Counted from the first letter of the stretch, positions 1 through 64,000 are shown. The stretch: 64,000 bases of DNA from Lentisphaeria bacterium (GCA_041690595.1 JAWLHB010000008.1:124001-188000); one strand, 5' to 3'. The notes: generated by a model not told the origin, from the letters alone. Translations and numbers: made by a program.

Positions 1-2120
1 ACCGCAAGGCGCTGCTCGGCGCGACGATACAGGCCATGCAACGCGGCTTCAGCCCGCACCGGACGCGCTGGTACTGCAAGCTCCATGAGGTCCTCGCACC
101 AACGCCCGATGAGCGGCTCGCCCTGAAGGACGATTACCTGCAGCTATGCAACACAGGAAGCGATCCGGTCGTCAGCCTGGCGGTTCAGGCGCTCACGACT
201 GTACGGAAGAACCACGAACTGAGTTCCGCGGACTTGCTCTATGCCCTACCCTTCGCGCTCGGCAGCAAGGTCAAGGGCAACGTCCGCGCGGCGCTCTCCC
301 TGCTGGATCGCTGCCTTCAGACTGGCGCGGAACAGCGTGAGGAGTTGCTGTCGATGATCTGTGGTGCCTTCTGTCACGATGCCGCCGACGTGCAGCAATC
401 CGCGCTCGCCCTACTCCGCCGCCACAATGCCTTCGACAGCCCTGTCGTTCTGGCGAGACTGGCGCAATACACCGACTTACTCGCGCCGGCCATTCAGGCG
501 GAATTGCCGCGGACTTTGGTGCCCGCAAGCCATGCGTCGGAACCCGACGTGGCAGCGCTTGTCGAGCGGGTGAGGGCCATTCCTGGCGACTGGCAGGAAC
601 GTCTCGACATCGCGCCATGCCTCGATGCACTGGCGTCGGGGACTCTTTGGACGAAACCACTCGACCTGCGCCGGATACCTCCGCGGGCGGATGAGGCGTA
701 CGCCGACTTTGCACCATTGCGCAACATGGACGACCTGCTGGACAGCTGCCAGCTCTACCTGCGGGATCCCCTCGACATCTTGCTCGCGGAGCGCATCTTC
801 GAGGCGCTTGGCCGTTTTGGACATGAGCAGAGCGAGACGTTTCGGCAGCATGCGGCGCCGCTCCTTCAGCAAGCCGAGCGGGCGCTGAGAAGCATCGAGG
901 ACGTTTCGCTCCTGCCCGAGTTCTGCGCGGTCGTCATCTCCTGGATCAGCGGCGAAGTGCCCAGCGTAGCCGATCCCATGGACACCCTGCACAAGCTTTG
1001 GGTGCAGCGATGCATGGAGATCGCCGAGCGCGTCGCCAGGCGGCAGCCGTTTGTGCTTGCCAGTACGCCGACCCACGGCCATCGATTGTCGCCTGCTCTC
1101 TTACGCAAGCGCCTGAGCCAGGGCACTTTTGCCGCCGCCGATCTCGCCTTTTCCCTGCTGCGGCTGGCGCCATACGATGCGTCTGTCATCAATCAGGTTC
1201 AGCAACAACCTGGCGCTGGCGAACAGCTCGATGCTATCGCACGGATTCTACGGCACCCAGGCATGGTATGGACGGCCAGCGTTTACTTGAAACGCGAGCA
1301 GGCCACCTACCCCGGCCGCACCGAACTTTGGGATTCCTGGACTGCCGCCGATACGGTCATTGAGGTGGTCCCGGAACTCGACGATCTGCGCACGAGCTTC
1401 CTCAGCAGTACCCCATGGCATCCAGAAACGCCCTTTTGCCTCTTCCACACATCCTTCCCTCTCCACCCGGAGATTCGCCACGTGGCTATTGGAAACTATG
1501 CTGCCGCCTGTCATGCAGCCGCGGATGCATTCTTCAGCCGCCGGCTTCGACCCGAGCACCTCGATCATCCCGATCTGCCGTTTGGCCCCAGTGGCTGGTT
1601 CATGTTGGCCACTTGCCTCTTCTGCGTCGATGATGTCATCCGCGACTTCGCCGGCGAACTGCTGAGCGATGCCATCGCTGACGGACGGCTTGGCGCCGAT
1701 GGCGTCGAGTGGATGCTCGCCACCTACTGCCGGAACGGGCTGGCGACCTGCAAGCGCATAACGCCTTCCATCGAGGCGGCCGCCGCCGCTGGCCCCCTGC
1801 AGGTAGCGGTGCTGCGGGATGGCATCCTTGGCGCGCTGCCACGCATCGAGAGCTGGCCTCGCGACAGCTTCGCCTTGCTCCAATGCCTGCACGATCTGCT
1901 TGTGCTGAGCGGTTCTACCGTCGACCGACAACCGGCACGCCATGTCCTTGCCGGCATCAAGGGAAGCAGCAAGGCCGCCAGACTGGCGATGGCAATTCTC
2001 GCGGTGGAAACGAGTCGCCATAAAGCGGTCTTCGAGCGCCAGGCTACCGCGGCGGCGCTATCGGGTCGCCTGCGGCGCTATGAAGAGTGGAGGAGCAGCG
2101 ATGGCGGCAGAGGCAATTGA
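1..2120 (+). CDS. DUF6493-like alpha-helical (HEAT-like) protein, 5'-partial
   Basis: The frame is open from base 3 (RKALLGATIQAMQRGF...). Leu/Ala-rich helical protein. Its C-terminal 'LLQCLHDLL...IKGSSKAARLA' and its position next to a SWIM gene match the DUF6493/SWIM pair as I recall it. Confidence 0.6.
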   Translation, partial: RKALLGATIQAMQRGFSPHRTRWYCKLHEVLAPTPDERLALKDDYLQLCNTGSDPVVSLAVQALTTVRKNHELSSADLLYALPFALGSKVKGNVRAALSLLDRCLQTGAEQREELLSMICGAFCHDAADVQQSALALLRRHNAFDSPVVLARLAQYTDLLAPAIQAELPRTLVPASHASEPDVAALVERVRAIPGDWQERLDIAPCLDALASGTLWTKPLDLRRIPPRADEAYADFAPLRNMDDLLDSCQLYLRDPLDILLAERIFEALGRFGHEQSETFRQHAAPLLQQAERALRSIEDVSLLPEFCAVVISWISGEVPSVADPMDTLHKLWVQRCMEIAERVARRQPFVLASTPTHGHRLSPALLRKRLSQGTFAAADLAFSLLRLAPYDASVINQVQQQPGAGEQLDAIARILRHPGMVWTASVYLKREQATYPGRTELWDSWTAADTVIEVVPELDDLRTSFLSSTPWHPETPFCLFHTSFPLHPEIRHVAIGNYAAACHAAADAFFSRRLRPEHLDHPDLPFGPSGWFMLATCLFCVDDVIRDFAGELLSDAIADGRLGADGVEWMLATYCRNGLATCKRITPSIEAAAAAGPLQVAVLRDGILGALPRIESWPRDSFALLQCLHDLLVLSGSTVDRQPARHVLAGIKGSSKAARLAMAILAVETSRHKAVFERQATAAALSGRLRRYEEWRSSDGGRGN

Positions 2121-3471
2121 TTATGCTTGGTGCTATCCCTTTGCCTCTCGCCTGCGGAAGCTCCCCCAAGGCCAGAGCCTGGAGCTTGCCACTGGTTCCG
2201 ATGTCCTGGACTTCCCGTACTTCCTTCATGGGCGCTTGTTGACGCCGCACCTTACCGCCCAGCAGCTCCTCCTGGTTTCCCGCGTCGCCGGGGCTCGCTT
2301 CTACATGCCGCCCTCGATGTTGCCTGCCGGCGCGCTCCTGGCCGATCCGGTTGTCACCAGCGGCGCTGGAAAACTCCGCTTCGAGGCCTTTTCTCAATGC
2401 TGCGGCGTGTATTGTCGCCTCGACTTGCTGTCCACCGCCATCGACGGCACGTTCATGCGACGCGGGACTACCAACGTCGATTTCAATCGTCCGATGTGCG
2501 ACGCGCTTGCGGGCATTCGCCCCACGGATCGCGTGTTGCTTTCGGTTGGTCGCGACAGAGTCGAGCTTGAGACGGATGATCAGCGCCTGCTGGAGCGTCA
2601 GGTCGACCTTCCCAGGCGTTGGTACAAAGGCTTTGTCGAAGTCCAGAGCTACGCCGCCGCCATGCAGCCGGTGTTCGAAGTGTCGGGGCCGATTGCCTGC
2701 CGCTTCCTGCAGGGGCTGGCACAGCAGGTACCGGCGAAAAGCGAGGGGCACCTGGTCTTGCGGCAAAACGGCCTGAACGTCAGCCGCCGACCGTTGCCCA
2801 ACAGCATCCCGTGCGGCGGAATCGAACGCCTGCGGCCGCTTCATGCCATTTCACATCATGCATTGGGCATGCGATTCTACACCTGCACCCGCGAGTCGGT
2901 GCTTGGCTGCGAGATGCTCTTCCCGGAGTCCCGGCTGCTGGTGATCGCCAGCCCCCATGCTTGCCGCGGATTCTCCGGCGAGGGACAGGCAATCAGCCAC
3001 CTCTTGCGGGAGTTGGATGAAAAGACGCTGGAGGAGCTTCGCCGGCACCTCGAAGAGGCCGAGCAGCTCTCATTCGAGGCACTGGCCGCGGAAACCAAGC
3101 GGCCGAAAGTCGACCTCCTGACTGCTGTTGCCACGCTCGGTTCGCGGGGGCTCATCGGCTACGACCTGCACGATAGTGCCTGGTTCTATCGACAACTGCC
3201 CTTCCGTCCTGAGCAGGTCGACAGCATGCATCCTCGTCTGGAAGCTGCTCGGGCGCTTGTTGATCAGGGGCTGGTTGAGGTCCTGTCTCGTTCCAGAGGA
3301 AGCCTTACGGAAGCCTACGTTCAGGGATCGGGCGTGAAGCATCGTGTGCGAGAGCTGCCAGACGGGTATCGCTGCACCTGCGCGTGGTTCACCCGTCACC
3401 AAGGTAAGCGGGGTCCCTGTAAGCACATCCTGGCCGTGCGCCTTCAAGATCAGGACGCTTGCCGGCAATGA
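2101..3471 (+). CDS. SWIM zinc-finger family protein
   Basis: ATG at 2101 follows GGAGGAG and overlaps the upstream stop by 20 nt. C-terminal SWIM motif CTC-x12-CKH; N-terminal 'DPVVT...LRFEAFSQCCGVYCRLD...GTTNVDFN'. Confidence 0.85.
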   Translation: MAAEAIDYAWCYPFASRLRKLPQGQSLELATGSDVLDFPYFLHGRLLTPHLTAQQLLLVSRVAGARFYMPPSMLPAGALLADPVVTSGAGKLRFEAFSQCCGVYCRLDLLSTAIDGTFMRRGTTNVDFNRPMCDALAGIRPTDRVLLSVGRDRVELETDDQRLLERQVDLPRRWYKGFVEVQSYAAAMQPVFEVSGPIACRFLQGLAQQVPAKSEGHLVLRQNGLNVSRRPLPNSIPCGGIERLRPLHAISHHALGMRFYTCTRESVLGCEMLFPESRLLVIASPHACRGFSGEGQAISHLLRELDEKTLEELRRHLEEAEQLSFEALAAETKRPKVDLLTAVATLGSRGLIGYDLHDSAWFYRQLPFRPEQVDSMHPRLEAARALVDQGLVEVLSRSRGSLTEAYVQGSGVKHRVRELPDGYRCTCAWFTRHQGKRGPCKHILAVRLQDQDACRQ

Positions 3472-3531
3472 CGTCGGTTACCGAGCGTCAGCTCTGGGAC
3501 GGGGCATTAGCGACGTGCGGTTATTGGCCGT

Positions 3532-3784
3532 TTTCATTTCATTCGTCTTTCATCAGTGGGTGCAGAATCATCCATAATATTCCAAAAAGGATCGGGAAGA
3601 TGAGCATGTTCCAGTCTGCGTTGGTGATCGCGAGAACCACATAGATGCTCATCCAACCTATCGCGCCGATCAGGCAGAGAATCCGAAGGACAGGCTGCTC
3701 CAAGTTGTAGAAGCCAAGGAGCAGCAGGAGCGGCACCACGATCATTCTGCCACCTGTCATTTCCAGTCTCTTCGGTTCGTTCAT
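3532..3784. repeat. Direct repeat copy A (~253 bp), pairs with 7688-7940
   Basis: Manual alignment: 20 mismatches over the 246-nt ORF (~92% identity), no gaps, offset 4156 bp. Confidence 0.95.
3539..3784 (-). CDS. Small (81 aa) hydrophobic membrane protein, copy 1
   Basis: MNEPKRLEMTGGRMIVVPLLLLLGFY...LMKDE with about 3 hydrophobic segments. The paralogue at 7695-7940 has no indels and 10 synonymous codon changes, which supports coding. An internal start at MIVVP (after AGGTGG) is possible. Confidence 0.7.
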   Translation of the reverse strand: MNEPKRLEMTGGRMIVVPLLLLLGFYNLEQPVLRILCLIGAIGWMSIYVVLAITNADWNMLIFPILFGILWMILHPLMKDE

Positions 3785-3822
3785 CGTAACGGTCAGCGTC
3801 TGTCTGCACGCCTTTCCTGGCT

Positions 3823-5130
3823 TCATCGCACCAGCAGTCGCGCCGCTCGTGCGATCACAAGCTGGCATGGCAGGCAGTATGGCGCCAGTTCCCGCACCGG
3901 CGGCAACGAGACCTGCTCGTAAGCAGTAAAATGGCTGCCAGCCTGGCCGAATGCCGCGTGTCCGTACAGACTGAGAAGGAAGTCGTTCATCCGCCCCAGC
4001 CGCCAAAGTCCATACAGATACTCGGTCAGCGGCCAGTCATTCAGATGGTCCTCAAAGCGGGTCATCCCGCACAGCTGTCCTCCGCCGGATAGCCGGGCAT
4101 CAACCACTCGGTTCGCCAGTCTGGCCGGTAGCAGGCCACTGGAGAGCAGTTCCGGCCAATACCGGTAGTTGGTGTAGGAGGAGATCGTCCCGCCAGTCAG
4201 CGTGTCCGGGGTTGGGCATGGCTCCAGTTGCGGAGAGAGCCACCACGCCTCCGGCTCGCGCGGCCATGTCTGCTCGATCGCCTCAAGCGTCCGCTGGGCG
4301 AGGCCGCGCGCCAAGGACTGAATCCGATCGACCGGATGGCGGGAGGCCATCCCACTCGCCTCCACGAGTCCGGCCCAACGCGTGAGACCGCGGACGAGCC
4401 AGGCATTGTTATGGAAGTACCGGTTGTCTTCGTTGTGGACATTCTCCCCAAGGTTGTTGGGGTCGGCTCTTGAGATGTCCGCCTCTGGAATCCCTGAAAC
4501 GAGATCGTTCTTCGCCTCTGCCTGCGCACAGAGCTCCAGCACGTGGTCCGCGATTCGTGCGAGCGCATGCCGCCCCTCTTCCCACCATGCCGCTTGACCT
4601 GCTCGTTCGTAGACAAGCACTCCCGTGTGCAGAAGCTGGCCGTATTCGCTTACTGCCGGACCATAGTACCGAATCGCGCCATCCGGCCGGACGAAGTTGG
4701 CGAGCCAATACCCCCATAACTGGTGGGCTCGTTCGTGCAGCCCCCATGACGTGAGCGCATCCATAGTGGCAATGATGGTCGGCGGAAAGCCGTCATGACG
4801 ATCATCGGCATAGTGTTTCACCCCGTACTTGGGATGGTCGCCCTGGAAGGTGGCGTCGATGAAGGCCAACCCCATTCTTACGGAATGATCGAGATGCGCA
4901 TCTCCCGTGTCGACTTCAGGGTCGGTCCGCAACTGGCTTGCGCGCTGACTGATCGCCTCCGGGTCGAATGCTGGATCCCCCGTGGTTGGCGGAAAAAGGC
5001 TGCGAATGCTTTCCAAATTCGGCGGCGATCCCCGTCGGGCAAGATCGTCTCTCACTGGATCCGACAATCCCTCTGAGCATTCGACCACTGGCCATGCATG
5101 TGTCATTCTGGAGGCCTTTCTCTGCTTCAT
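3823..5130 (-). CDS. Hypothetical protein, probable six-hairpin (alpha/alpha)6 glycosidase-like
   Basis: 435-aa ORF rich in Trp/Tyr/Asp/Glu with helical motifs (YYGPAVSEYGQLL, GIPEAD, YFHNNAW, SYTNYRYWPELLSSG, FTAYEQ). Alternative start ATG 5106. The fold is an inference. Confidence 0.55.
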   Translation of the reverse strand: MKQRKASRMTHAWPVVECSEGLSDPVRDDLARRGSPPNLESIRSLFPPTTGDPAFDPEAISQRASQLRTDPEVDTGDAHLDHSVRMGLAFIDATFQGDHPKYGVKHYADDRHDGFPPTIIATMDALTSWGLHERAHQLWGYWLANFVRPDGAIRYYGPAVSEYGQLLHTGVLVYERAGQAAWWEEGRHALARIADHVLELCAQAEAKNDLVSGIPEADISRADPNNLGENVHNEDNRYFHNNAWLVRGLTRWAGLVEASGMASRHPVDRIQSLARGLAQRTLEAIEQTWPREPEAWWLSPQLEPCPTPDTLTGGTISSYTNYRYWPELLSSGLLPARLANRVVDARLSGGGQLCGMTRFEDHLNDWPLTEYLYGLWRLGRMNDFLLSLYGHAAFGQAGSHFTAYEQVSLPPVRELAPYCLPCQLVIARAARLLVR

Positions 5131-5192
5131 GAGAGTACCGACCGTGCGCGGTTACATTGAGAGCTGTGTGTATGACAACGTGCAAACGTTCT

Positions 5193-7598
5193 TTATTGCA
5201 GCGACACGGTCGACGGCCCATGAAGCGGCCGAAACCGCCATTGTCCGTCGTGCGTGATAGCTGGCGCTTGCGGATGATCCGCGAAGTTTTTGCGGCCGGT
5301 AAACTGATCGGGTGATGTCAGGTGGCGGTCGCCGTCGAGGTGGTGGTGAGGGCCGTAGTGATTGAAGGTGCTGGGGATCAGCGAGAGGAGAAGCGCATGC
5401 TCTCCAGCCTGCAGGTCTGTGGGTAGTTCAATGGACCAGTCTGGTCCCCAGGCCCAGCCAAGATCCGCACCGTCCAGTTCCACCCGCGCCGCATCGGCGG
5501 CGATGCCGTGCAGCAGGAGTCTTCGGCAGGCCGCGAGTCGGTCGGTGGTGAAGGTGCCTCGCATCCGCGTCGGATGGCGAGCGAACGGCCAGCCGGCGGT
5601 CACCCGTTCCGCTTCTGGAGAGCATTCGGTATCCGCGGTGACGATCCATGGACCGGCCGTACGCACCATGCCCGGAGATTGGTCGTGCCAATCGCTTTGG
5701 CTGGTGATCCGGAAGTCTCCCTGCAGCCAGACGAAGAGCGGACCGGCGTCCTCGGCCGGCAATTTGAAGCGGAGGGTGTGTTGCCCTTGGGAGAGGGATG
5801 GCAGCCTCGCGGTGCTGCCATCGTCCGCGGGAATAACGGAGAGGCTTCCCCCATCGAGCACCGCCTCGGTCACCCCATCCGCGAAGAAGAGTGAACAGCC
5901 GTCGACGCGGTCGACCAGTTCAAAGCCGCAGGACCATTCGCCGCCATCGTCCTGCCGCGGCTCCAGCAGCAGATGGTTCGGTGCAGGCTCCACCTCCAGC
6001 CACTTGATTGGATTGCGGCCGGATGCCGGTTCAGACTGACTGGCTTTCTCAGGACCAGGCAGATCGGCCCCGGACAGGACGTAGCCACCCGCCTCTCGGA
6101 ACGCCTGCAACAGGGTCTCGCCCGCGGCGTCGAGTCGACAACCATCTGCCAGCAGTATATGGGTGTAGGTGTGGGAGCCGAGCCGCAGCTTGGCGCCATC
6201 GAGTTGGCCATGCTGCTCCAGGCTGCGTTCGTCCGCGAAGTGGTGCGACGCCGGCAGCCGCTCCAGCAGGGAGAGGAAGCTGTCATTGAGCCGGCCAGCA
6301 GCGGTGTCGGGATAAGTGGCACAGTTGTGGATATTGCTTTGACGCAGGGACCAGGGTTCGTAACCGGCCATGATGCCGCGATAAGGTGCAATCACCAGCA
6401 GGTCGGCATGGGCGGCGGCCGAGGCGTCAGTCTGGCGGCGCACCCGCTGCAGTACCTCCGCATAGGCAGGACGCCAGTTGACGCCTCTGGGGTGCGAGGG
6501 TGGCCAGTCCCGGATAGCGTGCGACATGAGGCGGTATTGGTTGATGTGGATCACCAGGTCGGTGGAGCCGTGGTTGGAGAGCCAGAGGAGGAAGCGCTCG
6601 AGGTCACCCGGCGTGCAGCCCCAGCCCCCACCCCCGATCACCTCAGCCATGGCGCGGCCGTGGCCGAACTGCCAGGCGGCGGACGCCACTTGACGCGCGA
6701 AGTAGTCGCAGGAGGGGAAGCGTTCGAGAGGATCGATACCGGGGATGTCCATGTGCTGGAAGATCTGGTGACAGGAGCCATTCATCATGACCTGGAAGAG
6801 CGGATGTTCGTCGCCCTTCAGGTGACCGGTGAGCAATTTGCCTTCGCGGCGGCACCAGGCCAGGTAAGGGGCGAAGAATCCCGCGCATAGGGCGTCGGTC
6901 AGAAACTCCCAGAAACGGATGCGAAGGCGCTCGTGAGAACCGTCTTCGGAGCCGAGAAAGAGTGCGGGCAGATCGTCTCGGACGTCGCGTCCCATCTCTT
7001 GGCGATAATGTGCGTCCAGCCCATCACTCCACATGATGGCACCGTGAGCGGAAACACGGTCGATCTCAATACCGAGGCCGAACTCGGGTTCGTCGGTGAA
7101 AAAGGCCTCCACGTGTGCCCATGCCGCCGGTTCTAATTCCTTGCGATAGCGCTCGTGCACAAGCTCGAGAAAGCGGTCGCAGGCGGTGGGATTGAGGTAG
7201 TCGATGCAGTCGGTCGTCACCCGCTTCAGGTGCCAGTCGCGGCCTTGGTGCTGGAAGCTGTGCCAGGCGTCATCGGCTTTGCCGGGCCGGAGGACCAGGA
7301 TGGTGGCGGCGCAATCCGGGTGGCGGCGCAGCAGCTCACCGCCCACGGTGCCGCTGGGCCAGCCGTTTTCATCATAGATCCAGAACTGCAGGCCGATCTC
7401 TTTTGCCCGCAAGATAATCCGCGACACCATGCGAAGATAGTCCTCGCTCATGTAGGGGGGCTCGTCGGGATAGAATCGCGGGTGAAAGACGACGCCGTCG
7501 AACCCATCGTCCCGGAGGTCGTCGAGTTGGCGCAGCAGGCGAGCTTCGTCCATCGGGGCGTTGATTGCCCAAAGCGAATAGAAGCGTATTGGTGGCAT
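5193..7598 (-). CDS. Glycoside hydrolase, GH106 (alpha-L-rhamnosidase)-like TIM barrel with C-terminal beta-sandwich domains
   Basis: Motifs 'GFDGVVFHPR', 'YMSEDYL', 'FWIYDENGWPSG', 'FFTDEP', 'MDIPGID', 'AMAEVIGG'. GGAGG precedes the ATG. Confidence 0.75.
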   Translation of the reverse strand: MPPIRFYSLWAINAPMDEARLLRQLDDLRDDGFDGVVFHPRFYPDEPPYMSEDYLRMVSRIILRAKEIGLQFWIYDENGWPSGTVGGELLRRHPDCAATILVLRPGKADDAWHSFQHQGRDWHLKRVTTDCIDYLNPTACDRFLELVHERYRKELEPAAWAHVEAFFTDEPEFGLGIEIDRVSAHGAIMWSDGLDAHYRQEMGRDVRDDLPALFLGSEDGSHERLRIRFWEFLTDALCAGFFAPYLAWCRREGKLLTGHLKGDEHPLFQVMMNGSCHQIFQHMDIPGIDPLERFPSCDYFARQVASAAWQFGHGRAMAEVIGGGGWGCTPGDLERFLLWLSNHGSTDLVIHINQYRLMSHAIRDWPPSHPRGVNWRPAYAEVLQRVRRQTDASAAAHADLLVIAPYRGIMAGYEPWSLRQSNIHNCATYPDTAAGRLNDSFLSLLERLPASHHFADERSLEQHGQLDGAKLRLGSHTYTHILLADGCRLDAAGETLLQAFREAGGYVLSGADLPGPEKASQSEPASGRNPIKWLEVEPAPNHLLLEPRQDDGGEWSCGFELVDRVDGCSLFFADGVTEAVLDGGSLSVIPADDGSTARLPSLSQGQHTLRFKLPAEDAGPLFVWLQGDFRITSQSDWHDQSPGMVRTAGPWIVTADTECSPEAERVTAGWPFARHPTRMRGTFTTDRLAACRRLLLHGIAADAARVELDGADLGWAWGPDWSIELPTDLQAGEHALLLSLIPSTFNHYGPHHHLDGDRHLTSPDQFTGRKNFADHPQAPAITHDGQWRFRPLHGPSTVSLQ

Positions 7599-7687
7599 GA
7601 CAAGGTTACCTCCAGTGAGATTGTTTGAATTCGGTCACGGCGCTGCCGTCGCACCCCATGAACTCATCGGAAAAGGTTGTTCACGGC

Positions 7688-7940
7688 TTTCATTTCATTC
7701 GTCTTTCATCAGTGGATGCAAGATCATCCACATTATGCCGAAAATGCCTGGGAAGATGAGCATGTTCCAGTCGGCGTTGGTGATCGCGAGAACCACATAG
7801 ATGCTCATCCAGCCTGTCGCGCCAATCAGGCAGAGAATCCGAAGGACAGGCTGCTCCAGGTTGTAGAAGCCGATGAGCAGCAGGAGCGGCACCACGATCA
7901 TTCTGCCACCTGTCATTTCCGGTCCCTTCGGTTCGTTCAT
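7688..7940. repeat. Direct repeat copy B (~253 bp), pairs with 3532-3784
   Basis: Same alignment as copy A. Confidence 0.95.
7695..7940 (-). CDS. Small (81 aa) hydrophobic membrane protein, copy 2
   Basis: 74 of 81 aa identical to copy 1 (3539-3784). Confidence 0.7.
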   Translation of the reverse strand: MNEPKGPEMTGGRMIVVPLLLLIGFYNLEQPVLRILCLIGATGWMSIYVVLAITNADWNMLIFPGIFGIMWMILHPLMKDE

Positions 7941-8132
7941 TGCAACCGTGACGACGCTACTATGGCCTCTTGGCAAGTGTGCGGCAAGCGGTTGTTCGGT
8001 CATTTGGTCCCCGACCAAGGCTGCTGCTCCGTCCACGTTTGACCGGCGGCCGGGATCGTGGTGTTCCGCGGAGGGAAAAGGGGCGCAGGATAGCTACTTC
8101 GCGCAATTGGTCACTGCTACCTCGGAGAGGGG

Positions 8133-9278
8133 CTACAGAGGGAATGTGAGAATGGCGCGGGTGCCTTTGTTGGGCTCACTGAATATGTCGAGCGTGCCGC
8201 CGATCTGCTTCATGCGATGGCGAATGCTGCCAATGCCGAAACTTCGTCCGCCCGGCGGGGCGGTCGTGGCCATCTCCGGCACCCCTGTTCCGCGATCCTC
8301 GACCTCAATCCGCCACTGCTCATCGCAGCTGATCCTCACCCATGCCTTGGAGGTATGGGCGTGCTTCACGACATTGAAGAGCAATTCACGGACGGAATCG
8401 TAGACCAGCCGTCGCAGCGACATCGGTATGCGGTCGCAGTCGGGGGGCACGTTCAGCTCCACCGTTACCGTCATGCCGTACTGCTGCTGGAAGGTCTCGG
8501 ACAGCCGTTCGACGGCGGCGGGCAGGCCCTGGCTTTCGAGAACCATCGGGTGCAGTTCCTGCGCCACGTTGCGGGATATCCGGATGGCCTGATCGAGCAT
8601 GCCCTTTGCCTCTTCGGCCGCGGCGAGGTCGGGTGCAGCTTTGCCAAAGGCGACCGCCAGCTTCATTTTGGTGGCTACCAGGATCTGCTGGAAGTCGTCG
8701 TGCAGCAAGCTGGCGATGCGCTGCCGCTCGTGGTGCTCGGCATCGGTCAGGTCCAGCGTCAATTGACGCAGTTCGGCCTTCTGCTGCTCGATCTGTTCCT
8801 CGATCCGCTTCTGCGTCAAGGTACTGTAAGCATGGACGGCGTGACCGATGGCACCATTCATGATGGTGGCGATGACCATGGCCTGGCGGTAGGTCAGCCG
8901 CTCGCCGTGGACCTCTTCCAGATGCTCCAGGGCGACGCCGTGGAGAATCTCGTAATCGCGCACCAGATCAACGATGTTCCATCCGAGGTCGAAGCGCTGC
9001 TCGCCGTGCTCGCGGGCGAGTTGACTGGCCACCGCCAGCGCGTGATTGCTCTGCTTGCGGAGCCGTTGGCCAAGCGACTCCAGCATCTCGTGCAGCTCAT
9101 TCATGGCCTTTTCACGCTGATGCGGCTGGGCATGCATCTGCTCCTTGCCAGCGCGCTCGAACCAGCGCTCCATAATCTGCGTGGCATTCTTCTCCAGGAG
9201 TCGTCCGATAGCTCGGAATTCATCCTCGTAGGGGGAATGCCCCTCATCTGAAACTCCCGTTGGCGGCTTCCGCGACAT
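8133..9278 (-). CDS. Soluble sensor histidine kinase, HisKA_3 (NarX/UhpB type), with an RsbRD_N-like N-terminal domain
   Basis: H-box 'ERQRIASLLHDDFQQ', N-box 'ELLFNVVKHA', G1 'VEDRGTG', G2 'FGIGSI'. N-terminal 'AREHGEQRFDLGWNIVDLVRDY' resembles RsbRD_N. ATG 9278 follows GGAGAG. No TM segment. Confidence 0.85.
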   Translation of the reverse strand: MSRKPPTGVSDEGHSPYEDEFRAIGRLLEKNATQIMERWFERAGKEQMHAQPHQREKAMNELHEMLESLGQRLRKQSNHALAVASQLAREHGEQRFDLGWNIVDLVRDYEILHGVALEHLEEVHGERLTYRQAMVIATIMNGAIGHAVHAYSTLTQKRIEEQIEQQKAELRQLTLDLTDAEHHERQRIASLLHDDFQQILVATKMKLAVAFGKAAPDLAAAEEAKGMLDQAIRISRNVAQELHPMVLESQGLPAAVERLSETFQQQYGMTVTVELNVPPDCDRIPMSLRRLVYDSVRELLFNVVKHAHTSKAWVRISCDEQWRIEVEDRGTGVPEMATTAPPGGRSFGIGSIRHRMKQIGGTLDIFSEPNKGTRAILTFPL

Positions 9279-9831
9279 GTTCTCTCCTGTTCGATAGTAC
9301 ACGGGATGCTTGCTCCAGGAATGCATCCAGATAGGTATGGATACCTTAGCGCGTTTCATTCTCGAATCCTATTTTCCCGTCTGGGGAGGAAGCGCAACGG
9401 TGAAGACGACAGAGCCACGTATGGAACGCGAAGGCAGTCTCTTCCTGGTGCCTTCGGCTGGTCAAGCGGCTTTCGCCCGCGCGGGACGGCTACACACGCA
9501 AGTGCGCTGCCGATCCTCAACCCAAGCTTGATCATCCACTCATCCTTCAGCCAACCCGAGGACAGTGTTCCCGCCACCTCGAAACAAATGGCAAGATCGC
9601 GACTCGCGACCTGGCCATGCATGAGGCAACCAATGGATGGGATACCGCCCGGGGAGCTAATCACCTTCCGTTTGGAGGCAATCGAAAAGGTCGCTTGTAG
9701 TGTATGCCGACATGCCATAGGGTAGTCGACGATTTTATTCTCCCCTCGGCAAAAGTCGGCGAGACGGAATAAGGTATCGCCTGCGCTCGGCGCTTTCACC
9801 AGTATAGAATTACAGAAGTGGGAGGTTGGTT

Positions 9832-10668
9832 GTGAAGGAAAAAGTAGGTTCACCGAGTCATGTGCTGTTCTTCCTGAGCGTGACGGTTGGGTTGCTATGT
9901 GCGGCAACGTCGCTGAGCGTTGCCCAAGAGAATTGGGAGCCGGGCGACGAATGGCGAGGCGCCTACAAGGAAGGTGACCGTGTTCAGCTTAAGATTACGG
10001 ATGGGATGTGGCAAACCGGCACAGTGATCGGCAACAATCCTGTTTCCGCCATGCGCCTGGATTGCGAGGAGTATGTCGAGCCAGCGCCCGGAACGTACAG
10101 GCGGGCAGGCGGAATTTATACCAATACAAGCAAAACAGACATCCGTCCGTTTAGGGCTGTTGACACTGCAGAGGTTGAGACGGTAAAGACGACGCAGCCC
10201 GATGGAGATGAAGGACAACAGCCAAAAGAAGTAGATGCGACGAAGCCTGATGAGGGCCCGGCTGCGAAGACTGACAGGAAGACGGCAGGATGTGACTTTG
10301 AAGAGCCTGTGGGCACCGTTTCTAAGGACAGCGAGCCATCGGAGCGGCTTTTCAAGCGCCTTATTTACGAAACGTACAGAGACAAGGCGAATGGCCGCAA
10401 GGTGAGCATCTCGTATCAGTCCTTCCAACTTGGCGAATCGTATATCAACAGGTTGCGGAAGAACGTCAACAGTCACGATGGCGCGCCTGAGAGCGCGGTT
10501 ATTCATACTGTCAGAACGAAGTTCATACTCTGCGAGAGCTATACCGACAGCACAATACGCTGGGTCTATGACGCTCAATACAGTTGCTTCAAAGACAGGT
10601 TCGGTGAATGGGTCTGCCCGTCCGACAGCACGAGAATCCTGGAGCAAACATATCTGAATCACGAGTGA
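9832..10668 (+). CDS. Secreted hypothetical protein (signal peptide, small beta-barrel-like N-domain, acidic linker, Cys-containing C-domain)
   Basis: GGAGG at 9821-9825, then GTG at 9832. Signal-like 'HVLFFLSVTVGLLCAATSLSVA-Q'. 'YKEGDRVQLKITDGMWQTGTVIG' looks Tudor/SH3-like. GC is lower than the neighbours. Confidence 0.75.
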   Translation: MKEKVGSPSHVLFFLSVTVGLLCAATSLSVAQENWEPGDEWRGAYKEGDRVQLKITDGMWQTGTVIGNNPVSAMRLDCEEYVEPAPGTYRRAGGIYTNTSKTDIRPFRAVDTAEVETVKTTQPDGDEGQQPKEVDATKPDEGPAAKTDRKTAGCDFEEPVGTVSKDSEPSERLFKRLIYETYRDKANGRKVSISYQSFQLGESYINRLRKNVNSHDGAPESAVIHTVRTKFILCESYTDSTIRWVYDAQYSCFKDRFGEWVCPSDSTRILEQTYLNHE

Positions 10669-10805
10669 GCGATGCCGCCGGCAATGGTCTCTGCCAGCAT
10701 GGCTGGCGGCTTGCTCGATGCCTCGATCATCAGATGCAGGGAGTGGCGCATGTGCAGGCCCTGCTCGCTTGGCGGCCGGCGCACGGAGTCTTCAGCAGGA
10801 GCCAC

Positions 10806-12344
10806 TCACTTGGCCCTGGCCTTTCTTAACCGTTCGTGACCTTCGCTGGTGACCTGGGTGCCGCCAGCGATGAGGTGCAGTGGCGCGATTCTGGCCAGCG
10901 GCTGGATGCCGTCGTCAGTGATCTTTTTGCAGTTCTCGATGTTGAGTTGGCGCAGGTTGTCCAGCCTGGCAATGTGTGCGATTGCTGCGTCGGTGATGAG
11001 TTCCGCCTTGGCGATGCCGAGTTCGACCAACTGAGTGAGGTTCGCGAGGTGGGCAATTCCCGCGTCGGTGATAGCGGGATTGTAGTTGAAGTTGAGGTGC
11101 GTCAGCCCATCGAGGGCCGCGACGTTCATCAGGGCCTCGTCGGTGAGTCGGTTGTTGGCGAGGCTCAGTTCGCGGAGAGCGGGGAAGTCTCGCAGGCTGG
11201 CGAAGTCGTAGCCGGCGAGTTTACTGCAGTTGCCGACAGCCAGATGCTCCAGCTTGGGAAGATTGGCCAGAGCCGCGAAGCCCTCTGGTGTCACGCCATC
11301 GGAACCGCTGAAAGTCAAGGACCTGAGTTCCGGCAGCGTTGCGATCAGCGCCACCCCCTCGGCGCCGTGCCGGTTCCAGCGATCCAATCGGAGTTCACGG
11401 AGGCTCTTGATCCTGACGAGCAAGGCAGCGGTCTCATTGTCCGTGTAGTCGAGGTTGTTGAGGCCCAGGCGTTGGAGCTTGCTCAGCCCAGTCAGATGGG
11501 CGAGAGCGGGGTTCTTGAGCTTGCTGCAGAAGTCCAGATCCAGATCGCGCAACTCCTTCAATCGGCCGATGGCGGCCAAATCGGTCTCATCGAGGTTGCT
11601 GTTGTTTGCAAGCAGGAGGACCTCCAAGGTCTGGCAGTCGCCGAGTTTGGCGAACCCCGCGGGGGTGACGTGCGAGGCACCGGAGAGGTTCAGCTCGACA
11701 AGCGGCATCCTGGCAAGCGTGGCGACTCCGGAATCGGTGATAGTACGATTGTACCGCAACCGCAGGTAGACGCGCTTCAGCGCCGGGAGCCCGGCCAGAG
11801 CGTTGATGCCGACATCGGTGATCTCGCGACAACCGTCGAGCCGGATGGTTTCGAGCTTGTCGCAGCCAGCCAGATTGGCCAGGCCGGTGTCGGTGATCTG
11901 CCGGCACCTTTCGAGGTTCAGCTCGCGCAGGTTGGGGAGCTTCTTCAAATGCACCAGGCCGTCGTCGGTGACAACTCCGTTGCCTTTGAGGTCAATGGCC
12001 ACCAGGCTCGGCAGCTCCGCAACCTTGGCGAGGGCCTCGTCGCCCAGACGGAATGCCATGCTGACGGCCGGTACGTTGAAGATCTTCACCTCTTCGAGCT
12101 GTTTGTCGAGACTGTGCGACAGCAAGCTGATGCCCCAGCAATAGCTTTCGGGAATGATCGAGACTGCGGTGCCAGCGGCGTGAATGACGCGGCTGTACTG
12201 CGCGGCGGGTGCCTGCTGTACCCAGTACGGGCTGCGGCTGGGCGAGTCGATCGGGGTTTCGGGCGGCGCCGCGAGCGGCTCGCCGGCACCCACAGTGGAC
12301 TGAACGATCAGGAAGGCAAGAACCAGACAACATGCTGCGCGCAT
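10806..12344 (-). CDS. Secreted leucine-rich-repeat protein (F-box/LRR- or AMN1-like cysteine-containing repeats)
   Basis: About 15 tandem ~25-aa repeats LxxLxLxxCxxITDxGLxxLxxL. Signal peptide MRAACCLVLAFLIVQSTVGA. Confidence 0.9.
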   Translation of the reverse strand: MRAACCLVLAFLIVQSTVGAGEPLAAPPETPIDSPSRSPYWVQQAPAAQYSRVIHAAGTAVSIIPESYCWGISLLSHSLDKQLEEVKIFNVPAVSMAFRLGDEALAKVAELPSLVAIDLKGNGVVTDDGLVHLKKLPNLRELNLERCRQITDTGLANLAGCDKLETIRLDGCREITDVGINALAGLPALKRVYLRLRYNRTITDSGVATLARMPLVELNLSGASHVTPAGFAKLGDCQTLEVLLLANNSNLDETDLAAIGRLKELRDLDLDFCSKLKNPALAHLTGLSKLQRLGLNNLDYTDNETAALLVRIKSLRELRLDRWNRHGAEGVALIATLPELRSLTFSGSDGVTPEGFAALANLPKLEHLAVGNCSKLAGYDFASLRDFPALRELSLANNRLTDEALMNVAALDGLTHLNFNYNPAITDAGIAHLANLTQLVELGIAKAELITDAAIAHIARLDNLRQLNIENCKKITDDGIQPLARIAPLHLIAGGTQVTSEGHERLRKARAK

Positions 12345-12682
12345 AGAGAGTACCTTTGTTAGTAGAAGATGACAGAAGGAGCCCACATGACTTTACCGTC
12401 CAGGCCCCAGCATATCAAGAGGCTGGCCTGCATTGCCTGGATTGCATGAATTGCCCCGCCTCACGCCAAAGGCCGGAGCGACGCGTGCAGTGCCTGGCGA
12501 CGGAACAAGCTGCCTTGCCTCCTGTAAATCCGGCCACCTCGTCCGGACTACTCTGTCTTCCGCTTGCATGGCGACAGAGCCGATGTAGGTTCCGTCATCC
12601 CCCGAAAAAGCAAATTTCCATCACTCTGACGACACCTATCCCGATGGTCCCTTGCTTTGAACCCTGCGGCGGAGATGACGCC

Positions 12683-14533
12683 TTGACCAACGCGAACGAG
12701 TTCGCACTCGAGACCTTTGTTGACTTTCCGGATGACGCTCTAACCGCGCCGACCCCGATCGGCGTGTCGCACATCGACTCGCTTATGTCGATGCTCTCGC
12801 AGAACGGTGTACGCCGAGTGCACTGGGGGTATTACGGGGACGGCCACGGCGGGTATCACATACCCGCGGGGATCGAACGCCTCCATCCTGAGACCCCGCT
12901 CGACGTGGACCAGAACCAGTGGGAGAACTACGCGCTGACTTGTGAGCGGCTGGGCAACCCGCTGCGGGTCGCGGTCGAGGCGGCGCACCGGCACGGGATG
13001 GAGATCTACGCCTACTACAAACCGTACGAAACAGGCATCTCTGCCGTGCTCCCGGAGGGGTCTCCGGAGGCCCAGCGCTGGGGCAATGTATCGCACGTCG
13101 GCGGTCGGCTCGCGTGGATCGATCCGTTCGTCGTGAACAACCCCGAGCTGCGCATCAGGCGGCGCACCGACGACCTGCCGGCGGGCCTTGAGACCGCTCG
13201 CATCGGCAAGATCGTGCTGACCAAGAGCGATGCCGCCCCGACGCGCATCACGGCTGAACACCTCCAGATCTGGAGCTCGGATCGCAACTACAATTATCGA
13301 ATGAGCGACGCGCGGTTCGGCTTCGATGAGCGCGTCGTCGCCAGCGACCGCGATGTGACCGACATCTACGGCAACCTCATTACGCGCCAAGGCGACCCGG
13401 TGCGCCAACTCACGCTGTCGGGGCTCGACCTGCCCGATCGGTACGTGCTGGTGACCACCGATTTTGCCGAAGGCACCGGCGACTTCGCCAACACCTGGGA
13501 CCGGTTGATGACCGTATTCGACACGAACGGCGAACCGATGCCCGGCGTATACGCCACCGGCACACAGATCTGGTTCCCGCAGTGGGAGAATTTTCGCACC
13601 GGCGGGCTGACGTTCGACACCGGGCGCGGCCCAGAGCTGACCACGCTCGACCTGCCCAACCAGCAATCGCCGGAGACGTCAAAACGCCAGTCCTCGCGGA
13701 ACTACTATCTGTTCGAGAAGCCGGCCGGCTTCATCGCCTACGCGCGCGGCGTCAACGAATACATGCCCGGCGCGCTTTGCGAAACCGAACCTCGCGTGCA
13801 GGACTATTGGCTTTCCTGTCTGGGCGAAATGCTCGACGCGGGGGTGGACGGCGTCGATTTCCGCGTTGAAAACCATTCGACGCACACCGATTCGCCAAAC
13901 GACTACGGCTTCAACCAGGTCGTGCTCGACAGGATTCCCGTCAGCAGCAAGGCGTTCAAGGCCGACATCGCGCGCGTGCGCGGCGACGCTTACACTGAGT
14001 TTCTTCGCAGCGCCAGCCGCATGATCCGGGAGCGTGGCAGGCGGATGCGCGTTAATCTTAATGTGGCCTGGTTCCGCGCCCCGGAGGAGCGTATACACGC
14101 CCGCCGACTGGCCTTTCCAGGCCTCATCGATTTCCAGTGGCGGCGTTGGATCGAAGAGGGCCTGGTGGACGACGCGACGCTACGTGTGTACGCCAAGCCA
14201 TTCGACAGCATCTTCGGCGAAGACCCCGTGGCGCAGGAGATGATCAGCATCTGCAACGATCGCAATATCCCCGTTCACGTCAACCGTTACGTCCACGGCA
14301 GCCCGAACCTGCTGGACGAATATCAGCGGGTCATCCGTGATGGACGTTTTTCGGGCTTCGTGCTTTACGAGGTATGGTCCTATGCGCACCCGGACGTCGA
14401 CGGGCGCTGGGCGATGGCGTTTCACCGCCAGGAGAACCCTACCGACACCGACCGCCACCTGCACGATCTGCACGAGCGGTGCGTCGAGTCTGTCCGGTCG
14501 GTGTTCGAGGTGCATGCAAAACGTCCACACTGA
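12683..14533 (+). CDS. Glycosyl-hydrolase-like (GHL10/DUF187-type) TIM-barrel protein with an inserted beta domain
   Basis: TTG at 12683 follows GGAGA. Motifs 'GVRRVHWGYYG', 'PLRVAVEAAHRHGMEIYAY', 'EMLDAGVDGVDFR', 'WRRWIEEGLVD', 'FSGFVLYE'. The upstream extension to 12356 looks non-coding. Confidence 0.6.
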   Translation: MTNANEFALETFVDFPDDALTAPTPIGVSHIDSLMSMLSQNGVRRVHWGYYGDGHGGYHIPAGIERLHPETPLDVDQNQWENYALTCERLGNPLRVAVEAAHRHGMEIYAYYKPYETGISAVLPEGSPEAQRWGNVSHVGGRLAWIDPFVVNNPELRIRRRTDDLPAGLETARIGKIVLTKSDAAPTRITAEHLQIWSSDRNYNYRMSDARFGFDERVVASDRDVTDIYGNLITRQGDPVRQLTLSGLDLPDRYVLVTTDFAEGTGDFANTWDRLMTVFDTNGEPMPGVYATGTQIWFPQWENFRTGGLTFDTGRGPELTTLDLPNQQSPETSKRQSSRNYYLFEKPAGFIAYARGVNEYMPGALCETEPRVQDYWLSCLGEMLDAGVDGVDFRVENHSTHTDSPNDYGFNQVVLDRIPVSSKAFKADIARVRGDAYTEFLRSASRMIRERGRRMRVNLNVAWFRAPEERIHARRLAFPGLIDFQWRRWIEEGLVDDATLRVYAKPFDSIFGEDPVAQEMISICNDRNIPVHVNRYVHGSPNLLDEYQRVIRDGRFSGFVLYEVWSYAHPDVDGRWAMAFHRQENPTDTDRHLHDLHERCVESVRSVFEVHAKRPH

Positions 14534-14661
14534 GAAAGCTGGATCGTCGTTGGTTCGCAAGGTATTGCGACTTGGAGGCTTGAACAGCTCCCTTATCGTC
14601 GTATTGCGCAAGACATGGAAAGTCGCCCAGGACGGCGAGGCACAGCCAGAGCAGAATGGCT

Positions 14662-15771
14662 TCAGCCAGCGGCTACTTGATCCGCATCGCTCTTGTATTC
14701 CTGCAAATGCGGGGTGCGCAATGTGGGTGCTATACGAACAGATTCAAGCGGTGCATCGGGAGTTTGTATGGCATCGAGGAGGAGGTCGCCGAGCCGGCGG
14801 GCAATTTCGGCGATATCGAACTCGATCACGGGCAGTTCGACTGGATAGAAAACGCCGGAATTACGGTTGGCGGCGGTGACCAGGTGGAGGTCGCCGGGAA
14901 TCTCGATGCCCACCTGCAGACACGCCTGTACCACACCTTTGCAGGCGATATCGTCCTTCACCAGCACAGCCTGCGGTTTCTCATCCGCTTGCCAGAGTTC
15001 ATTCATCAGCTCGTAGCCGTTGCGCTCGTAATGCTGGGCATACGAGTCGCGGAAACAAATCCATGCGGGTCTGGTCTCCAGCCCGTGCCGTAGACAGCGC
15101 TCGTACCAGTAGTCCACGGCACGCTCATCGCCCATGATCATGCCGACGCGCTGGACGCCGCGCTGGCGCGCGTAGAGCAGAAAGATCTCCATCATCGCAT
15201 CCGTATCCATGACGACCTGCGGGACGGGCAGGCGATGGGAGGTCATGTCGACATGGGGAATTGGATTTTCCTGCCAGATGGGGCACTCCGGCAAGGCCAG
15301 AGGGGTATTGCAGGCGGCGGTCATGAGGCCGGTGAGACGCTTGGCCGCAAGATCTTCCCGCAGCTCCGTCGGCACCTCAGCATCTTCGATGCGGTAATTG
15401 TGGTCAATGTAAAGCTTGAAGCGATACCCGATGCGTTCGAAGAACCTGCGCACTTCCTGGGCAAGGATAGAGGCCAGGGGGGTACGTTGCGGGTGCAGCA
15501 CCTCCTCGCCAATCACCAGGCCGACTATCCCGGCAATTCGATCCCGCAGCACAAACGTGCCGACGCCGCGTCTCGACTCGAGGTAGCCCTCGGATACCAG
15601 ATATTCCACCGCCTTGAAAATCGTCATTCGCGAGTACGGATACATCTCGGCGAGCTCATCGATAGACGGAATCTTCATGCCTCTTCGCCATTCGCCGCGT
15701 TGAATTCGGAACAGCAGATCCGCGGCAACGAGCTGGTGCTTATAACGAGTAGGTGAGGAAGGTTCAGTCAT
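14662..15771 (-). CDS. GntR-family regulator with a LacI/periplasmic-binding-like C-domain (AraR-type)
   Basis: wHTH 'KIPSIDELAEMYPYSRMTIFKAVEYLVSEGYLESRRGVGTFV'; C-domain 'KPQAVLVKDD...IEIPGDLHLV'. Confidence 0.9.
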   Translation of the reverse strand: MTEPSSPTRYKHQLVAADLLFRIQRGEWRRGMKIPSIDELAEMYPYSRMTIFKAVEYLVSEGYLESRRGVGTFVLRDRIAGIVGLVIGEEVLHPQRTPLASILAQEVRRFFERIGYRFKLYIDHNYRIEDAEVPTELREDLAAKRLTGLMTAACNTPLALPECPIWQENPIPHVDMTSHRLPVPQVVMDTDAMMEIFLLYARQRGVQRVGMIMGDERAVDYWYERCLRHGLETRPAWICFRDSYAQHYERNGYELMNELWQADEKPQAVLVKDDIACKGVVQACLQVGIEIPGDLHLVTAANRNSGVFYPVELPVIEFDIAEIARRLGDLLLDAIQTPDAPLESVRIAPTLRTPHLQEYKSDADQVAAG

Positions 15772-15777
15772 ATCAGC

Positions 15778-15805
15778 AGTATAACTCGGATTCGCGAGAT
15801 TTCCA
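15778..15805 (-). promoter_or_regulatory. Putative sigma70 promoter for gntR (TGGAAA-N16-TATACT), probably leaderless
   Basis: On the minus strand TATACT lies exactly 6 nt before the ATG, and there is no Shine-Dalgarno sequence. Confidence 0.5.
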
Positions 15806-15892
15806 GAAGATCAGCTCAGAGAGGCACTTCCTGTGTATCCTATAAGTCTCGCAGATTGCGTTGTTCGTCTGAGCCAGCGCTTCATTCCGCAG

Positions 15893-16933
15893 TCAGCTGG
15901 GCAAGTTTCCTTCGCGGTTATTGTGCTGGAGGTGGCAGGCAATGGCGCGGCCATTGACATCGGCGACGAGTTCCGGGATGGAGTTGCCGCAGGGGGTGAA
16001 GCACTGACTGCAACGGGGGTGGAAAGCACAGCCCGTGGGCAAGTTGCCAGGGTCGGCGACTTCACCGGAGAGGTTCATGTTCATGGGGACGTCGGGATCG
16101 GGATTGGGAACGGCTGAGAGCAACGCCTGGGTATAGGGATGTCGCGGGTCGGCGAAGAGCTCGTCGCTGGGTGCGAGCTCGACGATCTTGCCGGCATACA
16201 TGACGGCGATGCGGTCGCAGATGTGCTTGACGACACTGAGGTCGTGAGCAATGAAGATGTAGGTGAGGCCGAGTTCCTTCTGCAGGTCTTGCAGCAGATT
16301 GATGACCTGCGCCTGCACCGAAACATCGAGCGCGGAAACCGCTTCGTCGCAGACCACCAGCGAGGGGTTCATGATAAGGGCACGGGCGATGCCGATGCGC
16401 TGGCGTTGGCCGCCGCTGAACGCGTGCGGATAGCGGGTGCGGTGCTCGGGCTTGAGGCCGACCTTGGTGAGCATGGCCATGACCTTTTCTTCCCGTTCGG
16501 ACTTGCTGCCGAGTCGATGGATGACGAGGGGTTCCTCCACAATGTCGCCCACGGTCATGCGTGGGTTAAGGCTGGAGAAGGGATCCTGGAAAATCATCTG
16601 CATCTGGGTGCGCAGCGGTTTCAGTTCCGCCGCGGAGAGGGCAGCAAGGTCGACGGTGTGGCCATTGTTGCGGAAGAGCACCTGGCCGCGAGTGGGGGCA
16701 AGGGCGCGGAGGATCGTGCGACCCGTTGTGGTCTTGCCGCAGCCGGACTCGCCGACGATACCCAAGGTCTCGCCCGGCATGAGGTCGAAACTGACCTGGT
16801 CGCAGGCTTTGACCACGCCGAGCTGCTTCTTCAGGAAGCCTTTTCCGTAGATGGGAAAATGCTTACAGAGGTCGCGCACTTGAAGGAGAGGTTTTCGATC
16901 GGTCAGATCGGTCGGATCAGTCGGATCAGACAT
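15893..16933 (-). CDS. Opp/Dpp-family ABC transporter ATP-binding subunit (OppF-like)
   Basis: Walker A GESGCGKT, signature FSGGQRQR, Walker B VVCDE, oligo_HPY '[10 protein letters not shown]', 'GCAFHPRC'. Confidence 0.95.
16897..16932. repeat. Four imperfect 9-bp tandem repeats encoding [11 protein letters not shown] at the OppF-like N-terminus
   Basis: gatcggtca gatcggtcg gatcagtcg gatcagaca. Confidence 0.8.
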
Positions 16934-17945
16934 GGATGCGCTCCTTCTCCAGCTCATTCAACCGCAGGCAGGCGGCGTGGCGCTCGCCGCCGAGCCACTC
17001 GAGGGGAGGCGGCTTGCCGACGTTGCAGAGACCAGTTTTGGCGTGAGGACAGCGGGGATGGAAGGGACACCCAGGTGGGATCTGGTTGAGCGACGGAACG
17101 CTGCCTTCGATGCTGGGCAGCTTGTCCTTCTTCATCGCCAGACTGGGCAGCGACTTGAGCAGCGACTGAGTATAGGGGTGGCGGGGCTCCTTCATGATCT
17201 GGCGCACCGGCCCACGCTCGACGATGCGGCCCAGATACATCACGGCCACATCGTCCGCGAGCTGTGCGACGACGCCGAGATCGTGGGTGATGAGCAGCGT
17301 GGAGGTGCCCAAATCGCGCTGAAGCCCTTTCATCAAGCCCATGATCTGGGCCTGGATGGTGACGTCGAGAGCGGTGGTCGGCTCGTCGGCGATCAGGATC
17401 TCCGGATTGCAGACCAGGGCCATGGCGATGACGATGCGCTGACGCATGCCGCCGGACATCTCGAAGGGGTACTGATCGATGCGCTTTTCGGGGCCGGGAA
17501 TGCCGACTTTGCCGAGCATCTCGATGGCTTTGGCGCGCGCTTCGGCCTTGCTCACATTCTGGTGCAGGAGGATCGCTTCGCAGATCTGGTTGCCGACCGT
17601 ATGGACGGGGCTGAGGGCGGTCATCGGCTCCTGAAAAATCATGCTGATCTGCCCGCCGCGCAGGTGGAAGAGCGCATCGGACCTCTCGCTGAGCGCCGTG
17701 ATATCGATCGGCTCCCCCTTCTGGGGGTGGAAGGTGATGGTGCCGCCAACGATCTTGCCCGGCTTCTGGATCAGTCGCAGGATCGAGTAGCTGGTGACGC
17801 TCTTGCCACAGCCGGATTCGCCGACCAGCGCCATGATGCGGCCCCGCTTCATCTGAAAACTGACGCCATCCACGGCGCGCACTTCGCCCTCTTCCGTGTG
17901 GAAGTAGACTTGCAGGTTGTCGATGTCGAGGACGTTGTCGTGCAT
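16926..17945 (-). CDS. Opp/Dpp-family ABC transporter ATP-binding subunit (OppD-like)
   Basis: [46 protein letters not shown]. Confidence 0.95.
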
Positions 17946-17946
17946 A

Positions 17947-18966
17947 TCAGGCCATTCGTTCGAGCATGTGTTGAGTGATCTGGTAACGCAGGGGATCGCC
18001 ATTCTGCCAGCGGGTGAACTCCTCGATCACGGTGTCCGCCATGCGCACGACCTCGTCGTTGTGGGCGCCGGCCAGATGACTGCTGATCTGCACATTGGGC
18101 AGGTGGTAAAACCCACAGTCCGGCAGGCACGGCTCGGGATCGGTGACATCGAGCAGGGCCATCAGGTCGGGGCGCTGCTTGAGGACACCGATGAGGTCGG
18201 CTTCGTTGACTTGCGCCCCACGACCGGTGTTGATGAAGGTGGCGTCCTGGCGCATGGACGCGAAGAGTGGGCGGTCGAGCACGCGCTGCAGTTCCGGCAG
18301 ATTGGGCAGGTGGTTGCTGACCACATACGCCTGGCTGAAGGCATCCGCCATCGAGACTTTGGTGACACCGAGATCTTCCGCCTCGGGTTCAGAGAGATAC
18401 GGATCCACGACCAGGATTTTCAGGCGAAACGGCTTGAGCAGGCAAATCAGCTGGCGACCGATCTGGCCGGCCCCGATGATGGCGATTTTTTCACCGTACG
18501 CCCCCTTGCCCTGGAAAGCGATGGTCTGGTGGTTGCCGTCGGGCGTCTGGCAGTCGCGGGTATTGCGGAAGTAACCTTTGCAGGAGAGCAGAATCTGGCC
18601 GAGGCAGAATTCAGCGACGGAGATGGCGTTGGCTGCCCAGGCGCTGACCACGGTGATATCGCGCTCCAGGAACGGCTGGGCCAGCGTCTTCACACTGCCG
18701 GCCGCGTAGAAGAACGCCCGTAGCTTGGGCAGGGCGGCGAACTGATCCGCCTCCAACCTGGGCATGCCCCACGTCGAGAAGATGACCTCGGTGTCTCTCA
18801 GCCTCGGCGCTTCTTCAGCAAAGTTTTCCGAGGTCACAACGACTGGATGCAGGTCGGTAATCTGCTCGATTTGCCGACGTCGGCCATGGCCGTAGACATA
18901 GTCGATGGGGTCACCGGACAAAAACGGTACGCCATCATTGAAAAAGGCTGCCTGAATGCGGCTCAT
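17947..18966 (-). CDS. D-isomer-specific 2-hydroxyacid dehydrogenase family protein
   Basis: Rossmann GAGQIG, 'FINTGRG', 'LDVTDPEP', 'SSHLAG'. Start MSRIQAAFF at 18966. Confidence 0.92.
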   Translation of the reverse strand: MSRIQAAFFNDGVPFLSGDPIDYVYGHGRRRQIEQITDLHPVVVTSENFAEEAPRLRDTEVIFSTWGMPRLEADQFAALPKLRAFFYAAGSVKTLAQPFLERDITVVSAWAANAISVAEFCLGQILLSCKGYFRNTRDCQTPDGNHQTIAFQGKGAYGEKIAIIGAGQIGRQLICLLKPFRLKILVVDPYLSEPEAEDLGVTKVSMADAFSQAYVVSNHLPNLPELQRVLDRPLFASMRQDATFINTGRGAQVNEADLIGVLKQRPDLMALLDVTDPEPCLPDCGFYHLPNVQISSHLAGAHNDEVVRMADTVIEEFTRWQNGDPLRYQITQHMLERMA

Positions 18967-18982
18967 GAGGAAGTCCTTGCGT

Positions 18983-20074
18983 TTAATGATAGGGATCGGC
19001 GGCATCGCGCATGCCGTCGCCCACAAAGTTGAAGGCCAGCACGGCCAGCACCACAAAGGCCGTGGGCATGATGATCCATGGATAGCGGGAAAGGATATCC
19101 AGGTCCATGCAATCCTGCAGCAATACCCCCCAGCTCACCAACGGCGGACGCAGCCCCAGCCCGAGGAAGCTGAGTGCCGTCTCGCCCAAGATCATGGCGG
19201 GAATGGCGAGCGAAAGGCTGACGATGATGTGACTGGTGAAGCCGGGCACCAGATGACGGAAAATAATGCGTCCATGACTGGCTCCCAACAACCGTGCCGC
19301 CACGGCGTAGTCTTCCTCGCGCAAGCTCAGGAGCTTGCTGCGCACGGTACGCGCCAGTCCCGTCCATCCGACGAAACTGAGCACCACAATGATGCCGAAA
19401 TAGATCCACAGGCTCGGCCAGTCGGCGGGCAGGATGGCACCCAGGGCGATCCACAGCGGCAGTTGCGGGATCGCCTGCAGGATCTCGATCAGCCGCTGCA
19501 CCAGCACGTCGATCAACCCGCCCGCGTAGCCGGAAACACCGCCAATGGCAATACCGAGGACAAAGGAGACCGCGATCGAGACAAGACCGATGGACAACGA
19601 GATCCGCGATCCATAGATGATACGGCTGAGCAGATCGCGACCGTACTTGTCGGCACCAAGCAGGAAGAACGTGCCATCGGCGCGATTCTCCACGCCAAAG
19701 AAGTGGCGCTTCATGGGGATCAGGCCCCACAACGTGTAGGCCGATCCCTTGGTGAAGAAGCCGAGCTGGACGGGTTTGTCGCGATCTTCCACGTACGTGG
19801 TAGTCAGGGTGATCGGATCCTGCACCATCTCCAACGGATACGTGTGCAGGCCGTTTGACAGATTGAAGCGGATCTTGTGCGGCGGCGCGTAGATCTGCTC
19901 GAGGTGCTTGTCCGTCGCTTTGTAGGGAGCGACAAACTCGGCAAAAATGGCGCCGGCGTACAAGACGATCAGAACAAAGACCGACATGACCGCCAGCTTG
20001 TGCCGCGAGAAGCGCAGCCGCACCAGTTGCCATTGCGTCATGCTGCCGTAGTCCTTGGTGGCTGAAGCGGCCAT
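18983..20074 (-). CDS. Opp/Dpp-family ABC permease (OppC-like)
   Basis: 'LLGADKYGRDLLSRIIYGSRISL', EAA loop 'YAVAARLLGAS', 'ETALSFLGLG', 'GDGMRDAADP'. Confidence 0.95.
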   Translation of the reverse strand: MAASATKDYGSMTQWQLVRLRFSRHKLAVMSVFVLIVLYAGAIFAEFVAPYKATDKHLEQIYAPPHKIRFNLSNGLHTYPLEMVQDPITLTTTYVEDRDKPVQLGFFTKGSAYTLWGLIPMKRHFFGVENRADGTFFLLGADKYGRDLLSRIIYGSRISLSIGLVSIAVSFVLGIAIGGVSGYAGGLIDVLVQRLIEILQAIPQLPLWIALGAILPADWPSLWIYFGIIVVLSFVGWTGLARTVRSKLLSLREEDYAVAARLLGASHGRIIFRHLVPGFTSHIIVSLSLAIPAMILGETALSFLGLGLRPPLVSWGVLLQDCMDLDILSRYPWIIMPTAFVVLAVLAFNFVGDGMRDAADPYH

Positions 20075-23000
20075 CAGCGGTTGCCTCCTGCCATGCGGAT
20101 GCGGGGATCGAGGGTGAGCAACAGCAGGTCGCTGACCAGGACGCCCAAGACGCTGAGGGTGCTGAGCACGAGCAGCAGCGAGCCCGCCATGTAGGTGTCC
20201 TCGAGCATCACGGCATCGAGCAGCAGCGGCCCGACAGTCGGCAGGCTGAGGATGACGGCGACGATGGCGCTGCCGGAGATGAGCATAGGGAAGAGCCCGC
20301 CGATACCGGCGATGAACGGGTTAAGCGCCAGGCGGAACGGGTACTTGAAGAGCAGTTTTATGGGCCGTACGCCTTTCGCTCTGGCAGTAGTCACGTATGG
20401 TTTTCTCAACTCGTCGAGCAGATTGGCGCGCATCACGCGGATCATGCCGGCCGTACCGCCGAATCCGACGATGACGATGGGCAGCCAGAGGTGCTTGAGC
20501 AGATCCCCCACCTTGCCCCACGTCCATATATCCTGCATGGCATACTGGCTGGAGAAGAGCCCCATGACCGTAACCCCGAACAGCTCCTTGGCGAGCAGCA
20601 TCAGCACCAGGGCCAGGATGAACTGCGGAATGCACATGCCGATGAATCCGCCCACCGTCAGCACGTAGTCGACGGCGGAATACTGGCGTACGGCGGAATA
20701 GACGCCGATAGGGATGGCCACCAGCCAGGTGAGTAGGATTGTACCGAAGGAGATCGCCATGGTGAGCAGCAGTCGGTCGCCCATCAGGTCGCTGACAAAC
20801 GCCCCGTCGTTGGCCATGGAGCGCCCGAGGTTGCCCTGCAGCAGGCCCCTGTGCTCTGCTTTGAACGAGGTGAACCAGAGCGCCCCTGTCCAGCGAAAGT
20901 AGTTTTTCACCGGCCCTTCATCCAGGTAATACATCGCCGTGAGTTGCTCCATCTGGGCTTGAGCCTGCTCCCGCTGGCCGCTGCGCTCGAGGTTGTCGAC
21001 CATGGTCTCCAGATAGCTGCCGGGCGGCAACTGCACTCCGACATAGACGATGATGGAAATGATGATCAGGGTCGGCACCATGATGACCAGCCGCCGCAGT
21101 ACAAACGGGTGGCGCAGGGTGATCAGCACCAGTCCAATCACCACACAGCCGAGGAGCGCCCATTTTAGCAAAGAACCGAGCGCGGAGCCGCTGGGCGTGC
21201 CGTTTGAAGAGACCTGCATGGCCAGTTCCTGCGGCTTTGGGGTGGCATGGCGAAGCTCGGCCAGGATCGACTCGTTGCGTTCCGCCAGGTAAGCCGCTGA
21301 TGCTCGCTTGACGCCGTTGATGGTGGCCGGATCTTCCCAGTACCAGGCCTCCGGGCAGCTGTTGTTCGGGGTGTTGAGCATGAAACTGCTGAGCAGCTGC
21401 TCGGGCACGCCGCGCAGACCGTGCTTGACCAGGGCGAGCGTCGGGCCTTGGGTACTGACGTTGATCGCCCAAACCTGGTCTTGGGCAATGTCCATGACCT
21501 TGCGCGCCAGCCGCGTACGTTCTTCCATATCGAAGGTATTGAAGGCGTCCTGACCCGCGCGCATGGCTTCCAGTTCGATAGCGCTGGGTTGGTTGACTTC
21601 CGGTTCCTGGCTCTCTTCACTGCCGTACATGCCGCCCTTGTAGTACCATGTCCAGTAGGGCGCGCCGGCCCCGAGAGCATTCCAACCCAAGGCGCCGGCA
21701 CTACCATCACCCGCGCGTTGCAGATCGGCGTATTCCTGGGCTGCCAGGTAGAGTCGGTGCGGTTTCTCCTGCAGGATGACGCGCAAGCCGATCTCCTGCC
21801 AGTTCTCGATCAGAAATTGCAGGGGCGCTACTTCGCCGGGCCGGGCAATCATGAAAAGCGTCAGCCGCGACCCATCGGGTAGCGTCCTCATGCCATCGCT
21901 GTCGCGCGTCGTCAGGCCGAGCTTGTCGAGCAACTGGTTCGCGCGCCTGGGATTGTAGTCGGCATTGGCCCGCAACGCGGCGGGCTCGAACCAAGGCACA
22001 CCTTCGGTGGGCATCAAGGCTCCCGGGCGACCGATTCCCTTGAATTCCGCGTCGATGATGACCTGCCGATTGATGGCCAGAGACAGTGCGCGGCGGAACT
22101 CCTTGTTGCGCAGCAGCTCACGTTTCTGCGTCTCAACAGAATCGCCGGGTTTCACCGGCAATTGCCGGTTCGGAAAGACGGTCAGCCGTCCACGGCCGTC
22201 GGTCACCCAGTGCCGCACGTCATACGCGCCTGCCTGCTGTTGCGAGATGACGCTGCCATAGTCGGCTTGTTGGCCGAGGGCGAAGGAGCAGAGGCCATCG
22301 GTTAGTGCCTTGGGCTGGAGCTGCTGGCTGACCTGCTGAAAAATCAGGCGGTCGATGTACGGAAGTTGGTTGCCTTGCTCGTCGACGGCAAAGTAGTAGG
22401 GGTTGCGCACCGCGGTCCACGGGCCATTGCTCTTATGGGTGCGAAAGAGCCAGGGGCCCAGCTTTGGGCGTGCCGGATTGAGCGGATGGTTCTTTTCGGC
22501 AAAGAGCTGCTTCGGGCTGATCACCAATTCCCGACAGAGCCGCTCGACCAGTTCCGCGTCGCCTTCGTCCGGGTGGAACTGCTGCATGTAGTGTTTCGGC
22601 CCTGCCATATAAAGCGCCCCGGCCGCATCGGCCTGCTTCTTCAACCAGCCGGGATTCGACTCCGGAAAAACGAAGCGCACCGTATAATCATCGACCTTCT
22701 CCAGATCGCCGAGAATACCGTTTACTTTCATGGTCTCGTCCTGGTAGCCGATCTCGGTATTGAGCTTGTAAGAGTGCCACCACCAGTACAGGTCGTCAGC
22801 GGTGAAGGGTACGCCGTCCGACCACTTTACCCCGCGCCGCAGGTGCACTGTCCAGACCTTGTAGTTGTCCGACGGCACGACTTCCCGCGCCAGGTGTGGG
22901 CGTACGGGTTCGCCGTAGGGCGAAAAGCGCACCAGTTGGTTGTTCTTCAGCTCGTACTGCATGGCCAGGCGTACCCCGTCGATGTCGTTGACCATGCGCC

Positions 23001-23391
23001 ACCAGTCGCCGCCATAGGTGCCGACCCCGGCAAAGCCTCGATACACCGCTGGTTCCGGGCCGACACGCTCGGCTACCGGCGGCAGCTCGCCCGCTTTCAC
23101 CAATTCAGCCAGTAACGGGCTCTCCCCCTTGGGCCACCACGGAGCAGCTTCGCTCTGCGAGTAGTCGACTTCCACCCAGAATTCAGGCCCGGCAGTCATG
23201 TCGACGACCGGATTGCGTAGCTTGTCGTAGGCCGCTCGCTCCGCTGGGTCGATGGCTTGTTGCCGGCCCACTGGCGTCACCCCGCGGCGCAGACCGCTAC
23301 CGCACAATGCCAAGACGATCAGCAGCACCGTGACAGTGGCCAGCGTGCTCCAGCCATATTTGAACCATCGACTCTTAAGGAACGTGTGCAT
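20074..23391 (-). CDS. Fused ABC substrate-binding protein (SBP family 5, OppA-like) and permease (OppB-like)
   Basis: N-terminal TM anchor. SBP5 motifs 'GELPPVAERV', 'LRRGVKWSDGVPFTADD', 'RNPYYFAVDEQGNQLPYID', 'FRRALSLAINR'. C-terminal 'LRRLVIMVPTL', 'GNLGRS', 'YVTTARAKGV', 'SDLLLLTLDPRI'. One uninterrupted 1105-codon frame. Confidence 0.92.
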   Translation of the reverse strand: MHTFLKSRWFKYGWSTLATVTVLLIVLALCGSGLRRGVTPVGRQQAIDPAERAAYDKLRNPVVDMTAGPEFWVEVDYSQSEAAPWWPKGESPLLAELVKAGELPPVAERVGPEPAVYRGFAGVGTYGGDWWRMVNDIDGVRLAMQYELKNNQLVRFSPYGEPVRPHLAREVVPSDNYKVWTVHLRRGVKWSDGVPFTADDLYWWWHSYKLNTEIGYQDETMKVNGILGDLEKVDDYTVRFVFPESNPGWLKKQADAAGALYMAGPKHYMQQFHPDEGDAELVERLCRELVISPKQLFAEKNHPLNPARPKLGPWLFRTHKSNGPWTAVRNPYYFAVDEQGNQLPYIDRLIFQQVSQQLQPKALTDGLCSFALGQQADYGSVISQQQAGAYDVRHWVTDGRGRLTVFPNRQLPVKPGDSVETQKRELLRNKEFRRALSLAINRQVIIDAEFKGIGRPGALMPTEGVPWFEPAALRANADYNPRRANQLLDKLGLTTRDSDGMRTLPDGSRLTLFMIARPGEVAPLQFLIENWQEIGLRVILQEKPHRLYLAAQEYADLQRAGDGSAGALGWNALGAGAPYWTWYYKGGMYGSEESQEPEVNQPSAIELEAMRAGQDAFNTFDMEERTRLARKVMDIAQDQVWAINVSTQGPTLALVKHGLRGVPEQLLSSFMLNTPNNSCPEAWYWEDPATINGVKRASAAYLAERNESILAELRHATPKPQELAMQVSSNGTPSGSALGSLLKWALLGCVVIGLVLITLRHPFVLRRLVIMVPTLIIISIIVYVGVQLPPGSYLETMVDNLERSGQREQAQAQMEQLTAMYYLDEGPVKNYFRWTGALWFTSFKAEHRGLLQGNLGRSMANDGAFVSDLMGDRLLLTMAISFGTILLTWLVAIPIGVYSAVRQYSAVDYVLTVGGFIGMCIPQFILALVLMLLAKELFGVTVMGLFSSQYAMQDIWTWGKVGDLLKHLWLPIVIVGFGGTAGMIRVMRANLLDELRKPYVTTARAKGVRPIKLLFKYPFRLALNPFIAGIGGLFPMLISGSAIVAVILSLPTVGPLLLDAVMLEDTYMAGSLLLVLSTLSVLGVLVSDLLLLTLDPRIRMAGGNR

Positions 23392-23416
23392 TGTTTTAGG
23401 CGGGTCTTCGGTTTGG

Positions 23417-24451
23417 CTAGTTATGACTCGCGACCTTCAGCTCCGGCTCGATGGCCAGGGTGACGCGCGGCTCTTCCGGGTGCGCGATACGGTGCAGCAA
23501 CTGCTCCACGGCACGCTGGCCGATATTGGACGCGTGGATATCTACCGTCGCCGGCTGCGGCTGCAGGCCGTTGAGCAGAATTTCTTCGTTGTTACAGGAG
23601 ACGATGTCGACATCTTTGCCTGGGCGGATGCCCCGCTCGATCAACAGCGGATACAGGCACTGCGTCAGCGCATCGGCGTGCACAAAGATGCCGGTGGGAC
23701 GAGGGTCAAGCTGCAGCCAGCGGTCGATGATGCGGTTCATCGCCTGGCGGTCGACGCGCTGCACTGTACGGCACTCGTCAAACAGGTCACCCTCCCAGAG
23801 CGAGTGGGCATAGCAGCCTTGCCGTTGCGCAGTTGCCAGGAACGCCCAGCCGCGCGGTACGGCGGCCTCGGTCGGTTCGCTGGTGCCGATGAAGAGCACA
23901 CGGCGATGTTGTCGCTCGATCAGATAATCCGCCGCCAATTCGCCGACGCGTCGGTCGTTATAGGTGACATGATCCCACGAGCACCGCGGATCGATGTTCC
24001 AGCCCATCACCTGTACGCAAGGGACATTGTCCAGCATCTCCTCAGCTCGCCTACCCTGAGCGCCGAAGAAAATCACCCCGTCCACGCCTCCACTGAGTGG
24101 AGCTTCCGCCCCACGGCCCAACGGCGGAACATGCCGCAAGACCATGGTTTTATCCGCCTTGGCAACGGCCTGCTCCACCCCATGTACGACCGCCATGTAA
24201 ACCGGAGTGTTCAGCCGCGCGTGCGGCATCTGCCAAGCCAGCAACGCCAATCGGTTGGAGCACCGGGTTCCCTTGGGTGAATCGGCGCGCTTGCGCGGTC
24301 GGCCTGGCCTGCCTGGCTTGTAGTTCTGACGCTCCAGCTCGCACCTGACCATGGCCGCTGTCTCCTCCGAAACACCTTTCTCGCCATTCAGAACGAGAGA
24401 GACGGTTGACGGTGCGACACCCGCGGCTTTAGCCACATCTCGAATACTCAT
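23417..24451 (-). CDS. LacI-family transcriptional regulator 1
   Basis: HTH 'SIRDVAKAAGVAPSTVSLVLNG' plus a sugar-binding domain. ATG 24451 follows CAGGAG. Confidence 0.93.
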   Translation of the reverse strand: MSIRDVAKAAGVAPSTVSLVLNGEKGVSEETAAMVRCELERQNYKPGRPGRPRKRADSPKGTRCSNRLALLAWQMPHARLNTPVYMAVVHGVEQAVAKADKTMVLRHVPPLGRGAEAPLSGGVDGVIFFGAQGRRAEEMLDNVPCVQVMGWNIDPRCSWDHVTYNDRRVGELAADYLIERQHRRVLFIGTSEPTEAAVPRGWAFLATAQRQGCYAHSLWEGDLFDECRTVQRVDRQAMNRIIDRWLQLDPRPTGIFVHADALTQCLYPLLIERGIRPGKDVDIVSCNNEEILLNGLQPQPATVDIHASNIGQRAVEQLLHRIAHPEEPRVTLAIEPELKVASHN

Positions 24452-24471
24452 TATCAGCTCCTGTTGGCCAT

Positions 24472-24499
24472 ACCCTAATCCATCGAGGCATATGGTCAA
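24472..24499 (-). promoter_or_regulatory. Possible sigma70 promoter for LacI-1 and the ABC operon (TTGACC-N16-TAGGGT)
   Basis: Read on the minus strand 20 nt upstream of the LacI-1 start. Weak -10 element. Confidence 0.35.
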
Positions 24500-24709
24500 G
24501 ACGATTTTATAAATTTGTCTGACATTGAATTGCTGCCTTTCCGTGCGCGCTGAAACGCATGCCGACCTGTCTTGCTGAAATAGCCGATCGGGCAGGCGGC
24601 GCGGGGGCAGAGCGACCCTGCCCTCCCGAAACGTCCAGCATTGATCAGCATTCAACCTCCAAGCGCTCCTCGCCATTCACCGATGCACGCGACCTGATGA
24701 TCAAGACCA

Positions 24710-24769
24710 GAATTTCAATAAATAAAACAATAAATATACTATTGAAATTCGATTTTAAGATAGTAAACT
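24710..24769 (+). promoter_or_regulatory. AT-rich promoter/operator of LacI-2: inverted repeat GAATTTCAATA-N19-TATTGAAATTC overlapping TTGAAA-N16-TAAACT
   Basis: Perfect 11-bp arms at 24710-24720 and 24740-24750; -35 at 24742-24747; -10 at 24764-24769. Confidence 0.55.
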
Positions 24770-24802
24770 GTAATAAGTTGAATCGAAAAAGGGAGTCAGC
24801 GA

Positions 24803-25864
24803 ATGGGGACAGTTACCTTAAAAGACGTGGCCGAATCAGCGGGTGTGTCGGTATCTACAGTATCTTTGGCATTGCGCGACGATTCCCGGATTGCCGCGGA
24901 GACACGAGCGGTGGTTTCGCGAACCGCGGAACGGCTGTCGTATTCTCCCCGCAGCCGCGGCCGTCCGACACGCGGTGTGGATGAACCACAGGCCACTCGC
25001 CGGTCTAACCGGATTGCGCTGCTGGTGCCGGGAATGCCGCGCGCCCTCATCAATGCGCCGGTATACATGGATATGTTACACGGGGTCGAGGCAGCAGTGG
25101 CGGAACAAGGCAAGACTCTGGTGTTGCGGCACCTGTTACCAGACGCGCCAATTCCCGTTTCCCTTTTCCCACAGAAGGTCGACGGCGTCGTCCTCTTTGG
25201 CCTATTTGCGGATGACGAGGATCTGCGAGACCAGCTCATGCGCATGCCCTGTGTGCAAACCATGGGTATACCTTTGCACGAGGCCGCGTGGGATCACGTC
25301 ACCTATGATAACAGTATCATCGGTGAGCTGGCAGCCAGTTACCTGCTCGAACGCGGGCACCGCACAATGGCCATGCTGGCGCCTGAAGCAAGTACCTCAG
25401 GCAGGCCAAGGCTTGACGTCACCGAGGGACGCCACGCTGGTTTTCGCCGGGTCCTGGAGTCCGCCGGCTGTACTCTGCACCTGCTATGGGACCAACCCTT
25501 GCTGAGGTTGACGCCAACCCATCAGGAGGTCGTACGAGAGACTTTGGATCGTATCATCGAACAATTGCTCAGCCTGAAGCCGCGTCCTACGGGCATCTTC
25601 TGCTCTTGCGATCAGCTCACCGCCGCCCTGCATCCGTTGCTGTTGGCGCGAGGCGTCGTGCCTGGACGCGACCTCGACATTGTTTCCTGCAACAACGAGG
25701 TCATTCTGCTGCAGAACCTGCACCCACGGCCGGCCACCGTGGACATTCATGCGCACGCCGTCGGCAAGCGCACCGTCGAACAATTGCTGTGGCGAATCGA
25801 ACAACCGAACGCGCCACGTTCCGTGATCACGCTCGAACCAACTCTCGTAACATGTAGTGAGTAG
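24803..25864 (+). CDS. LacI-family transcriptional regulator 2
   Basis: HTH '[22 protein letters not shown]'; C-terminus '[23 protein letters not shown]'. GGGAG RBS. Confidence 0.93.
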
Positions 25865-25896
25865 CGACAACCGACAATCGGCAATCGGAGCCCATC

Positions 25897-26790
25897 ATGA
25901 AGACCCAATACTCTATCCATACAGTTTCACATCGCCACTCCACGTGCCAAGGGTGGTTCACCTTCCTGAAGTCACGAGTGCCGGCAGCGTTTACGCTGAT
26001 CGAACTACTGGTCGTCGTGGCGATTATAGCCATTCTGGCTTCTTTTCTTCTGCCCGCACTTGCGCAGGCTCGCGGTAAAGCGAGGCAGATCTCCTGCATG
26101 AACAACCTGAAACAACTTGGCCTGGCCATGACCATGTATACGGACGTTAGCGACGATTGGTACCCAGCTGCGGCGATCGGCCACATGACCGGGGGATGGA
26201 ACAAAGCCTGGACGTGGGACGATGCTCTGGGCGGGTATGATGGTCGAGGCGCCCGCAATCCGAGCACCGACCAGTCGCGCTACTGGGGTACCGAGCCTGG
26301 ATACGACCCCGCGCCCATGTACCGCTGCCCTGAGGAGAAAACCATCGGATGGTCCAATTGTTCGCGCCGCTCCTACGCGATGAACGCTGGTGGACGCGAT
26401 TCCGCGAAGGTAGGCACGAACGACTACTTTCGCGGCATTGGCGGCATTGAGGACTCCAGCGCCGGGCTGTTCACCCAGAAGTCGGGCTCCGTACCGGATT
26501 CTTCAGACACCTTTCTGCTGGTCGAGGTGCGCAGTGACAATGGCACGTATGCCGCGCAGAACACCATGAGCGGTGGGCAGAACGGCAACTACAGCGCTGC
26601 CCATAACCCCTATGGACAGCAGAACGGTTCCTGGTACGACCTTCCCTGGCACAGCATGCAATGGAACTACCTCTTCTGCGACGGACACGCTCGCGTGATG
26701 AGGCCCGGGGATACGGTGGGTAGCGGAACGTTCGGGCAAGGCGGCGAACCGAGCGCCAAGGGCCACTGGACCACCGCCATGGGCGACTGA
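25897..26790 (+). CDS. Prepilin-type N-terminal cleavage/methylation domain protein with H-X9-DG motif (DUF1559/SBP_bac_10-like)
   Basis: '[46 protein letters not shown]', 'MYRCP', '[14 protein letters not shown]'. Confidence 0.93.
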
Positions 26791-26851
26791 GCCCACCACC
26801 AGAACCGCCACCCCGAGCCGAAAACCGCACCTGCAAGCGAGAATTCCCGGC

Positions 26852-27889
26852 ATGACTCATCACGAGCGCTTCTTTGCCACCCTGGCGCGTCAACCGGTCG
26901 ATCGCCCCGCCTGCTGGTTGGGCATGCCGACCACCGACGCGATGCCCGCCCTGTTGGCACACTTCGGCGTTGTGGATATGGAAGGGCTGAAACGTAAACT
27001 GGACGACGACGTCTGGCCGGTGGAGGTCCCGTATCACCATCCGCCGGCCAATCATATCGCCTGCGCCTTTGACTTCGCCAAGGACATTGGCGATTACGAG
27101 CACCGTACGCTCACCAGCCCCGGCTGGTTCGAAGACATGATCGATCCCGCCGCGGTGGAGGCGTTCCCCTGGCCGGATCCGCGCCTGCACATGGATCCCG
27201 CCGAATGCCGGGATGCAGTCATGGCTGCGCCCAGCGACTTCGTACGGCTGGGCGTGATGTGGTCGGCCAACTTTCAGGATGCCTGTGCGGCCTTCGGCAT
27301 GGAGAATGCTTTGATGACCATGATGACCGAGCCGGAGATGTTCCAGGCGGTCTATGATCGCATCACCCGCTTCTATCTCCAGGCCAACGCTATCTTCTAC
27401 GAAGCCACGCGCAGAGACTTGCAGACCGTGCTCCTCGGCAATGATTTTGGCAGCCAGACTTGCCTGATGCTCTCGCCTGAACGCATCCGTTCACTGGTGA
27501 TGCCCGGCATTCAGCAACTCATCGAGCAGGCTCACAGCTATGATCTGAAGGTGATCTACCATTCATGCGGCGCCGTCGCGGACATCATTCCCGACCTGAT
27601 CGCAGCCGGTGCAGACGTCATCCACCCGATCCAGGCCAAGGCCACCGGCATGCAACCGGATCGTCTGAAGCGGGACTTCGGCGAGCGCGTCGCATTCTGC
27701 GGCGCTGTGGACGCGCAGGAGCTGCTGGTAAACGGGCGGCCCGAAGAGGTCGCCGCGGTCGTTCGTCATCTGAGGGAGATCTTCCCGACAGGGCTCGTCA
27801 TTTCGCCCAGTCACGAAGCTATCTTGCCGGATATCCCGCCAGCGAACATCGACGCGCTGTTTCGAGCCGCGTCCAAGAACAATCGATAA
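26852..27889 (+). CDS. Uroporphyrinogen decarboxylase / MtaA-CmuA superfamily protein (URO-D-1)
   Basis: 'MTHHERFFATLARQPVDRP', 'FPWPDP', 'GNDFGSQTCLMLSPE', 'YHSCGAV', 'HPIQ', 'FCGAVDAQ', 'IPPANI'. Confidence 0.9.
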   Translation: MTHHERFFATLARQPVDRPACWLGMPTTDAMPALLAHFGVVDMEGLKRKLDDDVWPVEVPYHHPPANHIACAFDFAKDIGDYEHRTLTSPGWFEDMIDPAAVEAFPWPDPRLHMDPAECRDAVMAAPSDFVRLGVMWSANFQDACAAFGMENALMTMMTEPEMFQAVYDRITRFYLQANAIFYEATRRDLQTVLLGNDFGSQTCLMLSPERIRSLVMPGIQQLIEQAHSYDLKVIYHSCGAVADIIPDLIAAGADVIHPIQAKATGMQPDRLKRDFGERVAFCGAVDAQELLVNGRPEEVAAVVRHLREIFPTGLVISPSHEAILPDIPPANIDALFRAASKNNR

Positions 27890-27959
27890 AAATAGTAACT
27901 GACGAGGCTAATGCCACATGACTGACCGCAAACCGCACCATGGCGAGAGATCTGAGCAC

Positions 27960-30900
27960 ATGCGAGCCCGAAACCCTCACCTGCTCGCAGCCATTCTGCT
28001 TTCGGTAGCGGTCAGCCTGACCGCTACCGAAATGAAACGCATCCCCGCCAGCAGCTACCAGCGGAGCGACGGCAAGACGATCAAGGTCGATGCGTTCAGC
28101 ATGCAGAGCACGGAAGTGACCTGGTCGCACTACCAGGCAGTGAGGGCTTGGGGCGAACAGCATGGCTATGCGTTCGAGGAAGGCATCGGCCAGGCCACCT
28201 TGCCGGCCCAGAACATCATGTGGTACGACGCGGCAAAATGGTGCAACGCCCTCAGCGAGATGACCGGCAAGACACCCGTCTACCAACCCGCCGGAGACGT
28301 CTACAGGAAAGGCCGCATCGACCTGGTTGGCGCTGACGTCAAATGGGACGCTGACGGTTATCGCCTGCCCACGGAGGCAGAATGGGAGTACGCTTATCGC
28401 GCGGGCACGACCACGACATTCTACTGGGGCGACTACCCGCGCCAGGGCGTCCCGATTAATGCGGAACATGCCGCCTATCACTTCTGGGGCACCGACGAGA
28501 TCGATGGCGGGCCGTTGGCGGTTGCCTCCAAGAAGCCCAATGCGTTCGGTCTGCACGACATGGCTGGCAACGTCGAGGAATGGGTGTGGGACCGCTACGC
28601 CATCGACTACGAGCAGGTCGGCACCGATAATCCGCATGGACCGGACGCCGGACACTGGCGCGTCATGCGCGGCGGCAGCTTCGTCATCGACCGGCTCTTC
28701 ACCGCCGACACGCGGCACCCGAGCTATCCATTCTGGATCAACTGCGATACGGGCTTCCGCATTGCCTCCAGCGATCCGGCCGCGGATGCCACGAAACTGG
28801 CAGCCATCGAAACCTTGCCGCTCCTGCCCAACGATGTCAATCCCTTCACTGAGCCACTGGTCGTGCTCGACATTCGCGAGCCGACGGACAAGGCCGCCTG
28901 CGAACGCCTGATCCCGCTGCTCGACCTGAGCCACCCGAACCTTACCGCCGTGTGCGCCGCCTATGAAGAGCAGCAATACGCCGCCGCCCTGACGGCCCTG
29001 CGCGACCTGCTTGTCCCTCGCCTGAAAGCCAGTCATCTCGAACCCATACAAAGCAACTACGTGAACAAAGATGAAGCCGACAAGTGGTTGGCGATCCACC
29101 AGGAGAAGCGCTCCATCCGCTGGGCCGGACCCGGCACGGATCTGGCGGTCTCCTGGGACTACTGCGTCAACACCCATCTGGCTAAAGCGTGGGCACGCTG
29201 GCCGGAGAAAACCGAGTACGCCGACGCCTTCTTCTGGATGCTCGACGATGTCGTACGCCGGGCAAAGCCCATCTGGAACCGTCTGACCAAGGCCGAAAAG
29301 GGCTCCGGCGGCCAGCCGCGCGACAGCTTCTACATGTTCATCGGCTTCGATGGGGGACATCCGTTGCTGCCGTTTGATAATCTGGCCTGGATGCTGCGTC
29401 ACGGTTACCCGGAGGCGGACGTGCCGCCGCGCATCCTGGCCGATACCCTCTCCTACGCGATTACCGACTGCCTTGGCGCCGGGTTGCAGGACGACCGCGG
29501 CAATGTCTCCAACCAGGTATGGGGCAATGCCATGGCCATCATCGAGTTCGCTCAGCTCTTCCCGGAGGTGAAGGACGCCGCCGAACTGCGCGCCGAAGGT
29601 ATCCACCGTGTCCGCAAAGCCGTGGGCACCGTCATGCCCGACGGCACCGACCTGGAAGCGTCGCTGAACTACAACATGCGCCTGTTTGGCGACCGAAAAA
29701 AGCTTAACAACCTCTTCCCCGACCGCGACAACTGGCCGGAGTGGCTCGTCGAGCTTAATCGCCGCACCGACTATCGCTATTACATGTACGCCTCACTGGC
29801 GACACCATTTGCCACCTATCCAGCCGTCGGTAATCAGCAGCCAACCGATGTCCGCGCTCGCAAGTATCTTAAGCAGCACGTGGCCGATGGCGATCTCGAC
29901 GGGCTGAAGAATGCCATGACGCAGCTGCTCGCGTCCGTCGACGAGCGCCCTGTGGCCGGCTCCGAGCCGGCCTTTACCTCCGTCGGCCTGCCGCACGGCG
30001 GCTACTACGTTCAGCGCTCCGGCTGGACACCGGACGACCTCTACCTCTTCATGCGCTCCAGCCGCGACGGTGTCGGCCACGGCCACCACGACAACAACAG
30101 CATCCAAGTGGCGGCCTATGGCGCGTGGTTGCTGCTCGACAGTGGTTCGCCAGCCTACGGTGCGCGCCACCTGCCGGACCACCAGAAGAAATACGTGCAC
30201 TACTTCGGTGCGCCCCGCATCGGTCATATCTTCATGGCCAATGGCCTGTCGGTAGACGGTCTCGTCCAGGGAGCCCCAGCAGTCAAACCGGCCAACACCA
30301 CCGCCGGCTTTGAGACGCCCCGGCGCAACCTGTTGCACCACTCCGCCCAATTCGACCTCACCGAGGGCGTCTACGACGGCGGGTTTCACTCTGAACCTCC
30401 GGTCAGCGATAAGAGCATGGCAAAACTGGTCGACGATTACGGCATCGACGAATGCGCCGAGATCATCGCCTACAACACCAGGCTCAAACGCGAAGGCGAA
30501 CGAAAGCTGCGCGCCGTTCACCGGCGCCTCGCCATCTTCCTCCGTCAGGAAAAATTCTGGGTGCTGGTCGACGAGATAGACGGCGGCAGCGAGTACATCC
30601 AGACCTGGAACTTTCCGCCCGTCGACCGCGGGCTGAACCACACCACGTACTTTCTCGAGCCTAGCGACGAGGATCTCTACTATGGCAAACAGATAACGCA
30701 GGGCTACACGCCCAGTGAAGTGCGCAGCGACGAAACCAGGAAGATGATTGCCACGGTCAGCCACTACCGGCCCAACCTTGGCATCCTCAACTTCAATCCC
30801 GAGCCCGTGCGTTACACCCAGCACTACGGTGACATGTTCCCCTTCCGCGGTTGGCAAAGCTTCGGGATTGCCGGCGAGAAGGTGCCCGCCGTGCAGATGG

Positions 30901-31355
30901 AGGGTGCTTGGCGCGGCGACACGCCCATGGTCACCGCTCTCTATCCCATCGCCAAACGAGGCGGCCGCGACAGCACCCTCGATGCCGGCCTGGAAGGCTT
31001 CGCGGACCTCAGCGGCGACGACATCTCCGGCTTCACCTTCACCGGTAAGACGTCCTCCATCACCGTCCTGGCCGCACGCGAGCCCGCCATGCTCACCGCC
31101 GGGACGATCTCGGCAACCGCCACGTTCCTGCTGGTTCGCCAAGACGCAATGGGCAACCTGACCGGAATTGTCCTGGGGGCTGCCTCCCTGACCAATGCCG
31201 ATCGACCGATGCCGATAGTCAGTCCAGATTTTGAATTCAGCCTGCCCGCTGAAAGCGGAACCTTGGAACCTGGTGTTATCCCTATCCGACCACCGGAAAC
31301 CTTCCGTTGGCAGGACAATGGCGCTGGGCAATTGACGCCGCGGTATCAAGACTAA
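27960..31355 (+). CDS. Secreted modular protein: FGE-sulfatase/SUMF1-like domain plus heparinase II/III-like lyase core
   Basis: Signal peptide MRARNPHLLAAILLSVAVSLTA (alternative start 27918). FGE motifs 'TEVT', 'YRLPTEAEWEYA', 'PNAFGLHDMAGNVEEWVWD', 'RGGS', 'GFR'. Lyase motifs 'PDGTDLEASLNY', 'GGYYVQRSGW', 'GHGHHDNNSIQVAAYGAWLLLDSG'. Confidence 0.85.
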   Translation: MRARNPHLLAAILLSVAVSLTATEMKRIPASSYQRSDGKTIKVDAFSMQSTEVTWSHYQAVRAWGEQHGYAFEEGIGQATLPAQNIMWYDAAKWCNALSEMTGKTPVYQPAGDVYRKGRIDLVGADVKWDADGYRLPTEAEWEYAYRAGTTTTFYWGDYPRQGVPINAEHAAYHFWGTDEIDGGPLAVASKKPNAFGLHDMAGNVEEWVWDRYAIDYEQVGTDNPHGPDAGHWRVMRGGSFVIDRLFTADTRHPSYPFWINCDTGFRIASSDPAADATKLAAIETLPLLPNDVNPFTEPLVVLDIREPTDKAACERLIPLLDLSHPNLTAVCAAYEEQQYAAALTALRDLLVPRLKASHLEPIQSNYVNKDEADKWLAIHQEKRSIRWAGPGTDLAVSWDYCVNTHLAKAWARWPEKTEYADAFFWMLDDVVRRAKPIWNRLTKAEKGSGGQPRDSFYMFIGFDGGHPLLPFDNLAWMLRHGYPEADVPPRILADTLSYAITDCLGAGLQDDRGNVSNQVWGNAMAIIEFAQLFPEVKDAAELRAEGIHRVRKAVGTVMPDGTDLEASLNYNMRLFGDRKKLNNLFPDRDNWPEWLVELNRRTDYRYYMYASLATPFATYPAVGNQQPTDVRARKYLKQHVADGDLDGLKNAMTQLLASVDERPVAGSEPAFTSVGLPHGGYYVQRSGWTPDDLYLFMRSSRDGVGHGHHDNNSIQVAAYGAWLLLDSGSPAYGARHLPDHQKKYVHYFGAPRIGHIFMANGLSVDGLVQGAPAVKPANTTAGFETPRRNLLHHSAQFDLTEGVYDGGFHSEPPVSDKSMAKLVDDYGIDECAEIIAYNTRLKREGERKLRAVHRRLAIFLRQEKFWVLVDEIDGGSEYIQTWNFPPVDRGLNHTTYFLEPSDEDLYYGKQITQGYTPSEVRSDETRKMIATVSHYRPNLGILNFNPEPVRYTQHYGDMFPFRGWQSFGIAGEKVPAVQMEGAWRGDTPMVTALYPIAKRGGRDSTLDAGLEGFADLSGDDISGFTFTGKTSSITVLAAREPAMLTAGTISATATFLLVRQDAMGNLTGIVLGAASLTNADRPMPIVSPDFEFSLPAESGTLEPGVIPIRPPETFRWQDNGAGQLTPRYQD

Positions 31356-31396
31356 CTCGAAGAGGCCATCAGGGAATAAAAGGAAACCAAACCAAG

Positions 31397-34300
31397 ATGC
31401 ACACAACGAAACGTTTACTCTTGCTCGGCGTCGGCGCATTGCTGCTCGCCAACTCCATGCTCGCCGCGGCCGAAGATTCGGGGCAAGGACTGTCTAAGAA
31501 GCATCAGGCCGTCACCGCCATGCAACCGGTCGGCTATTGGCCGGCGGACGATGGCGTGAGCGACGTGCTGCATGATCTCTCACCGACCGGGAATCATGGG
31601 AAGATCAACCACGTCCCCTGGAATGGCGAGAAGAGATTACTCCACTTCACCGGCGCCTACCAATGGCTGGAGATTCCCAAACACAACGCCTACCAGACCC
31701 CGGCATTCTCCATGGGTGGGTGGGTGTTCTTTCGCTCCGACGTCATCGGTAGCGGCTGGGTCAATCGGCAGGGCATGCTGCTGATCGGCAACCGCCATTG
31801 GCTCAACGGCGTCGGCGTGCAGCTCTGTATCCGCAAACAGGAAACGATCGATGTGGTCAGCGACGGCACGGAAGACGTGATGGGAACCAGGCTCTTTGCG
31901 AGTTCCAAGAACGACGTGCGGGTGGAGCGAGCCTACGGCAGCCCCAACTTGGCAATCGGCAAATGGCATCATGTGCTCTACACCTTCGAACCCGAAAAGC
32001 AGCTCAGCGGGACGCCTGCCTCGCCCAACCTGGCGCCCTCCGCGACAGTGACCGCTTCGAATAACGATGGCCACCACAGCCGCGCGCCACGTAATGCCAT
32101 CGACGGAAATCCAGAGACCCACTGGATCTTCACGCCGGGTGCCGGGCCGGAAGCGGACACGCAGAAGTGGATTCAGCTCGACTTACCCCAGGAAACCGCG
32201 ATCAATCGGATTCGGTTGGTCAACCGCACAGGCAGCACCGACAACCTCAGGGCCGGCAAGCTGCATTTCAGTGACGGCAGCTCCATCGAGATACCAAACC
32301 TGGCCGAGGAATGGGATGCTCTCTTTGCGGACAAGATGGTGAAGTGGGTACGGTTCGAAGCTACCGAAAGTCATGGCACCGGGCCGGGCCTGACTGCGTT
32401 CGAAGTCTACAAGGAGGATTTCACGGTCTATCAGGAGGAAGGCGTCATCACCAACCCGCTTCGTGGTGAGACGATAACCGGAACTGGCAGGCTCTATCTG
32501 CACGGGCAGGTGATCGCCGAGAAAAAGGGCATTTCCTACAAACCCGCCGCCGCCAATCTGCAGATCGGCAACGATGCCTACTGGTGGCACCAGATGGTCA
32601 GCAAGTCCGGCTCGGTGGACGGCGCGGTGCGGGACATGGTCTGGTTCGACCGCGCGCTTTCCGGCGAAGAAGTGGCACACCTCCACGAAGCAACCAAACC
32701 CTCGGTAACGCCGGTTCTCTACGATAACACTGTGATTGTTCTGGACGGACGCGCCATCACGGTGAACGATCTGGCCTCCCTGCCGCCGACAACCCGCCGG
32801 ACCGCACTTCTGCTTTTCGGCCGCAAGGACTTGGCAACACTGCAGCCCTTGGTTGATTCCTTCCTGCCAATCCTGATCGCGGCTCTGGACGAGCCAAACT
32901 GCCAACTGCAGGCCATTCAATTGCTGCTCAAACTGGATCATGAAGCGACCCATGCAGCGCTGAGAAACGCCCTGCCCACGCTAATCGCCGCCGTGCAGGA
33001 TCAAGGAAAATCGCAGCAAGAGCGGGCCGACGCGGCCTTGGCTCTGGCCGCCATGGGCAAGGCCGCCGCCGATGCCGTGCCGGCGCTGGCTGAGACCCTC
33101 GACAAGCTCGTCACGAATGACGGTATTCAACCGCCACGGGTCGAGGAATTGCTGCGCAACGCCCTCACCCGAGCCTTGCTGGATATCGCACCGAACCATG
33201 AACGGGCTCAACACGTGATCGACCGAACTTTTGCCGGACCGCTGATGAAGACGGTTGACCTAACCAACTCAGCGCTTGCCAAGGCAACCAGCGCCAGCGA
33301 CCTGCGAGCTTTGATTGAAGCCGGAAAGCATCTGGAGGCCATGGACATCTATCGCAAGCTGCATCGTGACGAGCGTGAGTACTTCTTCAGCTACAGAGCG
33401 CCCCACCAGCTCGGCGATTACACAGCCACCGCACATTTCAATGGCGCCACCTACAAAGTGGGCACAGGCATTGCATGGCAAGGCGTCGAGAAGGTAACGG
33501 CGGAGGACTTTAAGGCCGTCGTCGCCGAGCAGGCCAGGCAGTACCCCGCCGCCAAGGCATGGCGCCAACCCGACGATGAGCACCTCTACCGGGTGCCGAT
33601 CACCAAGATCGGCGCCGACGGCGAGGCGCATACCGTCTATCTTGAAGGCCATAACTTCATTCTCGACGGCACCGACGCCAAGTGCCGCGGTTGGTCGATC
33701 TTTGTTGACGAGCTTGGCTACATCCATCTGATGGGCGGACAGCACAATGCGCCCAACCCCGATCACTACATCCCAGGCAGTTGGGAAGCGATGGGCGTTT
33801 CCCGCGACAGGAAGAATGACGACTACCCACTGCAAATGTACTGGGTTTCCAGCGAACCCGAGAGCATTGATTCGTTCAAGTTCGCCGGGCAACGAAGCAA
33901 TTCCCAGGCGATTCCTGCCTCGTACTTGAACTACATGGTCATCCTGCAGAGCCTTCGCAACGAAACGTTCATGTATGGCCGCGCGGATGCTTTCGGCTGG
34001 CAATGCTGGGGCATGTTCCGCTATGATGCCTCCACAAAGCGCTGGACACCTGTCGGTGGCGATCCGTATGATCTGATCGAATCCGCCCGCCGCCACGATG
34101 CGACATGGCTCAAGTACCTGCACGATCCGGTCCGCGGTTCGGTGCCCAAGGAACCCAGCGACATCCGCCGCCTGGTCTGGGCCTGGCAGCCGCCATTCTA
34201 CAACTTCTGCCGCGACGACTGGGGTGCTCGTTTCGACAAGACCGGCCGCATGCATGTGCGCATGACCATCTCCGGTCTCGACGGCGCCGGCTATGTGCGG

Positions 34301-34522
34301 CCCACCAGCGTCTATGCCTGGAGCGACGACCGCGGCGAGACCTTTCACCGCGCGGACGGTACGGAAATCAAGTTGCCACTGACTGTCAACCCCGCCCCCG
34401 AGCACAACGCCGAAATCGACCGTGACAATACCCTCCAGCACCACCATGGCAACCAATTCGCTACCCGCCAATGGTGGGAGCTGTGGCTCGGCCTTCTGCA
34501 TGACGCAGGCTATCGAATCTAA
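31397..34522 (+). CDS. Secreted modular protein: LamG (with inserted F5/8-type C domain), HEAT repeats, BNR/Asp-box beta-propeller (BNR_4-like)
   Basis: Signal MHTTKRLLLLGVGALLLANSMLA. LamG 'GYWPADDG', 'GKWHHVLYTF', 'DMVWFDRALSGEEV'. F5/8C 'NAIDGNPETHW', 'WIQLDL'. HEAT 'RADAALALAAMGKAAADAVPALAETL'. Propeller 'VDELGYIHLMGGQHN' and Asp-box 'SDDRGETF'. Confidence 0.8.
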   Translation: MHTTKRLLLLGVGALLLANSMLAAAEDSGQGLSKKHQAVTAMQPVGYWPADDGVSDVLHDLSPTGNHGKINHVPWNGEKRLLHFTGAYQWLEIPKHNAYQTPAFSMGGWVFFRSDVIGSGWVNRQGMLLIGNRHWLNGVGVQLCIRKQETIDVVSDGTEDVMGTRLFASSKNDVRVERAYGSPNLAIGKWHHVLYTFEPEKQLSGTPASPNLAPSATVTASNNDGHHSRAPRNAIDGNPETHWIFTPGAGPEADTQKWIQLDLPQETAINRIRLVNRTGSTDNLRAGKLHFSDGSSIEIPNLAEEWDALFADKMVKWVRFEATESHGTGPGLTAFEVYKEDFTVYQEEGVITNPLRGETITGTGRLYLHGQVIAEKKGISYKPAAANLQIGNDAYWWHQMVSKSGSVDGAVRDMVWFDRALSGEEVAHLHEATKPSVTPVLYDNTVIVLDGRAITVNDLASLPPTTRRTALLLFGRKDLATLQPLVDSFLPILIAALDEPNCQLQAIQLLLKLDHEATHAALRNALPTLIAAVQDQGKSQQERADAALALAAMGKAAADAVPALAETLDKLVTNDGIQPPRVEELLRNALTRALLDIAPNHERAQHVIDRTFAGPLMKTVDLTNSALAKATSASDLRALIEAGKHLEAMDIYRKLHRDEREYFFSYRAPHQLGDYTATAHFNGATYKVGTGIAWQGVEKVTAEDFKAVVAEQARQYPAAKAWRQPDDEHLYRVPITKIGADGEAHTVYLEGHNFILDGTDAKCRGWSIFVDELGYIHLMGGQHNAPNPDHYIPGSWEAMGVSRDRKNDDYPLQMYWVSSEPESIDSFKFAGQRSNSQAIPASYLNYMVILQSLRNETFMYGRADAFGWQCWGMFRYDASTKRWTPVGGDPYDLIESARRHDATWLKYLHDPVRGSVPKEPSDIRRLVWAWQPPFYNFCRDDWGARFDKTGRMHVRMTISGLDGAGYVRPTSVYAWSDDRGETFHRADGTEIKLPLTVNPAPEHNAEIDRDNTLQHHHGNQFATRQWWELWLGLLHDAGYRI

Positions 34523-34696
34523 CTCAGGAAAAGAACGCTGGAGCTGATTCTACGTAAGCGCCTGTTCAACAGCCTGCGGCTGGTTTCTGGCACCATGCCG
34601 TCGGTCGGCAACAACAGCTACGGTCGTGACCTGCGCGAAATCTTGTCATCCCCACCAGTTGGGAATCGCATAACGCCATCGCCAACGTGCGGATAA
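34523..34696 (+). pseudogene. Possible degenerate fragment of another heparinase II/III-like paralogue
   Basis: Short open frame with no upstream start. RKRLFNSLRLVSGTMPSVGN aligns without gaps to RYYMYASLATPFATYPAVGN of the 27960 protein (8/20 identical), followed by DLR versus DVR. Confidence 0.35.
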
Positions 34697-34808
34697 CCAC
34701 GAGGGCGAACAGATAACCTGTGGCGCGTCACTTGAACTCGCCAGGAATCCGGGAAATGTCTTGGGAGCTGGCGTTCACAAACACTGTACAACTGGAGGAG
34801 GCACACGC

Positions 34809-35759
34809 ATGACATCCCGTGAATTGGTCAAGGCGGCATTGGCGCATCAGGAAACAGAACGGGCTCCCTACTGCATTCTGACCACCGGCGAGACGAATGA
34901 CGAGATCAAGCGGACGTACGGAGTGGTCGATGTGGAGGAGTGGCTGGACAACGATATTTGCCAGGTGAGCCCCCCCTGGTGGAACTGGCATGAATTGGCG
35001 GCGGATTGGCGGGAACTCGATACCCCAATCACACCAGCGAAAGTACAAGGACGCGGCAGCTATGAGGCGTTGGCCGAACGCGTCAAAACCGTGCGCGAAA
35101 GCTCCGATAAATACATCCTGGCCATGTTCTACGGCAGCCATTTCGAGAAAGCCAATTTTGCCAGGGGCATCGAGAATTTCCTGTGCGACATCGCCCGTGA
35201 TCCTGATTTCGCCAAGCAGCTTTGCACCCAGATCATCGACCGCAATATGGTCATGCTGGAAAACATTCTCAGCTTCGACGAGATCGACGGCGTATTGCTG
35301 GGCAGCGACTGGGGATCCCAGCAGGCGCCGCTGATGTCACCCGCCACCTGGGATCACCTGATCCGGCCGGGTGAACAGCGCGAGTACGACTTGATCCGTG
35401 CCGCCGGCAAGGATGTCTGGGTGCATTCGTGCGGCTGCATCACGCCGCTCATACCACGCCTCATCGACATGGGCTTGGACGCACTCAACCCGATCCAGCC
35501 GGAATGCATGGACATTGCCAGATTGAAAGCGGACTATGGCGATAAGCTGACCTTCTGGGGTGGACTCAGCACCCAGCAGACGCTGCCCAACGGCACCCCC
35601 GATGACGTACGCCGGGAGGCCAGGCGAATTCGTGACATGATGAGTCGCGGCGGCGGCTACATCTTCGCCCCTGCCCAAGCCATCCAAGGGGATGTGCCCC
35701 TGCCCAATATCGAAGTCGTCCTTGAGGTCGCCCGCGAACCGCGAGGAGAAGGGGCGTGA
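34809..35759 (+). CDS. URO-D / MtaA-CmuA superfamily protein (URO-D-2)
   Basis: GGAGGAGG RBS; 'MTSRELVKAAL', 'GSDWGSQQAPLMSP', 'VHSCG', 'LNPIQPE', 'FWGGLSTQ', 'GGYIFAP'. Confidence 0.9.
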   Translation: MTSRELVKAALAHQETERAPYCILTTGETNDEIKRTYGVVDVEEWLDNDICQVSPPWWNWHELAADWRELDTPITPAKVQGRGSYEALAERVKTVRESSDKYILAMFYGSHFEKANFARGIENFLCDIARDPDFAKQLCTQIIDRNMVMLENILSFDEIDGVLLGSDWGSQQAPLMSPATWDHLIRPGEQREYDLIRAAGKDVWVHSCGCITPLIPRLIDMGLDALNPIQPECMDIARLKADYGDKLTFWGGLSTQQTLPNGTPDDVRREARRIRDMMSRGGGYIFAPAQAIQGDVPLPNIEVVLEVAREPRGEGA

Positions 35760-35827
35760 TTCCGCCCCCAACCGGTGAAGTACGACCGCTCGCCTTGCAA
35801 AAAAAGCAGGAAGAATGAGGATCAGGA

Positions 35828-37078
35828 ATGACACACATGAAAGCTGTATCGGTACGAGATCGTGACATTTTGAGGCAGCGGGCGCAGATCCAACTCGACT
35901 ATGCCCATTCCACGCAGAACGAGTTCATCCTTAATAAGTGGCGGGCGCAAGCCGAAGGGCGACGCGAATCTCCACCCGTTCGGTTGTTGTTCTCGAATTT
36001 CCGCCACGAGGTAATCACCCCGCGCCTGCAATGCGAAAGTGAAACGGCGCGCGGAATCGAAGCCGCCCTGCTCGGAACGCTGGTCGGGCGCGAGCTTTTT
36101 GACGATGACACGCCGGTACCGTCAACCTTCAACATGACTTGGCATACCCATGTGCGCCCGTTCGGCATCTCACCCCACATCACGCGTGCCCAAGGTACAA
36201 ACGCACAGGGATTCCACATCGATCCGGTCATCACGGACCTGGACTCAGAGATAGACAAGCTGCGCGGCGGCTCTTTCAGCGTGGACCGCGAGGCCACGGC
36301 CCGGCAGCGTGAATTGGTGGAAGAACTCGTCGGGGACATCTTGCCGGTGCGCATGGTCATGGGCAGCCTTCCGGGGTCGATCACGAACCCGCTTGTCCAC
36401 CTGATGGGCATGGAGGCCTATTACATGGCCATGTACGATTCCCCGGGCGCCGTGCATGAGGCCACGGAGATGGCAACCAGGGTCTATGAAGCCTTCTACG
36501 AGTTTCTCGAAAAGGAGCAGCTGTTGCTGCCAACGAATGGCTTCAGTCCTTTGGCCCAGGAATCCTTCGCTTTCACCAGTGAACTGCCTTCTGATCACGT
36601 GACGAGAACCACACAATGCTGGGGCTTTCTTGAATCGCAGGAGACGACGGCGGTTTCGGCGGAGACCTTTGGCGAATTCGTTTTCCCATACCAGCAACGC
36701 CTTGTCGACCGCTTCGGCCTGCTCTCCTATGGGTGCTGCGAACGCGTCGACGCCATCTGGCCGGACTACCTGTCAAAGTGGTCCAAGCTGCGCAAGCTGT
36801 CGGTCTCCCCGTTCAACAATGAATCGCGTATCGGTGAATACCTGCGTGGCAGCCGAATTGTCTATTACAGCAAGCCGCGGGCCGAATTCGTCACCTGTGA
36901 TGGAACGCTCAACGACAACGCCATCACGACTTATTTTAAGGGAGTTTGCGAGGCGGCGAGCGGCTGTCTGTTCGAGATTGCGCAACGCGAGGTCGGGACG
37001 ATCTTCGGTGATTTCGAGCGTGGCCGTCACTATGTCCGCCTGGCCAGGCAAGCTGTCGACGCCTACTGGCGCCCCTGA
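35828..37078 (+). CDS. Conserved hypothetical protein, divergent URO-D-like barrel (YGCCE type)
   Basis: 'LMGMEAYYMAMYDSP', 'ESQETTAVSAETFGEFVFPYQ', 'SYGCCE', 'LRKLSVSP', 'SKP'. These mirror URO-D superfamily motifs. Confidence 0.65.
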   Translation: MTHMKAVSVRDRDILRQRAQIQLDYAHSTQNEFILNKWRAQAEGRRESPPVRLLFSNFRHEVITPRLQCESETARGIEAALLGTLVGRELFDDDTPVPSTFNMTWHTHVRPFGISPHITRAQGTNAQGFHIDPVITDLDSEIDKLRGGSFSVDREATARQRELVEELVGDILPVRMVMGSLPGSITNPLVHLMGMEAYYMAMYDSPGAVHEATEMATRVYEAFYEFLEKEQLLLPTNGFSPLAQESFAFTSELPSDHVTRTTQCWGFLESQETTAVSAETFGEFVFPYQQRLVDRFGLLSYGCCERVDAIWPDYLSKWSKLRKLSVSPFNNESRIGEYLRGSRIVYYSKPRAEFVTCDGTLNDNAITTYFKGVCEAASGCLFEIAQREVGTIFGDFERGRHYVRLARQAVDAYWRP

Positions 37079-37147
37079 CCTTGACATGGCGTAGTTCAAA
37101 CCAGATGCCGCTACTCCGGCGGGGGCGGCCGGGAGAGCTGCCGGCAA

Positions 37148-37203
37148 TAATTTCATAATTTCCAAACTTACATCTTGAAATTAATCGGTGTGTTGCGTAT
37201 ACT
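37148..37203 (+). promoter_or_regulatory. Promoter/operator of LacI-3: TTGAAA-N17-TATACT with inverted repeat TAATTTCA-N20-TGAAATTA, probably leaderless
   Basis: -35 at 37175-37180 and -10 at 37198-37203. The ATG is 6 nt later with no SD. IR arms at 37148-37155 and 37176-37183. Confidence 0.65.
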
Positions 37204-37209
37204 TTTTTC

Positions 37210-38277
37210 ATGAAGACAACGACAACTATCAACGACGTGGCCAGTGCGGCTGGGGTCTCGATTGGCACAGTGTCGAGGGTGATCAACAATCGCCCCGGCG
37301 TGTCGTCCGCCGCGATGCAGGTGGTGCGCCGGGCGATGAATGAACTCGGTTATGAGCCGCCGCCGTTGCAGAACCGACGCGGGCCGAAGCCTGGTAAACG
37401 CAACCATGTCAGGCAACCGCGAAGCAGCAAGCAGGTCGCCCTGTTCACGCTTGGTATCCCCCGCGTGCAACTCCAGTCGCCGATCTACAGTGAGCTCCTG
37501 AATGGGGTGCATGATGGCTTGCGGGCAGCGGGAAAGTCCCTCACTGTCAACATTCTGGAGGCGCCCACGCTGGACATGGTGCAGGAAGGCATGCAGCAGG
37601 TTGACGGAGCGATATTCTTCTGCAGCAGCGCCGCGCGGCAGCTGATCGAGCCGCATCGCGGCTCTGCCTGTGTCCAGGTTTTCGGGGCAGTGCAGGCGGG
37701 CGAATGGTGGGATCATGTGACGTACCGCAACGCGGTGATCGGGCCCCTGGCGGTGCAGTGGCTGCGCTCGCGAGGACACGAGCATTTGGCGATGCTTGGC
37801 TCCAACGGGCCCGATGTGCATTTCCGCGAACGGCATCAGAGCTTTCTCGCCGCGGCGCCGGATGCGCTGGCGTTTGTCGCCGACGACCTGATTGAAGCAC
37901 CTGGCCACCTCAATACCGTGCGCCGCGAGCGGATGGCCGAGCTGATCGATCGGCTTTTGGCGAGCGAGCCTTGCCCAACCGGGCTCTTCGTGCCGGCGGA
38001 CATGCAGACAGTGGTGGCACAGGCCATCCTGCTCGAGCGTGGTATCGAGGTTGGCCGCGGAGTCGAGATCATCTCCTGCAATCGGACGGATATTCTCCTG
38101 GCCGGCCTGCATCCGCGGCCGGTGAGCATCGACATTCACGCCAGCCAGGTCGGTTGCCGCGCCGCCGAGCAGGTGCTCTGGCGGATCGAGCATCCCCACG
38201 AACCTGCCGTCCACCAAAGCATCGAGCCGGAAATGGAAGACAGCGGTTTAACGAAAACACCGTGGAGGCCCACATGA
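37210..38277 (+). CDS. LacI-family transcriptional regulator 3
   Basis: HTH '[22 protein letters not shown]'; C-terminus '[24 protein letters not shown]'. Confidence 0.93.
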
Positions 38278-39065
38278 GAGCCAATGCACAGCATGATATA
38301 AGAAGCAGGAAACGGCGGTTCACCTTGATCGAATTATTGGTCGTCATCGCGATAATCGCCGTTCTGGCCAGTCTGTTGCTTCCAGCTCTGGGACGCGCAC
38401 GGGCCATGGCCCAGGAGACGGTCTGTTCGGGCAACCTCAAGCAGATCGGGTTGGCCGCGGCGATGTATCTTGGCGACTCGGATGGCTGGCATACACCCTG
38501 GGCCTCCGGCAACGCTTCGTACCTCGAACTGCTGGTGCAAGCGGGCGGCGACAACCTGACCCAGGCGCAGATCGATCGTGGCAGCTGGACCAAGGTGCAG
38601 GCGGCGGAATTGGGCAACATTCCCAAGCTCTGGTTATGTCCGTTCGACGATATCGATGGCGAGAAGACAGCCAATTCTGGGCGCCAGGCGCATTTGCAGT
38701 ACGAGAGTTACGCTATCACAGGCTATCCCTGGTTCGCCGATGGAAGCGATGCCCGCAACCGGCAGTACTTCGCCGGCAAAATGGAAGGCAGCACGACGCT
38801 ATTCCGGGCCGTTAAGGAGGGGGAGGTGCTGAACCCCAGCAACACCTTCTATCTGGGCGAGTGGTATTATGGTGCGTTCGGCACTGGCGCCAACGTTTGG
38901 AACAGCAGCGGTCCCTTCAACCGCACCACCCCGGACACCCACTACGCCCACAACTACTCGAAGCATCCAGGCTTGCGCCGCAATTACCTGATGGCGGATG
39001 GCCGAGCCGTTTTGCTGGTGGACAGCGAGGCGACCGCCAGCCGGTGGAGAATTGACCTGGAATGA
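38274..39065 (+). CDS. Second prepilin-type N-terminal domain protein with an H-X9/10-DG motif
   Basis: ATGA overlap with LacI-3 and a GGAGG RBS. '[46 protein letters not shown]', 'WLCP', '[14 protein letters not shown]'. Confidence 0.92.
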
Positions 39066-42000
39066 AGCATTCTCGTCTTACCGCTTTCCTGGCGGTCTTT
39101 TTGCTGACGCTGGCCAGCTGGGCCGACGATTCACCGCTGGACCAGACCGCCTGGCGTATCCACTCCACCAACAAGCCGGACTGGTCGGCCACCTTCGCCG
39201 CCGCCAATGCCATTGACGGCAATCCAGATACCTACTGGTACCAGCACGGTCTGACCAGCTACGACTTGGTGCTCGACCTCGGCCAGGCCGAGGAGATCAA
39301 GGGCTTTCAGGCCAGTTGCCATCCCCAGCGTGCCAATGAGCCGCTACGCGACTACGAGCTGTACGTCAGCGACGATCCAGACAGTTGGGGCGAGCCGGCG
39401 GCTGAGAGCGAACTGCTGGGGGAAGGCGCTTCAACCCTCGTGACCTTTGCGCCGCGGCGCGGCCGCTTTGTGCTGCTGCGGGCATTGGTTGACGACCCGA
39501 AGCAGCGCATTTGTGTGGCCGAACTGAATCTCCTGGGCACCGGTGCGCCACCTATCGTGCCGTCTCCGACAGCGCGCTTCGAGCGCCGTAACGAGCCGGG
39601 CGAGATCGCCGTGCTCGGGCGCGACTTCCTGGGCTTGCTGCACCACCAGTTCATCGACCTTCACGTCAACGGTCTGCGTGGTCGCCCGGAGTATCTCAAG
39701 ATCATCGATGACTACCAGAAGGGAAACTATGAAGCGGCCTTGACAGCGTTTCGCGACTACTACCTGGGCAAGCTGCGACATCCCCAGGCGTACGGTCTGA
39801 CCAGCGCTGATGTGAGCCCGTTCTCGAGCGGCATCACCGGCATCGGCCGCTGGTCTGGACCACAGTTCGATCCGCGGATGACACCTGAGCAGGTGACCAC
39901 GGCCGCCGACAAGCTGATGGCGGGGAACCTGACCGTCGGCGACAAAGAGGTCATGATCGGTGAGCCCGGCGACGTCAATTGGAACCTGCCGCTTGACTCG
40001 GCAGAGGCCATCACCGACGAAGAGACCCCCTATCGCCAACTTTACACCGCGGCCTGCTTCACTATCCTGGTTCAGGCTTGGCACCAGACGGGCAACACCG
40101 ACTATCTGCAGCGCTGGTTCGATTATCTGGACGACTGGGCGTTGAATTGCACCTATCGGCTGAATCTGCATCCCAGCAGGATTCCGCATGCGGACAATGC
40201 CGACAGCACCGTGGCGTTTATTCGCCTTTTTGCGGCCATCGCCGCCGCTCCCGGTGGCCGCGATCTTGTCCCGCCGGCCACGCTGGCCCGGGTGCTGAAC
40301 CGGCAGCTGCGTTACGGCCCCATGTCCTCGATCGCCTACCTGCGCTCGAACTGCCACAACTGGACACCCGGCATGGGCCTGATGCTCAAAGCCCTGTTAC
40401 TCGACGAGTTCAAAGTCGCCGAACGCTGGTTCCGCGAGGCGCGGCGCCGCAACATCGAAGACAACGCGGTTACTCAGAACCTGCGCGACGGAACCGAAAA
40501 CCAGCAATGCCCCTGGTACAACGACAACTATCTGCAAGTGCACGAAGCGCTGCGCCTGCTCGAGGCCCGGATTAACGTGCCGACCTGGCAAGAGCGTCTC
40601 TGGCTCCTGGAACTCCGACACGACATGCAATGGCGCCAGAGCATCACCGAACACCTGACCGCCCGGCTCAATTACTATTTGCTCAACCGCACCCCGCAGA
40701 ACCAATGGCCGATACCCTGGCGTGGCGGCGACAAGCGCGGCGCCACCGGCATACCCGCCGAAAACCACTACGGCAACCTTCAGGCCATGGCGCCCGACGC
40801 CTATGCCGGCGGTGAGAACTGGAAGATCATCCAGGCAATCACCAATCCAGAGTCGGGTATCCGGCCCAGCCTTACCGGCAACTGGTTCCCGTACGGCGGC
40901 TACAACATTGCCTGGGAAGGCTGGGAACGGGACAGCGGCTACGGCGCACTCTTCTGCTCGCCGCAACCCGGCGCCTATGGCGGCTTCCGCAGCCGCAGCA
41001 ACAACAACACCTTCGGTCTCGCCGCCTTTGGGCAGGATCTGTTGATCGAGGATACAGTCGGTCATTACATGTATCCTTCGTCGCCGATCAAAGTCGATGG
41101 GCGCAATCAGTTTTTCCACGCCGGTATTTATAAAGTGCCGAGCCCTTCGAATCATAAGTCGTACCAGGTCAGTGCCTGGACGGAACCGGCCGGCTGGCGT
41201 TGGCACGCCTCGGCGTCCTTCAACCTGATGGAGGGTGTCTATTCCGGCCCCTACGGTGAACTCAGCGATAAAACGGCGGTCACCAATGACCATGGTCCGG
41301 AGGAGTCCCTGCAGGGAACGCTGTCGTTGGTTCAGACGCTGCAGGGCATCACCCATCAGCGTCTGGTGCAGCACCTGCGCGGCAGTGGCCTCTGGATTAT
41401 CACTGACCGCATGAGCGCAGCCGATGGGAAGGCGCACGATTTCGAACAGATCTGGCATCTGCCGCTGAAACCATCAGATTCCCCAGCGTTTGAGGAAGCG
41501 GATATCAGCGTTGACGCCGATGCACGTCGTATCGTCACGGCCAGCACCGCCCAGAGCCAGGCGAATCTCACTCTCAACCAGTTCAGCACCGACGACCTGA
41601 CCTACACCACCAGGGTCGTGCCGAACAATCCCAAGAACCGTTACATGGTCTTCGGCCGAAAGCAGGTTCACGTCACCTGGCAGGCGCAAGGGCCCAGCCA
41701 GGTCATCACGCTGGCCATCCCCCGTGCCACAGGCGTGTCCGATACCGAGGTGCTGACGGATCTCGAACAGCTCTCACCAGGCGGCGATGCATGTGGATTT
41801 GCCGCAACAACCCCCGCCGGCGCCCGCATCGAGTACCTGGCTGCCGCGGGAAAGAGCGCTGTCCTCGAGCTCGGGGCCGTCAATGCCACTGCCGAAAGCC
41901 TGCTGCTCGTCACCCACGGCGCTTCCATCAGCGGTATCGTTCTCGGCTGCACAAGCTTCCAGGGAAATGCCCCCGAGACAGCTGATTTCGAATTCATCGG

Positions 42001-42904
42001 CCATATGATCGTGCCGATCCATCGCCCTATCGACCCTGTGACGATCTCGCCGAACCGCAACGTCTTCATGGACAAGGTCGAGGTGACAATGTCCAGCAAG
42101 ACCCCTGGCGTCGAGATCCGTTACACGCTGGACGGCAGCGAGCCCACCCCGCACTCGCGCCTGTACGTCGGTCCGTTCACGGTGAATCACACCGCGGTCG
42201 TCAAAGCCCGCGCCTATCGCCCTGGGGTCACGGAGAATCCAGCGGTGCTGAGCGGCACGCATGCCACGGTGGTCACGAAAGCGACACTCACTCGCCAGAC
42301 GCCCCAGGCCGCCAAAGAGGCCAACGCGATGACTCCCGGCCTGACCTGCCGCTACTACGAAGGCGAGTGGCAAAGGCTCTGGATGTTCCTCGATGAACTT
42401 AAACCGTTGCAGCAGACGGTGGTGAACGAGCTGTTCGACCTGAGCGTGATTCCCGCCGACAATCCCCCAGTCGGCGAGGCTCCCGCACCGCGTCAGCGGT
42501 ACTATGCGCTGGAGTACAGCGGCTACCTCGACATTCCGGCCGATGGCGTCTACACGATCCATGCGCCGCGCGAGTTCGTTTATCCCGATACCGATGCCGG
42601 CTACGAGCTGCGCGTTTATCTGGGGGAGCGGCGTGTGCCCTACGGTGGCCGGACCGAAGCGTACGGCCTCAACGAGTGGTATCCGGCTACCTCGCTGCAC
42701 GCCTTCGGCAACTGGTCGATTGCGTTGAAACAAGGTCTGCAGCCGTTCCGCCTGGTCTGGGTCGACTATCGCACCACCGCGGCGCAGGAGCTGAACAGGC
42801 CCGGCCTCAACGACTACATCTGGAGCGGCGTCACCCCGGATCTGAAGATCTCCGGCCCGGATATGGAGGCGCAGCCAATTCCAACCACCTGGCTGGTGCA
42901 TTGA
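39062..42904 (+). CDS. Secreted modular protein: F5/8-type C (CBM32-like), heparinase II/III-like core, chitobiase/beta-hexosaminidase C-terminal (FN3-associated) domain, PA14-like domain
   Basis: Signal [21 protein letters not shown]; '[11 protein letters not shown]', 'LVLDLG'. Core 'HNWTPG', '[12 protein letters not shown]', '[13 protein letters not shown]'. '[12 protein letters not shown]'. PA14-like '[14 protein letters not shown]'. Confidence 0.85.
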
Positions 42905-42918
42905 TTGGTGAGAATCCT

Positions 42919-45513
42919 GTGACGTCATTTGTATATAGCGGCGACTACACCCGCGAAATTTCCTTTCCACTTGGCGGGATCGGCACGGGCTGCATTGGCC
43001 TGGGCGGCAACGGTCGACTGATCGACTGGGAAATCTTCAATCGTCCGAACAAAGGCAGCTACAACGGCTTCTCGCATTTTGCGGTTCGCGTTCAGCGCGG
43101 TGACGAGGTCATCGACGCCCGGGTGCTCAACAGCGACTTTCTGGGCAGTCATATGGGCGAGCCGGAAAGGAATGCCTTTGCCGGGTTCGGGTTCGGACCC
43201 TCCCGCCATACGCTGGCTGGGATGCCGCACTTCCGCGACGCGACGTTCACCGGCACCTTTCCATTGGCCCGTCTGGAGTTCGGGGACGACACCTTTCCCG
43301 GTCAGGTTTCGGTGAACGCCTTCAATCCCTTCATCCCCCTCAACGACCACGACTCCGGCATCCCCGCGGCTTTCTTCGAGATCGAAGTCTGCAACACCAC
43401 GGACGAGGTGCTGACTTACGGCGTCGCCGGAACGGTGGCCAACCCATTGCCGGGGCCGCAGGTGCATCGTGTGACGCGTGACGGCGAAGGCTGCGCCCTG
43501 CATCTGCGGAGCAACGGCGTCGAGGAGCATGAAATCGGCTACGGCGAGCTGACGCTGGCTACCGATACCGCTGATACCGCCGCCCAACGCTACTGGTTTC
43601 GGGGTGGCTGGCGGGACAACATCGAAATCTACTGGCGGGATCTCACCACCCCCGGCCCATTGCCTGAGCGCAGCTATCCGGAAGCGGCGGCCGGCGATGG
43701 CAATCATGGGACGCTGATGGCTCCACTCTGCCTGAAAGCGGGAGAGACCGGTCGAGTGCGGTTTGTCATCGCCTGGCACTTCCCGAACTGCGAAAGGTAC
43801 TGGACGAAAGGTGCGGAAGAGAATGATTGCGGCTGCGCCACTGGTGAGTGCAGTCAGAAGAAGAGCTGGCGAAACTACTATGCCACGCTCTGGGCGGATT
43901 CCGCCGCCAGTGCGGCCTACGCACTGACCGAATGGAATCGCCTCGAACGCGACACGCGGCTGTTCCGGGACACCCTCTTCACATCGACGCTGCCGGTATC
44001 GGTGATCGATGCGGTTTCCGCCAATATCTCGATTTTGAAGACACCGACAGTCTTGCGTCTGGAAGATGGCACCTTCTACGGCTGGGAAGGGTGTTGTGCG
44101 ACGGCCGGATGCTGCGAAGGTTCCTGCACCCATGTCTGGAACTATGCCCAGGCGCTGCCGTTCCTCTTTCCGAACCTGGAGCGCAGCATGCGTGAGGCGG
44201 ACTACCGCTACAACCTGCGGTCAGATGGCGGCATGCCGTTCCGCCTGCAGTTGCCGATGGGCGCGCCGCGCTCCAGATTTCGCCCCTGTCCCGATGGGCA
44301 ACTCGGTGGCGCGCTCAAGGTCTATCGCGACTGGAAGATCAGCGGCGATACGAACTGGCTGCGCAGCCTCTGGCCGGCGGTCAAGGCATCTCTCCAGTAC
44401 GCCTGGAGCGCGGACAACGAAGACCGCTGGGATCCGGAACGCACCGGAGTGCTCCATGGCCGCCAGCATCACACCCTCGACCACGAGCTCTTCGGGCCGA
44501 ACTCATGGCTGACCGGCTTCTACCTGGGTGCGCTCAAAGCCGGTGCCGAGATGGCTGCCGCACTGGGCGAGGAGGATACCGCAGAGGAGTACAGGGCGCT
44601 CTTCGAGCGGGGGCGAACGTGGGTGGAAGCCAACCTTTTCAATGGCGACTACTACGGACAGCAGATCGACCTGAAAGACCAGCGTCTGATCGAGGCATTC
44701 GACAAGGACGGCGAAGCGCTCGGCCATTATTGGAACGTGGAACATGGCGAGATCAAGTACCAGATCGGCGCGGGGTGCGCAATCGACCAGGTGTTGGCCC
44801 AGTGGCATGCCGATCTGTACGGCCTGGGGGAGATTTTTAAGCGGGCGCGCGTACGGTCGGCGCTGGCCGCGGTCTATCGCCACAACTTCAAGCCCGCCAT
44901 GCGCATCGAGGCCAACACCTGGCGCCTCTTCGCGCTCAACGACGAGGCCGGTGTCGTCATCTGTTCGTGGCCCAAGGGTGTCCGTCGACCGGCCATTCCC
45001 TTGCCGTACGCACCAGAGACCATGACCGGCTTCGAGTATGCCGCAGCCGGCGCCATGATCCAGAACGGCCTGGTCGAAGAAGGCCTGACGGTGGTGAAAG
45101 CCGTGCGCGATCGCTACGATGGCCGGCGACGCAACCCCTGGAATGAGATCGAGTGCGGCAGCAACTATGCCCGCGCCATGGCCAGCTTCGCGCTGCTGCA
45201 CGCCTTCAGCGGGTTTAGCTTCGACATGACCCGAGGCATGATCGGGTTTCGTCCCGTTGTGTCCGGGGACTTCCGCGGTTTCTGGAGCTTGGGGCAAGCC
45301 TGGGGCGAGCTGGGCCGACGTGGCCAGAAGGCCCATATCAGCGTCCACTACGGGCAGTTGGAGGTGAAGGAACTGCAACTGGCCGCAGCAGCGTCTGTGA
45401 TTGAGCAGAGCGGAGTGGGCGTTCAGTTCACGCTGAAGGATCGCGGAACAATCGTTCTTGAACAGGCTGCCGTCTTGAATTCGGGGGATGAACTATCCAT
45501 TGCCTTCTCATGA
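42919..45513 (+). CDS. GH116 family glycosidase (non-lysosomal glucosylceramidase / beta-glucosidase-like)
   Basis: 'FPLGGIGTG', 'WEIFNRPNKG', 'FYGWEG', 'CEGSCTHVWNY', 'HTLD', 'LFNGDYY', 'PETMTGFEY', 'RYDG..RNPWNEIECGSNYARAM'. GTG start inferred at 42919. Confidence 0.92.
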   Translation: MTSFVYSGDYTREISFPLGGIGTGCIGLGGNGRLIDWEIFNRPNKGSYNGFSHFAVRVQRGDEVIDARVLNSDFLGSHMGEPERNAFAGFGFGPSRHTLAGMPHFRDATFTGTFPLARLEFGDDTFPGQVSVNAFNPFIPLNDHDSGIPAAFFEIEVCNTTDEVLTYGVAGTVANPLPGPQVHRVTRDGEGCALHLRSNGVEEHEIGYGELTLATDTADTAAQRYWFRGGWRDNIEIYWRDLTTPGPLPERSYPEAAAGDGNHGTLMAPLCLKAGETGRVRFVIAWHFPNCERYWTKGAEENDCGCATGECSQKKSWRNYYATLWADSAASAAYALTEWNRLERDTRLFRDTLFTSTLPVSVIDAVSANISILKTPTVLRLEDGTFYGWEGCCATAGCCEGSCTHVWNYAQALPFLFPNLERSMREADYRYNLRSDGGMPFRLQLPMGAPRSRFRPCPDGQLGGALKVYRDWKISGDTNWLRSLWPAVKASLQYAWSADNEDRWDPERTGVLHGRQHHTLDHELFGPNSWLTGFYLGALKAGAEMAAALGEEDTAEEYRALFERGRTWVEANLFNGDYYGQQIDLKDQRLIEAFDKDGEALGHYWNVEHGEIKYQIGAGCAIDQVLAQWHADLYGLGEIFKRARVRSALAAVYRHNFKPAMRIEANTWRLFALNDEAGVVICSWPKGVRRPAIPLPYAPETMTGFEYAAAGAMIQNGLVEEGLTVVKAVRDRYDGRRRNPWNEIECGSNYARAMASFALLHAFSGFSFDMTRGMIGFRPVVSGDFRGFWSLGQAWGELGRRGQKAHISVHYGQLEVKELQLAAAASVIEQSGVGVQFTLKDRGTIVLEQAAVLNSGDELSIAFS

Positions 45514-45538
45514 ACCGACGAGAACAAGGAGAGTTGAG

Positions 45539-47110
45539 ATGACCGAGTCACGAGAATCAAAATGTCCGCACTTCACATTCGGGAATACTCTTGAGGAACA
45601 GCAGGCGGAGCTGCGGGAAAATGAACTCCTCGAACGTTTCGCTTCCTCGCGGGCGAAGCTATCCGCGGACCGCTATCGGCCGCAGTACCACTTCGTGAGT
45701 CCGGAGAGTCTGCTCAATGACCCGAACGGCCTCTGCTTCTGGCAGGGGAAATGGCATCTTTTCTATCAGGCATTTCCCCAGGAACACAGGGAAGATCCCT
45801 GGAGAGCGGTTCATTGGGGACATGCTGTCAGTGAGAAGCTTATTCATTGGCAGGATCTGCCTTACGCCATCTATCCCGACCCGGAACGCAGTTGCTTTTC
45901 AGGGTCCACGCTTGTCGAGGATGACCGGGTCATCGCCATGTACCACGGAACAGAACTTGGCAACATGGTTGCGGTCTCCAGCGACCCGCTGCTGCTCAAC
46001 TGGGCGAAACTCACCGGTGATGCCGTGATCAAGCCGGATGACTTCCCTGACCTGCCCCGGGTCTTTGACCCGTGCATCTGGAAGCAGGGAGACTGGTACT
46101 ATTCGCTCTCCGCGGGAGTTCTCCCGAACAAGCACGGCCCCAGAGAACACCGGGCAGATTTTCTCCTGCGATCCAGGGACCTGATGAAATGGGAATTCCT
46201 GCACGACTTCCTGGACGGCGACAGGTTCGGCTACGTGGGCGACGACGGGGCCTGCCCCTATTTCTGGCCCATAGGGGACAAGCATATACTCCTTCATTAT
46301 TCGCACATGAGCGGAGCGCACTACCTGATTGGCGACTACGATACGGAAGCGCAGAAATTGCTTGTCACCAACGGCGGCGACTTCACCTTCGGTCCCACAT
46401 CATATGGGAGCCTTCACGCACCGTCGGCGTGCCCCGCCCCGGATGGAAGCGGCGACATCATCTGTATCTTCAATGTGAACACGGGAAAGCCGACTCCTCC
46501 ATGGAATCAGGTCATGAGCCTGCCGCGCCGCCTGTCCCTGCTCGTTGGTGACCGGCTTGCCCAGGAGCCAGCCGGGGATGTCGAGTCTCTGCGAGGAGAA
46601 CGAATACGCATCGGCGCGATGACGCTGGAGGCCAATGAGGAAATCGTTCTCGATACCATCAGCGGCGACTGTATGGAGATAGAAGTCGAACTGGATCCCA
46701 TGAGCGCGCAGTTCGTGGAACTCAACGTCTTGCGCTCTCCTGGGCGGGAAGAGTTCACCCGCATTGCCTTTTACAGAAATCGCGGGTTCCGCATCACCAA
46801 CCACGGGGAGCAACCGGTACGGCATAACAGCATCATTTCTCTCGACACCACGAATTCGTCGGAGCTTCCGGATGTCGCCATCCGTCTGCCAGAAAATGGC
46901 CCTTTCGAGCTGTCCGAGGGCGAAAGCGTGAAGCTGCGCGTCTTCATTGACCGGAGCATCGTCGAAGTCTTTGCCAACGGCCGCCAGTGCGTCGCCGCGC
47001 GGGTCTATCCCGGCCGGGATGATTCAACCGGGATCTCAATCCGCGCGAGGGGCTCGAAAGCGAAGCTGCTGAGGCTCGATGCCTGGCAGATGAGAACGAT
47101 CTACAGGTGA
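45539..47110 (+). CDS. GH32 family protein with an atypical catalytic motif
   Basis: 'RPQYHF', 'NDPNG', 'WHLFYQ', 'HWGHAVS', 'FSGS', C-terminal 'LRVFIDRSIVEVFAN'. RDP appears as FDP and EC as AC. AAGGAG RBS. Confidence 0.88.
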   Translation: MTESRESKCPHFTFGNTLEEQQAELRENELLERFASSRAKLSADRYRPQYHFVSPESLLNDPNGLCFWQGKWHLFYQAFPQEHREDPWRAVHWGHAVSEKLIHWQDLPYAIYPDPERSCFSGSTLVEDDRVIAMYHGTELGNMVAVSSDPLLLNWAKLTGDAVIKPDDFPDLPRVFDPCIWKQGDWYYSLSAGVLPNKHGPREHRADFLLRSRDLMKWEFLHDFLDGDRFGYVGDDGACPYFWPIGDKHILLHYSHMSGAHYLIGDYDTEAQKLLVTNGGDFTFGPTSYGSLHAPSACPAPDGSGDIICIFNVNTGKPTPPWNQVMSLPRRLSLLVGDRLAQEPAGDVESLRGERIRIGAMTLEANEEIVLDTISGDCMEIEVELDPMSAQFVELNVLRSPGREEFTRIAFYRNRGFRITNHGEQPVRHNSIISLDTTNSSELPDVAIRLPENGPFELSEGESVKLRVFIDRSIVEVFANGRQCVAARVYPGRDDSTGISIRARGSKAKLLRLDAWQMRTIYR

Positions 47111-47186
47111 GACTTTTGCATACAGAACATACCATGAATCATCTCTTTCTCGATGGATTCCGGGCTAGTGTCATGGAGGCGTTTTA

Positions 47187-48122
47187 GTGAAAACGCTGCA
47201 AAGCATGCAACCTGTTCAAGGCTTCGAGTACACGGACATCCTGGGCGGTTTTGCGGAAGGTATTACGCGCCGGGATCCGTCGCCGGTCATTCTGGTGGGG
47301 AACACCTACTATGTATGGTACTCCCGCAGCACCGTCACCGGTCACGGCTACACCGCCACAATCTGGTATGCAACCAGTGGGGATGGCTATCAATGGAGCG
47401 AACAGAGACAGGCGCTGGGACGCGGTGCCGTTGGCGCCTTCGACGAACACGCGGTATTCACTCCCTCGGTTCTGGTGCATGAAGGCCGATATTATCTGAG
47501 CTACACCGCCGTCCCGGAACCGTTCTACAACGGTGCCGCCGGTCAGCCGGGCATCACGCCCACCGCCATCGGCCTGGCGGGTGCCGACGCGCCGGATGGC
47601 CCCTGGCAACGCGTCTGCACCGAACCCATCCTGACACCGTCCGCCGACCCGGAGCAGTTCGACAGCCTGCGGGTGGACGACACCTGCTTCGTGGTGCGTG
47701 AAGGTCGGGTCTGGATGTATTACAAGGGTCGCGGCATCGGCCGCACACCCGCTGAGACGAAAATGGGCTTGGCCATCGCCGAACGCCCGGAAGGCCCTTA
47801 TCAGAGGAACGTGCAGAACCCGGTCGTCGACGGCGGTCACGAGGTCTGCGTCTGGCCGACCGACGGCGGCGTCGCGTCGATGCACAGCAACGTCGGACCG
47901 CAGGGCAACACGTTGCAGTTTGCCGCCGATGGCCGGCATTTCGCCAAAGTCGCCGACATCACGCCCCCCATGGCGCCCGGTCCCTTTCGTGCCGATCACT
48001 ACGCCGACAATGCCGACATGCAACTGACCTGGGGCGTCTGCATGCGCGAAGAAAACGGCTGGCCGTGGCTGCAGCGGTTCGCTCTCGATTCATCGTCTGC
48101 AGATATGGAAACACCTGGCTGA
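47187..48122 (+). CDS. Five-bladed beta-propeller glycosidase, GH117/GH43-like
   Basis: 'RRDPSPVI..GNTYYVWYS', 'IWYATSGDG', 'AVFTPSVL', 'FDSLRVDD', 'MYYKG', 'GHEVCVWP'. GGAGG precedes the GTG. Confidence 0.85.
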   Translation: MKTLQSMQPVQGFEYTDILGGFAEGITRRDPSPVILVGNTYYVWYSRSTVTGHGYTATIWYATSGDGYQWSEQRQALGRGAVGAFDEHAVFTPSVLVHEGRYYLSYTAVPEPFYNGAAGQPGITPTAIGLAGADAPDGPWQRVCTEPILTPSADPEQFDSLRVDDTCFVVREGRVWMYYKGRGIGRTPAETKMGLAIAERPEGPYQRNVQNPVVDGGHEVCVWPTDGGVASMHSNVGPQGNTLQFAADGRHFAKVADITPPMAPGPFRADHYADNADMQLTWGVCMREENGWPWLQRFALDSSSADMETPG

Positions 48123-48135
48123 GGAATGTCTGGCA

Positions 48136-49686
48136 TTGAGTAACGCACCGGCAGGAATCCTGTTTTTCTTTCTCGACCAACTATCCGCTTGTTGGCTGGA
48201 GGCGGGCGTCGAACGGTTAGCTCTGCCCAATATCAAGCGGCTCCAGAAGCTCGGCACCACGTTCAGCAACGCCATCACCAGCAACCCAGTCTGCTGCCCC
48301 GCCAGAGCCACGGTGGCGACTGGACTGACAAGTCGGCAGCATGGCGTGCTGGAAAATGGTTACCAACTCGATCCATCCCTGCCGACGTTCATGAGGACGT
48401 TGCAGAACGCGGGCTGGCGGACCGGTGCGTTCGGCAAGGTGCATTTTCATCCGCATTTTGCCGGGCTTTATCCGGACTACGAGCCGTTCGGTTTCGATGT
48501 CACCCACATCACCGAAGACCCGCGCGGCGGCGAATGGCTGGATTGGGTCGAGCGCGAGCATCCCGCGCACTATGAAGCCGCCCTGGTCACCATCTGGGCA
48601 CCGCAGGTACCGGAGTTTGAGAGCTATGGCCCGAAGAAGCTGAACTTACGCGAGCGCATCGAAGAGTTACGCAGCTCTTTCGGGTGGGCAACCGAGGAAT
48701 TCCCTGACAATGATGCATGGACACACGCACTGCCGTTTCCCGAAGAGGTCTCGCAGACCGCCTGGATCACTGGGCACGCCTTGGACTTTCTGCGTGAGCT
48801 TTCACCTCAGCAGCGCTTCATGGCGCAGGTCAGCTATGTACAGCCACACGGGCCCTATTGCCCGCCGGCTGAGTACCTTCGTATGGTGGATCCTGACACG
48901 CTTCCGGAACCGGCTCCTGCCGAGTGGCTGGAAGACGCGCATGCCCCCTCGTATTTCAAGGACCGGAAGCCGTCTGACGGTAATTGGCGCCACGCACGAC
49001 GGTGCTATTTTGCCGATCTGCTGCATCTCGATCACCAGCTTGGACTGATTCTCGATCAACTCGAAACGATGAATCGCCTCGACTCAACCTCAATCATTCT
49101 GCTGGCCGATCATGGCGACCTGCTTGGCGACCATGGCTGTTACGGCAAAGAAGAGCGGCATTACGACGCCTGCATCCGGGTGCCGCTGATCATCACCGGG
49201 CCAGGTGTAAGAGGCGGTCAAATCCGCACGGAGCTGGTGCAGCTCGAAGACATCTGCCCGACCATTCTGGAAATGACGCGTGCAGACCTGCCGGCCATGC
49301 CCAAGAGCGGGCCCTATCTAAAGATGGCCGCGGCGGAGATCCCCCAGCTTCCCGGCCATTCGCTGCTGCCGCTCTGCCGTGGCGAAACGCCGGCGAACTG
49401 GCGCCACGCTGCCTACTGCGAAAGCTACAACCGCATCTCGTCCGCCAACCCTGGTGACTGGGCTCGAACCATCCGCACCGAACGCTACCGCTATACCCTT
49501 TACCCCACTGGCAACGGCGAACAGCTCTTCGACCTTTTGGAGGACCCCGACGAACAAAACAACCTGGTCGCCGACCCCGAACACACCCGAATCCGCACCG
49601 ATCTGCGCGACCAGCTCCTGGAACTGATCGTCCTGCAGGATTACCCAAAACCTCGCCGCGACCTGTACGCGCTGGGAGTGCACTAA
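48136..49686 (+). CDS. S1 (formylglycine-dependent) sulfatase, Cys-type
   Basis: 'FLDQL', CxPxR 'CCPARATVATG', 'FGKVH', 'QPHGP', 'ADHGD', 'RVPLII', 'LFDLLEDPDE'. No signal peptide. Confidence 0.93.
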   Translation: MSNAPAGILFFFLDQLSACWLEAGVERLALPNIKRLQKLGTTFSNAITSNPVCCPARATVATGLTSRQHGVLENGYQLDPSLPTFMRTLQNAGWRTGAFGKVHFHPHFAGLYPDYEPFGFDVTHITEDPRGGEWLDWVEREHPAHYEAALVTIWAPQVPEFESYGPKKLNLRERIEELRSSFGWATEEFPDNDAWTHALPFPEEVSQTAWITGHALDFLRELSPQQRFMAQVSYVQPHGPYCPPAEYLRMVDPDTLPEPAPAEWLEDAHAPSYFKDRKPSDGNWRHARRCYFADLLHLDHQLGLILDQLETMNRLDSTSIILLADHGDLLGDHGCYGKEERHYDACIRVPLIITGPGVRGGQIRTELVQLEDICPTILEMTRADLPAMPKSGPYLKMAAAEIPQLPGHSLLPLCRGETPANWRHAAYCESYNRISSANPGDWARTIRTERYRYTLYPTGNGEQLFDLLEDPDEQNNLVADPEHTRIRTDLRDQLLELIVLQDYPKPRRDLYALGVH

Positions 49687-52600
49687 TGGTTTTATCTGTC
49701 TACACTGCAAGATCGGCCATGCCGTGTCGGGGTCTGCTCGTCCTCCTTTGGTTCCTGTGCGGCTTGGCTTACGCCACACCCGAACCTTTCGCCGATGGCG
49801 AACGGGTGCTGTTTCTGGGCGACAGCATCACCCGTGATGGCTCCTGGCATTCGCAGATCAGTCTGTTCTACGAAACCCGTTTCCCAGAGCGCCGCCTGAG
49901 TTGGCAGAACGCGGGGATCAGCGGTGACACCTCCGGCGGCGCCCTGCAACGCGTGCAGTGGGACGTGCTCGACCGTGAACCGAACACAGTGGTCATCATG
50001 CTGGGCATGAATGATGTGGCACGGGACGATCTGCCCGGGGAGATCGGCGACGCTGAACGCGTTGCGGAATACGCGAAGAACATGCGGACACTGGTCGACA
50101 TACTCCTGGCCGCCAAGATCAAAATCATCCTCTGCACCCCCAGCCCGTACGACGCTGCGGTCAATGTGGCAGCAGCGTCCCACCCTGCCGCGAACCTGGC
50201 GCTCACCCACTGCGCTGACATCTGCCGCGAGCTGGCGGCGGAATTGGATCTGCCCCTGGTCGATTTCAACGGCCCCATGAATGCCATTGCCGTCGATTTC
50301 CAGCAAACCAACCCGAGCTTCACGCTCATCGGCGGCGACCGCATCCATCCGGGGACCCTGGGCAGTACGGTCATGGCTCACCTTTTTCTCGCGGCACAAG
50401 GTGTACCAGGACTGATCTCGGGCACGGTGATTGATGCCGCCAAAGGCGAGCTGACATCCATAGAAAAAGCGACGGCGACCGACCTCCGGGTGGTGGACGG
50501 CGCCACGATCAGCTTCACGCTCATGGAAGCGGCATTGCCCATGCCATTTGCCAGCACGTCCCGCCTGGCCCTGCGGTTGATGCCTGAGAATGAACTGCTC
50601 CAAGAGCTCGACCGACTCCCACGTCCGGCTGATACATACACTGGCTCCGGCTGGGATGCCGTGCCCTGGCGCGACCGGCTGCACCGGCAGATGCTGACCG
50701 TGACTGGCCTGACGGAGGGCGAGTATGAGCTGCTGATCGATGACCAGCCGGTCGGACGTTGGTTCGCCGATGACCTGGCTACCGGCGTCAATCTTTCCGG
50801 CCTGCGCACCACGCCACAATATCAACAAGCTGAAAAAATGGCCGCAGCCCACAACACGCGACATCGAGCCGCCTCCTGGGCTCCGCGCATGATCGCCTTC
50901 ACGCGCCGCTTTACGCTCGAACCTGCCGGGGTGGATGAAGGTGACCCGACCGCGGTCCACTCCTTCCTGGAGGCGTTGATCAACGATTCGACGGCGGCGA
51001 ACCGGGTCGAACTGGGCGGTTACGCCTTGACAATGGCGAAAAAATACCTGGAGTTCAAACCCAAAGAGGCTGAAATCAACGCCGCGATCGCCGCTGCCGA
51101 TGATGACGTCCACCAGCTCAACCAGCCCGTCCCGCACCGATACCTGCTGCGTCCAGTCGCGCACCCGCTCAGCGTCGAGCAGCGCCTGGCGGCCTTCACT
51201 GCCCGTCACGATCCGGAACAGGTAGCGGCGGTGGCCAAAGACTTTCTTGACCTGCTCGTGCTGGATCATGCCGGCTTGTTGCGCACCAACCTGCGGCGAC
51301 GCCCTTTACTGCAGAACGTGGCGGATCTGGTCAAGGAGGGCAATCCCGTCGACGTCTTGGAAGCTTACCGCGACTACGTGTTCGACAAATTGCGCAATGG
51401 CTCGGTCTATGCCCTGCCGGAGGACGTGCTCGATCCCTACAAAGGGCTCATCAACCCAAAGGAAAATGACAAGGCTCTGGCCAGGGCTGAAGAGCTTATG
51501 GCGGGCAGGATCGTGGCAGACGGCGTCCTCATGCAGCCGGGAAGTGTCTGGCTACCGCGTCCCAAGGAAGGGACCACGGGGGCGGCCAATCCGTGGACGC
51601 CGAAGGCTTTTGAACCCCTCGCCGCTGCCTACCTGCTGACCGGTGACCAGCGCTATCTCGACCAGTGGATCGCCTATCTGGATGACTGGGCCATGTTCGA
51701 AAACACCGATGAGGCGATTCGTGCCACGGATATCTCCGACAGCGACAGCCATGCCGTGAGCCAGCTGCTGGCGGTGTACAAAACGCTGAGCGGCATCGCC
51801 CGGCTGCAGCCGGCCGCACAAGCCGATTTCCCCGCCGACAGTCTGGCCCGCATCCTTACCAAGTGCATACGGGTTTACCTCCCCCTTTCCATCCTCTACC
51901 ACGAGAGCAATCCACAGAACTGGACGCCAGGAAGCACCGCCTGGCAGATGCAGGTCGCGGCCCTGATCGATGAATTCATAGCCGCCGAGACCATTTTCGC
52001 CCGAGCCCGGCACCGTCACGAGAATTATGGCACGATTCAGAATCTGCCCGACGGCGGAGAAACTGAACACGCGCTCTGGTACAACGCCCACTACTTTGAC
52101 GGCGCCATCGAAGCCATTGAACACGTGGACAACCGACGCAAGGTTCAGTCATGGACGCGCCCTTCGTGGGAGGCGCCGGTTATGGACGCCAACTGGGAAC
52201 ACGCTCAACGGGATAAGATCATCGACCGCGCCCGCTATTTCCTGCAGATGTTGACGCCGCAATGCCAATACCCGATCGGCAACCGCAGCGACATGCGCAC
52301 GCTGCCCGACTGGAAGTCGGGTGCGCTGGTGGAGTACGCCATCCTCAACGGCGCCCCCGACCTGCGGGTGCTGCTGAATACCCTCGGCGGCAATACCGCC
52401 TCCGGACTGCCGGACTTCACCATGTCCGCGTTTCCCTACAGCGGCAGCTGGATCATGCGCAACGGCTGGGACAAGGAATCCGGCTACGCCCATTTCTTCT
52501 GTTCCCCCTACCCTGTCGGTGGCCACGCCTTCCGCGGGCTCAAGAGCAACAACGGCTTCTGGCTCTCCAGTGGCGGGCAAGACCTGCTGGTCACGGGCGG

Positions 52601-54365
52601 CTTCGGCAGTTACTCCTACGACCGCTCCCCGCTGCGAGTGGACGGCAACGAGCAGTTCACGCATGCCGGCATTGGCAATCCGGGGATGAACAAGAACCAC
52701 AAAGGTTTCGGCATCGCCTACGTCGATCCGCAGCCGCCTCCATGGCGTGCGCATTCCAGCGAGACTTTCGACTTTGCCGAAGGTGTGTACGAGGGCCCCT
52801 ACGGCGACTTCGTCGAGGATCATCACGACAACAAGGACTACCGCACCGGCTTCCTGGCTGAACGCGCCCGGGAGGTCATCACCGGCGTCACGCATCATCG
52901 GCAGATCTTCCACCTCAAGAAGCCAAACCTGTGGCTCGTAGTCGACCGGCTTCAGAGCGAACAGCCACACGACTACACCCTGGACTGGTACCTGCCGGCG
53001 CCGCTCTTGCCCGGGGAAACCACCAAGAGCCGCTACAAGCCCAAGACATTCGCTGACGAGGCGATCCTTATCGACAACGCCACCCAGACGGTTGCCAGCG
53101 CCGCTCCTGACATGCCCAACCTTCGTATCCGCCATTTCGGCCCGAAACTGGCCCTCAGCAAGCCCCCCGAGCGTGGCGATTGCATCAAGAACGACTACAC
53201 CTATCACTACAAGATGTACGATTTCTGGCGGGTGAGCGGTACTTGGCGGAGCCAAGGCAACGATGTGGTCATCTCGCTCATCGAAGCCATTCCGGAAGGA
53301 GGTACATCGCAAGTCGGCAACACTGAAGAGACCGATAGCGGCTTTGAAGCTACCCTGGCCAATGGCAAGACACTTCGCTTCAAGACTGCCGCCGACGGCA
53401 GCTCCGCGCTGTCACTCGGCGACCGTGGCTTGATTCTGGGAGCGGAGAGCTATGAGTTCCATCGGGGGAATTGGCTGACAACCAGAAAAGAAACCATCCA
53501 TGCGCCGATAGCTCCTGTGTCCATAGAGCCCAGGCGAACGCTGATTATGGGAGATGAACCGGTAACGCTGACTTGCGCCACGCCTGGCGTCGACATCCGC
53601 TATACGCTCGACGGCAGTGAGCCGACGATCCACTCGCCGCTTTACAGCGCACCCTTCACCGTAGACAATAGCGTCACCGTCAAGGCGCGCGCCTTCCGGC
53701 CGGGCCTCTCGCGGACCCCGTCCAACCTGGCTGGCACCCACGCCACCGTCACCCGGGTGGCGCGCTATGACCTGGCTGAACCACTAGCTCCAATCGCGCC
53801 GCTTGACGACAAGCACTATCAGCCCGGGCTCGAGGCGGAGTATGACGAAGGCGACTGGAAAGATCTGGTCTTCTTCCCGGAAACGGTCTCTCCGGTAAGA
53901 ACGATGAACGTTCGGCACCTTTTTGACCGCTGCCAGCCGGACCCGGAAAAGGTCTTTGGCTGGACCTACTCCGGCTTCCTGGCCATTCCCGAAGATGGCA
54001 TCTACACCTTTCACGCCCCGCTGGAACTGGTCACCTCACCGCAGGAGCCCGGCTACAGTCTGCGCCTCTTTGTTGGCCAGGAGATGCTTTTCAACAAGCG
54101 TCCTTCCGGTCAGCTCAACGAATGGTATCCCGCCGCCAGCCGCCACGCCTACGGCACCTGGAGCCTGGCCCTTCGGAAGGGGATGCACCCGTTCGCAGTC
54201 ATCTATGTCGATTACCGCACCGATGCCATGGAGCGCCTGAATCACCCGGGCTTGCGGCTGAACTCCATCTGGGATGGCATGGTACCCACGATCCGCGTCT
54301 CGGGGCCAGGGATCAAACCGCAAGTCATACCGAACGCATGGTATTACAGAGGGAGCAAACCATGA
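49686..54365 (+). CDS. Secreted modular protein: SGNH/GDSL esterase, heparinase II/III-like core, FN3-associated/CHB_HEX_C domain, PA14-like domain
   Basis: 'FLGDSIT', 'NAGISG', 'GMND', 'DRIHP'. Core 'QNWTPG', 'PDGGETEHALWY', 'FPYSGSWIMRNGW'. '[12 protein letters not shown]' and 'YSGFLAIPEDGIYTF'. Clear paralogue of 39062-42904 over its C-terminal ~1050 aa. Confidence 0.87.
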   Translation: MVLSVYTARSAMPCRGLLVLLWFLCGLAYATPEPFADGERVLFLGDSITRDGSWHSQISLFYETRFPERRLSWQNAGISGDTSGGALQRVQWDVLDREPNTVVIMLGMNDVARDDLPGEIGDAERVAEYAKNMRTLVDILLAAKIKIILCTPSPYDAAVNVAAASHPAANLALTHCADICRELAAELDLPLVDFNGPMNAIAVDFQQTNPSFTLIGGDRIHPGTLGSTVMAHLFLAAQGVPGLISGTVIDAAKGELTSIEKATATDLRVVDGATISFTLMEAALPMPFASTSRLALRLMPENELLQELDRLPRPADTYTGSGWDAVPWRDRLHRQMLTVTGLTEGEYELLIDDQPVGRWFADDLATGVNLSGLRTTPQYQQAEKMAAAHNTRHRAASWAPRMIAFTRRFTLEPAGVDEGDPTAVHSFLEALINDSTAANRVELGGYALTMAKKYLEFKPKEAEINAAIAAADDDVHQLNQPVPHRYLLRPVAHPLSVEQRLAAFTARHDPEQVAAVAKDFLDLLVLDHAGLLRTNLRRRPLLQNVADLVKEGNPVDVLEAYRDYVFDKLRNGSVYALPEDVLDPYKGLINPKENDKALARAEELMAGRIVADGVLMQPGSVWLPRPKEGTTGAANPWTPKAFEPLAAAYLLTGDQRYLDQWIAYLDDWAMFENTDEAIRATDISDSDSHAVSQLLAVYKTLSGIARLQPAAQADFPADSLARILTKCIRVYLPLSILYHESNPQNWTPGSTAWQMQVAALIDEFIAAETIFARARHRHENYGTIQNLPDGGETEHALWYNAHYFDGAIEAIEHVDNRRKVQSWTRPSWEAPVMDANWEHAQRDKIIDRARYFLQMLTPQCQYPIGNRSDMRTLPDWKSGALVEYAILNGAPDLRVLLNTLGGNTASGLPDFTMSAFPYSGSWIMRNGWDKESGYAHFFCSPYPVGGHAFRGLKSNNGFWLSSGGQDLLVTGGFGSYSYDRSPLRVDGNEQFTHAGIGNPGMNKNHKGFGIAYVDPQPPPWRAHSSETFDFAEGVYEGPYGDFVEDHHDNKDYRTGFLAERAREVITGVTHHRQIFHLKKPNLWLVVDRLQSEQPHDYTLDWYLPAPLLPGETTKSRYKPKTFADEAILIDNATQTVASAAPDMPNLRIRHFGPKLALSKPPERGDCIKNDYTYHYKMYDFWRVSGTWRSQGNDVVISLIEAIPEGGTSQVGNTEETDSGFEATLANGKTLRFKTAADGSSALSLGDRGLILGAESYEFHRGNWLTTRKETIHAPIAPVSIEPRRTLIMGDEPVTLTCATPGVDIRYTLDGSEPTIHSPLYSAPFTVDNSVTVKARAFRPGLSRTPSNLAGTHATVTRVARYDLAEPLAPIAPLDDKHYQPGLEAEYDEGDWKDLVFFPETVSPVRTMNVRHLFDRCQPDPEKVFGWTYSGFLAIPEDGIYTFHAPLELVTSPQEPGYSLRLFVGQEMLFNKRPSGQLNEWYPAASRHAYGTWSLALRKGMHPFAVIYVDYRTDAMERLNHPGLRLNSIWDGMVPTIRVSGPGIKPQVIPNAWYYRGSKP

Positions 54366-55420
54366 TTCATCAGAATGTCGACCTGCATAACGTGCTTGAG
54401 CTTGAACCCGCTGCCGGCGGCGGGGTACATCTGCGCCGCATTCCGAAAGCGGTGCGGGACTGCCTGAGCCCCCTTGGACGCATGGTGTCGCAGGAATCGT
54501 GCGGCTGCGAACTGCGCTTCGTCACCGACGCGGAAAGCATCCGTGTGTCGGTCTCGTCCATGCCTTCGACGCTGGCGCCCTGGGAGCTTCACAACCAGGA
54601 CGTGTTCATCTTCAAAGGCGCCTTCTTTCACTCGCATGTGCGGCTTGAGCCGGGTAAGGTCAATCACCTTAACCTGGCGGACATCGGCGGCGGGGTGAAG
54701 AACGCGTTTTTGGGCCTCAAGTCGGAGGTGCGCGATACCGATTACTTCCACCACAACGTCTGGCGCATCATGTTCGGACGCTACCCGGCAGTCCTTCATG
54801 AGGTCGACACCTACGGCTATCCCTTGCGCCCGCCGACACCCAAGGAACTGCCGAAGGCGCGTATCCTCTTCTACGGCTCCTCGATCACCAATGGCGCCTC
54901 GACAACGCTCTATCACCTTTGCTACGCTCAGGTCACGGCCCGACTTCTGCAGGCCGATTGCCTTAACCACGGACTCTCCGGCGCGTGTCTATGCGAGCGG
55001 GAAGTCGCCGACTACCTGGCGGTGCGAGAAGACTGGGACGCCATCGTACTGGAGCTTGGCGTGAATATGCGCGGCAGCTTCACGCCGGACCAATTCCAGG
55101 CGCGCAGCCACTATTTGATCGAGCAGATCGTCCAGCGGCATCCGGCCAGACCGGCCGTTCTCATCACCATCTTCCCCAACGCCCAGAGCCCGCGGAACGC
55201 GCATCAGGCAGACGACACGCAACGCCGCCAGGAAGCCTTCAACACGATTCTGCGCAATACCGTCGAAGAGCTGCGGCACCCGCACCTGCACCTGATCGAA
55301 GGCACCGATATTCTCACCGACTTCACCGGCATCACCAAGGATCTCATCCACCCCAGCGACTACGGCCACCTGGCGATGGGCACCAACCTGGCCTTACGCC
55401 TCCGGCCCTTGATGCAGTGA
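54362..55420 (+). CDS. SGNH/GDSL hydrolase family protein
   Basis: ATGA overlap with the upstream gene; 'FYGSSITNG', 'NHGLSG', 'ELGVN', 'DLIHPSDYGH'. Confidence 0.88.
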   Translation: MIHQNVDLHNVLELEPAAGGGVHLRRIPKAVRDCLSPLGRMVSQESCGCELRFVTDAESIRVSVSSMPSTLAPWELHNQDVFIFKGAFFHSHVRLEPGKVNHLNLADIGGGVKNAFLGLKSEVRDTDYFHHNVWRIMFGRYPAVLHEVDTYGYPLRPPTPKELPKARILFYGSSITNGASTTLYHLCYAQVTARLLQADCLNHGLSGACLCEREVADYLAVREDWDAIVLELGVNMRGSFTPDQFQARSHYLIEQIVQRHPARPAVLITIFPNAQSPRNAHQADDTQRRQEAFNTILRNTVEELRHPHLHLIEGTDILTDFTGITKDLIHPSDYGHLAMGTNLALRLRPLMQ

Positions 55421-55509
55421 CATGCCGAACCGCTCATTGCCACCATCCCACACAATCCAGACCAGCAAACCTACGTCCAGGTGCCGCCCCTCCGCCATGC
55501 CGGGGCTGA

Positions 55510-58500
55510 TCATTGTTCAGGTGGTTGGTCAAGAACTTGCCGAATCATCCGTGCCACCGTCAATAGACTGAACGGCTTTTGCAGGAAGTGAAGACCGTCA
55601 TCGAGTACTCCATGCTCACCAATCACGTCGGCAGTGTAGCCCGAGATGAAGATCACCTTGTGGTGGGGGAATTTATCGCGTAGCCTCTCGGACAGCTCCT
55701 TGCCGTTCATGCGCGGCATGATGACATCGGTGATGACCAGCTGAAGCTGATCGCCGAAGCTACCAGCTATATTGAGCGCTTCGTCTGGCGAGGCTGCCGA
55801 AAAGACGTGATAGCCGAGGCTCTGGAGCATATCAGTGAGCATCAACAGGATTGCTCTTTCATCTTCGACCACCAATATGGCTTCGTGCCCTCGCGGAATG
55901 GCATGCGTTTTGGGCGTGACCGCTTCAAGAGCAGGCGCTGGGGTTTCACAAGCAGGCAGCAGAATGTCGAATGTCGTGCCTTGACCTGGCACACTGTCGA
56001 CGTTTATGCGCCCGCCATTCTGAGTGACAATTCCGAAGACCGTCGCCAAGCCAAGCCCCGTGCCTTCTCCAACCTCCTTGGTGGTGAAAAACGGCTCGAA
56101 GATGTACTCGATCGTTTCCGGGCTCATCCCACAGCCATCGTCGCTGACCCGCAGGCGCACCAACGAGGCGGTCTCCACGCCGGGCGTCGACGCGGGCTCG
56201 ACTTGGTTGGAGGTCTCCAGCAGAATCGTGCCAGTCCCACGGATGGCATCGCGGGCGTTGACGCAAAGATTGGCAAGCAGTTGATCGACCTGGGACGGAT
56301 CGATCATGACTTTGTGCAAGGCAGGATCAAGCTGCCACAGCAGCTCGATGTTCTCGCCGATGAGGCGCCGCAGCATCTTGAGCGTCTGGCCGATCGCTTC
56401 ATTCAGGTCCAGAATCGCTGGTTTGATTTTCTCTTTGCGCGCAAAGGCCAACAACTGCCGTGTAAGATTGGCGGATGCGTTGGCAGCCTGTTCGATGTGT
56501 TCAAGTCGCTGACGAACCTTTGGATCGCGGGAGAACACCTTCAGCAGGATCTCTGCCTGCCCCTTGATGACCGTGAGCATATTATTGAAGTCGTGCGCCA
56601 CCCCGCCGGCCAGCCGCCCAATTGATTCCATTTTCTGCGCTTGGGCGAGTTGGTCGCTCAGGCGTTCGCGCTCTTCTTCAGCCTGCTTGCTTTCGGTCAT
56701 ATCGCGGTCAATACCGACATATCCCGTGACAGTACCAGAGGAATCCCGTACTGGCGAGCCTTTCGAAACATGCCATCGCCAGGTTCCGTCCTGATGACGA
56801 ACACGGTATTCCACGCTGCTTTGCTTCACTCCGGTCATCAGCGTCTTTTCAAGGAACGCGCGACAGAGGTGGCTGTCGTCCGGGTGAACGTAAAGTTCGA
56901 TAGGTTGTCCGATTGCCTGTTCCGCCGGCTCCCCCATGAGTTCGAGCCAGTTGGGAGATACATAAGTAAAGCAACCTTCGGGAGTGAGCGCATAGACAAT
57001 ATCGTTGGCGTTCTCGACAAAAGACCGGAAACGTTGTTCGCTCTGGCGCAGTGACTCGCTCGCCCGAGCCAGTTTGATCTGTGCGTACGAGAGACGGGAG
57101 ATCACGCCAATCAGATTACAGTAGAAGGTCATGACCTGATTCGTTGTTTCCCGCGACCAGCGGGGGATACTCCTGTAAGCCGCGAGATATGCCTCCTCAT
57201 CGAAGCCATACCGACGCGCCTGTTCAAGAAAGAGATCGACGTTCGGCTCTTCATCATCGTAAAAGAACTGGCCGAGGAAGAGATTGCCAAGATGTCTGCC
57301 GCCAATCATGATTGGCGTTACCATATCCCACATATTATTCTTACACTTGTATGCCCTAAATGTGCCTGGTTCGACACCGGAAGCGAGAAACGTATCGCTC
57401 TCATGGCAATTTCTCGCGCTTTCGGGGTGGCATCGATGATACTTCGTGCAAACCTCTTGCCAGCCGATGCCAACGAGAACCTTCCCTTCCAAGTCAACTA
57501 TTCCCACGCCAATATCCGTCAATGCATGGAAATTATTCATCAATATCTGTATATCATCCCAGTTAATCACATCGACAAGCTCCAGGGCTTCGAGATCGCC
57601 GTCGGGATCGAGGAGGGCATCCAGTTTGGCGCGTACCTGTCGTTCACTCGTTTTCAGCGCTTCCTCAGCCTGCTTGCGTTCGGTGATGTCGGCAGCGATG
57701 CTGAGTATCGCGGGGCGGCCTTCCCATTCGATCTGCTTTGCCAGAACTTCGAGGGGAAAGGTTGAGCTGTTTTTTCGGTAATGGGCTACTTCGAAGCGCG
57801 CTTCGCCCTCCTCGGCGATCCTGCGGAAGCGCTCGGCCAGCAGTACCTCGCACTCGGGGACGTCAAGCTCGTGCAGGTTGACGTCCATGAATTCTTCCAG
57901 GCTGTCGTAGCCATGGAGCGCTACGTTCTCCGCGTTGGCAAAGACAAAGCGCCCATCGGTATCGTGGATGCTGATGCACGCGGGAGCCTTGTCGAGCATT
58001 TGGCCCAGCAAAATCAGCTGTTTTTCCCGTGCCTTTTGCTCCGTCAAGTCAACATGCGAGCCCAGGACTCGAACCGCCCGCCCGTTTTCATCTCGGAGTA
58101 CTGAGCACTGAGACAGTATGCAGCGATATGATCCATCCCTGTGGCGCAAGCGAAATTCAACCTGATATTGTTGTGTCTTCTCGTCAATCGCCTTCTCCAT
58201 CAGCGCCAGCGCGGGCGTTAGATCATCGGGGTGAACACGCTCCTTCCACTCGTCGATATCATCTGTAATTTCATGTTCTTCATAGCCGATTTGTGCTTTC
58301 CATTCGCTGGAAAAATGCACCTCATTGGTGACCAGGTTCCAATCCCAAAGTCCCACATTACCAGCGCGGATGGCTTCCCGGAGCCGAATAGTTGCTTCGC
58401 GCGTCGCTTCCTCGGCCTGTTTGCGTAGCGTGAGATCACGGCAGAAGCAGATAAATTGTCCGCCACGCAGGTTCAGGTAGCTGGTGGACATTTCCACGGG

Positions 58501-60318
58501 AAAGACGCTGCCGTCCTTGCGACGGTGGCGCGTTTCGAAGACCTCCGCCCCATTGCGCATGATGCGTTCCATGCGTGCCGAGGTTTCTTGTGGCTTCTCC
58601 AGTGCATCCACGTCCCTGATGCGCAAGCCAAGGAGCTCGTGCCTTTCATATCTGGTCATCCTGCAAAGCACGTCATTGACTTCCAGGATGCGGCCATTCC
58701 TATCGACAATCCAGAATCCGTCAGCGGCAGTTTGCAGAATCTGTTGCTGATAGGCCTGGCTTTCGCGCAGTTCCTCCTCTGCCTGCTTGACGAACGATAT
58801 GTCGATGTGGGTTCCGAACAGGAAAAGGGCCTTACCCTCGTCGTCGCGGGTCATGACACGGCCTCTGGCGAGGATCCAGACCCAATGCCCGGCTTTGTGC
58901 TTCATGCGAAGTTCGCAGCTATAGTCGGGGGATCTGCCTTCAACACAATCCGTCAGTACTTCGGTTGCTCGCGCCAAGTCATCCGCATGAGTCAGTCGCT
59001 CCCAGGTCGCGTAGTCGTAAGGCGTCAACTCCTCAAGTGTATAGCCGAGCATGGCGGCCCATTGCTCGTTGAAGACGGTGCTATTGGTCTGGGCATTCCA
59101 CTCCCAAGTGCCGACGGCCGATCCGTCGATTACGAGGCTCAGTCGCTGCTCGTGCTGCTCCCGCGCACGAGTCTCAGCGATGGTGTGCAGGGCAAAGGCC
59201 AAGTCATCCGCCAGCGCGTTGAAGAGGTCCTGTGCCTCGGCGTTTCGACTGTAGGCGATCGGGGCGGATACCTTCAGAATACCATAGGTCACATCCTCAA
59301 AGGCCAGGCGGCATGCAAGGCCGGCACGCTGCTTGGTTGAGCAGGGCAGAGGGCAGTCGGGACACTGTGCCGCAGGAGCATCCACCAACTGGACGCCATC
59401 GGCTTCGAGCGCGCGGCTCACGCAAGCAGGAAAATCTCCTCGCTCCAGACGCTCGCGCAACATGCGGAATTGACCGTCGAAGCCAGCGGCTGCGGTGGCC
59501 ACCGGCCCGACATCGGGCAGCCCCAGCCGCCGCCCCACTTCACCACCCAACAGGACGCCCCACGCGATATGGCAGCCCATGGTCGCGGTCAAGTTAGAAC
59601 AGGCGCCTTCAATCAATCGTTGCGGGTCATGCTCCGTCAGAATGAGCTTGTTGACGTTGCGGATGCCCAACAGGATGCGATTGCTGTGGTCCAGCCTTTC
59701 ATTGGATGCAGCCAGCTCGGTATTGCGGCTTTCGATTTCGACTCGCGCTACTTGCAAGTCGGAGATATCGCTGACGATGACCAGCAGCTCGTGCGGGGTG
59801 GAGTCCTTGGTACCCCCTCCGCACTGAACAGCGCGGGCCTGGGCTTCGATGCGGGCGTAAAACGGACATTCGCCATGTCGCTTGATGCGTACCTCGATCT
59901 GCTTGCTGGCAGGATTGCGGAAGAAGGCGCGGTACCGCGCACGGAAAATGCACGCATCGTCCTCCACCAGCATGTCGGCAAAGGCTTTGCCGCGGAAATC
60001 ATCGACTTGCCTCCGCAGCATCGCTCCCCAAGTGGCATTGCTCTGGCGGATAGTGCCTGCGTCGTCCAGTACCACGTACCCCACAGGCGCGTGCTCGTAC
60101 AGCCACGCGAACCGATCGCTTGCTTCCTGCAACACGTTTTGTGTGTTGCGCAGCTCCTGGTTCTGCAACTCAAGCTCCGCTTGATGCACAGCCAGTTCGC
60201 GGACCAGGGTATTGACGTCTCGGAGGTCATCGAGCTGAAGAGACTCAGGTGCTATGTCAAGCAAGTCTTCGACTCGTCTGCGCAGAGCGTCCGTGGTGTT
60301 CGGCTTGTCGTGATTCAT
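55510..60318 (-). CDS. Cytoplasmic hybrid sensor histidine kinase: PAS, GAF, four further PAS, PocR, PAS, HisKA, HATPase, REC
   Basis: GGAGG RBS; repeated PAS/PAC ('DITERKQAEE'); PocR 'WQEVCTKYHR...NCHESD...YKCKNNMW...GNLFLGQF'; H-box 'LAGGVAHDFNNML'; 'NARDA'; 'FEPFFTTK..GEGTGLGL'; REC 'LVITDVIMP...ISGY...FLQKPF'. Confidence 0.93.
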   Translation of the reverse strand: MNHDKPNTTDALRRRVEDLLDIAPESLQLDDLRDVNTLVRELAVHQAELELQNQELRNTQNVLQEASDRFAWLYEHAPVGYVVLDDAGTIRQSNATWGAMLRRQVDDFRGKAFADMLVEDDACIFRARYRAFFRNPASKQIEVRIKRHGECPFYARIEAQARAVQCGGGTKDSTPHELLVIVSDISDLQVARVEIESRNTELAASNERLDHSNRILLGIRNVNKLILTEHDPQRLIEGACSNLTATMGCHIAWGVLLGGEVGRRLGLPDVGPVATAAAGFDGQFRMLRERLERGDFPACVSRALEADGVQLVDAPAAQCPDCPLPCSTKQRAGLACRLAFEDVTYGILKVSAPIAYSRNAEAQDLFNALADDLAFALHTIAETRAREQHEQRLSLVIDGSAVGTWEWNAQTNSTVFNEQWAAMLGYTLEELTPYDYATWERLTHADDLARATEVLTDCVEGRSPDYSCELRMKHKAGHWVWILARGRVMTRDDEGKALFLFGTHIDISFVKQAEEELRESQAYQQQILQTAADGFWIVDRNGRILEVNDVLCRMTRYERHELLGLRIRDVDALEKPQETSARMERIMRNGAEVFETRHRRKDGSVFPVEMSTSYLNLRGGQFICFCRDLTLRKQAEEATREATIRLREAIRAGNVGLWDWNLVTNEVHFSSEWKAQIGYEEHEITDDIDEWKERVHPDDLTPALALMEKAIDEKTQQYQVEFRLRHRDGSYRCILSQCSVLRDENGRAVRVLGSHVDLTEQKAREKQLILLGQMLDKAPACISIHDTDGRFVFANAENVALHGYDSLEEFMDVNLHELDVPECEVLLAERFRRIAEEGEARFEVAHYRKNSSTFPLEVLAKQIEWEGRPAILSIAADITERKQAEEALKTSERQVRAKLDALLDPDGDLEALELVDVINWDDIQILMNNFHALTDIGVGIVDLEGKVLVGIGWQEVCTKYHRCHPESARNCHESDTFLASGVEPGTFRAYKCKNNMWDMVTPIMIGGRHLGNLFLGQFFYDDEEPNVDLFLEQARRYGFDEEAYLAAYRSIPRWSRETTNQVMTFYCNLIGVISRLSYAQIKLARASESLRQSEQRFRSFVENANDIVYALTPEGCFTYVSPNWLELMGEPAEQAIGQPIELYVHPDDSHLCRAFLEKTLMTGVKQSSVEYRVRHQDGTWRWHVSKGSPVRDSSGTVTGYVGIDRDMTESKQAEEERERLSDQLAQAQKMESIGRLAGGVAHDFNNMLTVIKGQAEILLKVFSRDPKVRQRLEHIEQAANASANLTRQLLAFARKEKIKPAILDLNEAIGQTLKMLRRLIGENIELLWQLDPALHKVMIDPSQVDQLLANLCVNARDAIRGTGTILLETSNQVEPASTPGVETASLVRLRVSDDGCGMSPETIEYIFEPFFTTKEVGEGTGLGLATVFGIVTQNGGRINVDSVPGQGTTFDILLPACETPAPALEAVTPKTHAIPRGHEAILVVEDERAILLMLTDMLQSLGYHVFSAASPDEALNIAGSFGDQLQLVITDVIMPRMNGKELSERLRDKFPHHKVIFISGYTADVIGEHGVLDDGLHFLQKPFSLLTVARMIRQVLDQPPEQ

Positions 60319-60390
60319 GCGTTGACCTCCTGAAGCGAGCCGTAGAGTCTCCGTACCGCACTTGTCTCATCATGGCGCAGCCAGGCAAGC

Positions 60391-60479
60391 AATGGCAGGT
60401 TCCCGGGGCGATTCCACGTTCCACTCCAAGGCCACAGCTGCAGCTGCAACCAGTTGGCACACGGAAGCCACCTGCCATT
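60391..60479. other. Long-range inverted repeat / stem-loop in the leader of the hybrid kinase
   Basis: AATGGCAGGT (60391-60400) and ACCTGCCATT (60470-60479) are perfect complements, extendable inward by TCCCG/CGGAA after a bulge. Confidence 0.5.
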
Positions 60480-60747
60480 TTCAGTGATTTTCACATCAAG
60501 CCTGTCAAATAATGCAATCATTTTTATAGTTATCAAGGCAAAGTAAAGTATTTGCAGGCACGCAATCATCATGCCGGGGCCACGCGTTCAGAGTGAAGCC
60601 ACGTCGTCGACACCTGGCGAAGCCCAGGAAGAGGTACACCAGAGCTTTCAGATGAAGGTTGCGGCGCCGATCGTACGTCCAAAAACTTGGCACAAGATTG
60701 GCGCAAGAGCGGGGGGGCGCTCCAGGGAAACGGTGGCGCGGCCGCTT

Positions 60748-61680
60748 TCAGGCTTCTGCCAGCTCGCGGCAGCAATCCCAGAAGACCGTCACGTTGTCCA
60801 CCGGCGCGCCGGTGAGCACTTGGTCGGGAGCTGCGATCCAGCCGCCGCCCGGCGCCCAGATGTCGAAGGCGTGGCGGACTTCCCGCCGGATGTCAGCCAC
60901 GGTGCCGGTGTGCACAATGCGCGAGTCGATGCCGCCCAGAACGGCCATCTTTCCATGCACCATCTTCTTGACCCGCTGCCGGTCGTTGGCAGTCACCTGC
61001 ACCGGGTTGAGGATGTCCACACCAATGGCGATCAGGTCGGGGATGATCGTCTCGACGGCGCCACAGGAATGGAAGTCGATCCGTACACCACGCTGCCTGA
61101 CTTCGTCGAAGCAGGCTTCGTAGGCGGGCAACAGGAAACGCCTGAACATCGCGGGCGAGAGCATCAGATTCTGCTGGGTGCCGAGATCCTCGCTGACGTG
61201 GATGATCTCGACGCCAAGGTCGAGCAACCGGCGGAAACAAACCCGGTTGTAGGCGACGATGCCGTCGATGAGCCGCTGCAGCCGTTCGGGATCTTCGTAC
61301 ATGGCAATCATGAACTGGTCCATGCCCATGAGGCAACAGAGGCGTTCGCAGACGAACTTGATGTGGCAGCCGCCAATCAGGATATCCCGCTGCCTGAGCT
61401 CGTCGAGGTGGCGCTGGTCATCCGCCGTCCAGGTCAGCGCCCATGGATCAGGGAAGGTGTAGGAATCGAGGGCAGTGATATCGGCCAGGGGATGGCCGAC
61501 ATCGGTCGGCACCATGCCCGGCAGTTCCGCTTGCCAGACCGTGCCCCAGTGATCGGTCCAGGAGTCGTAGGTGAAGTTTCCGCCGAGCTGCACGGCCTCC
61601 CAGACGGTGCCGTCGAAGACCGGCGTACAGGTGGGCGCTTCATAACGAATGGCGGCCAATGTGTTGGAGCGTGTATTCAT
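60748..61680 (-). CDS. URO-D / MtaA-CmuA superfamily protein (URO-D-3)
   Basis: 'DHWGTVW', 'YTFPDP', 'SEDLGTQQNLMLSP', 'FHSCG', 'LNPVQ', 'LGGID', 'GGGWIAAP'. ATGA overlap with the upstream gene. Confidence 0.9.
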   Translation of the reverse strand: MNTRSNTLAAIRYEAPTCTPVFDGTVWEAVQLGGNFTYDSWTDHWGTVWQAELPGMVPTDVGHPLADITALDSYTFPDPWALTWTADDQRHLDELRQRDILIGGCHIKFVCERLCCLMGMDQFMIAMYEDPERLQRLIDGIVAYNRVCFRRLLDLGVEIIHVSEDLGTQQNLMLSPAMFRRFLLPAYEACFDEVRQRGVRIDFHSCGAVETIIPDLIAIGVDILNPVQVTANDRQRVKKMVHGKMAVLGGIDSRIVHTGTVADIRREVRHAFDIWAPGGGWIAAPDQVLTGAPVDNVTVFWDCCRELAEA

Positions 61681-62855
61681 GCCAGACCTTCTTTGAGTGC
61701 CTTGAGATAGCCGAGACCGTGCCTCTGGTCGGGGAGCAGATAGCAGCCCTCTGTCCATTCGTTCCAGGCGTTGATCAGGAGCATGCGGTTACCGCCACCA
61801 CTGCGCTCGATGCTGTCGCGACAGATCCGCACCACATCGCCGAATTTCCGCGGTGTGTTGCCGGTGACAATCGGTTCGTAATGGTGGGTGCGGAAATCTA
61901 ACGGCAGCGTGGCACCTCGGTGCCAGCGTGGCGTGTTGTCAAACCCTACGGTGGCGACAGGGTGGAACGGCAGACCGCGATCTTCACAGAGACCGAAGAG
62001 CTGCTTGTGGCTGGCAATGACATCGTCATAGGGCACCACCGGCCATTCGTCGGTCAGCCGCGGAAAGGCCTCGGTGCGGGCCACATTGTAGCCGTAGATG
62101 GAGTCGATCCCAACAGCCTTCAGGCGCGGAATCAGGCCGGGCCACCAGCAATGAACCGTCTCGTCATTCTCATAGTTGGCCACATTCATCATGATGTGGA
62201 GCCCCTTCGGCGTCGCGTCGCGCATCGCTTTCAGACCGCCGGCTATATCGGTATCACTGCCGAGCTGATCCTGCAACGGTTGCCAATGCCAGAAAGCAAA
62301 AACCGGGCTACCATCGACGTGCAGGTAATTGGGCTCGTTGAAGTAATGCTCGCAGCCATACCTGGCGACCGCCACGAGATCGTCCTGCGAATGCCTGATC
62401 TCCAGCAACGGTTTGTCGAATGCCAGCGCCTGGCCCTCGCTGGAGGTTTGACCGATTGCCCGCCCCCGGAATATTTCGCGGGCCGCGGGCCAGACACCCC
62501 AGGTGTGGTTGGCCCACATGATGAAGAACTTCATGCGGTGGCGGTTTCGTGCCTTGAGAAAGCCGTCTTCCAGGGCGCGATGCAGGAATTTCTTCCCGCC
62601 GTACCAGTACCAGTCGAAGAGGAAGCAGGTGATGCCGTGATCGGCGGCCAGGTCGATCTGCCGTTCCATCCAGGCAGGATCCGACTCGTCGAACGCGCCC
62701 CAGGCACACTGCTTGGGTTGCTCGTGCCCGTCGAAGAGCGGCCCGGCCTGCTCGAGCAGACGCCATTCACTGAACCCCGGGCCATACCACTGTTCGTAAA
62801 AGGCATCCGGGTGCCAGCTCGGGAAGTAGACGGCAGCGACTTCCATCTTACTCAC
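61677..62855 (-). CDS. WbsX-family / GH99-like domain protein
   Basis: 'YFPSWH', 'WGAFDE', 'QIDLAADHGI', 'FDWYW', 'MWANH', 'GFDNTPR', 'INAWNEWTEG'. Confidence 0.88.
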   Translation of the reverse strand: MSKMEVAAVYFPSWHPDAFYEQWYGPGFSEWRLLEQAGPLFDGHEQPKQCAWGAFDESDPAWMERQIDLAADHGITCFLFDWYWYGGKKFLHRALEDGFLKARNRHRMKFFIMWANHTWGVWPAAREIFRGRAIGQTSSEGQALAFDKPLLEIRHSQDDLVAVARYGCEHYFNEPNYLHVDGSPVFAFWHWQPLQDQLGSDTDIAGGLKAMRDATPKGLHIMMNVANYENDETVHCWWPGLIPRLKAVGIDSIYGYNVARTEAFPRLTDEWPVVPYDDVIASHKQLFGLCEDRGLPFHPVATVGFDNTPRWHRGATLPLDFRTHHYEPIVTGNTPRKFGDVVRICRDSIERSGGGNRMLLINAWNEWTEGCYLLPDQRHGLGYLKALKEGLA

Positions 62856-62912
62856 TCCTCTCTGTCCGTTCGAGACGTATTGTCCTGTTATCGGGCAGGG
62901 TGTTAGAATTGC

Positions 62913-64000
62913 TCATTGATTCTCCCGGGGAGCGCACCAGGCCAGCGCCATCTCGGCGAAATAGGAGCCGCTGCCGATGACCCAGTGCAGGCAGCCGCTA
63001 TGGTCGTCGAACACCTTGGCGGCGGCGCCGTGTTCAGCCGGGTACATGTCCTCGGCCCAGTAGCCTTGGCCGAACGGGCCTTGAGACGTCAGCCGTGCCA
63101 TTCCCTCCAGCCATTCAGTGACCCACGCGGGGCGGCGGCCGGCCCGCAGCAGGCCCATGACGAACTGCGGCGGCCAGGCGACGAAGCAGCCGCTCCAGCC
63201 ATGATCGGCGCGCATGCCGTCAGCGATGCCCACCCCGCGCGGCGACAGGCAGTGAGCCCACGTCGGGGTGGCAAGCTCGCGCCGGACAAACGCCTCGATT
63301 CCGTCGACCATGTCGGGGGGTAGCTCTTCGCCAATGTGGTTGAGGACCATACCTACATCATATAGATTCGGTTGGCCATGGTGCTTTCCGTCGGGGTGCC
63401 GACAATCGAAATATCCTTCATCTGGCCGATAAAGCGAGAGAACTGCCTCGATGAGTTGCCGGCGTTCCTCGTTGACCGGCTCATCCAGAAACGCTTCAGC
63501 TTCGTTCAACGCCCAAGCCTGGACGGCGGTGTGGCCGGCCGTGCCGTGGGCATAGGTGGTCAGCACTTCGTGATAGGCGTGGCGACTGCCGTAATCGACC
63601 AGGGACGAGTCCGGCAAATGCTTTCGACGATGGACCGTGACCATCTCCAAAAAAGCCTCGCGTGCCGTCAAGGTTCGAAACAGGGTCTCCTCCTCCGGTT
63701 TTTCCGGTCGGCTACCAGCCGGCTTGCCTTCGGGCCGCCGCTGCACCACGGCATCCAGCCAGCTTCGGTCCGCATGATGCTGCAACAGGTTCAGTGATGC
63801 GGTGATGACGGCGTGCGGGTAAGCGCAACACCCCCAGCCCCAGTGCTTGCCGTTGAAGTAGTTGGTCATCTGGCCCTGCAGCTCGGGTGCCGACATCTGG
63901 AGCATAAGCATTTCCCTCAGTACCAGCGGATCCAGGCGGGCCAACAAGCCACTGGTATAGGGTAGTTCCCACGACAGATAGACCGAACCCTCGCCCCGGC
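62913..64000 (-). CDS. Hypothetical protein, 5'-partial, possibly (alpha/alpha)6 glycosidase-like
   Basis: The frame stays open to the window end (RGEGSVYLSWELPYTSGLLARLDP...). Trp/Tyr/His-rich helical motifs 'LVDYG', 'RADHG', 'QGPFGQ'. Confidence 0.65.
   Translation of the reverse strand, partial: RGEGSVYLSWELPYTSGLLARLDPLVLREMLMLQMSAPELQGQMTNYFNGKHWGWGCCAYPHAVITASLNLLQHHADRSWLDAVVQRRPEGKPAGSRPEKPEEETLFRTLTAREAFLEMVTVHRRKHLPDSSLVDYGSRHAYHEVLTTYAHGTAGHTAVQAWALNEAEAFLDEPVNEERRQLIEAVLSLYRPDEGYFDCRHPDGKHHGQPNLYDVGMVLNHIGEELPPDMVDGIEAFVRRELATPTWAHCLSPRGVGIADGMRADHGWSGCFVAWPPQFVMGLLRAGRRPAWVTEWLEGMARLTSQGPFGQGYWAEDMYPAEHGAAAKVFDDHSGCLHWVIGSGSYFAEMALAWCAPRENQ

Follow-up and report, generated by a model that had tools for sequence, protein, structure and literature searches.

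A genome-wide module of sugar regulator, DUF1559-type pilin and large secreted CAZyme-like protein in a Lentisphaeria bacterium: a candidate pilin-based route to glycan capture

Gene content of the window

The DNA analyzed here, which we call the window, is the whole stretch of 64,000 nucleotides from a Lentisphaeria bacterium. A preliminary description had claimed that a LacI regulator, a prepilin and a giant lyase-like protein occur in this order twice, and both the order and the coordinates hold in ORF calls, Pfam searches and translations. The features are listed below, with their basis in brackets.

14662..15771, minus: GntR regulator with sugar-binding domain, closes the divergent ABC operon (PF00392 + PF13377)
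15893..18002, minus: two ABC ATPases, oligopeptide/oligosaccharide type (PF00005 + PF08352)
17947..19056, minus: 2-hydroxyacid dehydrogenase (PF02826)
18983..23391, minus: ABC permease and SBP_bac_5-permease fusion, 1105 aa (PF00496, PF00528)
23417..24451, minus: LacI-1, divergent from cassette 1, start set at the HTH Met (PF00356 + PF13377, translation)
24710..24769, no strand: inverted repeat (24710-24750) over sigma70-like promoter, -35 at 24742 (repeat/promoter scan)
24803..25864, plus: LacI-2, regulator of cassette 1 (PF00356 + PF13377)
25897..26790, plus: pilin 1, 297 aa, DUF1559 (Pfam, NCBIfam, translation, predicted model)
26852..27889, plus: URO-D / MtaA-CmuA-like protein (Pfam, NCBIfam)
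27960..31355, plus: secreted protein with FGE domain and heparinase III-like putative lyase domain, 1131 aa (PF03781, PF16889, PF07940)
31397..34522, plus: secreted LamG / F5-8 / BNR-like protein, about 1040 aa (Pfam)
34809..37078, plus: another URO-D-like gene, followed by a gene for a 402-aa protein (Pfam, NCBIfam)
37148..37203, no strand: inverted repeat (37148-37183) over sigma70-like promoter, -35 at 37175 (repeat/promoter scan)
37210..38277, plus: LacI-3, the cassette 2 regulator, overlapping pilin 2 by ATGA (Pfam, translation)
38274..39065, plus: pilin 2, 263 aa (translation, alignments)
39062..42904, plus: secreted protein with F5/8, divergent heparinase III-like core and Fn3-associated module, 1280 aa (Pfam, profile match)
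42901..45513, plus: GH116 glycosidase (PF12215, PF04685)
45539..47110, plus: GH32 glycosidase (PF00251, PF08244)
47187..48122, plus: GH43-clan beta-propeller (PF04616 at E 1.2e-11, below cut-off; NCBIfam matches weak)
48136..49686, plus: sulfatase (PF00884)
49686..54365, plus: secreted SGNH esterase with heparinase-like core and Fn3-associated module, 1559 aa (Pfam, alignments)
54362..55420, plus: SGNH esterase (Pfam, translation)

The order in cassette 1 is real, with the correction that a URO-D gene stands between pilin 1 and the lyase-like protein and that 32 nt separate LacI-2 from pilin 1. In cassette 2 the three genes are joined by ATGA overlaps, at 38274-38277 (LacI-3/pilin 2) and 39062-39065 (pilin 2/lyase-like protein). 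The downstream set contains the GH116, GH32, sulfatase and SGNH esterase genes first described; the supposed GH117-like protein is instead assigned, on a match below the cut-off, to the GH43-clan beta-propellers. The 402-aa protein has no match in Pfam or NCBIfam, and the permease and SBP_bac_5-permease fusion are likely to import oligosaccharide products. Among the 37 window ORFs scanned we found no TonB-dependent transporter (TBDT), SusD, PEP-CTERM or T9SS-tail family, as had been stated.

Inverted repeats are present at both AT-rich promoters, one (24710-24750) with 11-nt arms and a 19-nt gap, the other (37148-37183) with 8-nt arms and a 20-nt gap. Their shared core occurs three times in the window, compared to 0.55 expected, and 2 of 100 shuffles reach three. 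The core-to-core distance is not the same in the two (25 nt in the cassette 1 repeat, 20 nt in that of cassette 2), and the right arm of each repeat is a -35 box (the sigma70-like promoter of cassette 2 has a 17-nt spacer and 10/12 consensus matches). Judged by sequence, both repeats may thus belong to the promoters no less than act as operators.

The large secreted proteins

The 27960 and 39062 proteins have catalytic domains homologous to that of heparinase III (PL12): the former matches 5jmd with E 4.8e-8, and the family of the latter matches 4fnv with E 3.8e-5 (profile). The positions read off the alignment to 5jmd are those that we take to be the catalytic Tyr and His motifs of heparinase III. 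Both seem to be kept in the 27960 protein; in the 39062 family Tyr486 is invariant, the His-motif position holds Arg (88/98), and another His is invariant. Unlike heparinase III, the window proteins contain extra modules, and they fall far below the NCBIfam HepC cut-offs (best 31 of 700 bits); their lyase activity is putative. The 49686 protein is a paralog of the 39062 protein (about 34%), and the pair is conserved in relatives. The substrate of the window is likely to be an acidic, O-acetylated, possibly sulfated glycan.

The two pilins

Pilin 1 has Ala at -1 of a class III-type leader, Glu5, a DUF1559 domain and an exact H-X9-DG motif. Pilin 2, which belongs to a rare head type and shares 35% identity with pilin 1 across 195 aligned positions, has Arg at -1, Glu5 and H-X10-DG; thus, the motif originally ascribed to both is exact in pilin 1 only. 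The H and D of this C-terminal motif are invariant among orthologs, and the spacing is variable across paralogs. Both pilins exceed the cut-off for the N-terminal cleavage/methylation motif (PF07963 / TIGR02532). PF07596 scores 52.8 bits in pilin 1 and 19.4 bits, versus a cut-off of 23.3, in pilin 2, yet precomputed data list PF07596 for the latter. Neither pilin reaches TIGR04294, a 22-position model matched by at least 14 genes in the genome (150 of 327 candidates scored).

In the predicted model of pilin 1 (pLDDT 83.9), a helix spans residues 34-84 (hydrophobic alpha1) and the head, variable across the family, is rich in loops. The top 18 rows of a VIA comparison are all type IV pilins, ComP and PilV among the top fold matches; the best match, 6xxd, is middling (Z 5.2, rmsd 3.4, 122 aligned), and Foldseek found no match for this model at E <= 0.001. 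Pilin 1 is predicted from the model to have a type IV pilin (lollipop) fold.

Position of the pilin family across the genome

Genes of this Lentisphaeria-class genome (97% complete) were called de novo, and about 175 different genes for DUF1559-type pilins were found. Sixty-two of 174 core pilins lie directly behind a co-directional LacI/GntR regulator, compared to 56 of 5575 other genes (1.0%; OR 55). In similarly expanded families this position is held by 0/74 sulfatases and 1/82 URO-D proteins; the 82 URO-D paralogs are not enriched directly beside pilins. Conversely, a pilin is found within three genes of 100 of the 133 regulators (background 966/5667).

The product of the gene after the pilin is secreted and 600 aa or longer in 66/175 cases versus 291/5563 other genes (5.2%), frequently with a stop/start overlap. 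A large secreted protein is found within four genes of 134/175 pilins versus 2226/5667, and multi-pass membrane proteins are rarer near pilins (31/175 versus 1691/5667). GH/PL/CBM Pfam domains are present in the gene after the pilin in 20/60 cases versus 1/60 random genes (p 3.7e-6), the size-matched enrichment being not significant (18/45 versus 4/25, p 0.059); 22 of 60 sampled genes directly after a pilin match no Pfam family. The 66 adjacent large secreted proteins all lack a membrane anchor at the C-terminus. They have no C-terminal signal in common either, and almost all of the 15 similar pairs are between members of one family. It should be noted that, by a heuristic count, 44/175 pilins lack a downstream operon and 24 more have no predicted secreted protein in theirs. 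Most pilin paralog pairs are unalignable, the heads being highly diverged, and similar heads have a downstream homolog in common in only 4/12 pairs.

The two cassettes are two copies of a genome-wide module in which a sugar regulator is followed by a DUF1559-type pilin and a large secreted CAZyme-like protein: pilins are strongly enriched behind the one and before the other.

Conservation and exchange of heads

A pilin precedes the 39062 ortholog, at position -1 or -2, in 5/5 other genomes with intact upstream DNA; in a sixth, the upstream region ends with the contig. However, at least three unrelated head types precede one lyase ortholog (46-62% identical), and pilin-1-type heads go with different partners, for example an operon of dehydrogenase and SSF symporter (L002). 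Such differing heads before the same enzyme weaken the strict substrate specificity that had been proposed for the pilins, and they count against a fixed protein partner. Pilin head types are conserved at 40-57% in distant genomes.

Other window genes recur in similar company. Orthologs of the 2-hydroxyacid dehydrogenase (17947..19056; 46-51%) are found beside pilin-1-type genes elsewhere, and permease/SBP_bac_5 orthologs (45-63%) are linked to cassette-2 lyases in L258, L270 and L277. Another genome (G020) has a 65% ortholog of the 54362 SGNH esterase between pilin and lyase. Orthologs of the 31397 protein at 50% or more lie beside pilins in 3/3 cases seen; weaker homologs (35-46%) have no nearby pilin in L281, L282 and L285, and pilin-1 orthologs in L253 and L254 have no partner gene from the window.

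The leader cleavage residue

According to one paper (PMC10191384), the last leader residue of type IV pilins is always Gly or Ala. In this genome only 30/174 pilins have Gly/Ala at -1, slightly above the flanking positions (89/870; OR 1.8), whereas Glu5 is kept in 174/175. The minor pilins of the machine operons likewise lack Gly/Ala at -1 (13/13), and the two GspG-type majors keep it. Gly at -1 is found in 0/27 pilins of the Lentisphaeria loci examined versus 13/13 in Armatimonadota. In Verrucomicrobia, Planctomycetota, Armatimonadota and Omnitrophota, most members of the family retain Gly, Ala or Ser. The loss of this residue across a lineage, machine minor pilins included, challenges a rule stated as invariant.

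Machinery and outer-membrane importers

Assembly genes of type IV pili and type 2 secretion systems (T2SS) are present: the genome has peptidase, ATPase, platform and secretin genes, with six secretin matches, 19 T2SSE-family (PilB/PilT-type) ATPases over cut-off and one PilD. There are two T2SS-type gene sets (C53, confirmed by Pfam; C28, recognized by gene order alone) and, outside the window, PilM-type operons; one member of the pilin family heads a secretin-PilM-PilB operon. A short canonical pilin pair precedes two O-antigen-ligase/TPR genes, which are typical neighbors of major pilins.

The genome has four TBDTs, and no pilin gene lies within 6 kb of any of them; a search with PF07980 found no SusD. 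In six genomes of one family (f32) TBDTs are absent, and the number of pilins ranges from 59 to at least 150. Pilin and TBDT counts are correlated negatively over 31 genomes (rho -0.62), but the correlation drops to -0.40 (p 0.22) over 11 families; G018 and G019 have many of both.

Interpretation

The proposal of pilin-based foraging independent of SusC/D is partly supported. Of the outcomes named as refuting it, neither a lack of enrichment beside regulators and CAZymes nor an absence of pilus or T2SS assembly genes was observed. It agrees with the enrichment, the machines, the absence of SusD in the PF07980 search and the few TBDTs, its substrate-specific part being weakened as above. Our tentative reading, to which we give a probability of about 45%, is that each pilin is a swappable accessory subunit of a shared, likely retractile type IV filament and catches the glycan of its operon. 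The LacI protein would release the operon on breakdown products, so that pilin and enzymes are co-produced, and the pilin would join the filament of a genome machine, the backbone of which would consist of short canonical pilins (candidate pair G000:C28:84267-85547). Polymer bound by the variable, loop-rich head would be pulled by retraction as far as the secretin or across it. It would be cut by the lyase-like, esterase and glycosidase proteins, which are exported by Sec and have no membrane anchor, and the divergent ABC operon would import the pieces. The whole would correspond to what SusC/D does in capture while being a system of another kind.

The available part of a study of Verruconatronum alginivorum is relevant here. 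Among the proteins of its alginate-induced cluster, a 251-aa pilin reaches the highest abundance (PMC13274419 Table S3), with 0.513 versus 0.021-0.111 for the four lyases, and is undetected on the other sugars; the proteome is from one replicate, and another 251-aa pilin there is constitutive (PMC13274419). By analogy, this one similar locus would lend outside support to co-induction of pilin and CAZymes.

The data fit a role in enzyme secretion or display nearly as well as glycan capture. The pilin would then be an operon-specific pseudopilin that recruits the giant enzymes to a T2SS or type IV pilus for export or filament display, the glycan being cut outside. The adjacent large Sec-signal protein is the strongest downstream signal (66/175 versus 5.2%), and pilins tied to such proteins, without multi-pass neighbors, fit a secretion helper; so do the lack of anchors in the 66 proteins and of PEP-CTERM in the genome (regex search), the two T2SS-type gene sets, and the non-canonical -1 residue common to pilins and machine minor pilins. 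The Verruconatronum authors likewise read their pilin as PulG-like, suggesting T2SS enzyme export, and do not generalize this in the part available (PMC13274419). However, we consider this role doubtful, as the exchange of heads and partners, the 66 proteins without a common signal, the 44 + 24 pilins without operon or secreted protein, and a Verruconatronum pilin 5-24 times as abundant as its lyases (PMC13274419) speak against it, and it leaves the scarcity of outer-membrane importers unexplained.

It is improbable that the pilins stay uncleaved and unpolymerized, as inner-membrane proteins of a single pass whose heads, in the periplasm, would bind glycan or act as scaffolds ("SBP_bac_10") and pass oligomers to periplasmic enzymes and importers. 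The near-flanking level of Gly/Ala at -1, the 0/27 Lentisphaeria pilins with Gly, the SSF symporters beside some pilins (L002, L035) and the partitioning of the Tuwongella family with detergent fractions, in the available part of that report (PMC8567305), would agree with it; conversely, Glu5 is nearly universal, the machine minor pilins have drifted at -1 as well, four other phyla mostly keep Gly/Ala/Ser, one member leads a secretin-PilM-PilB operon, and multi-pass proteins are depleted. Least probable are variable surface adhesins for particle attachment or phage/predator evasion, co-regulated with glycan operons and having no role in capture or export. Heads are indeed diverged and exchanged, and Rhodopirellula DUF1559 genes react to salt as well as to cold and heat (PMC2754498), but a fixed slot behind a regulator across families and phyla, with heads 40-57% conserved, is hard to reconcile with unspecific adhesion.

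Extending glycan capture by accessory pilins beyond this genome is speculative, and we would sooner doubt than assert it: Lentisphaeria, probably together with other PVC bacteria and Armatimonadota, might have a pilin library in place of a SusC/D library, with one retractile type IV machine loaded on demand with over 100 glycan-specific pilins, each induced with its own enzymes, and polysaccharide reeled through the secretin as competence pili reel DNA; Lentisphaeria subunits would be processed or assembled without the Gly/Ala rule. How complex glycans pass the outer membrane of PVC bacteria without SusC/D is an open question on which the module bears, and it ties to that question DUF1559, among the largest PVC families without a function. 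It makes both questions testable locus by locus and flags hundreds of unannotated proteins of 800-1500 aa as candidate new CAZymes.

Comparison with known systems

A literature search found no description of the regulator, pilin, enzyme layout as a system. PVC DUF1559/SBP_bac_10 proteins (PF07596; TIGR02532 + TIGR04294) have the same N-terminal, C..NLKQ, CP and H..DG motifs and are largely expanded, for example to 68 paralogs in Planctopirus (PMC10632474) and 91 in Tuwongella, where genes with signal peptides are frequent neighbors (PMC8567305). The accessible portions of the publications examined assign them no function; the link to carbohydrate binding asserted at the outset is not established, as these texts only repeat the Pfam label "solute-binding protein". 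The pilins described here differ in their fixed position, with a sugar regulator before them and a secreted enzyme after, and in mostly lacking Gly/Ala at -1.

In Bacteroidota, a polysaccharide utilization locus (PUL) groups a regulator, secreted CAZymes and an importer, and each such locus has its own variable envelope protein (SusC/SusD). The window locus similarly joins regulator, CAZymes, sulfatase, esterases and importer; however, its regulators are LacI/GntR, the variable protein is a pilin, and no transporter gene is paired with it. An adjacent susC-susD pair was found neither in the window nor in the genome (PF07980 search for SusD).

For Akkermansiaceae, the part available of one paper proposes a type IV-like pilus for glycan attachment, and the MUL2 genes of Akkermansia (Verrucomicrobiota) implicate type IV pili in attachment and uptake (PMC13174399). 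MUL2 is a single four-gene machine locus, the pilin of which resembles an archaeal pilin, in contrast to about 175 dispersed pilins in differently regulated operons; no such locus (PilM = MUL2B, MUL2A pilin) is found in the window. In planctomycetes, dextran binds pili-like fibres, and the uptake system is called uncharacterized (PMC5394234).

ComP/PilV-type subunits are also dispensable, spread along the filament and add a function, but number a handful per genome, have canonical leaders and are not known for glycan capture, whereas here a library of about 175 is under sugar regulators. A similar arrangement, as far as the available text goes, is the Verruconatronum cluster pgaptmp_000046-60, where a pilin (67 homologs), likened to ours by its description, lies among lyases with heparinase II/III domains, a LacI regulator, a hydroxyacid dehydrogenase and an SSF symporter, and where an SBP-permease fusion adjoins the alginate cluster.

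Cassettes in the window

In the source genome (G000; 8.1 Mb, completeness 97.0%, contamination 3.1%), a pilin is hard-wired into regulated glycan operons, and this host, equipped with type IV machines, is nearly devoid of outer-membrane importers. The window (G000:C8:124001-188000) contains the following features:

36-3471 (+), DUF6493/DUF7825 protein, then SWIM zinc-finger protein
8133-12386 (-), RsbRD-N/HisKA_3 kinase adjoining LRR protein
24803, LacI regulator of cassette 1
25897-26790, pilin 1
26852-27889, URO-D protein
27960-31355, FGE and heparinase-like protein
31397, LamG/F5-8 protein
34809-35759, URO-D protein
37210, LacI regulator of cassette 2
38274-39065, pilin 2
39062-42904, F5/8, heparinase III-like core and Fn3-associated protein
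49686-54365, SGNH and heparinase-like paralog of the 39062 protein
55510-60318 (-), multi-PAS PocR hybrid kinase of 1602 aa, facing the end of the glycan locus

The preliminary description proposed two repeated regulator > prepilin > lyase-like cassettes and a divergent ABC operon; open reading frames, Pfam matches and translations bear out both, the operon comprising LacI, SBP-permease, permease, dehydrogenase, two ATPases and GntR. The downstream GH116, GH32, sulfatase and SGNH genes were likewise confirmed, but the propeller taken for GH117-like belongs to the GH43 clan. ATGA overlaps are present on both flanks of the pilin in cassette 2. The H-X9-DG motif ascribed to both prepilins is exact in pilin 1, but reads H-X10-DG in pilin 2; the residue at position -1 is Ala in the former and Arg in the latter. 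Both are probably DUF1559 members, with pilin 2 departing from the formal definition in two points. Related inverted repeats are found at the cassette starts (3 core matches versus 0.55 expected), but their spacing is unequal and both right arms are -35 boxes; therefore, we do not call them operators. No RNA families were found within the window. ABC parts fused to other domains recur, as SBP-permease fusions and as a GH42-like domain-permease fusion (window 20074-23391; locus L153, G000:C3:267587-273180).

Genomic neighborhoods of pilins

Genes of G000 were called with a purpose-built dicodon model (5869 calls, with approximate starts). A local profile yielded 205 prepilin-like frames, of which 202 mapped to genes and 175 formed the core set (E < 1e-21, mature length 140-330); 133 regulators with a sugar-binding domain were collected by a profile seeded on the window's own LacI/GntR proteins. 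A regulator lies directly upstream on the same strand of 62/174 core pilins, compared to 56/5575 other genes (odds ratio 55), so that the expected genome-wide enrichment beside LacI/GntR genes is found. The family controls behaved differently: 0/74 sulfatases and 1/82 URO-D proteins stand directly behind a regulator. Seen from the regulator side, a pilin follows directly in 63/133 cases and within 3 genes in 100/133. A signal-peptide gene of at least 600 aa (signal by a hydropathy heuristic) comes directly after 66/175 pilins versus 291/5563 other genes, and G000 contains 39 complete triples in which regulator and pilin are followed by a gene of 600 aa or more. When a regulator up to 3 genes upstream or a large secreted gene up to 2 downstream is accepted, the proportions are 125/175 and 821/5667. 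Proximity to proteins with at least 6 membrane helices is rarer for pilins than for other genes. Sulfatases and URO-D proteins were rejected as pilin partners, showing no enrichment at +1 or +2, and so was co-evolution of regulators with the variable pilin heads (rho 0.02 across 1828 pairs).

We also classified the genes that follow 60 pilins, taken at random from 126 eligible ones (located outside the window and followed by a co-directional gene that is not a pilin). A manual count at E <= 1e-5 gave 20 GH/PL/CBM proteins, 2 sulfatases, 5 with DUF4838 only, 1 DUF4861, 22 without a match and 10 other. The 60 controls, drawn out of 160 genes from 20 regions remote from pilins, included 1 GH, two esterases, two sulfatases and one DUF4838. 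The anticipated association with CAZymes is thus visible in this contrast, but for proteins of at least 550 aa it weakens to 18/45 versus 4/25 (p = 0.059). DUF4838 proteins follow pilins in 7/60 and GH123-N proteins in 8/60 sampled cases (L096, L098, L105, L107, L109, L134, L138), and both are candidates for new glycoside hydrolases. A common sorting tag on the large post-pilin proteins was ruled out: a C-terminal helix is absent in 66/66, lipoboxes number 4, and no tail is shared. It should be noted that G000 has 82 URO-D/MtaA-CmuA-like proteins, two of them in the window glycan locus; at a guess, these could possibly take part in O-demethylation of methylated sugars.

Assembly machinery and importers

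The pilus and T2SS assembly genes that were searched for exist in G000, which has 6 secretin matches, PilB-type ATPases and one PilD with both domains. Nineteen T2SSE-family ATPases exceed the cut-off and 8 are full-length PilB/GspE-like; most of the others would be of PilT/PilU type, judging from coverage of only the part typical of it. There are four TonB-dependent transporters (TBDTs), none with a pilin inside 6 kb, and no PF07980 (SusD) match in this genome. Contig C53 carries a Pfam-confirmed T2SS operon, and C7 a secretin-PilM-PilB operon with a DUF1559 pilin as its leading gene. C28 has two short family members, carrying the canonical Gly, upstream of two O-antigen-ligase/TPR genes; by analogy with pilin-glycosylation loci, we take them to be candidate backbone pilins.

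Judged by gene order, C9:140885-148787 is a Tad-like cluster, separate from the PilB/PilB/PilT/PilC locus at C9:127312-133300. At C37:55102-65423 (L327), a secretin and GspE/PilB operon with weak GspM/GspC matches has a regulator > pilin > 1240-aa secreted protein as its divergent neighbor. One 1500-aa frame at G000:C3:215713-220215 (-) (L262) joins an ABC exporter (membrane and ATPase parts) to a secretin, with an internal lipobox-like site, and is followed by ExbB/ExbD. Its orthologs in other genomes are frames of 561-897 aa devoid of the ABC part, so the fusion may stem from loss of a stop codon or from misassembly; as a lineage trait it was ruled out, since G000 is the sole carrier among 61 genomes.

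Prepilin cleavage site

According to a review, the prepilin leader ends invariably in Gly or Ala (PMC10191384). In Lentisphaeria, this residue has mostly been lost, the machine minor pilins included. Gly/Ala occupies position -1 in 30/174 core pilins, compared to 89/870 for positions -2 to -6, and the commonest residue there is Arg; in four machine operons, 13/13 minor pilins lack Gly/Ala, and two GspG-type majors retain it. Among loci of other genomes (L001-L080), Gly is found at -1 in 0/27 Lentisphaeria and 13/13 Armatimonadota pilins, and Ala, Gly or Ser in 30/30 Verrucomicrobia pilins. The frequency of other residues suggests that PilD is relaxed here, or that the subunits function uncleaved. 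PilD of G000 (C11:11189-12445 (+), L264) has ~135 extra residues between the two catalytic Asp motifs (spacing 205), an insertion common to several, not all, families of the class. This insertion was ruled out as the reason for the unusual cleavage sites, because G328 and G330, genomes of one family (f32), have the short spacing of 70, as Verrucomicrobia.

Predicted structure of pilin 1 and lyase-like cores

The AlphaFold2 model of pilin 1 (114 sequences; pLDDT 83.9, pTM 0.81) consists of a helix of 51 residues and a head rich in loops, where the H..DG motif sits on a core hairpin. With VIA-align, the first 18 rows are all type IV pilins (best 6xxd, Z 5.2, rmsd 3.4, 122 aligned); Foldseek gave no match at E <= 0.001, and a sequence search for solved homologs of the head matched the N-terminal helix only. 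The 27960 protein is similar to heparinase III. For the 39062 family (108 homologs), this likeness is by profile only, with Arg at the His-motif position, so that lyase-like is a fold-level label here; a single-sequence search of its core against PDB gave no match. In this family, to which both window paralogs belong, the core is without the His motif and the Fn3-associated C-terminal module is conserved. The source record of one homolog labels it putative alpha-1,2-mannosidase, and ortholog P0130 is listed as coming from Lentisphaera araneosa HTCC2155.

Other genomes

Across 351 class genomes, counting G000, the pilin 1 head has matches in 11 and that of pilin 2 in 4; 7 genomes match the 39062 core, 5 the 31397 protein and 3 the core of the 27960 protein. 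The 39062-42904 and 49686-54365 paralogs co-occur across genomes. A pilin is immediately upstream of the 39062 ortholog in G030, G131, G132 and G222; one SGNH gene intervenes in G020, and G127 has a regulator-pilin pair at the end of one contig and the ortholog at the start of another. Before this ortholog, three genomes of a single genus, hence not independent cases, have pilin-2-like heads, G030 has a pilin-1-like one, and the heads of G020 and G222 had no match. Relatives of cassette 1 (G021, G212, G032, G175 and the planctomycete locus L002) keep the pilin with varying subsets of partners. Counter-cases are 31397 homologs (35-46%) without a nearby pilin (L281, L282, L285) and pilin 1 orthologs lacking the window partners (L253, L254). 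Looking at 80 loci of several phyla, we find a regulator directly upstream in 11/66 evaluable cases, and the gene directly downstream is 600 aa or longer in 13/61; thus, the layout is weaker outside G000. Across 31 genomes, with top counts of at least 150 and at least 80, pilins per Mb show a positive correlation with regulators (rho 0.68) and a negative one with TBDTs (rho -0.62); the family means, under the same bounds, give rho 0.56 (p = 0.07) and -0.40 (p = 0.22).

Interpretation

We favor, with a probability of roughly 0.45, the reading that the pilin would capture glycan as an accessory subunit of a shared filament. Glycan capture accounts for the missing SusC/D, for the loose tie to any single enzyme and for the high abundance on induction seen in one proteome. 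In that study (PMC13274419), an alginate-induced cluster includes a 251-aa pilin with 67 homologs, the most abundant cluster protein (0.513, against zero in both remaining columns; one replicate, column order inferred via fold changes). By our own count within the 89 PILIN-tagged rows used, 2/50 pilins of 215-280 aa exceed 0.05, the two annotated as PulJ/FimT excluded, and the other one is constitutive. A short pilin adjoining a PilT-annotated gene is also up on alginate. Further papers propose a role in glycan attachment for the MUL2 type IV-like pilus (PMC13174399), and describe dextran as bound by pili-like fibers and building up in the periplasm (PMC5394234).

The pilin might instead be a secretion or display helper, which we rate as less likely; this accounts for pilins lying so close to very large proteins without an anchor, and enzyme export is what the authors of PMC13274419 propose. 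That it is an uncleaved, membrane-anchored binder would account for the odd cleavage sites and seems improbable.

The DUF1559 family is reported as expanded, with no known function, in PMC8567305, PMC10632474, PMC4807772, PMC5352709 and PMC2754498; the main text of PMC11685898, on planctomycete fucoidan breakdown, mentions neither pili nor DUF1559. Among the openly accessible papers listed in the searches, none describes a one-pilin-per-glycan-operon module. The present analysis adds genome-wide statistics with family controls, an inventory of the machines, the switching of heads before one enzyme, the drift of the cleavage site and the link to a proteome. Compared to the SusC/D polysaccharide utilization locus (PUL), the glycan locus would be PUL-like in its working, yet it is not a SusC/D PUL.
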